DNA of 62,220 nt from positions 1 through 62,220 of the forward strand of contig JAQAZP010000019.1 of the NCBI GenBank assembly GCA_032127265.1, given 5' to 3'. The translations under genes and the position numbers were made by a program. Shown one piece after another: positions 1-62,220 of the stretch. Origin of the DNA: Acidobacteriota bacterium (lineage in GTDB: Bacteria; Acidobacteriota; JAQAZP01). How positions within the stretch are numbered: position 1 is the stretch's first letter; each line of letters opens with the position of its first letter. The notes beneath the pieces were generated by a model that saw only the letters and a list, made by a program, of their open reading frames with translations, had not been told where the DNA came from and did no database searches.

Positions 1-3000
1 TCCGGCTTGCGCTCCGGCGGTCTGATCCAGCCCCGCGATGAGTGTTCCCCGGGCCAGTTGCCGTTCGATGGCCGCGAACAGTTCCTCCCGCTTCACCGGC
101 TTGGAGATGTAGTCGTCCATTCCGGCTTCCAGGCACAACTCCCGGTCGCCCTTCATCGCGTGGGCGGTCATGGCGATGATCGGGACGGTGGAGTCGAGCA
201 CGTTGCTCGACGGGTCACGAATGATACGCGTTGCCTCATAGCCGTCCATCCCCGGCATCTGAACATCCATCAGCACCAGGTCATAGGGTCGGGATTGCAA
301 TGCTTCCACGGCCTGTTTGCCGTCCGACACCGTATCCGCCTCGTATCCCTTTGACTGCAGGATTCGCAGGGCCACTTTCTGGTTGATCAGGTTGTCTTCC
401 GCCATCAGGATACGGGCGTTGCTGCGGTCCACATCCTTGGCCGGCGGGTCCGGTGTCTCGGCTTTGCCAGTTTTGGCTACCGGTTTCATCTGGTCCGACA
501 TTACGTAGGTCAGGCAGTCGAAGAGCTGGGACTGCTTGACCGGCTTGGTCAGGCAGGCAGCGAAGTCGGCTTCACGCAGCGAGTGTTCACCGCTGCGGCT
601 GGCCATCGAAGTGAGCAGGATCAAAGTGGTGGATCGCAATTCCGGATCCATCTTCACACAGCGGCCGAACATCTCCCCGTCCATCTCCGGCATCATCATG
701 TCGGTGATCACCATGTCAAACGGTGTCCCTTCAAGCTGTGCCCTGCGCAGCAGTGCCAGCCCCTCCTCGCCGCCCGATGCGGCGGTGTGGTCGCAGCCCC
801 AGGACTTGAGGAACTCAGTGAGGATCAGCCGGTTGGTGGCATTGTCATCCACCACCAGGATCCGCTGGCCCCGGACCTTGTCCGGGAGGTTGAGCACTTC
901 GATACCGTCCGGCTGCTGGTCGATGACCACGGTGAATTTGAAGGTGGACCCGCTGCCCTCGGTACTATCCAGCGAGATGCTCCCGCCCATCAGCTCCACC
1001 AGGTTCTTGGTGATCGCCAGGCCCAGGCCGGTGCCGCCGAAGCGACGGGTGGTGGAGGTGTCCACCTGGGTGAAGGAGTCGAAAATCTGTTGCCGCTTTT
1101 CTTCCGGGATACCGATTCCGGTGTCGGTTACGCTGAAATGAATCTTCACCCGGTCATCCAGTTTTTCAGCGCGGTCGGCGCGGATCGCCACCTCCCCCTC
1201 GCTGGTGAACTTGATCGCGTTGTTCATCAGGTTCATCATCACCTGCTTTATCCGCACGGGATCGCCCACCAGCAGCGTCGGCACATCGGGTGAAATCCGG
1301 CCGCTGATTTCCAGGCCCTTCTCCTGGGCCTTGAGGGCCAGGATGTCCAGCACATCCTCCACGGTTGAGCGGAGGTTGAAGCCGAATTTCTCCATCTCCA
1401 GTTTGCCGGCCTCGATCTTCGAGTAGTCGAGGATATCGTTGATCACCGCCAGCAGGGCGTCGGCGCTGCCGCGGATAATCTCGGTGTATTCGAGCTGCTC
1501 GTCATTGAGGCTGGTGTCCAGGAGCAGCGCGCTCATCCCGATCACGCCGTTCATCGGCGTGCGGATCTCGTGACTCATATTGGCCAGAAACTCGCTCTTG
1601 GCCTGGTTGGCCAGTTCCGCCTCGTCCTTGGCCGCCCGCAGTTCGATTTCGGCCCGCTCGCGCTCGGCCAGCTCGCGCTTGGCCTTGAGGAACAGGCCGG
1701 CATTTTCAATGGCGCTGCCGATCTGGGTGCTGAGGGTCTCCATCGCCGCCACGTCACTCTCGTCAAAGGCGTCCAGTTCCTGGCTCTGGATGTCGAGCAC
1801 TCCGATCACTTTGTCGCCCTGCTTGATCGGTACGCTCAGCTCGGAGCGGGTTTTCTCGTCGGAAATCCGGATGTAGTAAGGGTTGGCGTCAACCGCGCCG
1901 CTGACCTGCGTCTCGGCGGTGGCCGCTGCCCGTCCCACCATCCCCTCGCCGATGCGGTAGATCTGTTCCTCGGGGAACATCCGGGCGTCCTCGCCGGCGA
2001 TTGACTGCAGCTTCATCTGTTCGCCGGATTCCTCGAGCATGATCAACATCACGCAGTAGTAGTGGAAGGTATCGCAAACCGCATTGACGATTTCGGAGAG
2101 CAGCGACTCGATCTTCAGTTCGCCGCTGACCCGGCTGCCCACCTTGTAGAGCAGGTTGGACTGGATCGCCCGGCGCTTCATCGCATCCTGCATCTTGGTC
2201 CGGACCACGATCTCGTTTTTCAGTTCGTCATTGGTCTGCTTCAGCTCGGCGGTCCGTTTGCCCACCCGGGCCTCCAGAATTCGGCTGTGCTTAAGGATCG
2301 AGCGGGTGCGCCACTGCACAACCCCGAGGATGGCGAAGAGGAGAAAAATGCCGCTGAAGGCGGTGAAGGTCTTGGTTTTCCAGAACGGCGGCAGCACGGT
2401 GATGGCCAGTGAGGTCCCTTGCTCATTCCATACACCGTCGCAGTTCGAACCCTTGACCCGGAAGGTGTAGTTCCCGTGGGGCATGCTGCTGTAGGTCACG
2501 TAGCGCCTGGTGCCGAGCTGGACCCACTCCTTGTCGATGCCCTCCATCATGTAGGCGTACTGGTTCTTGTCCGGATCGCTGAAGTGCAGGGCGACGAACT
2601 CGAAGGAAATGACGCTGTCCCCGGGAGCGAGCGTAATCTCCGAGGCCTCGCTGATGTTTGTTTTCAGGGGCGAATCCGGGCCCACCGGCACCGTTTCGTT
2701 GAAGATTTTGAAATCGGTGATCACCACCGGGGGAATGTGGCGGTTGCGCTGGATCCGCGAGGGGAAAAAGGCGTTGAACCCGTTGATCCCGCCGAAGTAG
2801 AGTTCCCCGCTCTCCCGCTTGTAGCACGATCCGAGGTTGAACTCCCGGCTTTGCAACCCGTCGCTGACGTCGTAGTTGTGAAAGGTCCCGGTGCTCCGGT
2901 CATACTTGGACAGCCCCTTGTTGGTGCTGAACCAGATGTGCCCGTCGTCATCCTCGAGGATCGCGTAGATGCAGTCGTTGGGCAGGCCGTCCTTCTCGGT

Positions 3001-4773
3001 GAAGTACTCGAAGCCGTCATATTCGCGCTTGTAGCGGTTGAGGCCGCTGGAGGTGCCGAACCAGAGTTCGCCCGCGGAATCCTCGAAAATAGCCAGCACT
3101 TCACTGCTGGAAAGGCTGGTGGGATCGTCGGGGTCGGCGTAGTAACGGATGAACTCATCGTGGTCCCGGTCATACAGATTGAGGCCGGTGAGGGTCCCGA
3201 CCCAGAGCAGCCCGTGGGCGTCCTCACGGATGGTGAGGATAAAGTCGTTGGAGATGCTCGAGGGGTCGGTCTGGTCGCTGATGTAGCGGGTAAAGGTCCC
3301 GCTCTCCCGGTCGAAGCGGTTCAGCCCGCCCTGGGTCCCGACCCAGACCGTACCGAAACTGTCCTCGTAGACCGAGCGCACCGTGTCGCTGCTCAGGCTA
3401 TGCGGGTCCGTCCGCCGATGCCGGAAATGGGTAAATGCCCCGGAGTCCGGATTGCGCCGGTCGAGACCGCCGCTGGTGGCGAGCCAGAGGGCGCCGAGGT
3501 GGTCTTCGTAGACACACATCACCTTGTTGTGGCCGATGGTATTGGGGTCGTTTGGATCGTGGAAAAAGTGGGTAAAGATCTCGGTCTGCCGGTCGAAACG
3601 GTTCAGGCCGTCATAGGTGGCGACCCAGAAGTCGCCCCGGCTGTCCTCGCAGAATGAGCGGACGGTGTTGTTGCTCAGCGAGGTGGGGTTGTCAGGCGCG
3701 CGGCGGTAGTGGACCAGGAACTGCTTCTCCTCGTCGAAATTGTTCAGCCCGGTGTGGGTGCCGATCCAGAGCACGCCCGACTGGTCCTCGAGAATATCGT
3801 GGATCGTGTTGTCGGTGATGCTCAACCTGTCGTTGGCGTTCGCCTGGTAGATGACGAAATGGTTGCGGTCCCGGTCGTAGCGCCCGAGGCCCCTGGCCTC
3901 GGTGCCGACCCAGATATGGCCCGAGCGGTCTTCGTAGATCTTGTTGATCACCTCGGTGCCGAGCATGATGTTCTGGCCGTAGGTGTTATCCCGGAGGTGT
4001 TCGAGGACGCCGGTTCTTTCGTTGTAGCGGCTCAACCCGTGGCTGGTGCCGACCCAGAGAACGCCGAACGTGTCGGTGAGCAGGCTGTTGACCTGGTTGT
4101 CCAGCGGGTCTTCACCCGTGCCGCTGACCTGGAACCGGGCCACGTCACCGTTCAACCGGTCGCAGCGGAAGAGCCCCTGATGTTCCGTGCCAACCCAGAG
4201 CCGTCCCAGGGCATCTTCGGCGATGGCCAGAACGTTTACCGGTTGTCTTTCCGGGTCATTGCCCAAGAAGTTGAATCGGGAGATGGTGTCGGTTACCGGA
4301 TCATAGTGGTTCAGACCGCTGGTTGTGCCGATCCAGAGGGCTCCCGAACGGTCTTCGCACAGCGTCTGAATGCTGTCACTGCTCAAGCTCGATGGGTTTT
4401 CCTCACTGTACTGGTAGCGGAGAAACTGATCCGTTGCCCGGTCGTAGCGGCTCAGGCCGCCGCCAAAGGTGCCGATCCAGAGCCGGCCGGCCCGGTCCTC
4501 GTGGAGCGCTCTGATGTAGCTGAATCCCAGGCTGTTCGGATTTTCCGGATCGCACTTGTAGATTCTGAACGTATGACCGTCATAACGGTTCAGGCCGTCC
4601 TCGGTGCCGAACCAGAGGAACCCGCGGTGGTCCTGGGCGATGCAGAACACCGTGCTCTGGGACAGGCCTTCATCGAGTGAAAGGCTCTGGAATTTGATTT
4701 TGCTTTCCTGGGCCGTGGCCGGCGCCGGAATTACAGTGATCAACAGCAGGAGCAGAGCCAGAAATTTTGCCAT
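1..4773 (-). CDS. Hybrid sensor histidine kinase: signal peptide, two-component-regulator beta-propeller repeats with Y_Y_Y-type region, TM segment, HisKA-HATPase_c core and two receiver domains. The C-terminus runs off the left edge (partial).
   Basis: Absent from the ORF track because no stop lies inside the window. My reverse-complement translation from ATG 4773..4771 reads [73 protein letters not shown], the classic Reg_prop repeat. Near the left edge the same frame reads [87 protein letters not shown] (REC). The frame is consistent from 4773 to position 1. The + strand ORFs across 7..4680 look like antisense shadows. Confidence 0.85.
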
Positions 4774-5461
4774 TGGCCACCGCCGCCTGGAGCTACCCCC
4801 CCGGTCCTGACGCCTGGAAATTGTGTTGCACTGATCCATTTTTCGCTTCCCCGGTGATTTGACCATCCCTCCGGTCCACATGTGCGGACCGGAACCCCTT
4901 GTATGGGGATCTTGTCGGCAATACCGGGAAATTGCTTGAGCAGAATGGGGATATTGGCGCTGGATTTTGTGCGGTCTGAACTGCTTTCGAGAGGTGGGGG
5001 GAAGGTTTCGACCCGGCCCCGGGGGACGAGGTTACTCCTGATCGTCGGTGATATGGCCCAGGGCGCGAAGTTGGTCAAGATCCTTCTGTTTAGCCTCCGG
5101 ATCGGTCTTCTCGGCGGCGGATCCGTCAATGGTGGTGTCGATACAGGCCTGTTTCAGCTTCTGGCAGAGGGCCCGCAGTTGATCGTCGAGGAAGCGGATC
5201 TCACTCTTGTAGAACGCCTGGCTGACCCTTCCTCGTCATTCTTAACCTCAACTTCATCCCTGGCGGAACTCCGGCTCATCAAAACCCGTATCCTGCCATA
5301 TCCTCTGACGGCGGATGAATGCGGAGCTTGGGAGCTGTCAAGACATTTGCCAGGATACGACAACCTTCAATATGATGAAACAAGACGAGTGAAACGCACT
5401 ATTCAGCCCACGGGCCCGCAGCGGTGTTCCCGTTGGCAAGGTCATTTTCCTGAGGAGACAG

Positions 5462-5689
5462 ATGATGAGCGAGTTGGACTACCATCTGATCGGTGACGAC
5501 ATGCAGGCGGTGGTGATCAATCTGGTCAAGGGCCAGGTGATCCGGGCGGAAGCCGGTGCCCTGGTGTACATGACCGATGGGATCGATATGGACGCCAAGA
5601 TGGTCGGCGGGATCAAGACCTCTCTCTTTGGCGGGAAGGGCTCTTTGGGGCTTTCCAGTGTTTTGGGCGACATCATCGGCGGTGATTGA
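5462..5689 (+). pseudogene. AIM24 (DUF124/TIGR00266)-family fragment. Only the N-terminal ~50 residues resemble the family; probable truncated gene or 75-aa remnant.
   Basis: MMSELDYHLIGDDMQAVVINLVKGQVIRAEAGALVYMTDGIDMDAKMVGG matches the usual AIM24 N-terminus (x-Y-x-I-x-G..Q.L.V.L..GE.V.AE.GAM..M...I.M.T...GG). Full-length members are several-fold longer, and here a stop follows at residue 75. A good GAGGAG RBS lies just upstream of the ATG. Confidence 0.4.
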
Positions 5690-5875
5690 AGCGGCTTCAG
5701 AATCTCACCTGAGGCTCGTGAGCTTTGTTGACGGCCTTCTCGGAAGGCTCACATGCCAAAAGAGTATGCTCCCCTCCCTCGTCGACCGGCGCCTCGCTCT
5801 CGACCCACAGTTGAGGTTCTGAAACCACTTCGATGATTTGAGGATGACAAGAGAGAAACCTGGGCCAGGCGAGGG

Positions 5876-6166
5876 TTATTTTACTTTACGTTGCTTTTCG
5901 GACTCTTCCCGATAGGCCTTGTCGTAGAGCACGTTCCACTCTTCGCTGCCTTCGGGGATTTCACGAGCCAGGGAGGTGACTCGCTGACGGGCCGCCTCTT
6001 CGATCTGCTCTTCCTTGAGCATCTCGGTGCGGAGAATTTCAACCACCTGCAGGCGAACCTCGTTGCGGGGGTATTTGAAGTCGATCTCGTCCTGGCCCAC
6101 CAGGTCCTCGAGGATATGGTTGGAGATGAGGTTGATTCTTTCCCGGCTCAGTTTCATGACGTGCAC
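5876..6166 (-). CDS. DUF507 family protein
   Basis: 96-aa ORF MKLSRERINLISNHILEDLVGQDEIDFKYPRNEVRLQVVEILRTEMLKEEQIEEAARQRV. It is abutted head-to-tail by a second DUF507-like ORF, the usual paired arrangement. Confidence 0.7.
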   Translation of the reverse strand: MHVMKLSRERINLISNHILEDLVGQDEIDFKYPRNEVRLQVVEILRTEMLKEEQIEEAARQRVTSLAREIPEGSEEWNVLYDKAYREESEKQRKVK

Positions 6167-6445
6167 TCAGAGGATGATGTTGCGCTCTCTGACCAGTTTG
6201 GCTTTGATTTTCTTGAACATCTCGTGATATTGGGCGCCCGCTTCCTGCATCTGGTCGGCATACTGGTCGAGGATCTGCCGCACCTCGTCGTTGAGGTCGT
6301 CCTCCCGGCGCAGTTCGGCGGTAATCACGTCACCAATCCGCTCGGCAAGCCGGTCCTCTTTGATCCCCTCGATGAAGCCTTTGCGCAGCAACTGCTTGGC
6401 GATCCTGAAGGAAAAGAGGTCAATCTGGTGCAGAGAGAGCCGCAT
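6167..6445 (-). CDS. DUF507 family protein (first of pair)
   Basis: 92-aa ORF MRLSLHQIDLFSFRIAKQLLRKGFIEGIKEDRLAERIGDVITAELRREDDLNDEVRQIL. Its stop is directly adjacent to the start of 5876..6166. Confidence 0.7.
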   Translation of the reverse strand: MRLSLHQIDLFSFRIAKQLLRKGFIEGIKEDRLAERIGDVITAELRREDDLNDEVRQILDQYADQMQEAGAQYHEMFKKIKAKLVRERNIIL

Positions 6446-6798
6446 CCGTCAATACCTTTCGTAACTGATCGGCCGCCGGTGGCCCGTTGACGGCGATCCC
6501 GCCTCAGGTGCGGTTATAGCACAGCGCCGGTGCCCGATCAAGAATTCGGCCCGGATTGCCGCTAAAGACGGCGCCCGTTCCGTCCGAAAAGAAAAATGTG
6601 CCGCCTGGTGGCCCAAGGCCTCCCGCGTGGTATACTTGTTCTGTTGACACCTCGCCGTCATCAGCCGAGCTGACCCGCTAAGGAGCTACGGCTTATTGGC
6701 CGGCAGCTGGCCGGCGAGGGGTTGACAGTTTTTTTGTACGCCCCCCGTTCGAATATCCACCACCAGTTGCTGGGATGCTCTCTTGATCCGTTCAGGTC

Positions 6799-7722
6799 TC
6801 AGCGGATTCCGGCCGGTCTGACCCGCCGGCGGTGCATCGCCAGAGCCACACCCCCGATCACCAGGGCCGACCCGCAGAGGATGCGCCAGGTAAGGGGTTC
6901 GTCGAAGACCAGCGCGCCGACGCTCACCGCCACCACCGGTGCGGTATAGGCGATCAGCGACATCTTGGTCGCGTCCACGTGGGTTAGCAGCCAGAAGTAG
7001 AGAGTGAAGGTTACGGCCGATCCCAGCACCGCCAGGTAGAGCAGCGCGCCCACCGACACGGCATCGAAGACCGGTGGTGTGTCCCTCTCGATGGCAAAGG
7101 CCAGCGCTCCCATCAGACCTGCCGCCATCCCCATGGGCACCGCCGAGATGGAGATGGGGTGGATATCCTTGCCCCACTTCTTTATCGAGACGCTGGCCAG
7201 CGCCGAGAGCAGCGGTGCGATCAGCAGCACGACCGACGCCGTGGCCGCCATCGGCCCGCCGATCCGGGTGAAGTCTTCGGAGAAGATCAGCGCCACCCCG
7301 CTGAAACCAAGAACCACGCCGGACAACGATTTCATGTTCAGTTGTTCCCCGGGCAGGGCCACGTGGGCCATCAGGGCGACGAAGAGCGGCATGGTGGCGA
7401 AGATCACCGAAGTGAGGCCCGAGGGCAGCCACTGCTCGGCCCAGTAGACGATCCCGTAGGAGGCGCAGAAAGAGCACATGGCGTTAAGAATCCAGAGCCG
7501 CCGTTCCCGGGAGGTCCGGCCGAATCTGACCTTGAACAGCGGTGCCATGGCCAGCAGGATTACCGAGGCGATGGCGAAGCGCAGCGCCACACCGGTGATC
7601 GGGCGAATCCCGCCGAGACCGATGCGGATGGCGGCCCAGGTGGTGCCCCAGATCAGGGTCAGCAGCACGAAGGTGCCGACGATGATGATTCCCGACGGTT
7701 TTTGCATGCCAGAGTGTAGCAT
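6799..7722 (-). CDS. EamA/DMT-superfamily transporter
   Basis: 307-aa polytopic membrane ORF with a two-fold EamA-like layout (IIIVGTFVLLTLIWGTTWAAIRIGL..., second half ...LLYLAVLGSAVTFTLYFWLLTHVDATKMSLIAYTAPVVAV). Confidence 0.85.
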   Translation of the reverse strand: MLHSGMQKPSGIIIVGTFVLLTLIWGTTWAAIRIGLGGIRPITGVALRFAIASVILLAMAPLFKVRFGRTSRERRLWILNAMCSFCASYGIVYWAEQWLPSGLTSVIFATMPLFVALMAHVALPGEQLNMKSLSGVVLGFSGVALIFSEDFTRIGGPMAATASVVLLIAPLLSALASVSIKKWGKDIHPISISAVPMGMAAGLMGALAFAIERDTPPVFDAVSVGALLYLAVLGSAVTFTLYFWLLTHVDATKMSLIAYTAPVVAVSVGALVFDEPLTWRILCGSALVIGGVALAMHRRRVRPAGIR

Positions 7723-7753
7723 GGGTCCGGTCGGACCGTCCTCTGACCGTTCC

Positions 7754-7782
7754 TTGATCTGGGGCGGGACCTTTCCTATACT
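7754..7782 (+). promoter_or_regulatory. Sigma70-like promoter candidate for the PLP-enzyme gene
   Basis: TTGATC (7754-7759), a 17-nt spacer, then TATACT (7777-7782). It lies in the divergent intergenic region and predicts a ~90-nt leader. Confidence 0.4.
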
Positions 7783-7823
7783 ACCAATACTTCAGCCGAT
7801 CAGGGCCGAGAACAGAGGTCTAT

Positions 7824-7852
7824 CCGCCGGGGAAACCGGCGGGTCGTTTTTA
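7824..7852 (+). terminator. Terminator-like hairpin inside the 5' leader of 7878..9104 (possible attenuator or riboswitch expression platform)
   Basis: CCGCCGG (7824-7830), GGAAA loop, CCGGCGG (7836-7842), then GTCGTTTTTA. This is an all-GC 7-bp stem plus a T-run. No upstream + strand gene exists that it could terminate. Confidence 0.35.
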
Positions 7853-7877
7853 TGCATACAGTTGATGAGGTGGCGCG

Positions 7878-9104
7878 ATGAAGAAGTTCAATCCGGAGAA
7901 GGCTCTTACTCGGGCCAAGAGAGAATTCGGCGAATTCGGCGGCGTCTGCCCTTCGGTGGACCGGTCGTCGACCTTCACTGTTCTCGAGCCGGGGACCATG
8001 CCCGAGATCTTCCATGGAGTGAAGGGGCCGGACAGCGGCGGTTGCTTCCTCTACAGCCGTCACTTCAACCCCACCGTCGATGTGGCGGCCCGTTACCTGG
8101 CGGCCCTGGAAGGGTCAGGCCACGCCATTTGCACCGCCAGCGGCATGTCGGCCATCGCCTGCACCGTGCTCCAGCTCTGCCACAGCGGGGATCACATCGT
8201 CTCGTCGGACACGGTCTATGGCGGAACCCATGCCCTGTTTGGCGAGGTGCTGCCCGACATGGGTCTCGAGACCAGCTTTGTCGATCCTTCCGACACCGCC
8301 GCCTTTGCCGCGGCGATCACGCCGCGGACGAAGCTGCTCTACATAGAGACCCTCGGCAACCCCACGCTGAAAGTGGCCGACATCCCGGCGCTGGGCAAAC
8401 TGGCTGACGAGCATGGCCTGAAACTGGTGGTGGACAACACCTTCACCCCGGCGATGATCTCGCCCCTCGCCCTCGGTGCCCATGTGGTGGTCTACTCATT
8501 GACCAAGTTCATCAACGGGGCCAGCGATATGATCGCCGGTGTCATCTGCGCCACCAAGGAATTCATTTACGAACTGATGGATCTGCACACCGGCCGGGTA
8601 ATGCTGCTAGGCCCCACCATGGACCCCCGGGTCGCCTTCGACCTGATCCAGCGGCTGCCCCACTTGCCGCTGCGGATGCGCGAGCACTCCCGCCGGGCCA
8701 TGGCCATCGCCCGGCACGCCCAATCGCTGGGCGCTCCAATCTGTTACCCCGGCCTGAAATCGCATCCCCAACATGACCTGATGGGGGCGATGCTCAACGA
8801 CGACAGTTATGGCTATGGCGGCATGCTGACCATCGACTGCAGAACGCCGGAGCGGGCCGACCGGTTGCTGGAAGTGCTGCAGAACGATGAGAAGTTCGGT
8901 TTGATCGCCGTCTCCCTGGGGTATTTTGATACCCTGATGTCCTGTTCGGGGTCCACCACCTCATCGGAGATTTCAGATGACGCCCAGGAACGAATGGGCC
9001 TTTCGCCCGGCCTGATCCGATTTTCCATCGGCTACACCGGTGACCTGGAGGACCGCAAGGCCCAGTTCGAACGGGGCCTGCGCAAAGTGGGGGTTATCGA
9101 GTAG
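7878..9104 (+). CDS. Cys/Met-metabolism PLP-dependent enzyme (methionine gamma-lyase / cystathionine gamma-synthase family)
   Basis: 408 aa. YSRHFNPTVDVAARYLAALEGSGHAICTASGMSAI and the PLP-lysine region VVYSLTKFINGASD are typical of the family. RBS GAGGTGG lies before the ATG. Confidence 0.85.
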   Translation: MKKFNPEKALTRAKREFGEFGGVCPSVDRSSTFTVLEPGTMPEIFHGVKGPDSGGCFLYSRHFNPTVDVAARYLAALEGSGHAICTASGMSAIACTVLQLCHSGDHIVSSDTVYGGTHALFGEVLPDMGLETSFVDPSDTAAFAAAITPRTKLLYIETLGNPTLKVADIPALGKLADEHGLKLVVDNTFTPAMISPLALGAHVVVYSLTKFINGASDMIAGVICATKEFIYELMDLHTGRVMLLGPTMDPRVAFDLIQRLPHLPLRMREHSRRAMAIARHAQSLGAPICYPGLKSHPQHDLMGAMLNDDSYGYGGMLTIDCRTPERADRLLEVLQNDEKFGLIAVSLGYFDTLMSCSGSTTSSEISDDAQERMGLSPGLIRFSIGYTGDLEDRKAQFERGLRKVGVIE

Positions 9105-9109
9105 GGCGG

Positions 9110-11947
9110 TCAGTGGTCATCCAGGGCCCGGCGCACCGCACGGGCGATCTCGCGGATGGTGAACGGCTTGGGGAGGAAGTTGGTGCCCACCTCCAGGATG
9201 CCGTGACGGGCCACCACATCGTCGGTATAGCCGGACATGAAGAGCACCTTCAGATTCGGCTGCATCTCCTTGAGTGTGTTGAACAGATCCCGGCCGTTCA
9301 TCCGCGGCATGATCACGTCGGTGAGCAGCAGGTCCACCATCCCCTGGACATTGCGGCAGAGTTTCCTGGCGGTATCACCATCAGCAGCGGTGAGCACGCG
9401 GTAGCCCTGCTTTTCGAGAATCCGCACCGCCAGGGCGCGGACCATATCCTCGTCCTCCACCAGCAGTATGGTCTCCGATCCCCTCGGGTGTGCCGCCGCC
9501 GACGGTTCCAGGACCGCCTCCGCCTCGCCCTCCTCCCGGGGGAAATAGATCTTGAACGTGGTGCCGTTGTCGATCTCCGAGTAGACCGAGATATACCCTT
9601 CGCTCTGCTTGACGATGCCGTAGACCGTGGCCAGGCCCAGCCCGGTTCCCCGGTCCTTCTCCTTGGTGGAGAAGAAGGGCTCGAAGATCTTGCCCTGGGT
9701 CCCGGCATCCATGCCGGTGCCGTTGTCGCTGATGGCGATCATGGTGTAGTCCCCGGGAGGAATCTCTTCGTCCAGGGTTCGGTGGCTACTGTCACCGAGA
9801 GTGATGTTGGACGTCTCGATGGTCAGTTTTCCGCCGGAGGGCATGGCATCGCGGGCGTTGGTGGCCAGGTTGATCAGGATCTGGTCCACCTGTGCCGGGT
9901 CCATCCGCACCGGCCAGAGTTGGTCCAGCGGAACGAAGTTGAGCTCGATATCCTCACCGATGATCCGGCCGATCATCCGGTTGGCCCGGTCGATGGTCTT
10001 GTTCAGGTCGATCACCTTGGGGGTGATGATCTGCTTGCGGCTGGAGGCCAGCAGCTGGCGAGTCAGGGCCGCGGCGCGCTCCCCGGCCTGCTGGATCTCG
10101 GCCAAATCCCTGAGAATCGGATCGTGGGGTGAGATCTTGGACTGGATAAGTTCCGCGTAGCCGATGATCCCGGTGAGGATGTTGTTGAAGTCGTGGGCGA
10201 TGCCGCCGGCCAGCCGGCCAATGGCCTCCATTTTCATCGCCTGGCGGAGCTGGTCCTCCAGTTTTTCCTTTTCCGACTCGGCCAGCTTTCGCTCGGTGAT
10301 GTCTTCTCCTGAACTGAGGTGGCCGACCACGGTTCCGGATTCATCACGGATATCAGAATTCTGCCAGGCCACCATTCTTTCCGTTCCATCCCGGGTCAAC
10401 ACCAGGTTTTCATGGTATCGTCCCTCCTCGGTATCGCCGGCGAGCAGTCTCGCCGAGACGGCCATCACCTCGCTGCGCAGCCGTTCGGGCAGGAAGTGAT
10501 CGAACCAGACTTTGCCAAGGATTTCTTTTTCGGGGTAGCCCAGCACTTCGCGGCCCTTGCGGTTGATCATGGTCACCCGCGCTTCAGAATCCAGGGCGAT
10601 GAGCATCACGTCGGCGATATCGAGATAGGTCTGGGCCCTGTTGCGCTCATCGAGCAGGGCCCCCTCGGCGGCTTTGCGACGGGTGATGTCGAGGATGTTC
10701 CCCATGAATGCCGGTTGGCCGCCGATGTTGATCAGCTTGACCATCACTTCGACCCAGACCGTGGTGCCATGCACATCGACGAGGCGGGTGGAATACTGGT
10801 CGGGAACTGCCTCGCCTTTCATCCGCCGTGTCACGTTACTGGTGACAAATTCCCGCTCATCAGGGTGGATATAGCCGAGAAACGGCTTCCCCAGGTACTC
10901 CTCGGGCCGGCCAGGGTCATAGCCCAGCATGCGGGCCAGGCCGGGGTTGACGTATACCAGTTTTCCGTCCTGGTGGATGAAGATCCCGGTGAGCGACTCG
11001 TCGAAAATCTGCCGGAACTGTTCCTCGCTTTCACGGAGTGCCACGGTGACCCGGCGGCGGTCCTCTTCGATGTCCATGTTGTGCATGGCAAAAGCGATGT
11101 CACCGGCCAGTTCGAGAAAGAGATTCTCCTCTTCTTCCACCTCGATGGCTTCCCTGATCAGCGATACTCCCAGGACGCCGTATGTTTTTCCGTCATGGGT
11201 CAGGCTGGTCACCATCCCCAGCCGGTCACCGAACCGGCCGCTGAGCGGGCAATCCTTGCAAACGGTGTCTCTGTTCTCGATTTGGACCACACCAGGCTGG
11301 TCCAGAGCCCGATCGAGGCAGAGCATGGTTTCCGCAGGGCTAGGGCTGTGTACAATCCGGTCCATCCTCGGATCGAGACTGGCTCCCGTTGTTTTTGTGA
11401 CCTGTCGCTGGCCGTCCACCAGGACGATCCAGGAATGGATGTATCCCCTGGTCTCCACCAGAGAATCGCAGGCACCCTGCAGCAGGCGGTCCTGGTCTTT
11501 TTCATTGACGATCAACTGGTTGATGTTGCGGATGGCCCGCAATACGTTGTTGAGATGCTTGAGCTTTCGTTCCATGCGGCCCTTGTACCGGGCCATTTCG
11601 ATGGTCGAGGCCAGTTCCTGTTCCTGGTAGGGTTTGATGATGTAGCCAAAGGGCTCGACGACTTTGGCCTTGTCCAGAATGGCGTCGTCGGAGTAGGCGG
11701 TGAGGAATATTACCGGGATGTCCAGTTGATCCCGGATTTTTGCCGCGGCCTCGATGCCGTTCGACTCTCCCTTGAGCATGATGTCCATCAGCACCAGGTC
11801 CGGCCGCAGTTCGGCCGCTTGTTGCACGGCCTCCTCAGCCGTGTCCACGACCTGGGGAACTGTGCAGCCCAATCCGATGAGACAGGCTTGCAGGTCTTTT
11901 CCGACGATCTTTTCATCTTCCACCACCAGGATGGTCGCCTTGCTCAT
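9110..11947 (-). CDS. Hybrid two-component protein: REC-GAF-PAS-PAS-HisKA-HATPase_c-REC
   Basis: 945 aa. N-terminal receiver: [27 protein letters not shown]-box: [23 protein letters not shown]. ATPase G-boxes: [19 protein letters not shown]-terminal receiver: [25 protein letters not shown]. Confidence 0.9.
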
Positions 11948-11950
11948 GGT

Positions 11951-13291
11951 TCAGTCTCCGCTTGCCCTGAAGTGGATACGATATTCAGTGCCCCCTCCGG
12001 TCTGCTGCTCGATGCGACCCCCCAACTGGTCGACAAAGGTATTCACCAGTTCCAGGCCCAGCGATTCGGTATGGCGGAAATCGACTCCCTCGGGAAAGCC
12101 GATTCCGTCATCCGCCACCACCAGGAGCAGCTCTTCGCCCTCCGGTTGCAGCCGGACGGTGATCCGGCCCTTCTGGCCGTCGGGGAAGGCGTGCTTGAGT
12201 GCGTTGGAGATCAACTCATTGACAATCATACCGCAGGTGTTGGCCGTGGTGAGGTCCAGGGTGGCGCTGCCCGCCTCCAGTTCCAGCGACACCTGGTCAG
12301 ATGTCACCACGTAGACCCGGAACAGGTTGTCGGCGATGGAGTGGATATATTTCCCGGCGTCGATGTTCGCCAGGTCTTCGGACCGGTAAATCCGCTCATG
12401 GCTCAGGGCCATGGTGGCAATCCGGTTGTGGCAGCCAGCCAGTGCCGCGATGAGCTTCGGGTCCTTTTCACTTCGGCCCTGCAGGTTGAGGATGCTGGAG
12501 ATCACCTGAAGGTTGTTCTTCACCCGGTGATGGATTTCCCGGAGCAGCAGTTCCTTCTCGGCCAGTGATTTCATGATCTGCTCCTGGGATTTCTGCAGCG
12601 ATATCACCATCGGGTTGCCGATGCGGAGGAAGAGGAAGCTGCCGATGAAGATCAAGGCCAAGCCCACACCGATGGCCTGGAGACCGGCCCTGACAAAGGG
12701 GGCCCGGACCTCCCGCAGGTCGATCTTGGCCACGATGCCCAGGTCGAGCACGGCCACCGGCTCATGGGCCGCCAGCACCATCTCCCCGCGGTAATCCAGG
12801 CCCACCATGGTTCCTGATTCACCGCTGAGGGCCCGCCGCATCGGCTCGGCGAAATTGGAGTCAATGGAGATCGGCTCGGGGTTGTCCAGGTCGGAGTGAC
12901 GGTGGCTGAGCAAGAAGACGATCTGGTTCTCCTCGCGATGGGCGAGGGTGAACTCGCCCGACTCGCCGAACCCTTCAAACCGGCTGTGCGCTTCCCGGAT
13001 CTGGCTCAGGGTTGCGGAAAAGGCATCCCCCTCAAGAGCCTGGACGGAATTGTGCTGGTCATACATGGCCACTGACTCGATGATCCGGGCCCAGCTCCGG
13101 GCGGTTTCGGTGAGCCGTTCCGCCTCCTCTTCGAACGCCGTGTTATACAGGGTGGTGATGGTAACCCCAGTGACCACGCTCACGATTACCGTCAGGGTGA
13201 GGATCAGCAGCAGAATGCGGAACTTTCCTTGCATGGAGCGGCCAGGATGCGGAGCGATGTCCAAGTTGAAAATTCTCTGCCTTTTACTCAA
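11951..13291 (-). CDS. Membrane sensor histidine kinase, HisKA_2 type, with periplasmic Cache/PDC-like domain
   Basis: 446 aa with two TM segments flanking a ~170-aa extracytoplasmic region. H-box EIHHRVKNNLQVISSILNLQ is diagnostic of HisKA_2. Only 3 nt separate it from the downstream hybrid kinase. The start is uncertain (alternative ATG at 13234, MQGKFRILLL). Confidence 0.8.
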   Translation of the reverse strand: MSKRQRIFNLDIAPHPGRSMQGKFRILLLILTLTVIVSVVTGVTITTLYNTAFEEEAERLTETARSWARIIESVAMYDQHNSVQALEGDAFSATLSQIREAHSRFEGFGESGEFTLAHREENQIVFLLSHRHSDLDNPEPISIDSNFAEPMRRALSGESGTMVGLDYRGEMVLAAHEPVAVLDLGIVAKIDLREVRAPFVRAGLQAIGVGLALIFIGSFLFLRIGNPMVISLQKSQEQIMKSLAEKELLLREIHHRVKNNLQVISSILNLQGRSEKDPKLIAALAGCHNRIATMALSHERIYRSEDLANIDAGKYIHSIADNLFRVYVVTSDQVSLELEAGSATLDLTTANTCGMIVNELISNALKHAFPDGQKGRITVRLQPEGEELLLVVADDGIGFPEGVDFRHTESLGLELVNTFVDQLGGRIEQQTGGGTEYRIHFRASGD

Positions 13292-13353
13292 CGGGATAAG
13301 TTAAGTGGAATATTAGTATTAATCGGAAAAATATATATATTGATGGCAGGGAA

Positions 13354-13382
13354 TTCAAGATTTCCCGTGCTCGTGATAGAAT
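13354..13382 (+). promoter_or_regulatory. Extended -10 promoter candidate for the first FG-GAP gene
   Basis: TTCAAG (13354-13359), a 17-nt spacer, then TG-a-TAGAAT (-10 at 13377-13382). It lies in the only AT-rich stretch of this divergent intergenic region. Confidence 0.35.
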
Positions 13383-13460
13383 CTTCCCAGCCTTGCCCCA
13401 GTGAATTGCCGGCCGGAGTTGTTCCCGCGATGCCGGCAGCCAGCCAACCGGAGGTTCCCC

Positions 13461-15284
13461 ATGATCTGCACTGCCACTCGATTCGGCCGGGTGTATTCCG
13501 TCCCCCAGCCGCTCACGGCTCTGTTGCTCGTCACCTGCTGCGTGTTCCTGCCAGCGGCTGGTCCGGCTCAGGCACAGGTCCCGTACGGGGCGAGTCCGGC
13601 CTGGGTTTCCTCGGACACCCAGGTCTCCACCGGTGCGGCACTGGCCGACCTGAACCGTGACGGCTGGTCCGACCTGGTGGTGGCCAACGGCAACGACATC
13701 TACCGCCAGCGCCTGGTGGTCTACTACAATCAGGGCGACGGCACATTTCCCGATACCCCTGACTGGCAGTCCAGCGATATCGACTATCACGGCCACCTTT
13801 CGGTGGGTGACGTCACCGGCGACGGTTGGCCCGACGTGGCGGTGTCCGTCTATATCGGTACCGCCGGCTTCAGTCAGGACGGACGGGTAAAGCTCTACGT
13901 CAATGACGGGACAGGAACCCTGGGCACTACGCCGGCCTGGACGGCCCTGCAGGATGTCTACACCTTCCGTTGTGCCCTTGGTGACATGGACAACGACGGC
14001 GATCTGGACCTGGCGGTGGCCTGCGGCGAGTCCTACTACAACCGTCCCCGCGCCAACCGGGTCTTTCGCAACAGCGGCGGAATGCTTGAGCCGATCCCGG
14101 TCTGGCTGTCAGATGAAATCGACGCCAGCTACGACGTCTCCTGGGCTGACGTGGACAATGACGGCGACCTCGACCTTGCCTTCTGCAACTCCGGCGGCCC
14201 CAACCGGGTCTACACCAACAATTCCGGGGTGCTGGAAACCACGGCCGGCTGGAGCTCCACCGACGTCTCCCTGGATGCCAACACCCTGGCCTGGGGGGAT
14301 GTAACCGGCGACGGCTGGCTCGATCTGGCGGTGGCCGACAACAACCAGCTCGGCGGCAGCGGCCGGTTCAAGCTCTATGTGAACAATGGTGCCGGTACCC
14401 TGGGGACGATCCCGGCCTGGACCTCCAGCGAGAGCGGATACGGCTCTTCGGTGGCCTTCAGCGATGCCGACGATGATGGTGACCTGGACCTTTTTTCGGG
14501 GCAGTGGTGGGGGCCGGTCAGGGTGCACGAGAACCAGGGCGGCACACTCACTTCCTCGGCGGTCTGGACCGCCGCAACCGGCAGCGTGGTGGAGCGGATC
14601 TGCTTTGCCGACACCGACCGGGACGATCTTCGGCAAACCACGGCCGTTTTCGACGGGACCGCCGGGCAGACGCTCTTCACTTTTCCCCGGCGGCCCCTGG
14701 AATCCATCGACCAGGTTGAAGTTGGGGGCAGCCCTCTGGTGAGCGGAGACTACTGTTTCGACCTGGAGAACGGCTGGCTCAGCCTGGCTGCCGACCCAGG
14801 CGGTTCGACGGTTGCCGTCACCTACACCTGGTCCTTCGACCAGGAGATGGCGGTGAGCAACTGGGACAGCGATGACGGCAACTATCTCTTTGCCAATGGC
14901 GGCACATCTTCCACCTCGACCCTGGAAGCCCGTCTCGCCGTGACTCCTGACAGCGGCCAGGTGCCCTTTACGGCCAACTTCAGTGTCTCTCTGGCCAACA
15001 CCTACCCCGGCCAGATCCGCCGTCTCGCCGGGCGGATCAATGTCGCCCTGGCCAACGGCAGCTCCGTCAGCTCCTGGCGGGCGGGCTTCACCAATGTTGC
15101 TCCGGGCGGCCTGTTCGCCAGTTCCTGGAACCAGACCATCCCGGCTGTCGGTTCGCTGGTCGGGCTCAACATCTTCACCCTGGCGGCCGAGGACGTGACA
15201 CCGGCGCCATACAACCAGCCGCCCTACCCGGCGGCCGGCGGCACCGCCGCGGCCAGCGCCGAACTGACGGCCACCACACCCTGA
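13461..15284 (+). CDS. Secreted FG-GAP/VCBS 7-repeat beta-propeller protein with C-terminal TPAPYNQPPY tail domain
   Basis: ATG at 13461 is preceded by GGAGG. Signal peptide: MICTATRFGRVYSVPQPLTALLLVTCCVFLPAAGPAQAQ. Seven Ca-loop motifs: DLNRDGWSDLVV, GDVTGDGWPDVAV, GDMDNDGDLDLAV, ADVDNDGDLDLAF, GDVTGDGWLDLAV, SDADDDGDLDLFS, ADTDRDD. Confidence 0.85.
   Translation: MICTATRFGRVYSVPQPLTALLLVTCCVFLPAAGPAQAQVPYGASPAWVSSDTQVSTGAALADLNRDGWSDLVVANGNDIYRQRLVVYYNQGDGTFPDTPDWQSSDIDYHGHLSVGDVTGDGWPDVAVSVYIGTAGFSQDGRVKLYVNDGTGTLGTTPAWTALQDVYTFRCALGDMDNDGDLDLAVACGESYYNRPRANRVFRNSGGMLEPIPVWLSDEIDASYDVSWADVDNDGDLDLAFCNSGGPNRVYTNNSGVLETTAGWSSTDVSLDANTLAWGDVTGDGWLDLAVADNNQLGGSGRFKLYVNNGAGTLGTIPAWTSSESGYGSSVAFSDADDDGDLDLFSGQWWGPVRVHENQGGTLTSSAVWTAATGSVVERICFADTDRDDLRQTTAVFDGTAGQTLFTFPRRPLESIDQVEVGGSPLVSGDYCFDLENGWLSLAADPGGSTVAVTYTWSFDQEMAVSNWDSDDGNYLFANGGTSSTSTLEARLAVTPDSGQVPFTANFSVSLANTYPGQIRRLAGRINVALANGSSVSSWRAGFTNVAPGGLFASSWNQTIPAVGSLVGLNIFTLAAEDVTPAPYNQPPYPAAGGTAAASAELTATTP
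14919..15281 (+). other. Tail domain copy 1 (~120 aa, ends ..EDVTPAPYNQPPYPAAG..)
   Basis: TLEARLAVTPDSGQVPFTANFSVSL..RRLAGR..SSWRAGFTNV..SSWNQTIPAV..LNIFTLAAEDVTPAPYNQPPYPAAG aligns by eye with the C-termini at 47924..48298(-) and 18755..19100(-). Confidence 0.5.
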
Positions 15285-15382
15285 TCCGGCGCGAGTTGGA
15301 GTGGGTGTGATATATTTTCAGTGACTTGTCTTGCTCATTCCGCGGGAGGTGTGCGCCCCGTCCCGAACGCCCGGAGGATGTG

Positions 15383-17833
15383 ATGAACCGTGACCCCTCA
15401 GCTTCCACACGTTTCCGCGCGGCCCTGATTTCGGGCGGCGTCAAGATGCTGTTACTGCTGGTTGTCCTGGCCTGCGCGCCAGGCCTTTTTGCCGCTGGTT
15501 TGCCTTATGACAGCACTCCGGACTGGGTCTCCTCGGACACCGAGGTTTCCACCGGCGCGGCGCTGACCGACCTGAACCGGGACGGCTTTCCCGACCTGGT
15601 GGTGGCCAACGGCAACGATATCTACCGCCAGCGCCTGGTGGTCTACTACAACCAGCAGGACGGGACGTTTCCGGACAACCCCGACTGGCAGTCCGACGAC
15701 ATCGATTACCACGGGCACCTCACCGTGGGCGATGTCAACAATGACGGCTGGCCCGATGTGGCCGTCTCGGTCTACATCGGTGCCGCCGGGTTCAGCGAGG
15801 ATGGCAAGGTCAAGCTGTATATGAACAATGGTATCGGCGTGCTGGAAACATCGCCGTCCTGGACGGCGGACCAGGACGTCTACACCTTCCGCTGCGCCTT
15901 TGGCGACATGGACAACGACGGCGACCTCGACCTAGCGGTGGCCTGCGGTGAATCGTATAACAACCGTCCACGATACAACCGGGTCTTCCGCAACAGCGGC
16001 GGCATGCTGGAGACCGCACCGGCCTGGCTCTCCGACGAACTGGATTCCAGTTACGACGTCTCCTGGGCCGACGTGGACCGGGACGGCGATCTCGATCTGG
16101 CCTTCTGCAACTCCGGCGACCCCAACCGGGTCTACTACAACGACGGCGGCATGCTGGCCACCAGCGCCGGCTGGAGTTCGGCCGACACCGCCGAGCAGGA
16201 TGCCAACACCCTGGCCTGGGGTGACGTGACCGGCGACGGCTGGCCGGATCTGGCGGTGGCCGACAACAACCAGCTGGGGGGCAGCGGCCGGTTCAAACTC
16301 TATGTGAACAATGGTTCCGGGAACCTGGGCACCACCCCGGGCTGGACCTCCAGCGAGGGCGGGTACGGTTCCTCGGTGGCCTTCAGTGATGTGGACAACG
16401 ATGGCGACCTCGACCTCTTCTCCGGCCAGTGGTGGGGGCCGGTGCGGGTGCACCAGAACGAGGGCGGAACGCTGAGCGCTTCGGCGGTCTGGGCCTCCAC
16501 CACCGGCAGCGTCGTGGAACGGATCTGCTTCGGTGACGTGGACCAGGACGCGACGCTGGTGCATTCTTATGAGTTCGCCTCCACGCCCGGACGGACGCTG
16601 TATGATCTTCCCCACCGGCCCATTGAAAGCATCATCTCCGTCATCGTTGACGGTGTGGGAACCACCGGCTACTGCACCAGCCTCGAGGACGGATGGATCA
16701 GCCTGGCCGAGGATCCGCTGGGTGTCCAGGTTGTGGTGGTCTACGAGTGGTCCCGCGACCTGGAGATGGCTGTATCCAACTGGGACAGCTCCGTGGGCAA
16801 CTACCTCTTCATAAACAACGGGGCGGGCGAATACGTCGGCCTGATCCTCACCGGCCCGGGCCCCGGCCCGGACAACCCCACCGAAGTGCGCGGATACATC
16901 CCGGGTAATGGCCTGGTTTTCGCCTTTGATGCCTACGGGGTGGATAAATACGGAGTGAACGTCGCTTCCGGCCGCATCGATGGCGAGCCCGGAGACGAGA
17001 TCATCACCGGCCCGGGCCCGGGGGCGGTTTTTGGCCCGCAGGTGCGTGCCTTCACCAGCAGCGGCACGGCGGTGACCGGGGCGTCCTTCCTGGCCTACGG
17101 CACCAATCGCTGGGGCGTCAACGTCTCGGCCGGCGACCTGGACGGAGACGGCAGCGACGAGTTCGTCACCGGCGCCGGGCCGGGCGAGGTGTTCGGCCCC
17201 CATGTGCGTGCGTTCAGCTATGACAGCGGCACGATATCCTCGGTTCCGGGGGTGAGTTATTTCGCTTACGGCACTCCCAAGTGGGGCGTGAACGTCACCT
17301 GCGGGGACATCGACGGCGACGGCTTTGACGAGATCATCACCGGTGCCGGACCGGGCGCGGTATACGGCCCCCACGTAAGGGGCTGGAACGTGGACGGCGG
17401 CCCCGCGGTGTCGATTTCCGCAGTCAGTTTCCTGGCCTACGGCACCAACAAATACGGGGTCAACGTGGCCTGCGGCGACCTGGACGGTGACGGGATTGAC
17501 GAAATCATCACCGGTGCCGGACCTGGCGTGGTTTTCGGTCCCCACGTGCGGGGCTGGAATGTTGACGGCGGTACGGTTACACCGCTCCCGGGCATCAGTT
17601 TCTTTGCCTATGACACCAGCGAATACGGCGTGGAGGTGGGTGCCGGCGACCTGGACGGGGACCTCGTCGACGAGATCCTCACCGGTCAGGGGCCGGGGCC
17701 CGGCTTTACCGCCCGGGTCCGTGGCTGGGACTACGACGGCACGGCGATCAGCGCCATGGGTGAGGTGGATTTCCTGGCCTACCCGGCTTCGGAGGTCGGC
17801 TATGGCGCCAAAGTGGCCTTTCTCGAACAGTGA
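15383..17833 (+). CDS. Secreted FG-GAP/VCBS propeller protein (paralog of 13461..15284) carrying the C-terminal FG-GAP cassette
   Basis: ATG at 15383 follows GGAGG. Signal peptide region: ..GGVKMLLLLVVLACAPGLFAAG. The first ~480 residues are collinear and mostly identical to the upstream paralog. The last ~330 aa are the GPGxVFGPHVR repeat cassette. Confidence 0.85.
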   Translation: MNRDPSASTRFRAALISGGVKMLLLLVVLACAPGLFAAGLPYDSTPDWVSSDTEVSTGAALTDLNRDGFPDLVVANGNDIYRQRLVVYYNQQDGTFPDNPDWQSDDIDYHGHLTVGDVNNDGWPDVAVSVYIGAAGFSEDGKVKLYMNNGIGVLETSPSWTADQDVYTFRCAFGDMDNDGDLDLAVACGESYNNRPRYNRVFRNSGGMLETAPAWLSDELDSSYDVSWADVDRDGDLDLAFCNSGDPNRVYYNDGGMLATSAGWSSADTAEQDANTLAWGDVTGDGWPDLAVADNNQLGGSGRFKLYVNNGSGNLGTTPGWTSSEGGYGSSVAFSDVDNDGDLDLFSGQWWGPVRVHQNEGGTLSASAVWASTTGSVVERICFGDVDQDATLVHSYEFASTPGRTLYDLPHRPIESIISVIVDGVGTTGYCTSLEDGWISLAEDPLGVQVVVVYEWSRDLEMAVSNWDSSVGNYLFINNGAGEYVGLILTGPGPGPDNPTEVRGYIPGNGLVFAFDAYGVDKYGVNVASGRIDGEPGDEIITGPGPGAVFGPQVRAFTSSGTAVTGASFLAYGTNRWGVNVSAGDLDGDGSDEFVTGAGPGEVFGPHVRAFSYDSGTISSVPGVSYFAYGTPKWGVNVTCGDIDGDGFDEIITGAGPGAVYGPHVRGWNVDGGPAVSISAVSFLAYGTNKYGVNVACGDLDGDGIDEIITGAGPGVVFGPHVRGWNVDGGTVTPLPGISFFAYDTSEYGVEVGAGDLDGDLVDEILTGQGPGPGFTARVRGWDYDGTAISAMGEVDFLAYPASEVGYGAKVAFLEQ
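16841..17830 (+). repeat. FG-GAP cassette copy (VCBS-propeller protein)
   Basis: Opening strand LILTGPGPGPDNPTEVRGY. Ca loops: GRIDGEPGDE, GDLDGDGSDE, GDIDGDGFDE, GDLDGDGIDE, GDLDGDLVDE. Closing strand EVDFLAYPASEVGYGAKVAFLEQ-stop. Confidence 0.75.
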
Positions 17834-17857
17834 GCAGCCGCAGGTGATGGGACAGCT

Positions 17858-18748
17858 ATGAGCAGAGACGGTTCGGGAGACTGCGCCACCATCCGCCGGG
17901 TGACCCTGGTGGGTATGGTGGTGAACATCGTCCTCTCCGGCCTGAAGTTTTTTCTCGGTGTGGTGGGCCACAGCCAGGCCCTGGTGGCCGATGCCGCGCA
18001 CAGCCTCTCCGACCTGGGTACCGATCTGGCCCTGCTTCTGGGTGTTCGCTACTGGACCGCACCGGCTGACGACGACCATGCCTATGGCCATCACCGGATC
18101 GAGACCCTGGTCAGCGCGACCATTGGCCTCTTTCTCGCCGCCGCGGCTGCCGGTATCGGCTACCGCGCCCTGACCACCATTCACGAGGCGGTGTCGGAAA
18201 CACCTGGCTGGGGCGCCCTGGCCGGTGCCGTCGTTTCCATCGTGCTCAAGGAACTGCTCTACCACTGGACCCTGGCCGCCGGCCGGCATACCGGGTCGTC
18301 CGCCCTCGCGGCCAACGCCTGGCACCACCGCAGTGATGCCCTCAGCTCCATTCCCGTGGCCCTGGCCGTGGTGGTGGCGATCTACTTCCCCGGCTGGTCC
18401 TTCGTCGATCAGATCGCGGCCCTGCTGGTCACGGTCTTCCTGCTCCACGCCGCCTGGGGCATCCTCTTCGTGTCCTTCGGCGAGCTCACCGACCGCGGGG
18501 CGCCCTCCGAGGACCGCCGGCAGATCCTGGAGTTGAGCCGGGGCATCGAGGGCGTTCTCGATGTGCATGCCCTGCGCACCAGGCTCTCCGGAGGCGGGAT
18601 CCAGGTGGACCTCCATGTCCAGGTGCAGGCGAACCTGTCGGTGTTGGAGGGGCACGAGATCGCGCGGGTGGTGAAACGCCGTTTGATGGAGGACGGGCCG
18701 CGGGTGATGGACGTGGTGATCCACATCGAACCCTTCGAAGAGGACTAG
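17858..18748 (+). CDS. Cation diffusion facilitator (CDF) family metal efflux transporter
   Basis: 296 aa. VNIVLSGLKFFLGVVGHSQALVADAAHSLSDL and HAYGHHRIETL are the canonical CDF TM2/TM5 metal-site motifs. It has the C-terminal cytoplasmic domain. Confidence 0.9.
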   Translation: MSRDGSGDCATIRRVTLVGMVVNIVLSGLKFFLGVVGHSQALVADAAHSLSDLGTDLALLLGVRYWTAPADDDHAYGHHRIETLVSATIGLFLAAAAAGIGYRALTTIHEAVSETPGWGALAGAVVSIVLKELLYHWTLAAGRHTGSSALAANAWHHRSDALSSIPVALAVVVAIYFPGWSFVDQIAALLVTVFLLHAAWGILFVSFGELTDRGAPSEDRRQILELSRGIEGVLDVHALRTRLSGGGIQVDLHVQVQANLSVLEGHEIARVVKRRLMEDGPRVMDVVIHIEPFEED

Positions 18749-18754
18749 CCCGGA

Positions 18755-19357
18755 CTAGGGATCCGTCGCGATCACCGCAGCGGTGCCGGTATCGGTTTCC
18801 CCACCGGGCCGTGTCGCGGTGACCGTGCAGAAGTCGGTCTGTGTCTCGCCCGCGGGCCAGTACGGGGGCCGGTTATAGGGTGCGGGCGTCACGTCCTTCC
18901 CAAAGAGGATGAAGCGGTTCTCGCCCACCATCGACGGCCTTGGCGGGAGCAGCAGGGGCCAGGTCCGGGCATAGCTCGCCCTGGCGAAATCACCTGGGCC
19001 GCGCAGCCGATGTCCCGACCACCGATCCGTCAGCACTCTGGTTGTGCCTCGGCCGTGCATTCGGAGTGTTCCTCGAGGCCGTAGTCGTCCTTCCCGGCGC
19101 TGCAGAAGATTCGGGTCCACATCGATCATCATCGTCCCCCAGTCGAGGCTCGATTCGTGACCGATTAAACAGGATGCCTGGCCCCACTCCACATCCGAGC
19201 AGTCGATGGCGACACTGTTACCCGGCTCCTCCCTGGCGGCGATGGCAGGTCCCTGGGCCGCGCTGTTGCCCCAGAGGATAATGTTGCCCGGCACTTGGTC
19301 CCGGCGACCATTCTCCGGGATCCGCCGGGGAACCCTGGAGCCGGCACTGGCTCCCAT
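18755..19357 (-). pseudogene. 5'-truncated paralog of the beta-helix protein at 47921..50071: last helix turns plus TPAPYN tail, no signal peptide
   Basis: GNIILWGNSAAQG..VAIDCSDVEWGQ..MIDVDPNL parallels NCIVYGNRALEGG..VRFSHTDLQGGQ..NIDENPLW of the full-length protein. It ends ..FGKDVTPAPYNRPPYWPAGETQTDFCTVTA. The frame stays open upstream to ~19435 without a start codon. Confidence 0.45.
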
Positions 19358-19565
19358 CTCAAACAGGTATCGGCGGAAGTCCAGATTTCGTAAAGGGATA
19401 TTGCCCTTCAGGAACGCCGGGACCGCTGAACTGAATTACGGACTTTACGTCTCTGCCGGTATACGTATAATAACGGGCGTCCGGCGCCGGTGCGCCGGCG
19501 TCCCCGCCAGGGCCGTGTTGGTCCCGGGTGGCCTGGTGAAAGCGGCAACAGCCCGAGGAACGACC

Positions 19566-20363
19566 ATGCCCTCCTTTTTCATGCAGCGGGTTGTCAATCC
19601 CCTGCGGACCCGTCTGAGCTACCTGCATCCCAGCTACTTTGTCTTCCGCCGCATTCAGCAGGCCACCGGATACCTGGTCCACTCGGGACCGTTCAGCGGC
19701 ATGAAATACCTCGGAACCAGTGTGGGCAGCCAGTTTTACCCCAAGATTCTCGGGACCTACGAGAAGGAATTGCATCCTGCCATCGAGAAGCTCTGTTCGA
19801 TGAAATTCGATCACGTGGTCAACGTGGGAGCCGGGGAGGGGTATTATGCCGTCGGTCTGGCCATGCGCATGCCCGGGGCGGGTGTCATCGCTTTCGAATC
19901 GGACGAGGCCGGGCAGGCCTGTACCCGCAGGATGGCACAGGTCAACGGCGTCCAGACCCGGGTCATCATCCATGGGCTGTGCGACATCCCGGCATTTTCT
20001 AACTGCTTCAGCCGCAGCACAAACTGTCTCGTCTTCATGGATGTGGAGGGGGCCGAGAGTCTGCTCCTCGATCCCCACGTGGTTCCCGAACTGTCGGAGG
20101 TTCACATCCTCGTGGAACTGCATGATTTCATCTACCGTCAGATCGGGGACCTGCTCGGTGATCGGTTTGGACAGAGCCACCGAATCACCGAGATCGTGTC
20201 CAAACCACGGACGGTGGCTGATTACCCGTTCCCCATCTCCGCCCTCTTTGCGCGGTTGTGCCGAAAGTATCTTCTCCGCTCCATCAGCGAGAACCGCCCC
20301 GGGCGCATGCGCTGGTTCTATCTCGAACCTCGTCCCTTCCCGGCTTCCGGCCATTCTGCTTGA
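19566..20363 (+). CDS. Class I SAM-dependent (FkbM-like) methyltransferase
   Basis: ATG at 19566 (MPSFFMQRVVNPL) follows GAGGA. Motif I is VVNVGAGEGYYAVGLA, followed by VIAFESDE. The upstream part of the track ORF (from 19206) overlaps the opposite-strand fragment and lacks coding character. Confidence 0.75.
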   Translation: MPSFFMQRVVNPLRTRLSYLHPSYFVFRRIQQATGYLVHSGPFSGMKYLGTSVGSQFYPKILGTYEKELHPAIEKLCSMKFDHVVNVGAGEGYYAVGLAMRMPGAGVIAFESDEAGQACTRRMAQVNGVQTRVIIHGLCDIPAFSNCFSRSTNCLVFMDVEGAESLLLDPHVVPELSEVHILVELHDFIYRQIGDLLGDRFGQSHRITEIVSKPRTVADYPFPISALFARLCRKYLLRSISENRPGRMRWFYLEPRPFPASGHSA

Positions 20364-20478
20364 AACCATTTTGTCCTTTGCCCGGATTCGACGGCCTGTT
20401 AGAATGTCGACCGCCACTGTCCGGGATGCCTCAGCATGATCTGACCGCCGTTTTGGCGGGTCATCAGGGAGTTGTCGC

Positions 20479-22896
20479 TTGAATTATTTCCGTAAAACGT
20501 TGATTTTGCTCACGTTGTTGATCTGTGTTTCCCCCGGCGCTTCAGTCGGCGCTCTGACCGGGGCGGACTCCGGGTTGTTCGCCGAAAAGCCGGACCTGTT
20601 TCGCATCGTGTTGATCGGCGGGGACGACCTTCACGTGCTGGTGGCGATGGATCTCGATATCACCACGGTCCGGCCCGGGCAATACGCCGAGGCATACCTC
20701 GCGGCCGGGGAACGGCTGGAGGTGATGGCCCGGGGCTTCACGGTCTACCCCATTGTGGATACCAGCCGGGAGTATCTGGAGACCATCGGGCAACAGGGCT
20801 TCATCCCCCAGCCGGGGCGTGAATGGACCAGCTATCCCACCTTCAGCGAAATGGAAACCTGGATGCAGGACATGGAGACCTCCTATCCCGGTCTCTGCGA
20901 CCTGTTCAGCATCGGCCAGTCCACCAACGGCCACGACCTCTGGGTGATGAAGATCAGCGACAACGCCGGCACCGAGGAGGCCGAGCCGGAATTCAAATAT
21001 ATCGGCGCGATGCACGGCAACGAGACCCTCTGCGTGCCGCTGCTGCTCAACCTCATCGAGCATCTGCTGGTGAATTACGGCTCCGACCCGGCCATCACCG
21101 CCCTGGTGGACAACCGTGAGATCTTCATCATGCCGCTGATGAACCCTGACGGCTATATCTCGGGCTCGCGTTATAACGCCCAGGGCAGGGATCTGAACCG
21201 TGATTTTCCCGATTTCATCGAAGACCCGGTGAACACACCCGACGGCCGGGGCACCGAGACCCAGCTGGTGATGCTCTGGCAGCTGGAGCAGACGTTCGTG
21301 CTCTCGGCCAACTTCCATACCGGGGCGACGGTGGTGAACTACCCCTGGGATTCCACCTGGGACTACTGCCCGGACGACACGGTCTTCTACAACCTGGCCC
21401 TCGGGTACGCCTCGCGCAACGAGCCGATGTACAACAGTTCCTATTTCGAGGACGGTGTGACCCGGGGCGTCGAGTGGTATATGACCCACGGTTGCATGCA
21501 GGACTGGAATTACTACTGGTATGCCGACTACGATGTGATCATCGAACTGTCCGACCCCTCATCGCCGCCCGCCTCCCAGATCGCCGGCTACTGGGACGAC
21601 AACCGGGAGTCGATGCTCTACCACATCGACCTGGCCGGCAAGGGACTCACCGGCACGGTGACCGATGCGGTCACTGGCCAACCCGTGGCTGCCGAAATCA
21701 CTGTCCAGGGCATCGACATGCCCACCCCGGTGCACTGCGACCCGGATCACGGCAACTATGTCCGGCCGCTCTACACCGGGAGCTACACCGTGACATACAG
21801 CGCGGCTGGATACGAGCCCCAGACATTGAACGATGTCCCCGTAACCTGGGAAGAGGCTACCATCAGGGACATTTCCCTGCTGCCGCTGGATACCGCCAGG
21901 GTGGTGACCGGCCCCGGTCCCGCTTCCGCGAACCCGCCGCTGGTCCGGGTATACAGTGCCCAGGCGCCGGATATGCCCCTAGCTGAATGGTCGGCCTACG
22001 GAACACCTGCCTGGGGCGTGAACCTTGCCGCCGGCGACCTGGACGGCAACGGCCGGGCCGAAGTGATCACCGGTGCCGGGCCCGGCGCGGTGTTCGGCCC
22101 CCATGTCCGTGCCTTTACCCCCACCGGGACTGCAGTATCCGCGGTCAGCTTTCTCGCCTACGGAACCAACAAATTCGGGGTCAACGTCGCTGCCGGCGAT
22201 ATCGACGGTGACGGCAACGATGAGCTTGTCACTGGTGCCGGTCCTGGTGCGGTGTTTGGACCCCACGTCCGTGGGTGGAACGTGGACGGCGGGGTGCCCG
22301 CATCTATTGGCGCCATCAACTTCTTTGCCTACGGCACACCCAAGTGGGGGGTCAACGTGGCCTGTGGCGACATCGATGGCGACGGCTTTGACGAGATTGT
22401 CACCGGTGCCGGACCGGGTTCGGTCTATGGCCCGCATGTCCGCGGCTGGAACTACGATGACGGGGCCATCGCGCCGATCAACGGTGTGAGTCTTCTAGCC
22501 TACGGCACAAACCAGTACGGGGTCAACGTGGCCTGTGGCGACATCGATGGCGACGGCATCGACGAGATCATTGCCGGCCCCGGCCCCGGTGTGGTATTCG
22601 GCCCCCATGTCCGTGCCTGGAACTGGGACGGCAGCGGTTCGGCCACCTCGATCACCGGTGTCAGTTTTTTTGCCTATCCTGGCGCACTTTATGGAGTAAG
22701 GGTCTCCTGTGGCGATGTGGACGGCGACGGGTTCGACGAGATCCTTACCATGCCCGGTCCCGACCCGGACCAGCCGGCCCGGCTGAGGTCCTGGGAGGTG
22801 GACGGCGAATCCGTGGTGGCCGGCAATATTGATTTTGACGCCTTTGCCGACCTCGAACTGGGCCACGGCGGGAACGTGGCTGGCGGCGCCTTTTAG
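20479..22896 (+). CDS. Secreted M14 zinc carboxypeptidase with regulatory (CarboxypepD_reg-like) domain and FG-GAP cassette
   Basis: TTG start with signal peptide MNYFRKTLILLTLLICVSPGASVGA. Zinc site: IGAMHGNETL (HxxE) and ANFHTGATVVNYPWD. Catalytic Glu region: DVIIELSD. Then GLTGTVTDAVTGQPVAAEITVQG (beta-sandwich). Then the cassette. Confidence 0.9.
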   Translation: MNYFRKTLILLTLLICVSPGASVGALTGADSGLFAEKPDLFRIVLIGGDDLHVLVAMDLDITTVRPGQYAEAYLAAGERLEVMARGFTVYPIVDTSREYLETIGQQGFIPQPGREWTSYPTFSEMETWMQDMETSYPGLCDLFSIGQSTNGHDLWVMKISDNAGTEEAEPEFKYIGAMHGNETLCVPLLLNLIEHLLVNYGSDPAITALVDNREIFIMPLMNPDGYISGSRYNAQGRDLNRDFPDFIEDPVNTPDGRGTETQLVMLWQLEQTFVLSANFHTGATVVNYPWDSTWDYCPDDTVFYNLALGYASRNEPMYNSSYFEDGVTRGVEWYMTHGCMQDWNYYWYADYDVIIELSDPSSPPASQIAGYWDDNRESMLYHIDLAGKGLTGTVTDAVTGQPVAAEITVQGIDMPTPVHCDPDHGNYVRPLYTGSYTVTYSAAGYEPQTLNDVPVTWEEATIRDISLLPLDTARVVTGPGPASANPPLVRVYSAQAPDMPLAEWSAYGTPAWGVNLAAGDLDGNGRAEVITGAGPGAVFGPHVRAFTPTGTAVSAVSFLAYGTNKFGVNVAAGDIDGDGNDELVTGAGPGAVFGPHVRGWNVDGGVPASIGAINFFAYGTPKWGVNVACGDIDGDGFDEIVTGAGPGSVYGPHVRGWNYDDGAIAPINGVSLLAYGTNQYGVNVACGDIDGDGIDEIIAGPGPGVVFGPHVRAWNWDGSGSATSITGVSFFAYPGALYGVRVSCGDVDGDGFDEILTMPGPDPDQPARLRSWEVDGESVVAGNIDFDAFADLELGHGGNVAGGAF
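21901..22893 (+). repeat. FG-GAP cassette copy (M14 protein)
   Basis: Opening strand VVTGPGPASANPPLVRVY. Ca loops: GDLDGNGRAE, GDIDGDGNDE, GDIDGDGFDE, GDIDGDGIDE, GDVDGDGFDE. Closing strand NIDFDAFADLELGHGGNVAGGAF-stop. Confidence 0.8.
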
Positions 22897-23045
22897 GACC
22901 GAACACCATCCGGCCGGCCCTCGGATGCTTTGGAGTGGGGGGCGGTATCCTCTTCATATGCTGAACTTGAATATAAATCAGCGATGTGTGATCCTATAAC
23001 CGACAACAATAACAGAGATAGTGTGAAATAAGGAGTTTGCTCGGG

Positions 23046-23441
23046 ATGAGGAGACGCACCGTACTGAAATCGATCGTGGCGGCCCTGGGGGCTGTTTTCT
23101 TCTGGCCGGCCCGGACGGCCAGAGCCGGCAAGCTGGCCATCGGACTGGACAAACTGACCAAGCTGAAGGAAGTGGGCTCGTCGATGACGATCAAGCTCGA
23201 GGGACGGATGGTGATGTTCATCCGGGACGGTGAGAACTCGGTGATCGGGCTCGACCCCACCTGCACCCACCAACAGTGCATCGTTGAGCACAAGGCGGGC
23301 AGCGACAAGATTGAATGCCCCTGCCACGGGTCGGTTTACGACCTCCAGGGGAATGTGCTCAAGGGCCCGGCCGAGAAGCCGCTCCCTCGCTACGAGACAT
23401 CTCTGACGGACCAGCGGGTCGTCATCGACCTGGTGGAATGA
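23046..23441 (+). CDS. Rieske [2Fe-2S] protein with Tat signal
   Basis: MRRRTVLKSIVAALGAVFFWPARTARA is a twin-arginine signal. The Rieske boxes are CTHQQC and CPCHGS. AAGGAG lies 10 nt upstream of ATG 23046. The track TTG at 23037 is too close to the RBS. Confidence 0.85.
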   Translation: MRRRTVLKSIVAALGAVFFWPARTARAGKLAIGLDKLTKLKEVGSSMTIKLEGRMVMFIRDGENSVIGLDPTCTHQQCIVEHKAGSDKIECPCHGSVYDLQGNVLKGPAEKPLPRYETSLTDQRVVIDLVE

Positions 23442-23460
23442 TCACCGGGAGGGCCGAACG

Positions 23461-24087
23461 ATGAACGGACCGGACCGACCTCACCCCCTGTTCCCTCGCC
23501 TGGTATCTCTGCTCATCCTGCTTTGTGCAGCAATGCTGGCCCTGCCCGCGGTGCCGTCCATCGCCCAGGAGGCAGCGGACAGCGGCACGGCAGAGATCAA
23601 GGAAGCGGACAGTTTCGTTGATTTCGAAATCGTGGAGGCTGATCCATCCCCCGGACTCCCGGAGCTGGCCGGTCGAATGCACCCTGCCCTGGTTCATTTT
23701 CCCATCGGCTGGATCGCCCTGGTGGTGCTCCTCGACCTGCTGACCATTGTCCTGGGTCGCCGCGAACTGGAGGCGGCCGGGCTCTGGGCGCTGTTTCTCG
23801 GCGTGCTCGCTTTCATCCCCGCGGCGGCCACCGGGCTGCTCCGGGCCTATTACCTGACGGTTTCCCCCGGTATCTACTACCCGGTGGAGACGCACCGCAA
23901 CTTGGCTTTTCTGGTCTTCCTGATCTGCTTCGCGGCGCTGGTGCTCCGCTTCAAGTCGAGGAAGAAATTCACCGGAACGGTGCAGTGGGTCTATCTGGCC
24001 TTGATGGTTACCGCTGCCGGGCTGATCGGCTTTGTCGGGCACCTGGGCGGCAAAATGGTATACGGCGAGAACTTCCTGCCGTTCTGA
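23461..24087 (+). CDS. DUF2231-family membrane protein (common Rieske partner)
   Basis: 208 aa with signal/anchor plus four TM segments and HPALVHFPIGWIALVVLLD. GGAGGG RBS. It follows the Rieske gene by 19 nt. Confidence 0.7.
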   Translation: MNGPDRPHPLFPRLVSLLILLCAAMLALPAVPSIAQEAADSGTAEIKEADSFVDFEIVEADPSPGLPELAGRMHPALVHFPIGWIALVVLLDLLTIVLGRRELEAAGLWALFLGVLAFIPAAATGLLRAYYLTVSPGIYYPVETHRNLAFLVFLICFAALVLRFKSRKKFTGTVQWVYLALMVTAAGLIGFVGHLGGKMVYGENFLPF

Positions 24088-24374
24088 GGCGCCGCTCGAT
24101 CAAAATTGTCCCGCGGCAACGCCGGCCCGGTGCGTCAGGTTCCCCTCCGATATCACCAGAGCGAACCGCTCCGCCACTGTCATGCCGATATGGCTGAATA
24201 CTTTGAACTGGTTGCCTGCTGCGGGATCCGATTGATGCGGCAGGGAACAACCGAGCAGGTATAATCGTTCTTATGGTATGCGTTCCCGAACAGCTGTCGG
24301 GGCGAGTCCGGATCGAGCCGAACCAGGTAGAACAACCGGGAGAAAGGGCTTCCGCATCTCGGGGAGGAGATTTC

Positions 24375-27164
24375 ATGTGCCGCAGAATCACGAAAATTGT
24401 TTTAGTGTGCCTGATCGGATTTATGGCCGCCGTGCCGGCCATGGCCCAGACCAGGGAGATGCCGAAACGTGTCGATGGTGCGCTGGCCTGTCAGCAGGGC
24501 AAAGCGGCGTTCGCCAGGGCCGCGGCGGATTGGAAGAGTCGGTCAACCGACAACTACGATGCGATCTCCTACACCCTGACCATCGATCTCGATATGGACG
24601 CCCGGACCATTACCGCGCAGTGTGACGTGGGGATCGAGAGTACCGAGGCCGGCCTGACCGAATTCACTCTGGATTTTGTCGGCCTCACCGTCACCGGGGT
24701 CATGGAAGGCGGCGGCACTGCCGTGACCTGGACTCACGAAAACGAGGAGCTCCGGATCACGCCCTCGTTACCGATGAGCATCGGCGAATCGCGGATCTTC
24801 TCCATCACTTACGAGGGGACGCCCTCCCGGGGTCTCTTTTTCACAGGCAGCAACGGCGGGACCGCATACACCATGGGCCAGCCCGAGGACGCCCGCTACT
24901 GGTTTCCCTGCCGCGACATCCCCGATGACAAGGCCGAGTGGTACCGCGGCCACATCACCGCCCCTTCCGACCTGCTGGTGGCTTCCAATGGCGACCTCCA
25001 GGGGATCGTGGACAACGGCGACGGCACCAGCACCACCAGCTACTTCCTCGACTACCCGATCCCCAGCTACCTGGTGTCGGTGGCCGTCTCGGACTACGCG
25101 ATTCTGGAACAGACCACGCCCAGCGGTATCCCGATCAAGTCCTTTGTCTACCCCAGCCACTATGACGACGCGGCATTCGACTGGGCCAACATGCCGGCGA
25201 TGTTTGCGTTTTACGAGACTGTGTTCGAGCCCTATCCCTTCGACACCTACGGTCACGCCGTGGCGCCGTTCGGCGGGGCCATGGAAAACGAGACCATGAC
25301 CACCTGGAGCCCGAACCTGGTGGATGGCCAGCGGAGCTATGAGGGCACGGTGGCCCACGAACTGGCCCACCAGTGGTGGGGCGATCTGGTGACCTGCGGC
25401 ACCTGGATGGATATCTGGCTCAACGAGGGATCAGCGACATACTTTGACGCTCTGTTCACCGAGCACTTTTACGGGGACGAGGCGTTCCGCGCCCAGATGA
25501 TCAACAACCGTTGGAGTTACTTCTCGGGTGAAGTGGACTACGAAGGCCGCTTCCCGATCTATGATCCGGACTACATGTGGGGCGGCACGGTCTACCGCAA
25601 GGGCGCCTGGATTCTGCACATGATTCGCAGCCAGGTGGGCTACAACACCTTTGTCGACATCTACCGCGAGTGGGCCGACCGCTACCGCTACGACTCGGCC
25701 ACCACCGCCGATTTCCAGCAGGTGATCGAGGACGTCACCGGCGAGGACTGGGACTGGTTCTTCGACCAGTGGGTTTACATGGCCGGCTACCCCGAATACC
25801 GGGTCAACTGGACCACCTCCGCCGGCAATCTCTACGTCACCATCGATCAGATCCAGGAGGTGGACGCCATCACCCCGCTCTTCGATATGCCGCTGGACCT
25901 GCTGATCCAGACTCCGGGCGGTGATGTGGAGACCACCGTCCATGTGGACCAGCAGTCGGAGACCTTCATCTTCTCCGTGCCGGCCGAGCCGACCCGGGTC
26001 ATTTTCGATCCCGGGCTGAAAGTGCTGTGCAAGATCCAGAGCGAGAACGGCCTGGTGGTGGCCCCGGGCCCGGATTGGGACAACGCTTCAGTGGCCAGGG
26101 CCTTTGACCCCTACGGTGCCCCCCTGGGGCCCGAAATCACGGCCTACGGTGTTCCCCATTTCGGGGCCAATGTGGCGGCCGGTGACGTAGACGGGGACGG
26201 CTACGACGAGATCCTCACCGGTGCCGGTCCGGGACCGGTGTTCGGCGCCCATGTCCGCGGTTTCGAGGTGGACGGTTCACCGCTGGCCGGCCTGAGCTTC
26301 CTGGCCTACGGCACGCCAAAGTGGGGTGTCAATGTCGGTGCCGGGGACTTCGACGGTGACGGGTTTGACGAGATTCTCACCGGTGCTGGTCCGGGAGCCG
26401 TGTTCGGGCCGCACGTTCGTGCTTTCGATTACGATGGCTCGGCGCCCGTGGTGCCGATGCCCAGTGTCTCCTATTTCGCCTACGGCACTCTCCGTTACGG
26501 TGTGAATGTCACCGCCGGTGATATCGACGGCGACGGGTTTGACGAGATCGTCACCGGTGCCGGTCCGGGACCGGTGTTCGGCGCCCACGTCCGGGGCTGG
26601 AATGTTGATGGCGGGCCGGCGGCCGCGATCCCCGCGGCCAGTTTTTTCGCTTACAGCACGCCGCGCTGGGGCGTGAATGTGGCCTGCGGCGACATCGATG
26701 CCGATGGGATGGCCGAGATCATTACCGCTCCCGGTCCCAGTGCGTCTTTCCCCAGCCAGATCCGCGCCTTCAACTATGACGGTTCAGCGGTGACACCCAT
26801 CGACGAAATCAACTTCTTTGTTTTCGGTACCATGTATGGCGCCCGGGTGGGCTCCGGAGACATGGACGGCGACGGCACCGAGGACATCCTCGTCTCCCCC
26901 GGACCCCAACCGGGAATCGGTGCCTGGGCGGTGATCATCACCCTCAATCAGAACGGTCAAGGCGAACTGCACTACGCGTTCGATGCAATCCCGGGCATGA
27001 CGGCAGGTGGCAACCTCGCCGGGGGCCGCTTCCCGCTGGACGGCCGGGCCCGGCACTCTGCTGAGCCTCCGGTGGTGGGGCCGGTCGCGGACCACATGGG
27101 CCGGGGGATTCCCCAACCGCAATATACTGCTTCTGATTTTGCCCCGTGGCCGGTGAAGCATTAG
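24375..27164 (+). CDS. Secreted M1 family aminopeptidase with FG-GAP cassette and short C-terminal extension
   Basis: ATG 24375 follows GGAGG. Signal peptide: MCRRITKIVLVCLIGFMAAVPAMAQ. Exopeptidase motif: GGAMENE. Zinc site: HELAHQWWGD plus WLNEGSATY. The cassette starts at LVVAPGPDWDN. Confidence 0.9.
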   Translation: MCRRITKIVLVCLIGFMAAVPAMAQTREMPKRVDGALACQQGKAAFARAAADWKSRSTDNYDAISYTLTIDLDMDARTITAQCDVGIESTEAGLTEFTLDFVGLTVTGVMEGGGTAVTWTHENEELRITPSLPMSIGESRIFSITYEGTPSRGLFFTGSNGGTAYTMGQPEDARYWFPCRDIPDDKAEWYRGHITAPSDLLVASNGDLQGIVDNGDGTSTTSYFLDYPIPSYLVSVAVSDYAILEQTTPSGIPIKSFVYPSHYDDAAFDWANMPAMFAFYETVFEPYPFDTYGHAVAPFGGAMENETMTTWSPNLVDGQRSYEGTVAHELAHQWWGDLVTCGTWMDIWLNEGSATYFDALFTEHFYGDEAFRAQMINNRWSYFSGEVDYEGRFPIYDPDYMWGGTVYRKGAWILHMIRSQVGYNTFVDIYREWADRYRYDSATTADFQQVIEDVTGEDWDWFFDQWVYMAGYPEYRVNWTTSAGNLYVTIDQIQEVDAITPLFDMPLDLLIQTPGGDVETTVHVDQQSETFIFSVPAEPTRVIFDPGLKVLCKIQSENGLVVAPGPDWDNASVARAFDPYGAPLGPEITAYGVPHFGANVAAGDVDGDGYDEILTGAGPGPVFGAHVRGFEVDGSPLAGLSFLAYGTPKWGVNVGAGDFDGDGFDEILTGAGPGAVFGPHVRAFDYDGSAPVVPMPSVSYFAYGTLRYGVNVTAGDIDGDGFDEIVTGAGPGPVFGAHVRGWNVDGGPAAAIPAASFFAYSTPRWGVNVACGDIDADGMAEIITAPGPSASFPSQIRAFNYDGSAVTPIDEINFFVFGTMYGARVGSGDMDGDGTEDILVSPGPQPGIGAWAVIITLNQNGQGELHYAFDAIPGMTAGGNLAGGRFPLDGRARHSAEPPVVGPVADHMGRGIPQPQYTASDFAPWPVKH
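26052..27032 (+). repeat. FG-GAP cassette copy (M1 protein)
   Basis: Ca loops: GDVDGDGYDE, GDFDGDGFDE, GDIDGDGFDE, GDIDADGMAE, GDMDGDGTED. Closing strand ..AGGNLAGGRF. Unlike the other copies, the ORF continues for ~43 more residues. Confidence 0.75.
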
Positions 27165-27193
27165 CTGCGGCTAAATAAGAATTGATTGAGCAG

Positions 27194-27245
27194 CGCCCCT
27201 GGCCGGTGGCGGGTATCCCGCTTCCGGTCGGGGGCGTTTTGTTTT
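27194..27245 (+). terminator. Intrinsic terminator after the M1 peptidase gene
   Basis: Outer stem CGCCCC (27194-27199) pairs with GGGGCG (27231-27236). It encloses inner pairings GGCCGG/CCGGTC and GGCGGG/CCCGC. TTTTGTTTT follows. A perfect TATAAT at 27271-27276 precedes the next gene. Confidence 0.55.
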
Positions 27246-27306
27246 CGGTGAATGATGGTCCGTGCTGGGCTATAATGGTGCCGGAGCGGTTGGAGGAGGT
27301 GCGATC

Positions 27307-27864
27307 ATGTTTGGAACCATCGGCCAGGACACCATTCGCCGGGTCTGCGCCTGGTGCAGCATGGATATGGGACAGGTGGACGGCCAGGCACCCCACCGCT
27401 ATCCCGTGACCCACGGCATATGCGACGACTGCTCCCACATCCTTTCCAACTTCAAGGATGTTTCCCTCGATCAGCTGATCAGCAAGCTGGACGGCCCGGT
27501 GATGGTGGTGGACGAGATCTCGGGGGAGGTGGTGGCGGCGAATGCTGATGCTGCCGCAACCTTCGGCAAATCTGCCGGCGATATGGTCGGACAACGTGGC
27601 GGCAATGTGATGGAGTGCATCCATTCCACCGAGCCGGAGGGCTGCGGCCGCACCGTTCACTGTTCGGGCTGCAGTATTCGCAGACTGGTCAGTGATACCA
27701 CGGCATCGGGGCTGGGTGTGGACCGGACACCCACCTACCAGTACCGGGTCACGCCTCGGGGTATTTTAAAGCAGCACTACCTGATCAGCACCGAGAAAAT
27801 AGAAGACCTGATCCTGCTGCGAATCGAGCCATGTCCAGGCGGGGAGGGGGTCTCGCCTAGATGA
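27307..27864 (+). CDS. Cys-rich hypothetical protein: N-terminal CxxC..CxxC zinc-ribbon-like motif, PAS-like core and a C-x8-C-x5-C-x2-C cluster
   Basis: MFGTIGQDTIRRVCAWCSMDMGQ..HGICDDCSH; then VMVVDEISGEVVAANADAAATFGKSAGDMVGQ (PAS-like); then MECIHSTEPEGCGRTVHCSGCSIRR. RBS GGAGGAGG. Its stop overlaps the next start (ATGA at 27861-27864). Confidence 0.6.
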   Translation: MFGTIGQDTIRRVCAWCSMDMGQVDGQAPHRYPVTHGICDDCSHILSNFKDVSLDQLISKLDGPVMVVDEISGEVVAANADAAATFGKSAGDMVGQRGGNVMECIHSTEPEGCGRTVHCSGCSIRRLVSDTTASGLGVDRTPTYQYRVTPRGILKQHYLISTEKIEDLILLRIEPCPGGEGVSPR

Positions 27865-29075
27865 TGGCGATGACATTGAGCATCGGTCAAGCCCGCCGTC
27901 TGGCCCTGGCTCGTGCCGGGCTCCTCAAACCCCAATGGACCGGCATGCCGCACCGTGCCGCCGGCCGTGGAAAACGGGCTCTCGACGCGGCGCATCTGGT
28001 TATCGGCCGGTTCGGCTATCTGCAACTGGACACCGTCTCCATTGCCGGCGCCAGGAGTCACGTCATCGTCCTGCTCTCCCGCCTCCAGGGGTTCGCCCCT
28101 TCTCTCGGCGAGCAGCTGCTTTGCCCCGGTAATCCGCTGTTCGAGTACTGGGGTCATGAGGCAAGCTGGATTCCTCTCGACCTCTACCCCCTGTTCGGTT
28201 TTCGCCGGCGGGAGTTTCGCACCCACCCCTGGTGGGGAGATGTGCTGGCCCAACATCCCCGGGTGGCCGCGCGGCTCCGCCGCCGGATCAGGGAAGAGGG
28301 GCCTTTGCTTTCCATCGAACTGGAAGGACGGGGGAGCCGTGGCTGGTGGGACCAGAAAATAGCGCGGCAGGTGGCCTCAGCCCTGTGGTCCAGCGGGGAT
28401 CTGGCCATCCGCGAGCGGAGAAAATTCCAGCGGGTCTTCGACCTGGCCGAGCGGGTGATCCCCGACCGGATACGCGGCCGGTCGGTGGGACTGCCGGCCA
28501 GTCTCGACCGGCTGCTGCTCAAGGCGCTGGAGGGACATGGCTGGGCCTCCACCGGGACGCTGGCCTCCACCTGGCGGCTCACCAATCGCCGGGACCAGCT
28601 GGTTGCAGCGCTCCATCGTCTGACCCGCCGGGGAGAGGTGGTGCCCTGTTCCCTGGACAACCCGGAAGGACCACCATCAACTGGTTGGATCCGGCCGGCA
28701 GACCTGGAGCTGGCATTCCGATTGGACCGGGTACGCCCGGGCAGGGATCGGGGAGTGCTGCTTTCACCCTTTGACCCGCTGCTCTGGGACCGGGCGCGGG
28801 TCCGCTTGCTGTTCGGGTTCGAACAGGTGCTGGAGATTTACAAGCCGGCGCCGAATCGGCGATACGGTTACTACTGCCTGCCGGTTCTGGCCGGTGAGCG
28901 GCTCGTTGCCCGCTACGACTTCAAGACGGACCGAAAAAAAGGCCTGCTCCGGGTGCTCTCCTGTATGTATGAGGGGCAGGATTCCCTCCGGCCGGCCTGT
29001 GCCGCTGACGGTGAAGCGGCCCGCTCCGCGCTCCAGCGGTATGCCGGCGCCCTGGGCCTCGAGCCTGTTTGGTAA
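27861..29075 (+). CDS. Winged-helix YcaQ/AlkZ-family protein (DUF1006; DNA interstrand-crosslink glycosylase family)
   Basis: 404 aa. LSIGQARRLALARAGL..., FGYLQLDTVSIAGARSHVIVLLSRL, EYWGHEASWIP, and the C-terminal YGYYCLPVL..RYDFKTDRKKGLL are typical of the family. Confidence 0.8.
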   Translation: MMAMTLSIGQARRLALARAGLLKPQWTGMPHRAAGRGKRALDAAHLVIGRFGYLQLDTVSIAGARSHVIVLLSRLQGFAPSLGEQLLCPGNPLFEYWGHEASWIPLDLYPLFGFRRREFRTHPWWGDVLAQHPRVAARLRRRIREEGPLLSIELEGRGSRGWWDQKIARQVASALWSSGDLAIRERRKFQRVFDLAERVIPDRIRGRSVGLPASLDRLLLKALEGHGWASTGTLASTWRLTNRRDQLVAALHRLTRRGEVVPCSLDNPEGPPSTGWIRPADLELAFRLDRVRPGRDRGVLLSPFDPLLWDRARVRLLFGFEQVLEIYKPAPNRRYGYYCLPVLAGERLVARYDFKTDRKKGLLRVLSCMYEGQDSLRPACAADGEAARSALQRYAGALGLEPVW

Positions 29076-29193
29076 GACCTCAATTCCAGTGTAGAATCAG
29101 GATCTCAGGTGGGCGGCTACCGTGCGTGCCGAACATGCTGATTGATGTAACTAATTGTATTATCGTTGTTTACTTGGAACAGGAGCTAGTTCT

Positions 29194-29739
29194 ATGAAAA
29201 AGTGGATCTGCACCATCTGCGGTTACGTTCACGAGGGCGACACCCGTCCGGATGCCTGCCCCCAGTGCGGCGCGCCGGCGGAGAAATTCGAGGAACAGAG
29301 TGGTGGCGAGGAGATGGCCTGGGCCGATGAACACCGGATCGGTGTGGCCAAGGACGTGGACCAGGAGATTCTCGATGGGTTGAGGGCCAACTTCACCGGC
29401 GAGTGCACCGAGGTGGGCATGTATCTGGCGATGAGCCGCCAGGCCGAACGGGAGGGCCACCCCGAAGTGGCCGAGGCCTACAAGCGGATCGCCTTCGAGG
29501 AGGCGGAGCATGCCTCCAGGTTTGCCGAACTGCTCGGTGAAGTGCTGGTGGCCGACACCAGGGAAAACCTCAAGGCCCGGGTTGCCGCCGAGCACGGGGC
29601 CTGCAAGGGCAAGAAGGACATCGCCACCAGGGCCAAGGAACTGGGTTACGACGCGATTCACGACACGGTGCACGAAATGTGCAAGGACGAAGCGCGGCAC
29701 GGAATGGCCTTCAAGGGGCTTCTCGAGCGCTATTTCTAG
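29194..29739 (+). CDS. Reverse rubrerythrin (N-terminal rubredoxin-like Cys4 domain plus ferritin-like diiron domain)
   Basis: [34 protein letters not shown], then the diiron helices [33 protein letters not shown] and [18 protein letters not shown] 8 nt upstream. Confidence 0.9.
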
Positions 29740-29788
29740 AAAATCCTGCCAGAAGCACCCGGTGTTCAGTCTCCGGGATGCAGCCTTC

Positions 29789-29845
29789 AACGCCTGTCCC
29801 CGGGGGACCGTTCCCGTCCCTCGAAGACAGGCGTTTTTATTATTG
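29789..29845 (+). terminator. Intrinsic terminator after rubrerythrin
   Basis: AACGCCTGTC (29789-29798) pairs with GACAGGCGTT (29826-29835). An inner GGGAC/GTCCC pairing lies within. TTTTTATTATT follows. Confidence 0.6.
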
Positions 29846-30020
29846 TGCGAACGCTCATCATTTCGGGTAAATTATTCCTGCTGTTGACTTAATCCGTATT
29901 TGACATGTTTGCTAATGGGCCGAGGGGCGGTGGCCGATCAGCAGAAGGAGCACTGGTTCCTGACCGATCTGTTTCCCTGGCCCGGGAGTCCGGGTTAGAA
30001 GCGTGGTGGAGCTTTAGTCG

Positions 30021-32027
30021 ATGACGGTGAAGATCAATGAGGTGGGGGCCCTGGAGGCTGAACTGGCCGAGGCCCGTCGACGGATCGCCGAGCTGGAGGA
30101 GACGGAGAGCCGGCTGCGTCATGCCGAGGCAGAGTTGATCCGTGAGAAAAGCTTCACCGATTCGGCAATGGACAGTCTCCCCGGGATTTTCTACCTCTTC
30201 GACCAGAGTGGACGGTTTCTCCGCTGGAATCGCAACTTCCAGGAGGTCTGTGAATACTCAGCGGAGGAGATCGCCGCCATGCATCCCGCAGAGCTCTTCA
30301 CCGGTGACGACCGGGATCATATCGTGAAGGCTATCAACCGGGCCTTCACCCACGGCACCTCGGACGCCGAAGCGGCCTTCACCACCAAGTCCGGTTGCAG
30401 AATACCCTACTACTTCACCGGTCACTGTCTGGAGGCGGACGGGAAAAAATATTTGGTGGGGATGGGACTCGATATCAGTGAGAGAAGAAGAAACGAGAAG
30501 GAACTGCGTCAGTCGGAAGCCAAGTATCATTCGCTGGTGGATCACTCCAACGACGCCATATACCTGTTGCGCGACGGGAAGTTCGAAGTGATCAACTCCA
30601 AGTTCGAGGAGATTTTCGGCGTGACCCAGGAGGAGGTCCAGCGCCCCGATTTCATTTTCCTCGACCTGGTGGCCCCGAAGAGCCGGGAGCTGATTCTCGA
30701 ACGGGGCCGGAGGATCGCCCGTGGCGAACCGCTGAATCAGAACTACGAGTTTACGGCCATCGGCCGCGACGGCCTGGAGGTGGAGGTGGAGGTGTCGGTG
30801 GCCCACATCCCCTACGAGGGTGGTACGGCCAGCCAGGGCATCCTGCGCGATGTCACCAATCGAAAGCGTCTGGAGGCTGAACTGCTCCAGGCGCAGAAGA
30901 TGGAAGCCGTGGGGCGGCTGGCCGGCGGCGTGGCTCATGACTTCAACAACATCATGACCTGCATTCTGGGCAACGCCGACCTGGTGCTCAGTGAACTCGG
31001 CCCGGAGCAGGACATCCGTGAGTATCTGGACGAGATCGTCACTGCCGGCAACCGGGCGGCGGCTCTCACCCGGCAGTTGCTGGCCTTCAGCCGGCGACAG
31101 ATGCTTCAACCAATGGTGTTGAATCTCAATGATCTGGTGACCGATCTGGAGAAGATGCTTCGGCGGCTGATCGGCGAGGACGTTGAGCTGGTTACCAGGC
31201 TGCATCCGGAGACCGGGTGCGTCCAGGCTGACCCGGGCCAGCTGGAGCAGGTGCTGATGAATCTGGCGGTGAATGCCCGGGACGCCATGCCCCGCGGCGG
31301 CCGATTGACCATCGAGACCGCGGCCAGGACGCTGGTCAAGAAGCACGTGGACAGCAAGGTGACCATCCCGCCGGGATCTTACGCCGCGTTGACGGTGAGC
31401 GATTCCGGCACGGGTATGGACGAGAAGACCATGGCCAACATTTTCGAGCCCTTCTTCACCACCAAGGAAGTGGGGCAGGGGACCGGACTTGGCCTCTCCA
31501 TGGTTTTTGGCAGCATCAAGCAGAGCGAAGGCTACATCCTGGTTTCCAGCGAGCCGGGTCGGGGCACGTCGTTCACTATGTATCTGCCGCTGGTCGATGA
31601 AGAACCGGCCCGGGTCCAGAACGAAAGTCCGGAGGACAAGCCGAAACCCGACCGGGAAACGGTGCTGGTCGTGGAGGATGACCTGCGGGTGCTCCAGCTG
31701 GTGCGGGCCATTTTGCGGCAGAACGGGTACACCGTGCTTCAGGCTGAAAACGGGGCGGAGGCGATCCAGTGCCTTGATGGGCGGAGTGAGCCGGTGGACC
31801 TGATGATCACCGACGTAGTGATGCCGAAAATGAGCGGCCGGGAACTGGCCGATCTGGTCCTTAACATGCAACCGGACATGAAGGTGATCTACACGTCGGG
31901 CTACACCGGCAGTGCCTTTTATCGCGAGGGATTTCCTGATTCCGACTCGATCTTCCTGCCCAAGCCCTTCACCCCCCAGGCGCTGGTGAGCAAGGTCCGC
32001 GAGGTGCTCGACCAGCCTGTTGCCTGA
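30021..32027 (+). CDS. Hybrid sensor histidine kinase: coiled coil, PAS-PAS, HisKA-HATPase_c, REC
   Basis: 668 aa. H-box: KMEAVGRLAGGVAHDFNNIMTCI. ATPase: DSGTGMD..GTGLGLSMVFG. Receiver: VLVVEDDLRVL..DLMITDVVMPKMSG. Confidence 0.9.
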   Translation: MTVKINEVGALEAELAEARRRIAELEETESRLRHAEAELIREKSFTDSAMDSLPGIFYLFDQSGRFLRWNRNFQEVCEYSAEEIAAMHPAELFTGDDRDHIVKAINRAFTHGTSDAEAAFTTKSGCRIPYYFTGHCLEADGKKYLVGMGLDISERRRNEKELRQSEAKYHSLVDHSNDAIYLLRDGKFEVINSKFEEIFGVTQEEVQRPDFIFLDLVAPKSRELILERGRRIARGEPLNQNYEFTAIGRDGLEVEVEVSVAHIPYEGGTASQGILRDVTNRKRLEAELLQAQKMEAVGRLAGGVAHDFNNIMTCILGNADLVLSELGPEQDIREYLDEIVTAGNRAAALTRQLLAFSRRQMLQPMVLNLNDLVTDLEKMLRRLIGEDVELVTRLHPETGCVQADPGQLEQVLMNLAVNARDAMPRGGRLTIETAARTLVKKHVDSKVTIPPGSYAALTVSDSGTGMDEKTMANIFEPFFTTKEVGQGTGLGLSMVFGSIKQSEGYILVSSEPGRGTSFTMYLPLVDEEPARVQNESPEDKPKPDRETVLVVEDDLRVLQLVRAILRQNGYTVLQAENGAEAIQCLDGRSEPVDLMITDVVMPKMSGRELADLVLNMQPDMKVIYTSGYTGSAFYREGFPDSDSIFLPKPFTPQALVSKVREVLDQPVA

Positions 32028-32036
32028 ACCTCCTGG

Positions 32037-33455
32037 TTACGGCTCCAGAGGAAGATACCCCAGACTTTGAAGTTGTTCGATGCGGGAGTCTTCGCCCGGG
32101 TTTTGCCGGGAAAGGGATCGTCTGCTGAGCAGGAATTCCTTCGTGGAGTGGGTCCGCTTCTGCCAGGGCTGGCGGTCGATCTGGAACCTCTCGGTGAAGA
32201 GCTCCTGAAGGACCCGGCCTTCCATGTCACGGCCCAGGGGAAGACGCAGCATGGCCAGGATAGTCGGCGCAATGTCGTAGACGCTGCCCATTGTGGTCAG
32301 ATCATCCAACTGGAGACTTGTCGGTGAGACCGCATTTTGCAGCGGCTCGATAAAAGGTCCGGCGGTGATGAAGATTCCTGGCGGCCCATTGGGGTGGTGA
32401 GCGGAGTTGACATCGGCCGGCGGGTCGTCCGGGTCAAAAAGATTGTTGCGATTCACCGGAACCATGCCGTGGTCGGAAACAATTACAACGGTCACCTCTT
32501 CCGGGCAGAGATCGATCAGCCGGCCAATTTCCCCGTCGAGCCAGGTGTAATAGCTGGTGATCACACCGCCGAAATTGGTGATTTGGTCGGCGGTGGGGGG
32601 ATGGTCATACAGCTCCGGTTTCATATAGCGGAAGAAGCGGTGACCGGCCACGTCCGATCCGCCGAAGTAGACCATCGCCAGGTCGAAGGGTTCTTTCCCG
32701 GCGATCAACTGCCCGGCGATTCGGGAATAGGTCTGGTCTGCTCGGAAAGACCACTGGCAGTTGGACCAGAGCCGATGGCCGAGACGTGAGAGCGGGTGGG
32801 AGAACCGGCCGAAAATTTCCTCGGTGAGTCGGGGCAGGTCGGCCTCCACCTCGCCTAGAATCTGCATCAGGTCGCTCTCCAGTTCCGGCGGATAGACTTG
32901 CCCGGGCACGCCGGGACGGAGGGTTCCCTTCCAGGTGACTTTTCCCGCGCTGGTGTCGAACTGGTCCAGGGTGTTGGTCTGGGCCACCATCACCCCGTTC
33001 ACCTGTTCAGCGGGGTAGGTCATCCACCAGCCCACCACGCAGACCCGCTTCTCGAAATCGGTTAGGATGTTCCACAGCGCGGCGGCCCGCCGGGAACTGT
33101 TGTCGTAGAGTGTGGTTTTCCGCGGTCGGCGGGTATCGGCGAATCCGTTGATGCCGTGTACGCTCTTTGACACCCCGGTGGCCACCGTGGTCCAGATCAC
33201 CGGTGAGACGGTGGGGGTCAGCGTTTCCAGCAACCCGCTGCGGCCCTGGTCCATCAGCCGCTCGAGAGTGGGCATTCGGCCTTCGGCGATCAGCGGCAGG
33301 GCCAGATCCCATTCGATACCGTCCACACCGATGAGCAGGATCGGTGAACTCACCGGCTGGTCCCGCCATGATCCGCAGGCGAAGGAGACGGCGAAGAGAA
33401 CCAGGATGGTCAGTAACAGGGGTACATAAAAAAGGGGTTTGAAATTTTCGTGCAC
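32037..33455 (-). CDS. Alkaline-phosphatase-superfamily protein (type I phosphodiesterase / nucleotide pyrophosphatase-like)
   Basis: ILLIGVDGIEWDL..., LETLTPTVSPVIWTTVATG..HG, MVYFGGSDVAGH and VIVSDHGM match the AP-superfamily metal and nucleophile motifs. I prefer the GTG start at 33455 (AAGAGG upstream, then MHENFKPLFYVPLLLTILVLFAVSFA signal). The track start at 33647 would overlap the divergent gene. Confidence 0.7.
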   Translation of the reverse strand: MHENFKPLFYVPLLLTILVLFAVSFACGSWRDQPVSSPILLIGVDGIEWDLALPLIAEGRMPTLERLMDQGRSGLLETLTPTVSPVIWTTVATGVSKSVHGINGFADTRRPRKTTLYDNSSRRAAALWNILTDFEKRVCVVGWWMTYPAEQVNGVMVAQTNTLDQFDTSAGKVTWKGTLRPGVPGQVYPPELESDLMQILGEVEADLPRLTEEIFGRFSHPLSRLGHRLWSNCQWSFRADQTYSRIAGQLIAGKEPFDLAMVYFGGSDVAGHRFFRYMKPELYDHPPTADQITNFGGVITSYYTWLDGEIGRLIDLCPEEVTVVIVSDHGMVPVNRNNLFDPDDPPADVNSAHHPNGPPGIFITAGPFIEPLQNAVSPTSLQLDDLTTMGSVYDIAPTILAMLRLPLGRDMEGRVLQELFTERFQIDRQPWQKRTHSTKEFLLSRRSLSRQNPGEDSRIEQLQSLGYLPLEP

Positions 33456-33594
33456 GATCAACCTCTTTATCGATGTTCGAAAACCAACCCATGTTTCAAA
33501 GCATAGTTTATAAAGACAGTCTACCACACAGTTGAGAAAAATTTGAAACTGTATGGATTGCCAGGTCACGACACGAGGAGGAGATACATTGACC

Positions 33595-34170
33595 ATGCCC
33601 AAAGTATTGGCTTTTGCCGGCAGCAGCCGCGAAGAATCGTTCAACAAAAAACTGCTGCGACTCGCCGCTGCCGGTGCCGAGAGTGCCGGCGCCGAAGTGA
33701 AAATGATCGCCCTGGCGGACTATCCCATGCCCCTGTTCGACCAGGACCTGGAAGCGAGGGACGGCATGCCTGCTCCGGCCCACAATTTCAAGCAGCTGCT
33801 CATCGAACACGACGGGTTTCTCATCGCTTCGCCGGAATACAACGGCGCGTTCAGCCCGCTGCTGAAGAATGCCCTCGACTGGGCCTCCCGGGCCGAATCG
33901 GAGAGCGAACCGCCCTATGCGGCATACCAGGGGAAAGTGGCGGCCGTGATGGCCGCTTCCCCCGGGGGGCTCGGCGGAATGCGGGGGCTGGTCCACCTGC
34001 GGATGCTGCTGGGAAATCTCCAGGTGCTGGTTCTCCCGGGGCAACAGACCCTGTCCCAGGCCTTCAAGGCTTTTACCGAGCAGGGGGAACTGGCCGACCA
34101 GAAGAAGCAGACCGCCGTGCTCGGCCTGGGGGCCGAACTGGTCAGGGCGCTGGAGAGATTGAAGGGCTGA
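33595..34170 (+). CDS. NAD(P)H-dependent FMN reductase family oxidoreductase
   Basis: MPKVLAFAGSSREESFNKKLL...FLIASPEYNGAFSPLLKNALDW. GGAGGAG RBS. Confidence 0.85.
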   Translation: MPKVLAFAGSSREESFNKKLLRLAAAGAESAGAEVKMIALADYPMPLFDQDLEARDGMPAPAHNFKQLLIEHDGFLIASPEYNGAFSPLLKNALDWASRAESESEPPYAAYQGKVAAVMAASPGGLGGMRGLVHLRMLLGNLQVLVLPGQQTLSQAFKAFTEQGELADQKKQTAVLGLGAELVRALERLKG

Positions 34171-34183
34171 CCATCCCGACAGT

Positions 34184-35032
34184 TCAGCTGGAGCGGGTGG
34201 TGGCGTCGCGGAAGGGGAGGAAAAACCGCCGGACCAGCGACGTGGGGAACGCGTCATCCCCCTGATACCCGATGCGCTCGGGCTGCCGCCGGTGATCAGG
34301 CAGGTAGGCCGTGCCACACAGCCAGTCCCAGAGACTGAAGACGATGGCGTAGTTCTGGCCCCAGCGGCCGTGAAGTTCCACGTCATGGTGCCAGATGTGC
34401 ATCCGTGGCGAGTTGAGCAGGTAGCGGAGCGGGCCCCAGGAGATGTTCAGGTTGGCGTGGTTGAGGTGCCCGATGGCAGTGGTAATGACCGCTACTGCCA
34501 GAATTGCCTGCCATGAGGCCCCGAGAAGTGAGAGCGGAATATATTTCACCGTGTTGTAGACGATGATCTCAACCCAGTGGAAACGAAAATTTCCGATCCA
34601 GTCCATCACCCGGATCGAGTGGTGCAGGCGGTGAAAGCGCCAGAGCCAGCCCACCCGGTGCAGCAGGCGGTGCACGCCGTACTCGATCAGGTCGGCGGCC
34701 AGCAGGAAAATGGGGATCTGGGCCCACAGCGGCAGGGGCTCGATCAGGGCGGCGTGCTCCACCGGGGTCCGCATCATCAGTGAGCATTCCAGGCAGTCGA
34801 TTTCGCAGATCCAGTTGAAAAAGTAGGCAGAGAGATAGCCGAAGCAAAACCCGTTGAAGACCAGCCAGAAGATATCCTGTCCCAGCTGTGACCTGAACAG
34901 GGGCTGGCCCCGGCGCCAGGGAGCGGCCCGTTCCAGAAGAAATACCGCCAGCGATATCGCCGCGAGATGGAACCAGTACTGGTGATAGATCATGAGCCGC
35001 CCCTGCTCCATGGTGAACCGGAATTTTAACAC
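34184..35032 (-). CDS. Sterol desaturase / fatty-acid hydroxylase family membrane protein
   Basis: Histidine boxes HRLLH, HRLHHS and HIWHHD in a polytopic protein. The exact start is uncertain (35032, 35011 or 34993). Confidence 0.8.
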   Translation of the reverse strand: MLKFRFTMEQGRLMIYHQYWFHLAAISLAVFLLERAAPWRRGQPLFRSQLGQDIFWLVFNGFCFGYLSAYFFNWICEIDCLECSLMMRTPVEHAALIEPLPLWAQIPIFLLAADLIEYGVHRLLHRVGWLWRFHRLHHSIRVMDWIGNFRFHWVEIIVYNTVKYIPLSLLGASWQAILAVAVITTAIGHLNHANLNISWGPLRYLLNSPRMHIWHHDVELHGRWGQNYAIVFSLWDWLCGTAYLPDHRRQPERIGYQGDDAFPTSLVRRFFLPFRDATTRSS

Positions 35033-35117
35033 AGTGTGTTAAAATGGCCGTAACCGACACATTTCCGGTTCGACGATGTCACCGTTGAGTAACTGCATTT
35101 CGGACAGGGGACCAACC

Positions 35118-35732
35118 ATGCATCCTGATGCTCACAGCAAAACCGAGCCGCTGGTGCTGCTGGCCCTCTGCCTGCTGGCCCTGGTCGTCTCCGGAATCGG
35201 GCCCTTCGACCGGGCCACCTGGTGGATGGAAGTGGCCCCGGTGTTCATCGGGATCCCGCTGCTGATCATCACCTGGAACCGCTTCCGTCCCACACCGCTG
35301 CTCTACCGGCTGCTCTTCATCCACGCCCTGATCCTGATTGTCGGTGGACACTACACCTACGCCAGGGTTCCGCCCGGTTTCTGGGTCCAGGAGCTCTTCG
35401 ACCTCGGACGCAACCACTACGACCGGCTGGGGCACCTGGCCCAGGGCTTCATCCCGGCCATCCTGGCCCGCGAACTGCTGCGCAAGCAGGTGCCGGCCCT
35501 GCGAGGCGGCTGGCTCTTCTTCCTCGTCACCTGCGTCTGTCTCGCCTTCAGCGCTTTTTACGAGCTGATCGAGTGGTGGGCGGCACTGGCCGGCGGGGAG
35601 GCCGCCGATTCGTTCCTCGGCACCCAGGGTGATGTCTGGGACACCCAGTGGGACATGCTCCTCGCCCTGCTGGGCGCACTGCTCTCGCTGACCCTGCTCT
35701 CGCGGATTCACGACAGACAGCTGGATCGTTAG
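35118..35732 (+). CDS. DUF2238 (YjdF-like) inner-membrane protein
   Basis: MHPDAHSK..., WWMEVAPVFIGIPLLIITWNRFRPTPLLY, GGHYTYARVP and NHYDRLGHLAQGF are typical of DUF2238. Confidence 0.75.
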   Translation: MHPDAHSKTEPLVLLALCLLALVVSGIGPFDRATWWMEVAPVFIGIPLLIITWNRFRPTPLLYRLLFIHALILIVGGHYTYARVPPGFWVQELFDLGRNHYDRLGHLAQGFIPAILARELLRKQVPALRGGWLFFLVTCVCLAFSAFYELIEWWAALAGGEAADSFLGTQGDVWDTQWDMLLALLGALLSLTLLSRIHDRQLDR

Positions 35733-38722
35733 AAGACGCCCCCGGCGACGGTCCCGCCATGGGAGAGGTTCAGCTCGTCGTAGGCGTCAAAGTCGAGATC
35801 GGGGTTCAACTGCAGCGACCCGCCGTCGGCATCCCAGATCCTGAGCCACGGCAGTGCTTCGGGATCGGGGCCGGGCATGGTGAGGATTTCGGCAAAGCCG
35901 TCACCGTCGGTGTCGGCCGCGCCCACATTGAGCCCATAGAGATACCCGTCGTAGACGAACTGGCTGATTCCCGGGACGGGCGCCACACCGCTTCCGTCGA
36001 AGGTAAAGGCGCGCAGGTGCGGCCCGAACCGGGATCCCGGCCCGGGGCCGGTGATCATTTCGTCCAGGCCGTCACCGTCGATGTCACCGCAGGCGACCGT
36101 CACCCCCCACTGCGGTGTGCCGTAGGCAAAAAAGCTCAGTGCCGGGATCGGAACGGCCGGCCCGCCGTCCACGTTCCAGCCGCGGACATGGGCGCCATAC
36201 ACCGCACCTGGTCCGGCGCCGGTGACGATCTCGTCGACCCCGTCACCGTCGACGTCGCCGCAACTGACGTTGACCCCGTATTTCGGTGTGCCGTAGGCGA
36301 AATAGCTGACCCCGGACAGCGGGTACGTACCGGCCGCGTCCACGGTCCAGCCGCGGACGTGGGGACCGAAAACCGCACCCGGTCCGGCGCCGGTGACGAT
36401 CTCGTCAAACCCGTCACCGTCAAGGTCACCTGCCGCCACGTTGACCCCGTATTTGTTGGTGCCATACGCGAGGAAGTTGATCCGCGACAGCGGTTGTCCC
36501 GATCTGCTGAAGCCGCGGACGTGGGGGCCGTACACGTCGCCCGGTCCGGCGCCGGTGATTATCTCGTCATGGCCGTCACCGTCGGTGTCTCCGGCAGCCA
36601 CGTTCACCCCGTAACGGTCGCGGCTGTACGCCGGCCACTCCCCGAGGCAGGAGATGGCCAGCGCGTCCCAGGCGCGGACCAGCGGCTTGTTGAAGTTGTA
36701 CGGGCCGGGGCCGGTGACGATGAATGGTGACGGCGTTCCGGCGACCATGGTGGCACAGAGCGAGAAGTCCTGGTTGATCCCGGTATTGGGGTGGTTGTCC
36801 AGCGGCACGTCCCAGGCCCGCACTTCCACCGTGTAGATCCCGGCCTCGGGGTTTTCGATGAAGACGTTTTCCACGTTGTTCCGGCGATCGAAGTCACCCC
36901 CATCAACTGACCAGAGGTCATCGATCAGGCCTTGATTGCCCCGATAAACCGTTCCGGAAGGGGAGATGACCCTCAGGTCGAGGTCGTTGACCAGGGCGGG
37001 GTTGGCCATCAGCTCGGCCTCCCGGTCGGCCCAGACCAGGCAGATACGCAGCGGCTCGCCGGCGGCGTACCGCCTCACCTGGAAGGTGCGGCTCTCGCCG
37101 GTGGACAGGGGGTTGCCGCCGTTGACCACCAGCATGTTGCGGCCGGCTGCGTGGACCCGGCTCACGTCGGGTATCCCCCAGCCCTGCTGAAAACGTGTAG
37201 CCCGCTCCAGCGGGTACTGGTTGGCGTGGGCGATGAGGATCGCCTTCACCGTGGCGGTGTGTCCCCGTTCACCCGGGGGCACGGCGCCCAGGTGCCCTTC
37301 CTCGAGCATCTGGTAGACCAGCCCGGCGGCGCCGGCCACCATGGGGCAGGCCCCGCTGGTCCCGCCGAAATCGGTGGTGTAGTCGCCGGCCGCAAGGCCG
37401 GCGGAGCCCACCGGATCGGTGGTGAAGATCTTGTCGAAGTATCCCACCAGGTCGGGTTTGACCCGGCCGTCGGCGGCCGGGCCCTGAGCCGGGGCGCCAC
37501 CGACTATGCGCCAGTCGTCGTCCCCGGGCTCGTCGTTGTCGTAGTGAAAGATGGCGCCCACGCCGATCACGTTTTTTGCACAGGCGTCCTGGGAGATCTT
37601 CATCGGTTCGATGCCGTTGTTCCCGCCGGCATAGAGCATCAGGATGTCGTGGGCGTTGGTCGCCAGGTCGTCTTCCCGGGACATCCCGGTGTAATTACCA
37701 TTGAGGACGCCGCCGGTAAAGCTGTTGCTCTGGAACCGGCCGTCCCACTCCTCGGCCAGGTTGAGTATCGAGTCGGCTCGTCCGACCCGCCAGTCGCAGA
37801 AGACGCCGCTGCCACCGGTCATCATCCCCCGGGCCCTGAGGCTCTGATAGGTTCCGACGCTGCCGTCGGCAAAGACGATGCCGAAGGTGCCGGTGCCGTG
37901 AAGGTCGAAAACAACATCGCCGTGAAGCCCGATCAGGTTGCTGAAATCGGGGTGGGTCAGGTCGATGCCGCTGTCATGGATCTCGCCGACGATGCCGCTC
38001 CCGTCGAAGGCCTGGTGGACGTGCAGGGACCGGGCCCCCATCTGGTAGCGGCCGTTGTCCATCGCTGCCTGCGGCGGGTGCCACTGTTCCACCCAGCGGA
38101 CCCCGGGGAGCCGGGCCAACGGCAACAGGGCCGCCGACGGCACCCGGGCCCGGAGCACCGGGATCGAGAGGTGCTCGGCGATCACCTCGCCGGCATAAGC
38201 GGCCACCAGGTCACGGACCGCGTCACGGTTGCGGTCTCCCGTCTCATCCGGAAAGCACTCCACCCGGGCGACCAGTTCCTCCTGCCGGTTTTGCAGCAGC
38301 AGCGGGTCGATCCGCCAGGCGGCGTGCAGTTCACCGATCCAGCGCACCGTGGACATGGCCCGGACCTGCTCCAGGCGCTGCGCCGGGATTTCGGCGACGT
38401 AGGCATGTTGCGGCACGTATCCCAGCAGCCGGGCCCCGGCGTCCTCCAGGACTTCGATCTCAGCCGACTCCAGCCGCCCGGTGACCTGGACCAGGCGGAT
38501 AGTGTTGTCCGGGGTGGCCCTCAACTCAGCTGGGATCGGCAATTCGCCGGCCAGCGGGTCGAACAGGCCGTACTTCGTGTGGATGGTGAACGGCGAAAGC
38601 CGGTGTCCCGAATTGTCCAGACCGGGGTCCAGGCCCTCCGCCAGGGCGCTGACCGGCGCGGCGGACAGTGTGAGCATCAGGATGATGACGGCTGAGTGCA
38701 GCCTGGGAGTTCGGGTTGTCAT
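35729..38722 (-). CDS. Secreted S8 subtilase with I9-like propeptide(s), P-domain-like region and FG-GAP cassette
   Basis: Signal peptide: MTTRTPRLHSAVIILMLTLSAAPVSALAEG. Catalytic triad context: GEIHDSGIDLTHPDF (Asp), DLHGTGTFGIVF (His), GGTSGACPMVAGAAGLV (Ser). The cassette starts at FIVTGPGPYNFNKP. Confidence 0.9.
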   Translation of the reverse strand: MTTRTPRLHSAVIILMLTLSAAPVSALAEGLDPGLDNSGHRLSPFTIHTKYGLFDPLAGELPIPAELRATPDNTIRLVQVTGRLESAEIEVLEDAGARLLGYVPQHAYVAEIPAQRLEQVRAMSTVRWIGELHAAWRIDPLLLQNRQEELVARVECFPDETGDRNRDAVRDLVAAYAGEVIAEHLSIPVLRARVPSAALLPLARLPGVRWVEQWHPPQAAMDNGRYQMGARSLHVHQAFDGSGIVGEIHDSGIDLTHPDFSNLIGLHGDVVFDLHGTGTFGIVFADGSVGTYQSLRARGMMTGGSGVFCDWRVGRADSILNLAEEWDGRFQSNSFTGGVLNGNYTGMSREDDLATNAHDILMLYAGGNNGIEPMKISQDACAKNVIGVGAIFHYDNDEPGDDDWRIVGGAPAQGPAADGRVKPDLVGYFDKIFTTDPVGSAGLAAGDYTTDFGGTSGACPMVAGAAGLVYQMLEEGHLGAVPPGERGHTATVKAILIAHANQYPLERATRFQQGWGIPDVSRVHAAGRNMLVVNGGNPLSTGESRTFQVRRYAAGEPLRICLVWADREAELMANPALVNDLDLRVISPSGTVYRGNQGLIDDLWSVDGGDFDRRNNVENVFIENPEAGIYTVEVRAWDVPLDNHPNTGINQDFSLCATMVAGTPSPFIVTGPGPYNFNKPLVRAWDALAISCLGEWPAYSRDRYGVNVAAGDTDGDGHDEIITGAGPGDVYGPHVRGFSRSGQPLSRINFLAYGTNKYGVNVAAGDLDGDGFDEIVTGAGPGAVFGPHVRGWTVDAAGTYPLSGVSYFAYGTPKYGVNVSCGDVDGDGVDEIVTGAGPGAVYGAHVRGWNVDGGPAVPIPALSFFAYGTPQWGVTVACGDIDGDGLDEMITGPGPGSRFGPHLRAFTFDGSGVAPVPGISQFVYDGYLYGLNVGAADTDGDGFAEILTMPGPDPEALPWLRIWDADGGSLQLNPDLDFDAYDELNLSHGGTVAGGVF
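35732..36724 (-). repeat. FG-GAP cassette copy (S8 protein)
   Basis: Ca loops: GDTDGDGHDE, GDLDGDGFDE, GDVDGDGVDE, GDIDGDGLDE, ADTDGDGFAE. Closing strand DLDFDAYDELNLSHGGTVAGGVF-stop. 331 aa by my count. Confidence 0.8.
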
Positions 38723-38947
38723 GATCTTGCGGGCCTTTCGGTGGTGGTGAGGTCGAAGCTTGGACCGTGTGTCGATACACCCGCAGTCACGGTCAGCCTG
38801 ATTCTATCATGGAGAATGGCCGCAAGCACGTCCTGTCGATGGCTTCATGACTTCTTCACATTCTGAAAAAGTGTCATAATACCAGTATCGATTCGCAGTG
38901 GACCCCAACCCCTCCACCGGGTGATATATCAGAGGGAGAACAGGACG

Positions 38948-39442
38948 ATGACTGATTCGCGGATCGACGAAATCCTCAACCTGTTGCAGCCGAAAAAAGG
39001 GACGCGGCTCTGGTATGGCGGGGCCACGGCCGCCGGGTCGCTGCGCGGCGTTGGCTGCGAGGAAGCGGCCTGGAAACCGGCGCCGGAGCGGCACAGTATC
39101 TGTGCCCTGGTGCTGCACCTGGCCTACTGGAAATACGCGGTGCGCCGGATTCTCGAAGACTCGCCCAAGGGAGTTTTCGCCCGCCAACCTTCCAACTGGC
39201 CGGCGGTGCCGGTTGATGCGGGCGAGAAGGCCTTGAAGGAAGACCGCGGCCTGCTTGTTGAAGAGCAGGTAAAACTGCTGGCAGTGGTGCGCGCTTTCGG
39301 CCCCCGCCGGCTGGATGAGATCGCCCCGGGCAGCGGCCGCTACCGGTTTATCGACCTGATGTTCGGGGTGGCGACCCACGATCTCTATCACACGGGGCAG
39401 ATTCAGCTGGTTCGGCGGCTGTACCGCGGCCGGCAGAAGTGA
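38948..39442 (+). CDS. DinB-family protein
   Basis: MTDSRIDEILNLL.., ICALVLHLAYWKY, GVATHDLYHTGQIQLV (His triad pattern of DinB-like four-helix bundles). Confidence 0.7.
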   Translation: MTDSRIDEILNLLQPKKGTRLWYGGATAAGSLRGVGCEEAAWKPAPERHSICALVLHLAYWKYAVRRILEDSPKGVFARQPSNWPAVPVDAGEKALKEDRGLLVEEQVKLLAVVRAFGPRRLDEIAPGSGRYRFIDLMFGVATHDLYHTGQIQLVRRLYRGRQK

Positions 39443-39451
39443 GGAGGGGCC

Positions 39452-40087
39452 ATGGACCTGGAACAGCAAATGGAATCGATCTACCGCGAGACGCCCCTGG
39501 ACCAGATCCCCTGGAATATCGAGGATCCTCCGGCTCTGCTGGCGAACCTGGTGCATGAGAAAACCATCCTGCCCTGCAGCGCCGTGGATCTGGGCTGCGG
39601 GGCGGGGAACTACGCCACCTGGCTCGCTCTGCAGGGGTTCCGGGTCACCGGCATCGACCTCTCGGCCAGGGCCGTTGAGCTGGCCGCGGAGCGGGCCCGC
39701 CGGCTGGGTGCGGACTGCACCTTCCGGGCCGCCGACCTGCGGCAGGGGCCGGGGGATCTGGCCGGCGCCTTCGATTTTGCCTTCGACTGGGAGGTCTTGC
39801 ACCATGTCTTTCCCGAAGATCGTCCGGCGTATCTGAGGTCGGTCCAGCGGATGCTGAGACCGGGCGGGAAATACCTCTCGGTCTGCTTCAGCGAAAAGGA
39901 CCCTGCCTTTGACAGTACGGCCAAATACCGCACTACGCCGCTGGGCACGGTGCTCTATTTCACCTCGGAGAGTGAGGCGCGGGCATTGTTCCTGAAGTGG
40001 TTCCGGATCATCGAACTGGGGACGGTGGAAACCGAGGGCAAATACGGTGTTCACCGATCCATCGCGGCTCTGCTTGAGCGGGAGTGA
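39452..40087 (+). CDS. Class I SAM-dependent methyltransferase
   Basis: Motif I AVDLGCGAGNYATWLALQGFRVTGIDLS. Post-I and motif II FDFAFDWEVLHH. LRPGGKYL. Confidence 0.8.
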   Translation: MDLEQQMESIYRETPLDQIPWNIEDPPALLANLVHEKTILPCSAVDLGCGAGNYATWLALQGFRVTGIDLSARAVELAAERARRLGADCTFRAADLRQGPGDLAGAFDFAFDWEVLHHVFPEDRPAYLRSVQRMLRPGGKYLSVCFSEKDPAFDSTAKYRTTPLGTVLYFTSESEARALFLKWFRIIELGTVETEGKYGVHRSIAALLERE

Positions 40088-40095
40088 GCTGAACC

Positions 40096-40680
40096 ATGGA
40101 CATCCTTTCCGTCTCGGTCACCCTGTTTCTGATCATGGACCCCTTCGGCAATATCCCGGTCTTTCTGCCGCTGCTGGAAAAGGTCCCCCCGGGCCGGCGG
40201 CGTCTGATCATCGTTCGCGAGCTGCTCATCGCCCTGGCGGTGATCGTCGCCTTTATCTTCTGCGGCCGCTACCTGATGAACCTTCTTGGCCTGGACCAGG
40301 CCGCGGTGAGTATTGCCGGCGGAATCATCCTCTTCCTCATCGGTCTGCGAATGGTCTTTCCTCCGGCGGAGCGTCCGGCGGAAACGGACCTCGACGGTGA
40401 ACCGTTCATCGTTCCCCTGGCCATCCCGCTGATTGCCGGGCCGTCACTGCTGGCGGTGTTGATGCTCTGGTCCACGGCTGAACCGGAGCGGCTCTTCGAC
40501 CTGCTGATTGCCGCACTGATCGCCTGGGGGGTCACCTTTCTCGTGCTCTTCAGCGCCACGTTCCTCATCCGCTTTCTCACCCGGCGCGGCCTGGTGGCGG
40601 TTGAACGGTTGATGGGAATGGTGCTGGTGGCGCTTTCGGTCCAGCTCTTCCTCGACAGCGTAACGCAGTTTCTCCAGTGA
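40096..40680 (+). CDS. MarC-family (UPF0056) integral membrane protein
   Basis: MDILSVSVTLFLIMDPFGNIPVFLPLL is the hallmark MarC N-terminus. Six TM segments. Confidence 0.85.
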   Translation: MDILSVSVTLFLIMDPFGNIPVFLPLLEKVPPGRRRLIIVRELLIALAVIVAFIFCGRYLMNLLGLDQAAVSIAGGIILFLIGLRMVFPPAERPAETDLDGEPFIVPLAIPLIAGPSLLAVLMLWSTAEPERLFDLLIAALIAWGVTFLVLFSATFLIRFLTRRGLVAVERLMGMVLVALSVQLFLDSVTQFLQ

Positions 40681-40692
40681 CGGACAGGGGCC

Positions 40693-41346
40693 ATGGACAG
40701 ACTGGGCAAGATCAACGCCGAGACCCGGGAGGCCGTCAACCGCGCCGCGCAGACCTACCACGACCTGTTCCACGATGAGCTGAAGGACAAGCCCTACGAC
40801 CGGCAGCTCCTTGATCGCTTCGCCGCCCGGTTCGACAGCGACTCGCTGATCCTCGACGCCGGCTGCGGACCGTCGTTCCACATCGGCCGCTACCTCATGG
40901 ACCGGGGCGTCATCGTCGAGGGTGTGGACATCTCCGACCGCTCCGTGGCCCTGGCCCGGGAACTGCATCCCGGCATCACCATTCGGTGTGGTGATCTTGG
41001 CCGCCTCGAATGCGCTGACGGATGCTATGACGGCATTCTCGCCTACTACTCGATCATCCACACCCCGAAACGTCATGTGAACCGGCTGTTCGACGAGTTC
41101 CACCGTGTGCTGCGTCCGGGTGGGGCGTTGCTCACCGCGGTGAAGGCGGGGCAGACCGAAGGCTGGATGGAGAATGTCCTCGAAACCGGCGCCCGGATCT
41201 GGTTCGCCTATTTCACCGAGGAGGAGGTCACCGGGTATTATCGCCAGGCCGGATTCAGGATCGAATTCATGGAAAGGCGCAGTCCTTACGATACGGAGAT
41301 CGAGAACGAACGGATATATGCCGTTGGCGTGAAGGAGTGGGTGTGA
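40693..41346 (+). CDS. Class I SAM-dependent methyltransferase
   Basis: ILDAGCGPSFHIGRYLMDRGVIVEGVDISDRSVALA, YDGILAYYSIIH and LRPGGALL. Confidence 0.8.
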   Translation: MDRLGKINAETREAVNRAAQTYHDLFHDELKDKPYDRQLLDRFAARFDSDSLILDAGCGPSFHIGRYLMDRGVIVEGVDISDRSVALARELHPGITIRCGDLGRLECADGCYDGILAYYSIIHTPKRHVNRLFDEFHRVLRPGGALLTAVKAGQTEGWMENVLETGARIWFAYFTEEEVTGYYRQAGFRIEFMERRSPYDTEIENERIYAVGVKEWV

Positions 41347-41942
41347 GAAACTCGCTGATAAAGACAACCGGGTGGCTGGGCATCATCCTGCTCTGCACCT
41401 GCCTGCAACCGGTGCTGCTGTCCGATGCCGTGGCCTGGGACGACCGGTTGACCAGCGCCGTCCAGTACGATGACCTGGACCTGGCCCGGCACCTGCTGGA
41501 AGACGGCTTTGCCATTGACGTCAATGACTGCAACAACAAGCGACACACACCGCTGTCTCTCGCTATTCGGAGTCACAATGCCGAAATGGTCAGGTTGTTG
41601 CTGGAGCATGACGCCAGATCGGACATCGGACCATGCTTCGGCCATGCACTCTTCGTAGCGATCGAGGCCGACGATCCGGAGATCGTGTCGCTGCTGGTTG
41701 AGTACGGGGCTGACGTGAACCTTTGCTGTATCGACCAATCTCGAAATTACCGCAGGTGGGATACGCTGGTTCGCCCGTTCTACCCCGGCCAGGTCTGCGG
41801 AAATTGCATCAATCTGTTGCAGCTCTACATCATCGACAAGCCGGGAACCTACACGGTTTCCATTCAATACAAGAGCATGAACGAAAGACGCGAGCCGGAC
41901 CTGGTGGTGTCCCATCCGTTTGAATTCGAGGTCATGCCGTAG
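41343..41942 (+). CDS. Signal-anchored ankyrin-repeat protein with C-terminal beta-rich domain
   Basis: Ankyrin units: LTSAVQYDDLDLARHLLEDGFAIDVND, HTPLSLAIRSHNAEMVRLLLEHDARSD, ALFVAIEADDPEIVSLLVEYGADVN. N-terminal hydrophobic segment: WLGIILLCTCLQPVLL. I chose the GTG at 41343 because AAGGAG ends ~6 nt upstream. The track GTG at 41337 abuts the RBS. Confidence 0.7.
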   Translation: MRNSLIKTTGWLGIILLCTCLQPVLLSDAVAWDDRLTSAVQYDDLDLARHLLEDGFAIDVNDCNNKRHTPLSLAIRSHNAEMVRLLLEHDARSDIGPCFGHALFVAIEADDPEIVSLLVEYGADVNLCCIDQSRNYRRWDTLVRPFYPGQVCGNCINLLQLYIIDKPGTYTVSIQYKSMNERREPDLVVSHPFEFEVMP

Positions 41943-41967
41943 CTCCGATGCTTCCTGTGAACATTCC

Positions 41968-42312
41968 TCACGCCCCCGGCCCCCGTCCCGGAGCCATCTG
42001 CGGTGACGGCTGCGGCTCTTCCACCATCCCCTCACCGGCGGCGCTCTCCGGGTCCAGCCACTCCACCGGGTCGCTGTCGATGGGGATCAGCCCCTGGCTC
42101 AGCCTGGCGATGGAGAGGTCGATGGCCTGTTCGTCACGCACCGCTTCCCAGACCTGGAGAACCGGCAAAGCGAGAACCACCGGCTTGAAACTGGCCGGGT
42201 CGTAGAGCTGGCGGATAAAAAGTTGGTTGAAGAGGGTGTCACCGAACTCGGCGCTGCGATTGACGATCCGCGATTCGGCCAGTTTGTCCTCGGGGATGCG
42301 GAAGGCCAGCAT
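41968..42312 (-). CDS. Hypothetical protein (114 aa), no family recognised
   Basis: ORF MLAFRIPEDKLAESRIVNRSAEFGDTLFNQLFIRQLYDPASFKPVVLALPVLQVWEAV... has a plausible globular composition in the first ~90 aa and a low-complexity tail. An in-frame stop lies just upstream, so it may be the C-terminal remnant of a larger gene. Confidence 0.4.
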   Translation of the reverse strand: MLAFRIPEDKLAESRIVNRSAEFGDTLFNQLFIRQLYDPASFKPVVLALPVLQVWEAVRDEQAIDLSIARLSQGLIPIDSDPVEWLDPESAAGEGMVEEPQPSPQMAPGRGPGA

Positions 42313-42351
42313 CTTGAACTGGTCGAAACCCTGGCCGAAGTTGAAGCGGGG

Positions 42352-43008
42352 TCAGACCGTGCCCTTGGGCACGTGGAGGAGGATCGCGAAGTAGTGACAG
42401 ATACTGCCGCCGAGGACAAAGAGGTGCCAGACAGCGTGGTTGTAGGGCAGTTTCTTCCAGCCATAGAAGATCAGTCCGCCGGTGTAGAGCACGCCTCCGG
42501 TGAAGAGCCAGATCAGTCCGGCGGGGGAGATGGTGGCGATCATCCGGTGCAGGGCGATGACGCAAAGCCAGCCCATCAATACGTAGACCGCGGCCGAGAC
42601 CTTGCCCCAGCGTTCGGTGTTCTTGATCTTGAACAGGATACCGAGAATGGCCATGCCCCAGATCACGCCGAAGAGAGACCAGCCCCAGCCGCCGCGGATG
42701 GCCACCAGGGTGAAGGGGGTGTAGGTGCCGGCGATGAGAATGTAGATCGAGGCGTGGTCAAAAAATTTGAAGGTCTTTTTAATTTGCGGTCGGGTCAGCC
42801 CGTGATAGAGCGTGGAAACGAGGTAGAGCAGGATCAGTGAAACGCCATAGACGCTGAAGCTGACCACCTGCCAGGGGTCGCCGCGGTGAGCCGCCAGGTT
42901 AACCAGCACCACCAGGCTGGGCACGGCCAGGGCCAGCCCAAAACCGTGGGTGATGCTGTTGGCGATCTCCTCGCCGGTTGTGTATTCCGGCTGCATCGTT
43001 GTCCTCAT
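42352..43008 (-). CDS. Hemolysin III / PAQR family channel protein
   Basis: EEIANSITHGFGLALAV.., seven TM segments, YHG..., HAVWHLFVLGGSICHYFAIL (conserved His motifs). Confidence 0.85.
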   Translation of the reverse strand: MRTTMQPEYTTGEEIANSITHGFGLALAVPSLVVLVNLAAHRGDPWQVVSFSVYGVSLILLYLVSTLYHGLTRPQIKKTFKFFDHASIYILIAGTYTPFTLVAIRGGWGWSLFGVIWGMAILGILFKIKNTERWGKVSAAVYVLMGWLCVIALHRMIATISPAGLIWLFTGGVLYTGGLIFYGWKKLPYNHAVWHLFVLGGSICHYFAILLHVPKGTV

Positions 43009-43080
43009 CGTGATCCTCGTTCGATCAGCTCATTATAGCGCAGCAATTTTTCAGGGTCAGGTCGCTTGCTTGCTGACAGG

Positions 43081-44514
43081 TTATCCCCGCAGGTCGAGCG
43101 TTTCGCCCTCTCGGGGAATGTCCACCAGGGTTTTGTCTTGGAGGTGCTCTTTCATCCAGGCGACGCTGGCGTCCTCACCATGGATCAGTACCGTGCGGCG
43201 GGGGGCGAAGTGGTCCGCCACCTCCAACAGGTGGCCGCGGTGGGAGTGGGCCGAGAAGCGATACCTCTCGATTGTCCGGCAGCGGACCCGCACCGTGGGG
43301 GCATCGGGGCCGAAATCCACTTCGTCCCCATTTTCGGCGGCCAGGACCCGGGCCCCCAACTCACCGGGAGCCACATAACCCACAAAGAGGATTGCGTGCT
43401 CCCGCCAGCCGAGCATCGCTTCGGCAAAGTGGGCCGAGGGGGTTTCCTCTTTCATCATCCCGTTGGTGGCGATGATGATCGAAGGGTTCTCCAGCAGCCG
43501 CCTCACCCGGCGGCGGGTGAAATCCCGGTCCCGCCGCTCCCAGGGCTTGCCGGGGGGGTAGATTTCCAGGACGCGGTAGCCGGTGTCGAAGTGGTGGAAG
43601 CCCCCTTCTTTTTTGGGAAGCAGCAGGTGCGTGAATTGGTCATAGATCCGGTTCACCGCCCGGCCCAGTCCGGAGATGCGCACCGGCACCAGGGGTAGCT
43701 CGCCTTTCTCCATTAGTCGGCCCACCAGGACCAGCATCTCCTGGGTGCGCCCGAGGGCGAAGGAGGGCACCAGTACGCTTCCCCCACGGTTCAATGTCTT
43801 GCGGGCCTTCTTGGCAAAGCGGCTGATTTCCTGCCGCCGGCTGACCCGCTCGGCCTCCGCGTCGCTGCCGTAGGTCGTCTCGAGGATCAGCGCATCCACC
43901 GGGCGGTCCAACTGGGGCAGGCTGGCCCCGCGGTGAATCTCCTGGGGCGCGAGGTTGATGTCACCGCTGTAGGCCAGAGTGAATTCACCGTCGGTGAGCA
44001 GAATCCCGGCGGCGCCCATCACGTGGCCCGCCTCGAAGAACAGGGCACGCACCGGCCCGGCCACGTGGAACCACTTGCCAAAGGTCTGGCCGTGGAAGCG
44101 GAGAATCTCGGTCAGGGCGTCCACACCCTCGTGGGACCAGTGGGTCTCGAACTGCCTGGGGTTGCCGAACTCACGATGCCCCAGCATCGAGAGCACCGAA
44201 ACGGTGTTGTGCAGCATTCGCGAAGCCACCTCCACGGTGGGCTCGGTACAGAAGATGGCCGGCGGGCGGTATTCATGGGCGATGTAGGGCAGGGAGCCCA
44301 CGTGATCCAGGTGGCCGTGGGAGATGAGCACGGCGTCCAATTGATCCAGCAGGTCCAGGGGTTCGAGCAACGGCAGGGCCTGGTATCCGTCACGGCCCGG
44401 GTGCATCCCGGCGTCGAGCAGGATCGACACCTTCCCCCAGCGGAGGAGATAGGCATTGGCGCCGATCTCTTTACCGCCGCCGAGGGGTGTCAGCTGAACC
44501 GCGTGCTCGCTCAT
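43081..44514 (-). CDS. MBL-fold metallo-hydrolase of the beta-CASP (RNA-metabolising) type
   Basis: ILLDAGMHPG.., LISHGHLDHVGSLPYI (HxHxDH). The beta-CASP insert has GDINL..E.TYG. C-terminal HSHRGHLLE. It sits 46 nt downstream of the C25 gene, with a GGAG RBS. Confidence 0.8.
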   Translation of the reverse strand: MSEHAVQLTPLGGGKEIGANAYLLRWGKVSILLDAGMHPGRDGYQALPLLEPLDLLDQLDAVLISHGHLDHVGSLPYIAHEYRPPAIFCTEPTVEVASRMLHNTVSVLSMLGHREFGNPRQFETHWSHEGVDALTEILRFHGQTFGKWFHVAGPVRALFFEAGHVMGAAGILLTDGEFTLAYSGDINLAPQEIHRGASLPQLDRPVDALILETTYGSDAEAERVSRRQEISRFAKKARKTLNRGGSVLVPSFALGRTQEMLVLVGRLMEKGELPLVPVRISGLGRAVNRIYDQFTHLLLPKKEGGFHHFDTGYRVLEIYPPGKPWERRDRDFTRRRVRRLLENPSIIIATNGMMKEETPSAHFAEAMLGWREHAILFVGYVAPGELGARVLAAENGDEVDFGPDAPTVRVRCRTIERYRFSAHSHRGHLLEVADHFAPRRTVLIHGEDASVAWMKEHLQDKTLVDIPREGETLDLRG

Positions 44515-44560
44515 CGATCTCCGTGCAGCAGGCCGCGGTCCAGCATGTCGCTCTGCCGGA

Positions 44561-47395
44561 TCAGGGCCTGGCTGCCGCCGCGTTGGCCCCGTGGGTCACC
44601 CCGATGTCATAGGCGTCGAAATCGATGCCCGGCATCTGAACCAGGGTGCCGCCGTCGAAATTCCAGCCGCGGATGCAGCTGCCGGCGTTGGGGTCGGGAC
44701 CCTCGCCACTGATGATCTCACAGATGCCGTCACCGTCAAGATCACCGCAGCCCACCCGGACTCCGTATCCCGCTTCACCGTAGGCGAAGAAGCTGACTCC
44801 GGGGATGGCACTGGCCGCGGCGCCCAGGACCTCGAAGGCCCGGATGTGCGTGCCCATGGCCGCGCCCGGTCCGGCCCCGGCGATGATCTCCGCCGCGCCG
44901 TCGCCGTCGATGTCCCCACCGGAGACGTTGACCCCCCAGATCTGGGTGTTGAAGGCCAGGAAGCTCACCCCGGAGGCGGGGGAGGAGGTGCCGTCCACGT
45001 CCCAGCTGCGGATGTGAGCGCCGTAGATCGGGCCTGGTCCGGCCCCGGTGATGATCTCGTCGCGGCCATCGGCGTCGATATCGGCGCAGGCCACGTTGAC
45101 CCCCCACTTGGGTGTGCCGTAGGCGAAGAAGCTCACCCCGGCCATGGCCGTCAACGTGGTGCCGTCATAGTTCCAGCCGCGCACGTGGGGGCCGAAAACA
45201 GAACCCGGGCCGGCGCCGGTGACGATTTCGTCGATGCCGTCACCGTCGATGTCGCCGCAGGCCACGTTCACTCCGAACCTGTGGGTGCCGTAGGCCTGGA
45301 AGCTCACCGCCGGGATGGGCGTGCCGTTCATCTCGAAGGCGCGGACATGTGGGCCGAAGACTTCTCCCGGGCCGGGGCCGGTGACGATCTCGTCGATCCC
45401 GTCACCGTCGATGTCGCCCAGCGCCACGTTGGTCCCGAACTTGTTCACCCCGTAGGCATTGAAGGCGGCGGTTGGTCCGGCGGCCAGGTTGGCGCTGTTG
45501 TAAACCCGCACCTCGGTGGGGTTGTTCTCCCCGGGGCCGGCGCCGGTGACCAGGTTGCCGGTGGGAGCGGATGTCTCACCGAGGCCCAGGTCGGGGTTGC
45601 CCCAGAGGGTCCACTCGAAGATCTCGAATTTATCGTCGTACCACAGGCCGTTGACGTAGTTCTGGCGCAGGGAATACTGGTGCGCCTCGCCCTGGGTCAT
45701 TTCGGTGGAGGTGACCTTGGTGGTGAACCAGTAGTCGCAGGACTGGGTCGAGCCGTCATAGGGGTCGTTCCAGCCGCCGCTGCCGTAGGCCACCTTGGTG
45801 GCGCCGACGAAACCCACCGCACCGCTCTTCAGCATCTCGCGGCCGATGTTCGCCTCGTCGGTGTCGCTGTTCGAGCAGGCGTCGGCCCAGATGATCGCCG
45901 GGTAGTCGTCGTTGAGCTGGCTGCAGTCGCTGCTGTCGATGAAGGCCGGTGCTCCGTAGCCCATGATGTGACTCGAGCGGTACGAGCCATGGCCCGCGTA
46001 GTTGACGAAGCAGAAACTGCCGTTGGCCCAGACGTCCATCACGTTGGCATGGGTCATTTCGTAATCGCAGGAGAAGGTGGAGTAGACGGTGCTGTTCTGT
46101 TCATACATCCTGACCGAGGTCCAGTCGGACATCCAGGGCTGGTCCCACTTGGCTTCCATCAACTCGGCGGTGTCGGTGTCTGCCCAGAAAAAAGAGCCGA
46201 GGAGCAGGATGTTCTTCTTGAACGCCGGGTCGCTGTTCAGCTCGAAAGCCGCCGACTTGGCACAGATGCTTGAGACCGCGGCCGCATCGCTCCAGGGGAT
46301 GCGGCCCACATTGACCTCGTTGTAAAGGTCCACGTTGTCGCTGTTTTCACCGTAACGGTGGTTGCCGTTGGAATCCCAGGAGTCGCCGTCGGCCTCGGAC
46401 AGCTCGGCAAAGTAGAAGTCGGTTCGCGGCTTGCCGTATCCGATATCCTGCCAGGCCTGGCGCATCGGCACCTGGTCGTGGTGGCCTACCACCAGCACGT
46501 CACGGATGCCCCACTCCGAGGAGGGGTACTTGTCACGAAGGAAATTGCGGATCTGCTCCGCCTCGTCATAGCCGCTGTAGTTGGCGTAGATCCATTCCAC
46601 GGTCACCACTTCGGGGGTCCGTCCCTTGGCCGCTTCGTGGCTGACCAGTGCGGTGACGCTGGAGGAGAGCGCCTCGGTGGTGATCAGCACGAAGTCCTTG
46701 GTCGTCCCCGGTGCCGTAGTCTCGGGATACCAGGCCTGGGCCTGGTTGTAGTTGAGGATCACGCTCTTTGCGGTCTTCTCCATCTGCGGGACGCTGTCCT
46801 CGACGGCCATCCGGCCGCTGCCGTCGGCAAGGGTGTACTCCACCGTCACATCCAGCACGGCGTAGTGGTAGAGCGTTCCCGACAGTGGGTGATAGCGAAA
46901 AGGCGCCACGCGGACGTCGGCCAGGTTGTACTTGCGCAATCCGGCCCGGCGAACGAACTGCACCGGGCTGACCGGCCAGCCCTGGTCGCTGGAGTAGATG
47001 CCGTCTCTGGTGGCCGTCCACTCTGCCAGCTGCCGTGCACGGATCTCTGGTTTCTCCTCGCCGATTACCCGGGGCAGCCCGGCCGGCTCGATGGCGAAGG
47101 TGCCGGGCATGGCAACAGCCTTGCCCTGGAAGCTCACCCCGGTGACCACCGCGCCTGGCGGCACGGCGATGGCAAAGATCTTGCCCGGAAGCCGCGGTCC
47201 GCCGGGGGTGCCCACCACACCGAACCCCTCGAGGTTCAGCTCGACGCTGCCGCCTGCTTTGGTGAAGCGAAACTCGCCGGCTTCGATACGGCAGGTGACG
47301 CTGCCGGTGGTGTCCGCGGTGGCCGGAACAACGGCGCACAGGACGGCGGCCACGCACACGAGGCGGATTGACCACGAACGCGCAATTCTACTCAT
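44561..47395 (-). CDS. Secreted C25 (gingipain-like) cysteine peptidase with FG-GAP cassette
   Basis: I prefer the ATG at 47395 (MSRIARSWSIRLVCVAAVLCAVVPATADT signal). C25 hallmarks: FVLITTEAL.., VLVVGHHDQVP, FYFAEL..DLYNEVNVGRIP, catalytic His region NYAGHGSY, Cys region IIWADACSNS. The cassette starts at LVTGAGPGENNP. Confidence 0.85.
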   Translation of the reverse strand: MSRIARSWSIRLVCVAAVLCAVVPATADTTGSVTCRIEAGEFRFTKAGGSVELNLEGFGVVGTPGGPRLPGKIFAIAVPPGAVVTGVSFQGKAVAMPGTFAIEPAGLPRVIGEEKPEIRARQLAEWTATRDGIYSSDQGWPVSPVQFVRRAGLRKYNLADVRVAPFRYHPLSGTLYHYAVLDVTVEYTLADGSGRMAVEDSVPQMEKTAKSVILNYNQAQAWYPETTAPGTTKDFVLITTEALSSSVTALVSHEAAKGRTPEVVTVEWIYANYSGYDEAEQIRNFLRDKYPSSEWGIRDVLVVGHHDQVPMRQAWQDIGYGKPRTDFYFAELSEADGDSWDSNGNHRYGENSDNVDLYNEVNVGRIPWSDAAAVSSICAKSAAFELNSDPAFKKNILLLGSFFWADTDTAELMEAKWDQPWMSDWTSVRMYEQNSTVYSTFSCDYEMTHANVMDVWANGSFCFVNYAGHGSYRSSHIMGYGAPAFIDSSDCSQLNDDYPAIIWADACSNSDTDEANIGREMLKSGAVGFVGATKVAYGSGGWNDPYDGSTQSCDYWFTTKVTSTEMTQGEAHQYSLRQNYVNGLWYDDKFEIFEWTLWGNPDLGLGETSAPTGNLVTGAGPGENNPTEVRVYNSANLAAGPTAAFNAYGVNKFGTNVALGDIDGDGIDEIVTGPGPGEVFGPHVRAFEMNGTPIPAVSFQAYGTHRFGVNVACGDIDGDGIDEIVTGAGPGSVFGPHVRGWNYDGTTLTAMAGVSFFAYGTPKWGVNVACADIDADGRDEIITGAGPGPIYGAHIRSWDVDGTSSPASGVSFLAFNTQIWGVNVSGGDIDGDGAAEIIAGAGPGAAMGTHIRAFEVLGAAASAIPGVSFFAYGEAGYGVRVGCGDLDGDGICEIISGEGPDPNAGSCIRGWNFDGGTLVQMPGIDFDAYDIGVTHGANAAAARP
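44564..45553 (-). repeat. FG-GAP cassette copy (C25 protein)
   Basis: Ca loops: GDIDGDGIDE (twice), ADIDADGRDE, GDIDGDGAAE, GDLDGDGICE. Closing strand GIDFDAYDIGVTHGANAAAARP-stop. 330 aa by my count. Confidence 0.8.
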
Positions 47396-47920
47396 TGGAT
47401 GATCCCTCCAGATGCAGATGACAGAACCGACCCCTCGTCCGTCCCTGAGAAAGGACAAGCCGCAGCCGGTATGGCAGGCAAGGCAGCAACCCTGGCGGGG
47501 TTTCAGACCGGCAATGGAAGCTTTACCGGTCGAAAATACACCAATCATGGGGGATTGGCAAGGAAACCGAAGCTTTTAACCGCATTCCCCGGAGGGATAG
47601 AGGGGATTGCCGTGGACGTCGGAGAGGGTGACCGTTGGCGGCCGGGGTGGATCTCCATCTGAACGACCTGTCGGAGACGAGCCGCCGTTGTGCGAAGAAA
47701 ACCGGGTGGGAAACCGCGGCCGGGTCAGGGCTGCTTTCGCCAGATCATGATTCGTGATGGTAACCATCAACACGGCGGTTCTGAGAACGGGAATTCCGGA
47801 ACGCGGAGGGATCCCGCCGGTTTTCGAGCTTACAACGGCGTGCACTCGCAGACCGGGAGTGAAGATGGAGGTTCACTCCCGCCGCCAGTGCAAAATTCAC
47901 GCTTCAATCCGACCCCCATG

Positions 47921-50071
47921 CTATTCAGGGGCAGAGGATGGTGGGAGCACATCCACACCGCAGGACTTGTTGAGCTCGTCGCCCGCAGGGGCGTAGGGAG
48001 GCTGGTTCCAGGGGGCAGGTGTGACGTCGGTGACGGTGAGGTCGAGACCCAGTTGACCGAGGAGCGGCTGAAGGGCGGGGACGTCGACACTCCAGCTGAT
48101 GTACTCGCGGCCATTGCCGGCGAGGTTGTAGAAGCCGCTGCGCCAGCCGGTCCAGGTGTCCCCATCGGCGAAGTGCAGGTCGGCCCGGCCGGCAACCCTC
48201 CGCGGCCTGGGCCTGAGGTTTTGCAAACCCACCGAGATCCGCCAGGTGAACGGCGGAGTCTCCGCCCCCGGAGTGCCGTTGAGGGAGCAGTCGAGAGTTT
48301 TGATGCGGGACGAGTAGTGAAAGCCAATGTCGACCATGCCGCTATTCACGACACCATCCATCCGTGTTGTCCTGGCATCGAGACAGACCGGCCCACCGAA
48401 GCCGATGTAACAGACCTCGTTTGCCATACCTGAGCCGGCGCCCACACAGGGACTGTCCGTCGAGTGTCCGGTGACCAGATGGGACAGGTAATAGTCACCG
48501 GTGATGCCGGCCCAAAGTGGATTCTCATCGATATTGCCGGCGCCCCAGGTGACATCGCCGCCTCCGCCGATCTCTGCCTGGCCGCCCTGCAGGTCGGTGT
48601 GACTGAACCGGACCCAGCCATTGCCCGAGATGTACACCTGGTCGCCGCCTTCCAGTGCCCGATTGCCGTAGACGATGCAGTTCTCCAGCGGAACCGGCTG
48701 GCCTGCATTCCGAGAAAAATAGCACCCGCCGCCTTCCTCTTCGGCCACGTTGTCCACCACGGTGAGATTGACCAGGGTGGGTGTGGATTCGCGGGTGACG
48801 TAGAGGCCGCCGCCGCTGTAGCCGGCCTGGTTCTCCACGATCAGGTTGTTGATCGCCACCGTGGAAGACTCACGGGTGATCAGCAGTCCGGCGGCACTCC
48901 ACTCCACCACATTGCCCCGGATCACATTGTCGGTCACCGTGGGCGAACAGAGATCGATACCGATCCCGCCGGCGTCGGAGGAGATGTTTTCCTCGATCCT
49001 GTTGCCGCTGATCAACGTCGGTCCGGTGCGGAAACAGGCAATGCCTCCGCCGCCCTGTTCGGTCTCGTTACCCCGGATCAGGTTGCTGATTACACGGGCT
49101 TTGGAGAGGGTGTAGCAGAAAACACCGCCGCCGGCGAAAGCATCGTTGCCGGCGATCACGTTGCCCCGGATCAGCGGGTCTGACCCCTGGTCGCAGTAGA
49201 TGCCGCCGCCGTAGCGCCCAGCCGCATTGTCGTTTATGGCGCAGCCGAGAATCCGCGGCGAGGAGTCGTTGTGGCAGTAGATGCCGGCCCCATCGTCGTC
49301 CGAACTGTTTCCGGAAACGGTGCAGCTGCGGATGAGCGGCGAGGAGGAGTCGGTGAGATGGATGCCGCCACCGTTGTTGTGCGCCGTGTTTCCGGTAATC
49401 ACACAGTCCTCCAGGGTGGGCGAGGAGCCTGTGCCGTAAATGCCCCCGCCGCCGTGGAAGGCGGTGCAGCCCTCGATCACCACTTCGATCATCCGGACAT
49501 CCGAGTCGCCCAAGGCCACCCCGCCGCCCTCACCCAGGGGGCTGGTGCCGCAAGTGCTGATGTTGACCCGCCGAAACAGGGCCGCCGATCCGCTGCAGGC
49601 CACCGCACCACCGGCATTGAACGCCTGGCAGTCGGCCAGCAGGCAATCCTCCACCGTGGGTGAGGCATTCAGGCAAAAGATCGCCCCGCCGTGCAAGGCC
49701 GCGCCGCCGGTGACAGTGAAGCCGCGAAAGATCGAATCACTCCCCTCACCGGAATGGAAGAAAACCGCTCGGTCATCGCCGCCGCAGTCGATCATCGTGA
49801 CCGCCGCACCCGATTCCGACTCGAGGCTGATCGCCTTGCCGCCGAAATCGAGACCGATGTTCCCCGGGCCGTTATAGACGCCCAAACGAACCAGCACCTG
49901 GTCGCCGCTGCCGGCGGCATCGATCCCGGCCTGGATGGTCAGCACGTCGCCGCCGCCGGCCCCGTCCACCACGATGGTGGCCGCGGTGGCCGGAAAGGCA
50001 GTGAAGGCCATGAACAGAGCCAGGATAGTGATGACCGGCAGGAACTTTTCTGGAATGAGCGAACCGAGCAT
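47921..50071 (-). CDS. Secreted right-handed parallel beta-helix (pectin-lyase-fold) repeat protein with TPAPWNQPPY tail domain
   Basis: Signal peptide: MLGSLIPEKFLPVITILALFMAFTAFPATAAT. Many ~22-aa turns of the form xGGGIyxxxSSPxIxxCxIxGN (for example HNGGGIHLTDSSSPLIRSCTVSGN and RYGGGIYCDQGSDPLIRGNVIAGN). The C-terminal 125 aa align with 14919..15281. Confidence 0.8.
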   Translation of the reverse strand: MLGSLIPEKFLPVITILALFMAFTAFPATAATIVVDGAGGGDVLTIQAGIDAAGSGDQVLVRLGVYNGPGNIGLDFGGKAISLESESGAAVTMIDCGGDDRAVFFHSGEGSDSIFRGFTVTGGAALHGGAIFCLNASPTVEDCLLADCQAFNAGGAVACSGSAALFRRVNISTCGTSPLGEGGGVALGDSDVRMIEVVIEGCTAFHGGGGIYGTGSSPTLEDCVITGNTAHNNGGGIHLTDSSSPLIRSCTVSGNSSDDDGAGIYCHNDSSPRILGCAINDNAAGRYGGGIYCDQGSDPLIRGNVIAGNDAFAGGGVFCYTLSKARVISNLIRGNETEQGGGGIACFRTGPTLISGNRIEENISSDAGGIGIDLCSPTVTDNVIRGNVVEWSAAGLLITRESSTVAINNLIVENQAGYSGGGLYVTRESTPTLVNLTVVDNVAEEEGGGCYFSRNAGQPVPLENCIVYGNRALEGGDQVYISGNGWVRFSHTDLQGGQAEIGGGGDVTWGAGNIDENPLWAGITGDYYLSHLVTGHSTDSPCVGAGSGMANEVCYIGFGGPVCLDARTTRMDGVVNSGMVDIGFHYSSRIKTLDCSLNGTPGAETPPFTWRISVGLQNLRPRPRRVAGRADLHFADGDTWTGWRSGFYNLAGNGREYISWSVDVPALQPLLGQLGLDLTVTDVTPAPWNQPPYAPAGDELNKSCGVDVLPPSSAPE
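47924..48298 (-). other. Tail domain copy 2 (ends ..TDVTPAPWNQPPYAPAG..)
   Basis: TLDCSLNGTPGAETPPFTWRISVGL..RRVAGR..TGWRSGFYNL..ISWSVDVPAL..LDLTVTDVTPAPWNQPPYAPAG. Confidence 0.5.
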
Positions 50072-50219
50072 GGTGCAGCCTGCGTAATATGAGACTTGTC
50101 AGGCCCGCGAATGGGGCAAACACCTGGATTTCATCATACGTTCGCACCACGATTCTGGCAAGGAATGCTTGAGGGAAAAACGGCTTGTCATTTCCCTCCC
50201 CACACTCTACATTGATGGT

Positions 50220-53200
50220 ATGCGATTCGATTATCCGAGATGTGTGGTCAATCTGCTGCTGCCGGTGATGTTCTTCATCGCCGCCCTGCCCGTGGCCGCA
50301 GGCACTCTGGAACTGGTTCTGGAGCCTGCCCCGCCTCGTCTGGTGGAGGCCGGTGACGGGACGGTTCTGGTGGAGGCGGACGGCCTGCGACTGCTGGCCG
50401 AACCCGGGGCACCGCTCCTGCCGGTGTTACCGGTGACGCTGCTCCTCCCGCCCGGTGAAGAACTGGCGAGTCTCCGTGTGGAAGCGGATCAGTCGGTGCC
50501 CCTTGACGGGTTCTGGTCGGTGGCGCCGGCCCAGCAGCCCCGGAAGCTGTCGGACAAGACCATCGAACCCACGCCGCCGGACGAACGAATCTACAGCAGC
50601 GACCAGCTCCATCCGGCCGCACTTCACGGTGAGCCGGTCACCTCCCGTTACCGCGGCTTTGTCCTGGTCACCGTCCTGGTCCACCCGGTCCGCTACCGGC
50701 CGGCCAGCGGCCGGCTGTTCCACCACCCCGGGCTGAAACTGGTGCTCACCACTCGCCCGGCCGCTGATGCCGGCGTCCGGCCGCGTTTTCTGTCCCTGGA
50801 CCGTGAAACGGTTGATCGTGTGCGCGGGATGGCAGCCAACCCTGACGCGGTGAAGGACTACCTTGATTTTGCCGACAGCACCGGGCGTTCTTCATGGGGC
50901 TGGGACCAGTTGATCATCACCAGCCCGGCGCTGGCCGAACCGTTCCGCGAGTTTGCCGGTTGGAAGACCAGACGCGGCGTTCGCTGCCTGGTGGTCACCC
51001 TGCCCCAGATCTACGCCCAGTTCACCGAGGGCCCGGACCAGCAGAAGATCCGCGATTTCATCACCATGGCCTATGAAGAGTGGGGCACCCGGTATGTGCT
51101 GCTGGGTGGCGATGACGAGGTGGTGCCGCACCGCGGGTTCATGGCCGACGAGTTCTTCTATATCGACCTCGATTGCCCGGCCGACCTTTACTACGGCGCC
51201 CTGGACGGCACCTGGAACGACGACAACGACGTTTATTGGGGCGAACCGGCCGAGGCCGACTACCTGCCCGAAGTTCACGTGGGCCGCGCCCCGGTGGACA
51301 GCGTGGCGGAGGTGGAGAACTTCGTTGCCAAGGTGATTCGCTACCTCGAATCCCCGGTGCTCGCCGACTGCGAGACCGGTCTGATGATCGGCGAAGAGAC
51401 CTGGTGGGATGTGAAGGCCAAGGCCTACAAGGAGGAAATCCGTCTGGGCACGGACAACTGGGGCTTCAGCACCGCCGGCTTCCCGCCGGAGTTCCTGGTG
51501 GGCACGCTTTATGACGTGGAGGGCGTCTGGGATGCCACGGCCAACCTGCTGCCGCTGCTCAACCGCGGGCCAAACCTGGTCAACCACGCCGGACATGCCG
51601 ACAACTTCGTGGTGATGAAGCTCTTCGACTTCATGATCAACGAGGAGAACCTGCTCAACGACGGGGTGCAGAACGGTCTGAGCATCATCTACTCCCAGGG
51701 CTGCTACTGCGGGGCCTTCGACAACCGCGACTGGAACTTCCACTACCTCGAGGAGGACGCGGTGGGCGAAGAGTTGACCACCATTGCCACCGGCGCGGTG
51801 GCCTGCATCATGAACAGCCGAAACGGCTGGGGCAGCTTTGTCGACACCAACGGCCCCTCCCAGTATTTCGACCGTGAGTTCTTCGACGCCCTGTTCGGCG
51901 AGGGGGTCACCACTCTCGGAGAGGCGGCCGACGACAGCAAGATCGACAACATCTGGACCACGGGCAGCAGCTTCTTCCGCTATTGCTACTACTCGTTGAA
52001 CCTCCTCGGCGACCCGGAGATGAAGGTCTGGACCACCGCGCCGCGGCCGCTCCAGGTGCTGCACCACCCGGAAGCAGGGATGGGCAACGTGACCATCCCG
52101 CTCCAGGTCCTCCGCGACGGGCTTCCGCTGGCCGGGGCTCGGGTCTGTCTCCGCCAGGAGGGGGATGGCGGGGCGTATGCCCGCGGTGAGACCAACGATG
52201 ACGGCAGGGTCTGGCTGCAGGTCCGCCTCACCTCGGTGGACCCGCTGCTGGTAACCGTCACCGGGCCCAACTGCCTGCCCTGGCAGGGTTCGATCACCCC
52301 CCGTTCGCTGGCCGCCTGGGTCGGCTATCTGGATCACGAACTGGATGACGATACGTCCGGGCCGAGCAGCGGCGACGGGAACGGGATCGCCGGAAACGGA
52401 GAAACCGTGGAGCTGTCCATCCGGGTCAGAAACTACGGCCTGCAGCCGGCGGACGGGGTGACCGCCACCCTGACCAGTGATGGCCCCAAGGTCACCGTCA
52501 TCTCGGGCCAGGCCGGCTACGGGCGCCTCGAGCCGGGTGCCTCGGCCGGCCCCTCTTCGCCCTTCGTGGCCCTGGTGGGCGGCGGTGTCCCGGACGGCGG
52601 GGCCGCACCGCTGACCCTGACCGTCACCGACGGCCTGGGCCGGGAGTGGGTTTCCTCGTTTGACCTGCCGCTGGAGGCGCCGCTGGTCCTTTGCCAGGGG
52701 TTTGAACTGGCCGACAGTGGCGGAGGGGCCACCGAGGCGGGCAACGGTATTCTCGAGCCGGGGGAGATGGCGGAGATCACGCTCATCGCGGCCAACCATG
52801 GCTCGCGCACAGCCGGGGGACTGCTGGCCCGGGTGGTGAGCCAGGACCCGCTGGTGGAGGTGCTCGAATCGAACACCTCCTTTGGCGACCTGGCTCCGGG
52901 CGGGAGTGCCGCGGCCGCCACGCCGCTGCGGATTCGCGTGTCGGCAGCAGCGCCGACGCCGTACCACCCGCAGATCGATGTCGGTTTCAAGGCCGATTGG
53001 TCCTTCAGCGGGCGGAGCGCCATCGGCCTCGAAATCGTCGGCCTCGGCCTGGCCGAGGATATGGAGGACGGGGGTCCGGGGTGGGCCCACGGCCCGGTGA
53101 AATGGACCGCCGACGACTGGACGCTCACCACCCAGTTCGCCGCCGGCGGCTCCGGCCAGTCCTGGAAGTGCGGCCCGCGGGCCTCCTGGGAGACGTACAG

Positions 53201-53951
53201 CGACCGGATGGACGCGGCCCTGGTCTCGCCTCCCTTCGGCCTGCAGCCCGGTTCGATGCTCACTTTCTGGCATGCCATCGACGCCGAGGACATGGAGACC
53301 TACGAATACACGGCCCTGGACGGCGGTATCGTGGAGATCAATGTGGACGAGGGCGGTTGGGAAGCGCTCCATCCCCTGGGCGGCTTCGAGATGACCATGT
53401 TCCCCTTCTGGGTGCCCGTGGCGTTTCCCACCGATACTCGCTGCTTCTCCGGTGTCGCCAATCAGCGCTACGACTCCATTTACCTCGACGACCGCCAGGG
53501 GGTGGCCCGGGTCCGCTTCCGCTTCGGCAGCGACCACTACAAGTCGGATTTCCCCAATGACAGCCGCGGCTGGTTTGTGGACGATGTGACAGTCCAGCCG
53601 GTGGAGGGACTGGCGGCCAATCTGGAACCCACCTGCAAGATGGTGGTGGCCCGTGGGGTCGATTCGATCACCGCCGACTGGGTGCTGGCCAACCACGGCA
53701 CTGAGACCGTCAGCGGCTGGGCCATGGTGCTGCTGGTCCAGGAGCCTTTCGCGGGCGGGCCGGTGAGTTGGGTGGTGGAGCCGTGGCCGCTGACCCTCGG
53801 CCAGGGGGAGATGGCCCGCGGGTCGGTGGACTGGTTCATCCCCATGACCCATGGCTGGGACCGCCACCGCCTGCTGATCCGTCTGGCCCCCTCCATCGGG
53901 GGCACGCCCCTGGCGGAAGACAGCTTCCCGCTCACCATATACGGCGAGTAG
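50220..53951 (+). CDS. Secreted C25 (gingipain-like) cysteine peptidase, large, with Ig/CARDB-like segments and a MAM/LamG-like C-terminal region. No FG-GAP cassette.
   Basis: ATG 50220 (MRFDYPRCVVNLLLPVMFFIAALPVAAG). LIITSPALAEPFREFAGWK.., YVLLGGDDEVVPHRGF, DLYYGALDG..EVHVGRAPV, His region NHAGHADN, Cys region IIYSQGCYCGAFD. Later GETVELSIRVRNYGLQPADGVTATLTS and GEMAEITLIAANHGSRTAGGLLARVVS. Confidence 0.85.
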   Translation: MRFDYPRCVVNLLLPVMFFIAALPVAAGTLELVLEPAPPRLVEAGDGTVLVEADGLRLLAEPGAPLLPVLPVTLLLPPGEELASLRVEADQSVPLDGFWSVAPAQQPRKLSDKTIEPTPPDERIYSSDQLHPAALHGEPVTSRYRGFVLVTVLVHPVRYRPASGRLFHHPGLKLVLTTRPAADAGVRPRFLSLDRETVDRVRGMAANPDAVKDYLDFADSTGRSSWGWDQLIITSPALAEPFREFAGWKTRRGVRCLVVTLPQIYAQFTEGPDQQKIRDFITMAYEEWGTRYVLLGGDDEVVPHRGFMADEFFYIDLDCPADLYYGALDGTWNDDNDVYWGEPAEADYLPEVHVGRAPVDSVAEVENFVAKVIRYLESPVLADCETGLMIGEETWWDVKAKAYKEEIRLGTDNWGFSTAGFPPEFLVGTLYDVEGVWDATANLLPLLNRGPNLVNHAGHADNFVVMKLFDFMINEENLLNDGVQNGLSIIYSQGCYCGAFDNRDWNFHYLEEDAVGEELTTIATGAVACIMNSRNGWGSFVDTNGPSQYFDREFFDALFGEGVTTLGEAADDSKIDNIWTTGSSFFRYCYYSLNLLGDPEMKVWTTAPRPLQVLHHPEAGMGNVTIPLQVLRDGLPLAGARVCLRQEGDGGAYARGETNDDGRVWLQVRLTSVDPLLVTVTGPNCLPWQGSITPRSLAAWVGYLDHELDDDTSGPSSGDGNGIAGNGETVELSIRVRNYGLQPADGVTATLTSDGPKVTVISGQAGYGRLEPGASAGPSSPFVALVGGGVPDGGAAPLTLTVTDGLGREWVSSFDLPLEAPLVLCQGFELADSGGGATEAGNGILEPGEMAEITLIAANHGSRTAGGLLARVVSQDPLVEVLESNTSFGDLAPGGSAAAATPLRIRVSAAAPTPYHPQIDVGFKADWSFSGRSAIGLEIVGLGLAEDMEDGGPGWAHGPVKWTADDWTLTTQFAAGGSGQSWKCGPRASWETYSDRMDAALVSPPFGLQPGSMLTFWHAIDAEDMETYEYTALDGGIVEINVDEGGWEALHPLGGFEMTMFPFWVPVAFPTDTRCFSGVANQRYDSIYLDDRQGVARVRFRFGSDHYKSDFPNDSRGWFVDDVTVQPVEGLAANLEPTCKMVVARGVDSITADWVLANHGTETVSGWAMVLLVQEPFAGGPVSWVVEPWPLTLGQGEMARGSVDWFIPMTHGWDRHRLLIRLAPSIGGTPLAEDSFPLTIYGE

Positions 53952-53997
53952 GAGCATAGTCTGCTCCCGGACCACAATTGAGATCCTTACGCCGTGT

Positions 53998-55650
53998 CTA
54001 TTCGACGACAATCGTCGGGATGAACTCCGGAACCCTCCTCGGAGCAGCCGCCTGTTCAAAGGCGTAGGCCGCGCGGAGCAGCACCGGCTCGCTATGGGCC
54101 GTGCCAAAGACCGAAAGGCCGATGGGCAGGCCGTGGACCGCGCCCATGGGCAGGGTGACGTTGGGATATCCCGACACGGCGGGCAGGGTGGAACTGGCCA
54201 CCGAAGTGCCGAAGTTGTCTCCATTGACCAGGTCCACCACCCAGGCCGGGCCATTGGTGGGGGCGATGATCAGGTCCAGGTCGTCCTTGTCCAGCGCCCC
54301 GTCGATGGCCTGCCTGGACAGCCGCTTGCTCAGAGCCAGGGCCTCCAGGTAGTCCTGGTCGGTGAGCGGTCCCTTTTCCGCGGCTTCACTGAAAATCTCC
54401 TGGCCGAACCAGGGCATCGTGTTCCCGCTATTGGCGTCGTTGTAGGCGATCAGGTCCGCGAGGCCAGCCATGCCGTTGGGCGATCCATGGACCCTGAGAT
54501 ACCCGGCCAGGTCGGCCTTGAACTCATAGAGCAGCACAGTGTATTCGGCGGTGTCCAGCCCCTCACGGTCACCGATATCCGCCGGGTCCACCACCTCGGC
54601 CCCCAGCTTCTTTAAAACCGCTATGGCCGCTTCGAAAAGTTCCTCCACCCTGGTGTGATTGCCCGCGCCGAAATAATCACGCATAACACCTACCCGCAGG
54701 CCCTTAAGGCTGCCGTCACCCAGGGCGGCAAGGTAGTCGGGCCGCGGCTCGGGGAACTCCCCGGAGGCCGGATCGTCCGGGTCCCTGACTGCCATGGCTG
54801 CCAGCATCAATGCGGCGTCCCTCACCGAGCAGGCCATCGGCCCGGCGGTGTCCTGGCTGTGGGCGATGGGGATGATCCCGTCCCGGCTGATCAGTCCCAA
54901 GGTAGGCTTGATCCCCACGATGCCGTTGACGCCCGAGGGGCAGACCACGGAGCCGTCGGTTTCGGTGCCCACGGCCAGCGGCGCGAGGCGTGCTGCAACC
55001 GCCACCGCTGAACCGCTGGAGGACCCGCAGGGTGAGCGGTCGAGGACATGGGGGTTCCGGGTCTGGCCGCCCTGGCTGCTCCAGCCGCTGCTGGATCGGC
55101 TGGAGCGGAAGTTGGCCCACTCGCTGAGATTGGTCTTGCCCAGGATCACCGCACCGGCCTCGCGCAGCCGCGCCACGAGGAAGGCGTCTCGTCCGGCGTG
55201 GTGGCCGGCCAGGGCCAGCGACCCGGCAGTGGTGGTCATCCGGTCAGCGGTGTCGATGTTCGCCTTGAGCAGCACCGGGATGCCGTGCAGCGGTCCCCGG
55301 GGGCCGATCTGCCGGCGCTCTCCGTCCAGCGCGACGGCGATTTCCAGCGCATCGGGGTTGATCTCGATGATCGCGTTGAGGCGCGGGCCCGCATCATCCA
55401 GCTGGGCGATGCGATCAAGACAGTGGCGGGTGAGTGCCTCGGCGGTCAGTTCACCCTCCTCCATCAGCGACTGCAGTTGTGCAATGTCCTGAAGATCCAG
55501 CTGAAGCCCGGCCTGCTCATCGGGCGCTGTCTCGCGCTCCGACCCGCCGCAGCCGGGCAGAACCAGGAGACTGGCCAGCAACATGGCCAGGCCGACGAGG
55601 CTGAAGATCCACAGATGGGACGAGAAACCGCGATGGGCGCCAGATGACAT
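53998..55650 (-). CDS. Amidase-signature family amidase, probable lipoprotein
   Basis: ATG 55650 follows AAGGAG. MSSGAHRGFSSHLWIFSLVGLAMLLASLLVLPGCGG contains a lipobox-like LPGC. AS motifs: GIPVLLKANIDT (Lys) and SPCGSSSGSAVAVAA (Ser-cisSer region). Confidence 0.85.
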   Translation of the reverse strand: MSSGAHRGFSSHLWIFSLVGLAMLLASLLVLPGCGGSERETAPDEQAGLQLDLQDIAQLQSLMEEGELTAEALTRHCLDRIAQLDDAGPRLNAIIEINPDALEIAVALDGERRQIGPRGPLHGIPVLLKANIDTADRMTTTAGSLALAGHHAGRDAFLVARLREAGAVILGKTNLSEWANFRSSRSSSGWSSQGGQTRNPHVLDRSPCGSSSGSAVAVAARLAPLAVGTETDGSVVCPSGVNGIVGIKPTLGLISRDGIIPIAHSQDTAGPMACSVRDAALMLAAMAVRDPDDPASGEFPEPRPDYLAALGDGSLKGLRVGVMRDYFGAGNHTRVEELFEAAIAVLKKLGAEVVDPADIGDREGLDTAEYTVLLYEFKADLAGYLRVHGSPNGMAGLADLIAYNDANSGNTMPWFGQEIFSEAAEKGPLTDQDYLEALALSKRLSRQAIDGALDKDDLDLIIAPTNGPAWVVDLVNGDNFGTSVASSTLPAVSGYPNVTLPMGAVHGLPIGLSVFGTAHSEPVLLRAAYAFEQAAAPRRVPEFIPTIVVE

Positions 55651-55700
55651 GATCAGTCTCCTTGATTCAGTGTGGCGGATAGTTCGGATGAATTTTGCGA

Positions 55701-55895
55701 TCACTTCTCATGGATCACGTCGTCAGCCCAACTGATGGCCGCAGCCACCTTGGGAAAGCCTACCGTGGAGACCAGGATCAGCAGGGCGTGGTAGATCTCG
55801 TCCGCGGTGGCGCCGAGGTTTTCGATGGCGGCCAGGGTCTTCGGAAAGCGCTGCTTCAGTGACTGGTAGTGGTTTGGCATCTCTTTGGTACTCAT
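55701..55895 (-). pseudogene. Carboxymuconolactone-decarboxylase (AhpD-like) remnant lacking the central segment
   Basis: The 64-aa ORF MSTKEMPNHYQSLKQRFPKTLAAIENLGATADEIYHALLILVSTVGFPKVAAAISWADDVI joins the family N-terminus (FP..L..E.LG) directly to the C-terminal GAT.EEI..A....... helix. The middle that normally holds the CxxC/His site is absent. GAGGA RBS present. Confidence 0.35.
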
Positions 55896-55926
55896 CCTGA
55901 TTTTCCTCACGTGAAGATGGTCTTGA

Positions 55927-56175
55927 TCAGCGGGAGTGGAGGAAACCGGCCGCCAGCCCGGCTTCCTCAAACCGGGCCCGGATGAAGTCGGCGGCTTTCA
56001 GGAGATTGTCCGGGTTGCCGGCATCCCGCGGGAAGCAGTCCTCGACGATGTAGCGCAAGTCCTGCTCGATCCTCGCCGGGCTTGTTTTTCGTTCAAAGCG
56101 GTTACTGTCCACGGCGGCCGCCGGTGCGGCAAGACCGAGCAGCAGGATGGTGATGAGCAGGTGGTGCCGCCTCAT
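55927..56175 (-). pseudogene. Signal peptide plus ~55 aa resembling the N-terminus of M28-type peptidases; probable truncated gene
   Basis: MRRHHLLITILLLGLAAPAAA..., then IEQDLRYIVEDCFPRDAGNPDNLLKAADFIRARFEEAGL resembles the L..HV..L....R.AGS.....AA.YI...F...GL opening of M28 peptidases. A stop follows after 82 aa. This is a pattern-level call only. Confidence 0.3.
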
Positions 56176-56180
56176 GGTGT

Positions 56181-56594
56181 TCAACTCCGTCTTTCGATCA
56201 ACTTGCGGATGAGGGTCCCGCAGGATTTGAAATCGGCCTTGCCGGCAATGGTGAACCGCACCGCGCAGCCTTCACTATATTTCCGTGCCGACCGCAGTGT
56301 ATCGTGAATCGCGGCCAGTTCCTCGTCCAACAGCAAGGCTTCCCACTCCTTTACCCTGATCGCCATGCCGATCATCAGGGAGCCATTCAATGGGGTGAGG
56401 TAGTAGAGCGCCTTTTTTCTGTCATGGACCTTGAGCATCCAGCCGCTGCTCTTGCCGTGGTTCCAGTCCTGCTTGAAGTCCACGGCCAGGCCGGTGGCCT
56501 CGACGTAAACGGAGAATGACTTCCCCAGCGTTTTCTTCAGAGCCGCCTCGGTGGGCTTTGCACTCTTTTCCGCAAAAGGCCTCTCGCTCACCAC
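56181..56594 (-). CDS. DUF3788-like hypothetical protein
   Basis: 137-aa soluble ORF (..KPTEAALKKTLGKSFSVYVEATGLAVDFKQDWNHGKSSGWMLKVHDRKKALYYLTPLNGSLMIGMAI..). The family assignment is from memory of the DUF3788 pattern. Confidence 0.5.
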   Translation of the reverse strand: MVSERPFAEKSAKPTEAALKKTLGKSFSVYVEATGLAVDFKQDWNHGKSSGWMLKVHDRKKALYYLTPLNGSLMIGMAIRVKEWEALLLDEELAAIHDTLRSARKYSEGCAVRFTIAGKADFKSCGTLIRKLIERRS

Positions 56595-56622
56595 GCACCT
56601 CTCGGCGGTTGCAAACCGCGGC

Positions 56623-56823
56623 TCAATCAGACCCGGGCCCCGGCATGACGAACCAGAGGATCAGGTAGACCAGGATACCGGGGAAAGCGGCACTGAGCAC
56701 CGAAACGAGGATGTAGAGGATCCTCACCATCGATGGCGACCAGCCAAGCCAGTCGGCCAATCCGCCGCAGACGCCGGCCAGCCAGCGGTCTCTGGACCGG
56801 ACCAGTCTTGCACTTTTACTCAT
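56623..56823 (-). CDS. PspC-domain membrane protein
   Basis: LVRSRDRWLAGVCGGLADWLGWSPSMVRILYILVSVL is the PspC signature. Confidence 0.75.
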   Translation of the reverse strand: MSKSARLVRSRDRWLAGVCGGLADWLGWSPSMVRILYILVSVLSAAFPGILVYLILWFVMPGPGSD

Positions 56824-56838
56824 TGTAACGCTCCTTGC

Positions 56839-58179
56839 TCATCTCAGGGCGGGAATCGCCCACTGTTTCTGCATTTCTTCCAGCGGCACGCCGCGGGTCT
56901 CGGGCACCATCGCTTTGACCCAGATCAGCTGCAGGACCATCATCAGACAGAAAAAGGCGAAGATGTATCCCGGCGCGATCGCCTCGGCCATCCTGGGAAA
57001 GACCAGGGTCAGCAGTGCGGCAAAGACCCAGTGAGTGCCGCAGCCCAGGGCCTGGCCCGCGGAGCGGTCGCGGTTGGGGAAGATCTCTCCGATGAAGACC
57101 CAGATCACCGCACCCTGGCCCACGGCGTGGGAAGCGATGAAGGCAAAGATGCAGAAGGGCACGAGACCGAAGTGTTCGGAGAAGAAGCCCCAGGCGCAAA
57201 GACCGAGGGAGAGGATGTAGCCGACGGAGCCGATGTAGAGCAGCGTCCGGCGCCCCATGCGGTCGATGAGGTAGAGCCCGACAAAGGTAAAGACCAGGTT
57301 GGTGATCCCGATGCCCACCGACTGCAGCAGGGCCGCCCGGGCGCCGAGACCGGTGAGTTCGAAGATTCGCGGGGCGAAGTAGAGCACGGCATTGATCCCG
57401 GAGAGCTGGTTGAAGAAAGCCACCAGGATGGCCAGCATGATCGGGTAGCGCAACCGGGCGGTCCAGAAGCGGTGCTCTTCAGTTTTCCCGCCGGTGTCGG
57501 CCGCGACCTTGTCCGCCCGGTCCGCGATCTCGGCCTCGCTCAGCAGCGGGTCGACGCGGCGAAACACGCTGATGCCCTCCTCCCGCCGGTTGTGCAGGAT
57601 CAGCCAGCGCGGGCTTTCGGGCAGGCCGATACAGAGCAGGGCAAAGACCAGGGCGGGGATCGCTTCCACCCCCAGCATCCAGCGCCAGGCGTGTTGACCC
57701 AGGCCGGCCAGCAGGGCGTTGGAGAGAAAGGCGACGAGGATGCCGAAGACGATGTTGAACTGGAACAGGCCAACCAGGCGTCCGCGGTAGCGGGCCGGGG
57801 CGATCTCGGCGATGAAGAGCGGTGCCGCCACGGTGGAGACACCCACGCCCAGGCCGCCGATAAACCGGGCGATCATGAAGGTGTAGACCTCGGGGGCCAG
57901 CGCCGAACCGATGGCCGAGACGAGGTAAAGAACGCCGATCCAGAGCAGGGTGGCCTTTCTGCCGAAGCGTTCACTGGGCCAGCCACCGAGCAGAGCGCCG
58001 ATCACCGTACCCCAGAGGGCCATGCTCACCGCCAGACCGTGCTGACCGCTGCCGAGGCTCCACAGGGCCTGTATCCGCTGCTCGGCGCCGGAAATGACCA
58101 CCGTGTCGAAACCGAAGAGAAACCCGGCAAGGGACGAACTGAGCGACCAGAAAAAGAGGCGTTTGTAAGGCAGTGACAT
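56839..58179 (-). CDS. MFS sugar-porter family transporter
   Basis: 446 aa, 12 TM segments. LAGFLFGFDTVVISGA, GRKATLLW, PESPRWL, and PETRGVPLEEM at the C-terminus are the sugar-porter signatures. Confidence 0.9.
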   Translation of the reverse strand: MSLPYKRLFFWSLSSSLAGFLFGFDTVVISGAEQRIQALWSLGSGQHGLAVSMALWGTVIGALLGGWPSERFGRKATLLWIGVLYLVSAIGSALAPEVYTFMIARFIGGLGVGVSTVAAPLFIAEIAPARYRGRLVGLFQFNIVFGILVAFLSNALLAGLGQHAWRWMLGVEAIPALVFALLCIGLPESPRWLILHNRREEGISVFRRVDPLLSEAEIADRADKVAADTGGKTEEHRFWTARLRYPIMLAILVAFFNQLSGINAVLYFAPRIFELTGLGARAALLQSVGIGITNLVFTFVGLYLIDRMGRRTLLYIGSVGYILSLGLCAWGFFSEHFGLVPFCIFAFIASHAVGQGAVIWVFIGEIFPNRDRSAGQALGCGTHWVFAALLTLVFPRMAEAIAPGYIFAFFCLMMVLQLIWVKAMVPETRGVPLEEMQKQWAIPALR

Positions 58180-58188
58180 GCGGCGCTC

Positions 58189-58623
58189 CTATACCTGTTC
58201 TTGCCCGGCTTCCTGGTCGTTGTTCTCGCCGTCATGGCTTCGCGACAGCAGGTAGCTGACGCTGAAAAGTATGATCATCGCCACTTCGATGAGGAACAGC
58301 GGCAAGAGGGACGACATCTTGGTGAAGCCGGCCAGGGACGCGGCCAGGCCGTTGGCCAGCATCCCGATCAACACCACGACGGTAATCGGCAGCACTCCCC
58401 GGCGCGCTTCCGGGTCCCGGTCGGCCCAGATGAGCAGCAGTGTCCAGCCGACCATCAGCGAACCGCCCATCCCCATGGCGTAGCGGTAGGGCAGCTGCGG
58501 CGTGTAGCGGGTCAACGGGCTCTGGTGGCCGAAGATTGCCTGGCCCAGCATCATCAACGCCGCCAGCGCGTCGGCCATGATGCCCACCCGGTAACTCATG
58601 CGCAGCAACTCGCGTGGCTGCAT
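58189..58623 (-). CDS. Hypothetical 4-TM membrane protein
   Basis: ATG 58623 (MQPRELLRMSYRVGIMADALAALMMLG...). Four hydrophobic segments. No family recognised. Confidence 0.5.
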   Translation of the reverse strand: MQPRELLRMSYRVGIMADALAALMMLGQAIFGHQSPLTRYTPQLPYRYAMGMGGSLMVGWTLLLIWADRDPEARRGVLPITVVVLIGMLANGLAASLAGFTKMSSLLPLFLIEVAMIILFSVSYLLSRSHDGENNDQEAGQEQV

Positions 58624-58830
58624 GGTGCACCTGCCTTTCCTGGTGAGGGCGCCGACTGCGGCCGCCGTTCTGGTCAACCATTCTACCCTATCCGGGACCG
58701 GGGAGGAGGTCGGGGACGTAGATAACTATATAACTATCGCGCATCCATACCTTCCGGTGCGGGCAACAGTCAGGGACGTAATTGAATTCATGACCTGTTT
58801 TCAGCGTCGTCCCCGGTGTGCACGTGATGT

Positions 58831-59943
58831 TTATTCCGAATGCTGGACATGACGCTCCAGCCGCTCCAGGGCCCGGGGCAGATCGGCACGGCCGAAACCG
58901 ATCCGGAACGCGTTGTATTCCGGTCCGTACACCGTCCCCGGAAGAAGCAGCACGCCGGCGCTCTGTCGAAGGTCCCGGCAGAACAAATCCGCCGATCCTT
59001 CGAGCAACTCCGGAAAGGCGATGGACCCGGCGCTGGGGCGCACCCAGCGAAACCGGTCAGGGTGATCGGCAAAGAAAGCGTCGAGCCGGTCGAGGTTGGA
59101 TCGAATGATCTCCAGGTTCCGCCGGACGATCGGTCCGCGGTGCTGCAGGGCCAGCGCGGCAAGGAACTCACTGGGGGCGCTGCTGCAGATGGTGGTGTAA
59201 TCCTTGAAAGCGGCCAGTGACTGGTAGAGTTTCCGGTTGCGGGTGGCGATCCAGCCGATGCGCAGACCGGCCAGACCATAGGTTTTCGACATTACCCCCA
59301 GGGCCGCGGCGCGTCCGTTGAGGTCGGTCATGGAGGGCAACGGGCCGCCGGGCTTGTGTTCCAGCCCGCGGTAGACCTCGTCGGAAAAGAGGAGGAAACC
59401 GTGCCTTTCGGACAGTGCCGAGAGTTCACGGAGGAACGCCTCATCGGGCAGGAACCCCGTGGGGTTGTGGGGGACATTGACCACCACCACCCGGGTGCGG
59501 TGGGTGAGCAGGCCCTCAAGGTGGCCAAGGTCGAGCCTCCAGCCCTTCTCCGGGTCACCCTGCCAGTGGGTAACCCCGGCGCCGATGCCCCGAGCCACCT
59601 CGCCCAGCGACTGGTAGTACGGAGCGTGGACCACCACGTGGTCCCCCGGTTCGAGGGCCACGTTCATGAAATTGAAGATCGCCTCCTCGGCACCGCTGTG
59701 CACCAGGACCTGGTCCGGCAGGACCCTCTCATAGAGAGTGGTGATGGCTTGCCGGAGCTCCGGGTGCCCCAGGGATTCGGTATACCCCAGCCGTAGTTTG
59801 AAGAACCGTTCCTCGGCCCCCGGCTCCAGCGCCAGCAACTCGCGCAGTTCGAGACTCTCGCAGTCCGAGGCACAGAGGACGTATGGTGCGCTGAACTCGT
59901 GTTCGGCGAGATATCGTTCCAGCCGGAAGTTTTCGAGCTTCAT
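58831..59943 (-). CDS. Class I/II PLP-dependent aminotransferase
   Basis: 370 aa. VVVNVPHNPTG, LLFSDEVY, and the PLP-lysine region VMSKTYGLAGLRIGW. Confidence 0.85.
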   Translation of the reverse strand: MKLENFRLERYLAEHEFSAPYVLCASDCESLELRELLALEPGAEERFFKLRLGYTESLGHPELRQAITTLYERVLPDQVLVHSGAEEAIFNFMNVALEPGDHVVVHAPYYQSLGEVARGIGAGVTHWQGDPEKGWRLDLGHLEGLLTHRTRVVVVNVPHNPTGFLPDEAFLRELSALSERHGFLLFSDEVYRGLEHKPGGPLPSMTDLNGRAAALGVMSKTYGLAGLRIGWIATRNRKLYQSLAAFKDYTTICSSAPSEFLAALALQHRGPIVRRNLEIIRSNLDRLDAFFADHPDRFRWVRPSAGSIAFPELLEGSADLFCRDLRQSAGVLLLPGTVYGPEYNAFRIGFGRADLPRALERLERHVQHSE

Positions 59944-60002
59944 GCGCTTCTCCAGCGGCGGGGCACGACGCGCTTCCCCGGATGCTCATCCGCGAACCGC
60001 TG

Positions 60003-60290
60003 TTAGAGACAGTTCCCGATCTCGTCGACGATGCGGTCCACGTCGTCGAGGGTCACCCCGGAGAAGAGGATCTCCTGGGGGTAGATCATCACGTTGGGGC
60101 CCTTTTCGCAAAGACCCAGACAGCCGCTTTGCGAGACCCGGACCTGCGGCACGAACCAGCCCCGGGCCTTCACCGCATCCTTGATCCGGGCCTTGATCTC
60201 CATGCCGTTTTCGTCGGCACAGGATTTTCGGGCACCCTGGCGATCATTGACGCAGATGAAGACGTGGACCTTGAATGGTGTTTTCTTCAT
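60003..60290 (-). CDS. Thioredoxin-like [2Fe-2S] ferredoxin-domain protein
   Basis: ATG 60290: MKKTPFKVHVFICVNDRQGARKSCADENG...VRVSQSGCLGLCEKGPNVMIYP (C..C ... C...C pattern of this family). Confidence 0.7.
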   Translation of the reverse strand: MKKTPFKVHVFICVNDRQGARKSCADENGMEIKARIKDAVKARGWFVPQVRVSQSGCLGLCEKGPNVMIYPQEILFSGVTLDDVDRIVDEIGNCL

Positions 60291-60333
60291 TGGATTACTG
60301 CTCCGATTGGTGTCCTGAAGTTCTGCTGGTATT

Positions 60334-60660
60334 TTATAACGAAAGGTAGTCGTCCCGCACCGGAGAGAATACCTCCACCACCACGCAGTCCTCCAGGGCC
60401 TCGGCGCCGTGGGGCTTGTTCGAAGGCAGGTTCCAGCTGTCGCCGGGCGTGGCAACGACGGTTTCATCCCCGCTGAAAAAGCGCAGCGATCCGCTCACCA
60501 GGTAGCCGGTCTGCTCGTGGGGGTGCTGGTGCTCGGGGATCAGAGCGCCCTTGTCCAGCCTGAACTCGGTGATCATGGTCTGTTCACCGTGGGCCAGCAC
60601 CTTCAACTCCACACCGGCCAGCACCCGTGTGTAGCCCCTCGGATCCGCTTTCTCAATCAT
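60334..60660 (-). CDS. Cupin-domain protein
   Basis: 108 aa. PEHQHPHEQTGYLVSG....GDSWNLPSNKPHG (two cupin motifs). Confidence 0.8.
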   Translation of the reverse strand: MIEKADPRGYTRVLAGVELKVLAHGEQTMITEFRLDKGALIPEHQHPHEQTGYLVSGSLRFFSGDETVVATPGDSWNLPSNKPHGAEALEDCVVVEVFSPVRDDYLSL

Positions 60661-61423
60661 CGGTTTCTCCGCCTTCCGTAGCGATGATTTTCACTGCTCT
60701 GGCATCGACGGGCTCTTTCAGCTTTTTCCAGACAAACTTGTGCCAGGCCCAGGGGAAGGCCCAGAAGTTCAGGAGAAAGATCGCCCAGTACCCGTTGTGT
60801 TTCTGTTCGCTGGTCAGTTCCTGATCCTTGCTGATGAGAATGCAGAAATAGACCGTCAACGAGATGGAAATGATCCCGATGACAATGAAACTGCAAAGGA
60901 TGATGGATATCATTACCTCCGGTGATCGAACTGCTTGTCCGGCCAGCACCATCACCGCGATGCCCAGGATGATCATGCAGATCGGCGCCCATGAAACAAC
61001 TCCCAGCCATATCGCCTTTTTTCGTCCGGAGGCCACCGGCGTCTCCACCGCCGGTGGCCTGTCAGGCTGATCGAGTTTGGACCAGACGAACTTGTACCAG
61101 ACCAGGGGGAAGGCCATGATGTTGGCGAAAAAGACGATCCAGCCCCAGCTGTATTTCCGGTTGCTGGTCAGGTCCGTCTCCCTGCTGATCAGGACAATGT
61201 AGAAGATGATCAGGGCGAGAGTGTAAAGGTAGGGGAGGGTGAGCATGATGACCGCCAGACCGGGCATTATGCCCGGCGCCGGTTCAGATTGTCGTGCGAA
61301 CATGAATGCACCATAGAACAGGAAAACCCAGCAGCAGGGGAGCAGCGATGCGATCCCCAGCAGCAGTGCCTGGTTCCTGGTGAAGGTCATCGGTTCTTTA
61401 ACCAGTTTCTTCGCCTCTGTCAT
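60653..61423 (-). CDS. Hypothetical polytopic membrane protein built from two tandem homologous halves
   Basis: ATG 61423 (MTEAKKLVKEPMTF..). First half ends IFYIVLISRETDLTSNRKYSWGWIVFFANIMAFPLVWYKFVWSKLDQP. Second half ends TVYFCILISKDQELTSEQKHNGYWAIFLLNFWAFPWAWHKFVWKKLKEP. Confidence 0.6.
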   Translation of the reverse strand: MTEAKKLVKEPMTFTRNQALLLGIASLLPCCWVFLFYGAFMFARQSEPAPGIMPGLAVIMLTLPYLYTLALIIFYIVLISRETDLTSNRKYSWGWIVFFANIMAFPLVWYKFVWSKLDQPDRPPAVETPVASGRKKAIWLGVVSWAPICMIILGIAVMVLAGQAVRSPEVMISIILCSFIVIGIISISLTVYFCILISKDQELTSEQKHNGYWAIFLLNFWAFPWAWHKFVWKKLKEPVDARAVKIIATEGGETDD

Positions 61424-61498
61424 GGTGCAGATTTCCAGTGCCGGATCGCGGCCCGAAGGAAAGACACACCGCCTCTTGCACACGGCCCCCATGGAGTG

Positions 61499-61882
61499 TT
61501 ATTTGCCGCTCATCCCCAAATACATCCCCCCGAAATATGGCACCAGCCAGATAATCCAGACGAAGAGGCTGTAGCGGTGGAAGGTGGACCGGGCCCGCTC
61601 GGTCACTTTCCTCGCCACGTGGGTGGCCCAGACGGCGTGGATCAGCATCAGCCAGAGCGCGATCTGGCCGGTGAGGGTGTGGGGTTCGAGGATGTCGAAC
61701 TTTCCCTCGGCCAGGGCGTGCATGGCCAGGGTACCCGAGATGTCGAAGACCAGGCCGGTCCAGAAGGCGGCCACGTGCCACGGCTTGAGGTAGCGGGCGA
61801 TCCGCTCGGCCCAGACCCCGAGGGAGTAGAAGAGCAGGGCCAGGGTGATGAGGGTGAAGGACGAAATGAGCAGTATCGGCAT
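61499..61882 (-). CDS. HsmA-family (TIGR03987-like) small membrane protein
   Basis: ATG 61882 is preceded by GGAGAAAGA. MPILLISSFTLITLALLFYSLGVWAERIARYLKPWHVAAFWTGLVFDISGT... has four TM segments. The family assignment is from memory. Confidence 0.5.
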   Translation of the reverse strand: MPILLISSFTLITLALLFYSLGVWAERIARYLKPWHVAAFWTGLVFDISGTLAMHALAEGKFDILEPHTLTGQIALWLMLIHAVWATHVARKVTERARSTFHRYSLFVWIIWLVPYFGGMYLGMSGK

Positions 61883-61977
61883 TCTTTCTCCTCTGTCGGC
61901 CATGTCTGAAAGTGGGGTTGCGTACTGCCGGGATCGTACCAGCTCCCCTGAATATAACTCTGATGGATGGTAAGCCG

Positions 61978-62220
61978 CTACTGCCGTGCGAAGATAATCA
62001 GGCCCAGTATTCCACGGGTCAGCAGGCCGATGCCGATGAAGGCGTGAAACCAGTTGACCGCCGGAAAGGCGACATAGATCAAGCCCAGCGCCGCGGCCAC
62101 CGGGATTCCTTCGAGGGACTGGACCTTGTGGGCCAGTTGCAGTTCACGCTCGTCAAGATTGGCTTTGACGGTCATGGCCAGCGCCACGAAGAAGATCAGC
62201 ATTCCGGCAAGGCCGATGTC
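61978..62220 (-). CDS. Hypothetical membrane protein, probably 5'-partial (the frame is open to the right edge)
   Basis: ..MLIFFVALAMTVKANLDERELQLAHKVQSLEGIPVAAALGLIYVAFPAVNWFHAFIGIGLLTRGILGLIIFARQ. The in-frame codons upstream of the first Met (DIGLAG) continue to position 62220. Confidence 0.4.
   Translation of the reverse strand, partial: DIGLAGMLIFFVALAMTVKANLDERELQLAHKVQSLEGIPVAAALGLIYVAFPAVNWFHAFIGIGLLTRGILGLIIFARQ

Follow-up and report, generated by a model that had tools for sequence, protein, structure and literature searches.

A predicted six-bladed FG-GAP-type propeller recurs at the C-termini of diverse exported proteins in an Acidobacteriota-labelled lineage and may act as a lectin-like tether

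Results

Five exported proteins share a C-terminal cassette

The window analysed here is a stretch of 62,220 nucleotides (contig JAQAZP010000019.1) from an uncultured lineage labelled Acidobacteriota. A first-pass annotation had described five open reading frames in which a common tail is fused to M14, M1, S8, C25 and VCBS heads; all five were present and their heads were confirmed with Pfam (Table 1), the Peptidase_M1 head of protein C containing both the GAMEN and the HExxH motif. Four of the proteins are peptidases from unrelated clans, and the fifth, protein A, is non-catalytic. The likely start of protein A is an internal ATG near 15383 or 15446, and that of protein E is the ATG at 47395, which yields a signal peptide beginning MSRIARSW. 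The signal peptides of proteins A-E were recognised by visual inspection of their N-termini.

Table 1. Positions and composition of the cassette and tail B genes in the window
Feature	Position	Strand	Composition	Basis
Protein A	15326..17833	+	Signal peptide, VCBS/FG-GAP_3 head, cassette 16832-17833	ORF, Pfam, HMM
Protein B	20479..22896	+	Signal peptide, Peptidase_M14, CarboxypepD_reg, cassette 21892-22896	ORF, Pfam, HMM
Protein C	24273..27164	+	Signal peptide, Peptidase_M1, cassette 26043-27032, 41-aa extension 27033-27164	ORF, Pfam, HMM
Protein D	35729..38722	-	Signal peptide, Peptidase_S8 head, cassette 35729-36733	ORF, Pfam, HMM; structure model
Protein E	44561..47548	-	Propeptide_C25 and Peptidase_C25 head, cassette 44561-45565	ORF, Pfam, HMM
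Tandem paralogue of the head of A, adjoining A	13401..15284	+	Ends in ~115-aa tail B (14922-15284), no cassette	
Beta-helix/NosD protein	47921..50071	-	Ends in tail B (about 47939-48298)	
Remnant of a beta-helix and tail B gene	18755..19357	-	C-terminal part retained; tail B ~18806-19072	

Alignment showed that the five tails are, as proposed, collinear copies of one module of ~330 aa with a pairwise identity of 51-62%. When a profile HMM built from them was searched against the six-frame translation of the window, exactly these five copies were recovered (E 1e-166 to 1e-181), with no match to the VCBS head of protein A or to the neighbouring FG-GAP_3 gene. All five tails matched FG-GAP/FG-GAP_3 in Pfam. 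In proteins B-E the FG-GAP matches were confined to the tail (whole-protein E 1e-11 to 1e-18 for PF01839/PF13517), and PF01839 was matched by 55/55 sampled relatives.

The cassette occupies the extreme C-terminus of proteins A, B, D and E, but not, contrary to the original description, that of protein C: here the cassette ends at 27032 and the reading frame continues for 41 aa to the stop at 27164. This extension is kept in the orthologues of protein C (41-43 aa). Cassette genes cluster, with five in the window and four in the 13-kb locus L001. No partner gene or operon for the cassette was found in the window, where the neighbours are unrelated housekeeping genes.

Each copy contains five Dx(D/N)xDG-type loops, of which a few have a degenerate sequence, such as GRIDGEPG in A or DIDADG in both C and E. 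The loops are spaced by 54/57/57/57 (±1) residues in 5/5 proteins, and the motif lies, as in FG-GAP/VCBS propellers, in the loop that follows the FG strand (loop AB). Proteins B and D have a clear version of the closing HGGxVAGGxF motif and C a recognisable one; in A and E the motif is divergent. The same blade compared across paralogues is 59% identical, versus 50% for different blades within one protein, indicating that the cassette spread as a unit.

Conservation was assessed over 200 tails. It is roughly equal to that of the core strands in the B-C loops (3.24 bits) and in the D-A loops (2.94 bits), and the Ca loops average 3.13 bits; the variable parts are the C-D loops (2.16 bits) and the outer strand D (2.30 bits). 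The conserved B-C loop (GAGPGxVFGPH) could have a purely structural role.

The cassette is predicted to form a six-bladed propeller

The AF2 model of the cassette (pLDDT 87.8, pTM 0.90) contains 24 regularly spaced strands, arranged as six four-stranded blades. This prediction differs from the five units read initially, and from the seven blades of integrin-type propellers, since the 24 strands correspond to five full units and one split unit. The closed propeller anticipated earlier was predicted, with one blade shared between the two chain ends. In the model, a Dx(D/N)xDG loop would link strand A to strand B in each of the five complete blades, and the sixth would be assembled from the first three strands of the module (B, C and D) and its last strand (A); the split of this blade accounts for the number of Ca loops being exactly five. 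Because the chain would enter and leave at the position of a would-be sixth Ca loop, the head is expected on the Ca-loop face, leaving the opposite face free. Loops were placed on the faces from general propeller topology.

Foldseek matches to the model were mostly propellers. The top match was the UmbA4 propeller (9oee_A, E 2.8e-7, TMq 0.56); others were six-bladed Kelch propellers (TM up to 0.70), which gave the best target-length-normalised TM scores, PVL lectin, integrin alpha and PL11 lyase. Among the lectin propellers, 2bwm gave E 3.2e-6 and TMq 0.48. Among PDB sequence matches, PVL and UmbA were absent even at E<=10, and integrin alpha was the sole solved family found (E about 4e-4). 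Taken together, these results suggest that the cassette is a closed beta-propeller of the FG-GAP/VCBS superfamily.

The cassette defines a family with diverse heads

In a library of 1.84 billion proteins, the cassette profile matched 1,937 representative clusters (50% identity) at E<=1e-30. A word-indexed homologue search listed only proteins of up to 580 aa, and architecture statistics were therefore taken from the exhaustive representative search, using the best 141 of the 1,937. Almost all of these 141 contain a single full-length copy. The cassette is 320-349 aa long in 138 of them, at most 9 aa (0-9 aa) follow it in 137, and 123 have a signal-like N-terminus. The last residue is variable (Phe in 49/141). 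Constancy of size, blade number and C-terminal position in 137-138/141 bears out the proposal of a discrete portable module rather than a generic repeat expansion. Within species-representative genomes, a score of at least 390 bits with full coverage and C-terminal position was obtained in two MAGs only, whereas generic FG-GAP proteins scored below 215 bits and carried their repeats at arbitrary positions.

The range of heads proved wider than the window had indicated. Relatives carry beta-helix/NosD, C25, C11, S1, M28, GDSL lipase, 5'-nucleotidase, BNR and other heads, and the cargo overall covers at least seven peptidase families, a lipase, a nucleotidase, beta-helix adhesin-like proteins, and BNR and VCBS propellers. 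Conserved secreted proteins consisting of a signal peptide and the cassette alone also exist (P0100, P0111 and P0094), P0100 being a complete gene on a 120-kb contig. Other stand-alone hits of 330-350 aa that start at the cassette (P0002, P0024, P0041 and others) were considered as solo or silent cassettes and rejected; the gene calls at their loci, in a long-read MAG, are fragmented and overlapping, which makes most of these hits frameshift fragments.

The cassette had no NCBIfam match at E<=10, and its Pfam matches were of the FG-GAP type only. A literature search combining FG-GAP with sorting, T9SS, Acidobacteria or peptidases returned nothing relevant, in line with the first-pass annotation, which knew of no display or docking system based on such a cassette; neither a curated family nor a paper was found for it.

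A second C-terminal module alternates with the cassette

A different module, tail B, swaps with the cassette on paralogous VCBS, beta-helix and S8 heads. Similarity between protein A and the tandem paralogue of its head breaks off exactly at the tail boundary (...AVSNWDSxxGNYLFxNG), and in related genomes the cassette is found on the same beta-helix/NosD head family that ends in tail B in the window. The remnant gene has an intact counterpart at the syntenic position in another assembly (L083). Tail B had no Pfam or NCBIfam match and gave only generic Ig/FnIII/CARDB-like matches in Foldseek; presumably it is an Ig-like module for a different ligand than that of the cassette.

Discussion

A lectin-like tether is the favoured role

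We favour a model in which the cassette, stabilised by Ca, tethers its proteins in a lectin-like manner to a single shared ligand, and give this model, with its proposed binding activity, class of ligand and tethering role, about an even chance of being correct. According to this model, the cassette is a lineage-specific six-bladed propeller of the FG-GAP/VCBS superfamily, stabilised by Ca2+, that was copied in one piece to the C-terminal ends of many Sec-exported proteins. It would serve as a non-catalytic multivalent binding domain for a repetitive ligand, most likely an envelope or matrix glycopolymer, so that mixed exoenzymes and adhesins would be held at the surface or in the matrix of the producer, or on a common target surface. 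Tail B would be used interchangeably on the same head families. Cassette proteins may alternatively be periplasmic.

Fold relatives provide precedents for such binding. The six-bladed lectin UmbA4, in which the Ca-loop positions are conserved, binds teichuronic acid (PMC13274773). VCBS-like propellers typically bind carbohydrate, and in PVL and tachylectin the sugar pocket is made by the D-to-A loop (PMC8023676; PMC9218822). The conservation of the B-C and D-A loops, the proteins made of the cassette alone and the exchange with tail B also speak for the model. The likeness to the lectin fold is moderate (TM 0.5-0.6) and no link to UmbA or PVL shows at the sequence level, which counts against the tether, as does the possibly structural role of the conserved B-C loop. 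So does the near-absolute C-terminal position, as ordinary binding modules usually vary in position and copy number.

A broader and rather doubtful proposal is that the two modules belong to an undescribed exoprotein display system, in which each genome would send dozens of enzymes and adhesins, exported by Sec, to defined receptors in the envelope or matrix, each protein carrying one of the two modules at its very C-terminus and the modules being interchangeable. In a diderm, and without covalent attachment, this would correspond to choline-binding/CWB2 anchoring or to the display of T9SS cargo.

Alternative explanations

The cassette could instead act within its own polypeptide, without an external ligand, either by promoting folding, stability or solubility in a Ca-dependent way or by gating substrates or inhibiting the attached enzyme. 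In S9 and tricorn peptidases, access of substrates is gated by a propeller, C-terminal extensions often aid the folding of secreted proteases, and the five Ca loops per module would suit such a function. However, the heads are unrelated in structure and function and some are not enzymes, so a common intramolecular partner is unlikely. The cassette-only proteins also speak against it, as do the conserved loops on the face assigned by general topology as distal to the head. We consider a purely intramolecular role improbable.

The first-pass annotation had also likened the shared tail to a sorting, retention or docking tag. The sorting part found no support in the form proposed; non-covalent binding that retains or docks the proteins at the surface is still plausible and forms part of the preferred explanation. 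For sorting, a dedicated outer-membrane translocation or attachment machinery would have to read the cassette and perhaps cleave or covalently process it, as for T9SS CTDs. T9SS cargo includes C25 peptidases, M14 peptidases with CarboxypepD_reg, and beta-helix/PMP proteins, and the cassette cargo resembles this spectrum; the near-strict C-terminal position and constant size on very mixed Sec-exported proteins, together with the alternation with a second strictly C-terminal module, also fit. Nevertheless, neither a conserved linker nor a cleavage motif was found upstream of the cassette, its last residue varies, the M1 orthologues continue beyond it, and the secreted proteins made of the cassette alone argue against a pure sorting signal. 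No curated sorting-domain model was matched, including those of the T9SS CTD (Por_Secre_tail-type), and nothing resembling PorU/PorV/SprA-type or other candidate machinery was present in the window; the score of protein E against the PorU model (26.8 bits, cutoff 420) reflects the C25 fold only. Also against sorting, the module is predicted to be a fully folded, lectin-like propeller of 330 aa, and its nearest solved fold relatives are lectins and adhesion propellers. A sorting signal appears quite unlikely, and a common lectin-like tether the more likely of the two.

Other known export signals were considered. A C-terminal all-beta region of ~300 aa, a terminal Phe and beta-helix, S8 and GDSL passengers recall autotransporters, a candidate rejected on the grounds of strands of 5-10 residues, the propeller fold and the variable last residue; no autotransporter beta-domain, a 12-stranded membrane barrel with a terminal aromatic beta-signal, was matched in Pfam. 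PEP-CTERM, LPXTG and GlyGly-CTERM signals were not found at the C-termini, which end in a beta-strand (...HGGxVAGGxF and variants) and have no hydrophobic helix.

Docking onto a protein partner, with the cassette plugging enzymes into a proteinaceous scaffold or S-layer in the manner of dockerin and cohesin, has against it that no multi-receptor scaffold gene was seen in the window or the retrieved loci. Stand-alone cassettes would compete for such a scaffold, and the cassette is unlike dockerin: no Pfam match to the duplicated F-hand of ~70 aa was found in the cassette proteins, whose tail is predicted to be a propeller. In its favour, propellers such as integrin alpha and Kelch often serve as protein-interaction scaffolds, one conserved face is common to all paralogues and the cassette genes are clustered. 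On balance we regard docking of this kind as very unlikely.

Finally, chimeric joins through repeated DNA, for which the metagenome-like source and exact matches of up to 38 nt between cassettes could be cited, are refuted by the 68-73% DNA identity among the window copies and by identical head-tail fusions in the same gene order in three independent assemblies (L084 from JGI, L083 from ENA and L009, a MAG). P0129 keeps the fusion of the M14 protein B, protein C has orthologues in L009 (80% identity end to end) and P0148, and for protein D there is a relative, P0146. An exact search for protein D in public assemblies gave no record. The same DNA divergence and orthology led us to reject recent gene conversion between the copies.

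Implications

If an entire secretome is indeed tethered to one ligand by the cassette, this would reveal how a poorly known, uncultured soil or sediment lineage keeps its extracellular peptidases, lipases and nucleotidases near the cell, with a bearing on the loss of public goods and the turnover of dead microbial biomass. Bacteria would then have a propeller-based anchor among their few devices for protein display, and the cassette could serve as a portable affinity module that depends on Ca. At minimum, the ~1,900 clusters at 50% identity constitute a clean domain family, so far uncurated, in which length and position are strict. It warrants its own profile because current annotation gives only scattered generic FG-GAP repeats.

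Comparison with known systems

The integrin alpha and bacterial integrin-type propellers (PF01839; Chouhan et al. 2011, PMC3192720) share FG...GAP repeats and DxDxDG Ca hairpins with the cassette. They have seven blades closed by an N-terminal outer strand, whereas the cassette is predicted to have six, closed by the C-terminal strand A, and they are not used as a portable C-terminal cassette. PVL/tachylectin-like VCBS lectins belong to the same supercluster and similarly have a signal peptide, a Ca motif in loop AB and an aromatic residue in the D-to-A loop; these lectins, bacterial ones included, are often joined to secreted enzymes, as is the cassette (Pereira and Lupas 2021, PMC8023676). 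They differ in having five or seven blades, and no strict C-terminal cassette across dozens of cargo families has been reported for them.

The T9SS CTD of Bacteroidota is likewise strictly C-terminal on a mixed cargo of Sec-exported peptidases (C25, M14) and adhesins, of which a genome encodes tens. PorU cleaves this CTD, which is an Ig-like sandwich of ~80-100 aa, whereas the cassette is a predicted 330-aa propeller that also occurs alone. PPC, PKD and dockerin domains are also accessory C-terminal domains common to peptidases of several clans, and dockerin binds Ca; they are 60-100 aa long with other folds, PPC is usually cleaved, and dockerin needs a cohesin scaffold.

Closest in predicted structure are the UmbA propellers of the Streptomyces umbrella toxins (6BP1-4; PDB 9oee), which are also six-bladed with conserved Ca-loop positions and, like the cassette, follow a domain of peptidase fold at the C-terminal side of a secreted protein. 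UmbA4, the best Foldseek match of the cassette, binds a cell-surface glycopolymer, but there is no detectable sequence relationship and the TM score is 0.56. UmbA lectins have diversified to many specificities, in contrast to a cassette that is conserved across paralogues with many unrelated heads. The favoured functional model is that of the non-covalent Gram-positive wall-anchoring repeats (choline-binding, CWB2, SLH and GW). Their folds are unrelated, their hosts are monoderm, and their position (N- or C-terminal) and repeat number vary; in these systems, as proposed for the cassette, one repetitive module tethers unrelated surface enzymes to an envelope glycopolymer.

Sequence and boundaries of the cassette

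The five window proteins that carry the FG-GAP-type cassette (A to E) are collinear over their last ~330 residues (51-62% identity), with DNA identities of 68-73% and a longest exact match of 38 nt among the copies. When an HMM built from the five tails was searched against the six-frame translation of the window, exactly A to E were matched (E 1e-166 to 1e-181). Neither A's own VCBS head nor the adjoining FG-GAP_3 gene was detected, so the tail is a distinct subfamily rather than generic FG-GAP sequence; NCBIfam gave no match for the tail even with the cutoff relaxed to E≤10. All five proteins share one spacing of the Dx(D/N)xDG loops (54/57/57/57 residues, ±1). A given blade is 59% identical between proteins, compared with 50% for different blades inside one protein, indicating that the cassette spread whole and was not re-amplified gene by gene. 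HMM specificity and blade identities agree with the first-pass annotation, which had proposed a discrete portable module instead of generic repeat expansion.

Pfam assignments also bear out its description of the heads, with peptidases from four clans and one non-catalytic propeller. Catalytic motifs were recognised by eye in B (HGNE), C (GAMEN and HELAHQWWG), D (D/H/S boxes) and E (H and C boxes), and all five N-termini were judged by eye to have a positively charged, hydrophobic, AxA-type segment behind a plausible internal start. The cassette had been placed at the extreme C-terminus throughout, which is correct except for the M1 aminopeptidase C, where it ends at 27032 and the ORF continues. 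This extension is kept in the orthologues L009 (80% identical to C end to end), P0148, L083 and L084, with 43 residues past the cassette in the last three, and is the sole conserved exception to the placement rule.

Cassette, tail B and neighbouring features. Positions without a locus are in the window; A to E are from the ORF listing, translation and Pfam.
Feature	Position	Strand	Description
Protein A	15326-17833	+	835 aa, FG-GAP_3/VCBS head
Protein B	20479-22896	+	805 aa, Peptidase_M14 + CarboxypepD_reg head
Protein C	24273-27164	+	963 aa, Peptidase_M1_N + Peptidase_M1 head
C extension	27033-27164	+	41 aa, PLDGRA...PVVGPVA...APWP...
Protein D	35729-38722	-	997 aa, Peptidase_S8 head
Protein E	44561-47548	-	995 aa, Propeptide_C25 + Peptidase_C25 head
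Tail B segment	14922-15284	+	
Tail B segment	47939-48298	-	
Tail B segment	18806-19072	-	
Tail B, L018	4145-6730		
Tail B, L024	5116-6675		
Tail B, L006	4351-5889	-	
Tail B, L016	5572-6915	-	
Tail B, L083	3-1547		
Tail B, L083	5027-6787	-	
Tail B, L083	10539-13277		
A-type head + tail B	13401-15284		directly upstream of A
Beta-helix + tail B	47921-50071		adjoins E
Beta-helix + tail B remnant	18755-20417	-	remaining ORF 18755-19357(-)
Intact counterpart, L083	5024-6661	-	
Overlapping ORF	19206-20363	+	385 aa, no Pfam match
Second C25 peptidase	50088-53951	+	1287 aa
Sensor histidine kinases	1-5031, 9110-11950, 11951-13300	-	
Sensor histidine kinase	30021-32027	+	
P0100 gene, L085	4001-5155		cassette-only

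Reality and age of the fusions

Database relatives share the head-tail fusions of B (P0129), C (P0148 and L009) and D (P0146), and for B and C the most similar tail is the one on the respective head orthologue (78.5% and 84.6%). L084, a 133-kb JGI contig, repeats the window order of A, CDF transporter, M14, Rieske, DUF2231 and M1, continuing with AlkZ, rubrerythrin, histidine kinase, phosphodiesterase and S8; the more distant ENA contig L083 retains most of the gene order. The fusions and gene order shared with these contigs exclude assembly chimeras as their source. The head-tail fusions are real and old, and the chance that they are an artefact is negligible. Four sensor histidine kinases are encoded in the 62-kb window, one of them a hybrid of >1677 aa that runs off the window start and combines Reg_prop/Y_Y_Y propellers with GAF and a pair of receiver domains.

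Predicted fold and conserved loops

AlphaFold2 modelling on the five-sequence alignment gave 24 regularly spaced strands (pLDDT 87.8, pTM 0.90). Strands were labelled by the VCBS convention, which places the Ca motif in loop AB (PMC8023676). With these labels the predicted order is B-C-D, five full A-B-C-D blades and a final A, and the C-terminal strand would close a sixth blade by joining the three N-terminal strands. The chain termini would occupy the place of the sixth AB loop. This accounts for the Ca loops numbering exactly five and would attach the head on the Ca-loop face, as assigned from general propeller topology. The five loops first noted stand, and the split closure that the first-pass annotation proposed to test is predicted here, with a blade count of six.

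The top Foldseek match in the PDB was UmbA4, a propeller from Streptomyces umbrella toxins (9oee_A, E 2.8e-7, TMq 0.56), followed by six-bladed Kelch domains (target-normalised TM up to 0.70), PVL lectin, integrin alpha and PL11 lyases. Among solved structures, integrin alpha alone was detectable by sequence (E ~4e-4). UmbA4 is described as a six-bladed lectin with Ca-loop positions conserved across blades that binds teichuronic acid (PMC13274773). Over 200 aligned cassettes, the B-C loops (3.24 bits) and D-A loops (2.94 bits) are conserved on a par with core strands and Ca loops, and the C-D loops (2.16 bits) and outer strand D (2.30 bits) are variable. The D-to-A loop reads YGTxK(W/Y/F)G; in PVL and tachylectin this loop forms the sugar pocket (PMC8023676).

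Distribution and cargo

An exhaustive profile search over 1.84 billion representative proteins matched 17,446 at E≤1e-3, 7,973 at E≤1e-10 and 1,937 at E≤1e-30. Architecture was analysed in 141 of the best 150 matches: cassette length was 320-349 aa in 138, in 137 it was followed by just 0-9 residues, and 123 had a signal-like N-terminus. Since the scoring does not force a C-terminal position, this placement is a genuine family property.

Species-representative genomes were scanned from a seed pattern, making the taxonomic range a lower bound. Among the matches listed, only two MAGs exceeded 390 bits with full coverage: 'uncultured Acidobacteriota bacterium MFD03804.bin.1.167', with at least 18 cassette genes (four inside the 13-kb locus L001), and 'uncultured bacterium SRR7614707_binner13_Refined_28', with at least eight. 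Acidobacteriota STL-ACI10 scored 200-310 bits; Gemmataceae, CPR and all others scored <215 bits and were covered in part, at arbitrary positions. Across the two MAGs and 55 sampled representatives, beta-helix/NosD/PMP was the commonest head; the others include peptidases (C25, C11, trypsin-like S1, M1, M14, M28), GDSL lipase, 5'-nucleotidase/metallophosphatase, BNR/sortilin, ASPIC/UnbV, FG-GAP_2, Lcl_C, DUF362, BACON, Invasin_D3/fn3 and several heads without a Pfam match. In the long-read MAG MFD03804.bin.1.167, cassette genes are frequently broken up into gene calls that adjoin or overlap (L001 3776-6999; L002 4220-6810), apparently by frameshifts, creating false signal-less 'cassette-only' proteins in databases.

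A second, interchangeable tail

Tail B is a second lineage-specific module, strictly C-terminal and ~115 aa long, which carries the motif EDVTPAPYNQPPYPAAGD and ends in ...AP. Neither Pfam nor NCBIfam gave a match; AF2 predicts an Ig-like sandwich (pLDDT 96), with a best TM of 0.72 to the RbmA FnIII domain. Found on VCBS, beta-helix and S8 heads, it alternates with the cassette on paralogous heads. The gene directly upstream of A has an A-type head, and precisely where the cassette would begin it changes to tail B; the beta-helix protein adjoining E ends in tail B while beta-helix proteins in related genomes end in the cassette; and L083 carries an S8 peptidase with tail B. A further beta-helix gene with tail B has probably decayed in the window: only its C-terminal ~220 aa are left, an intact counterpart occupies the syntenic position in L083, and the overlapping ORF looks spurious. 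The second C25 peptidase, divergent to the adjoining beta-helix gene, carries neither the cassette nor tail B; matches in its C-terminal ~640 aa are limited to weak ones to CARDB, Ig-like and CarboxypepD_reg domains. That the lineage runs a dedicated two-module exoprotein display system is conceivable, if somewhat unlikely.

A model for cassette function

We infer that the cassette binds. The heads act on proteins, lipids or nucleotides or are adhesin-like, so their common factor is location, not substrate, and tethering is therefore preferred over CBM-style substrate targeting. We give about an even chance to a lectin-like module, Ca-stabilised and multivalent, through which many different exoproteins would bind one common ligand; the tethering target would be an envelope or matrix polymer, or a common target surface.

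A purely intramolecular role, in folding or gating, is unlikely. A true sorting signal, one of the roles first suggested alongside surface retention and docking, would suit the strict C-terminal position and the cargo spectrum, but is quite unlikely: no machinery was found in the window, and no conserved linker or cleavage motif in the 40-residue segments that precede the cassette of 215 relatives; the terminal residue varies (Phe in only 49/141 of the best representatives); the M1 protein extends past the cassette; and solo cassette proteins exist. The latter (P0100, P0111 and P0094) are conserved, secreted-type proteins consisting of a signal peptide, ~10 residues (linker DDFGYIGSxGTPY) and one cassette, whose first Ca loop has the motif Gly and last Asp replaced (GQLD(D/G)D(L/P)). 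The P0100 gene is complete, and the 120-kb contig that carries it comes from the metagenome of the syntenic relative. Without cargo a pure sorting tag makes little sense, whereas an autonomous binding domain fits; tethering is the favoured part of the original proposal. Docking to a protein scaffold is very unlikely. In the 215 upstream segments, Lys is nearly missing (0.5%) and Gly, Asp and Ala are enriched.

Comparison with known systems

By repeat models, Ca motif and predicted fold, the cassette is a member of the FG-GAP/VCBS supercluster. With six predicted blades it differs from the seven-bladed integrin-type propeller, by sequence it falls into no described lectin family, and it does not belong with T9SS CTDs, dockerins, autotransporters or PEP-CTERM-type signals. 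Its closest functional likeness may be to UmbA, PVL and tachylectin-type lectin propellers on secreted proteins and, at the system level, the common wall-binding modules of Gram-positive surface proteins offer a possible analogy. Lectin propellers fused to secreted enzymes are already known (PMC8023676). What is new is a sharply bounded six-blade subfamily without a curated model, its near-absolute C-terminal placement (counted in 141 of the best 150 matches) in a family of ~1,900 clusters, its very broad cargo, and its exchange, within one lineage, for a second C-terminal module.
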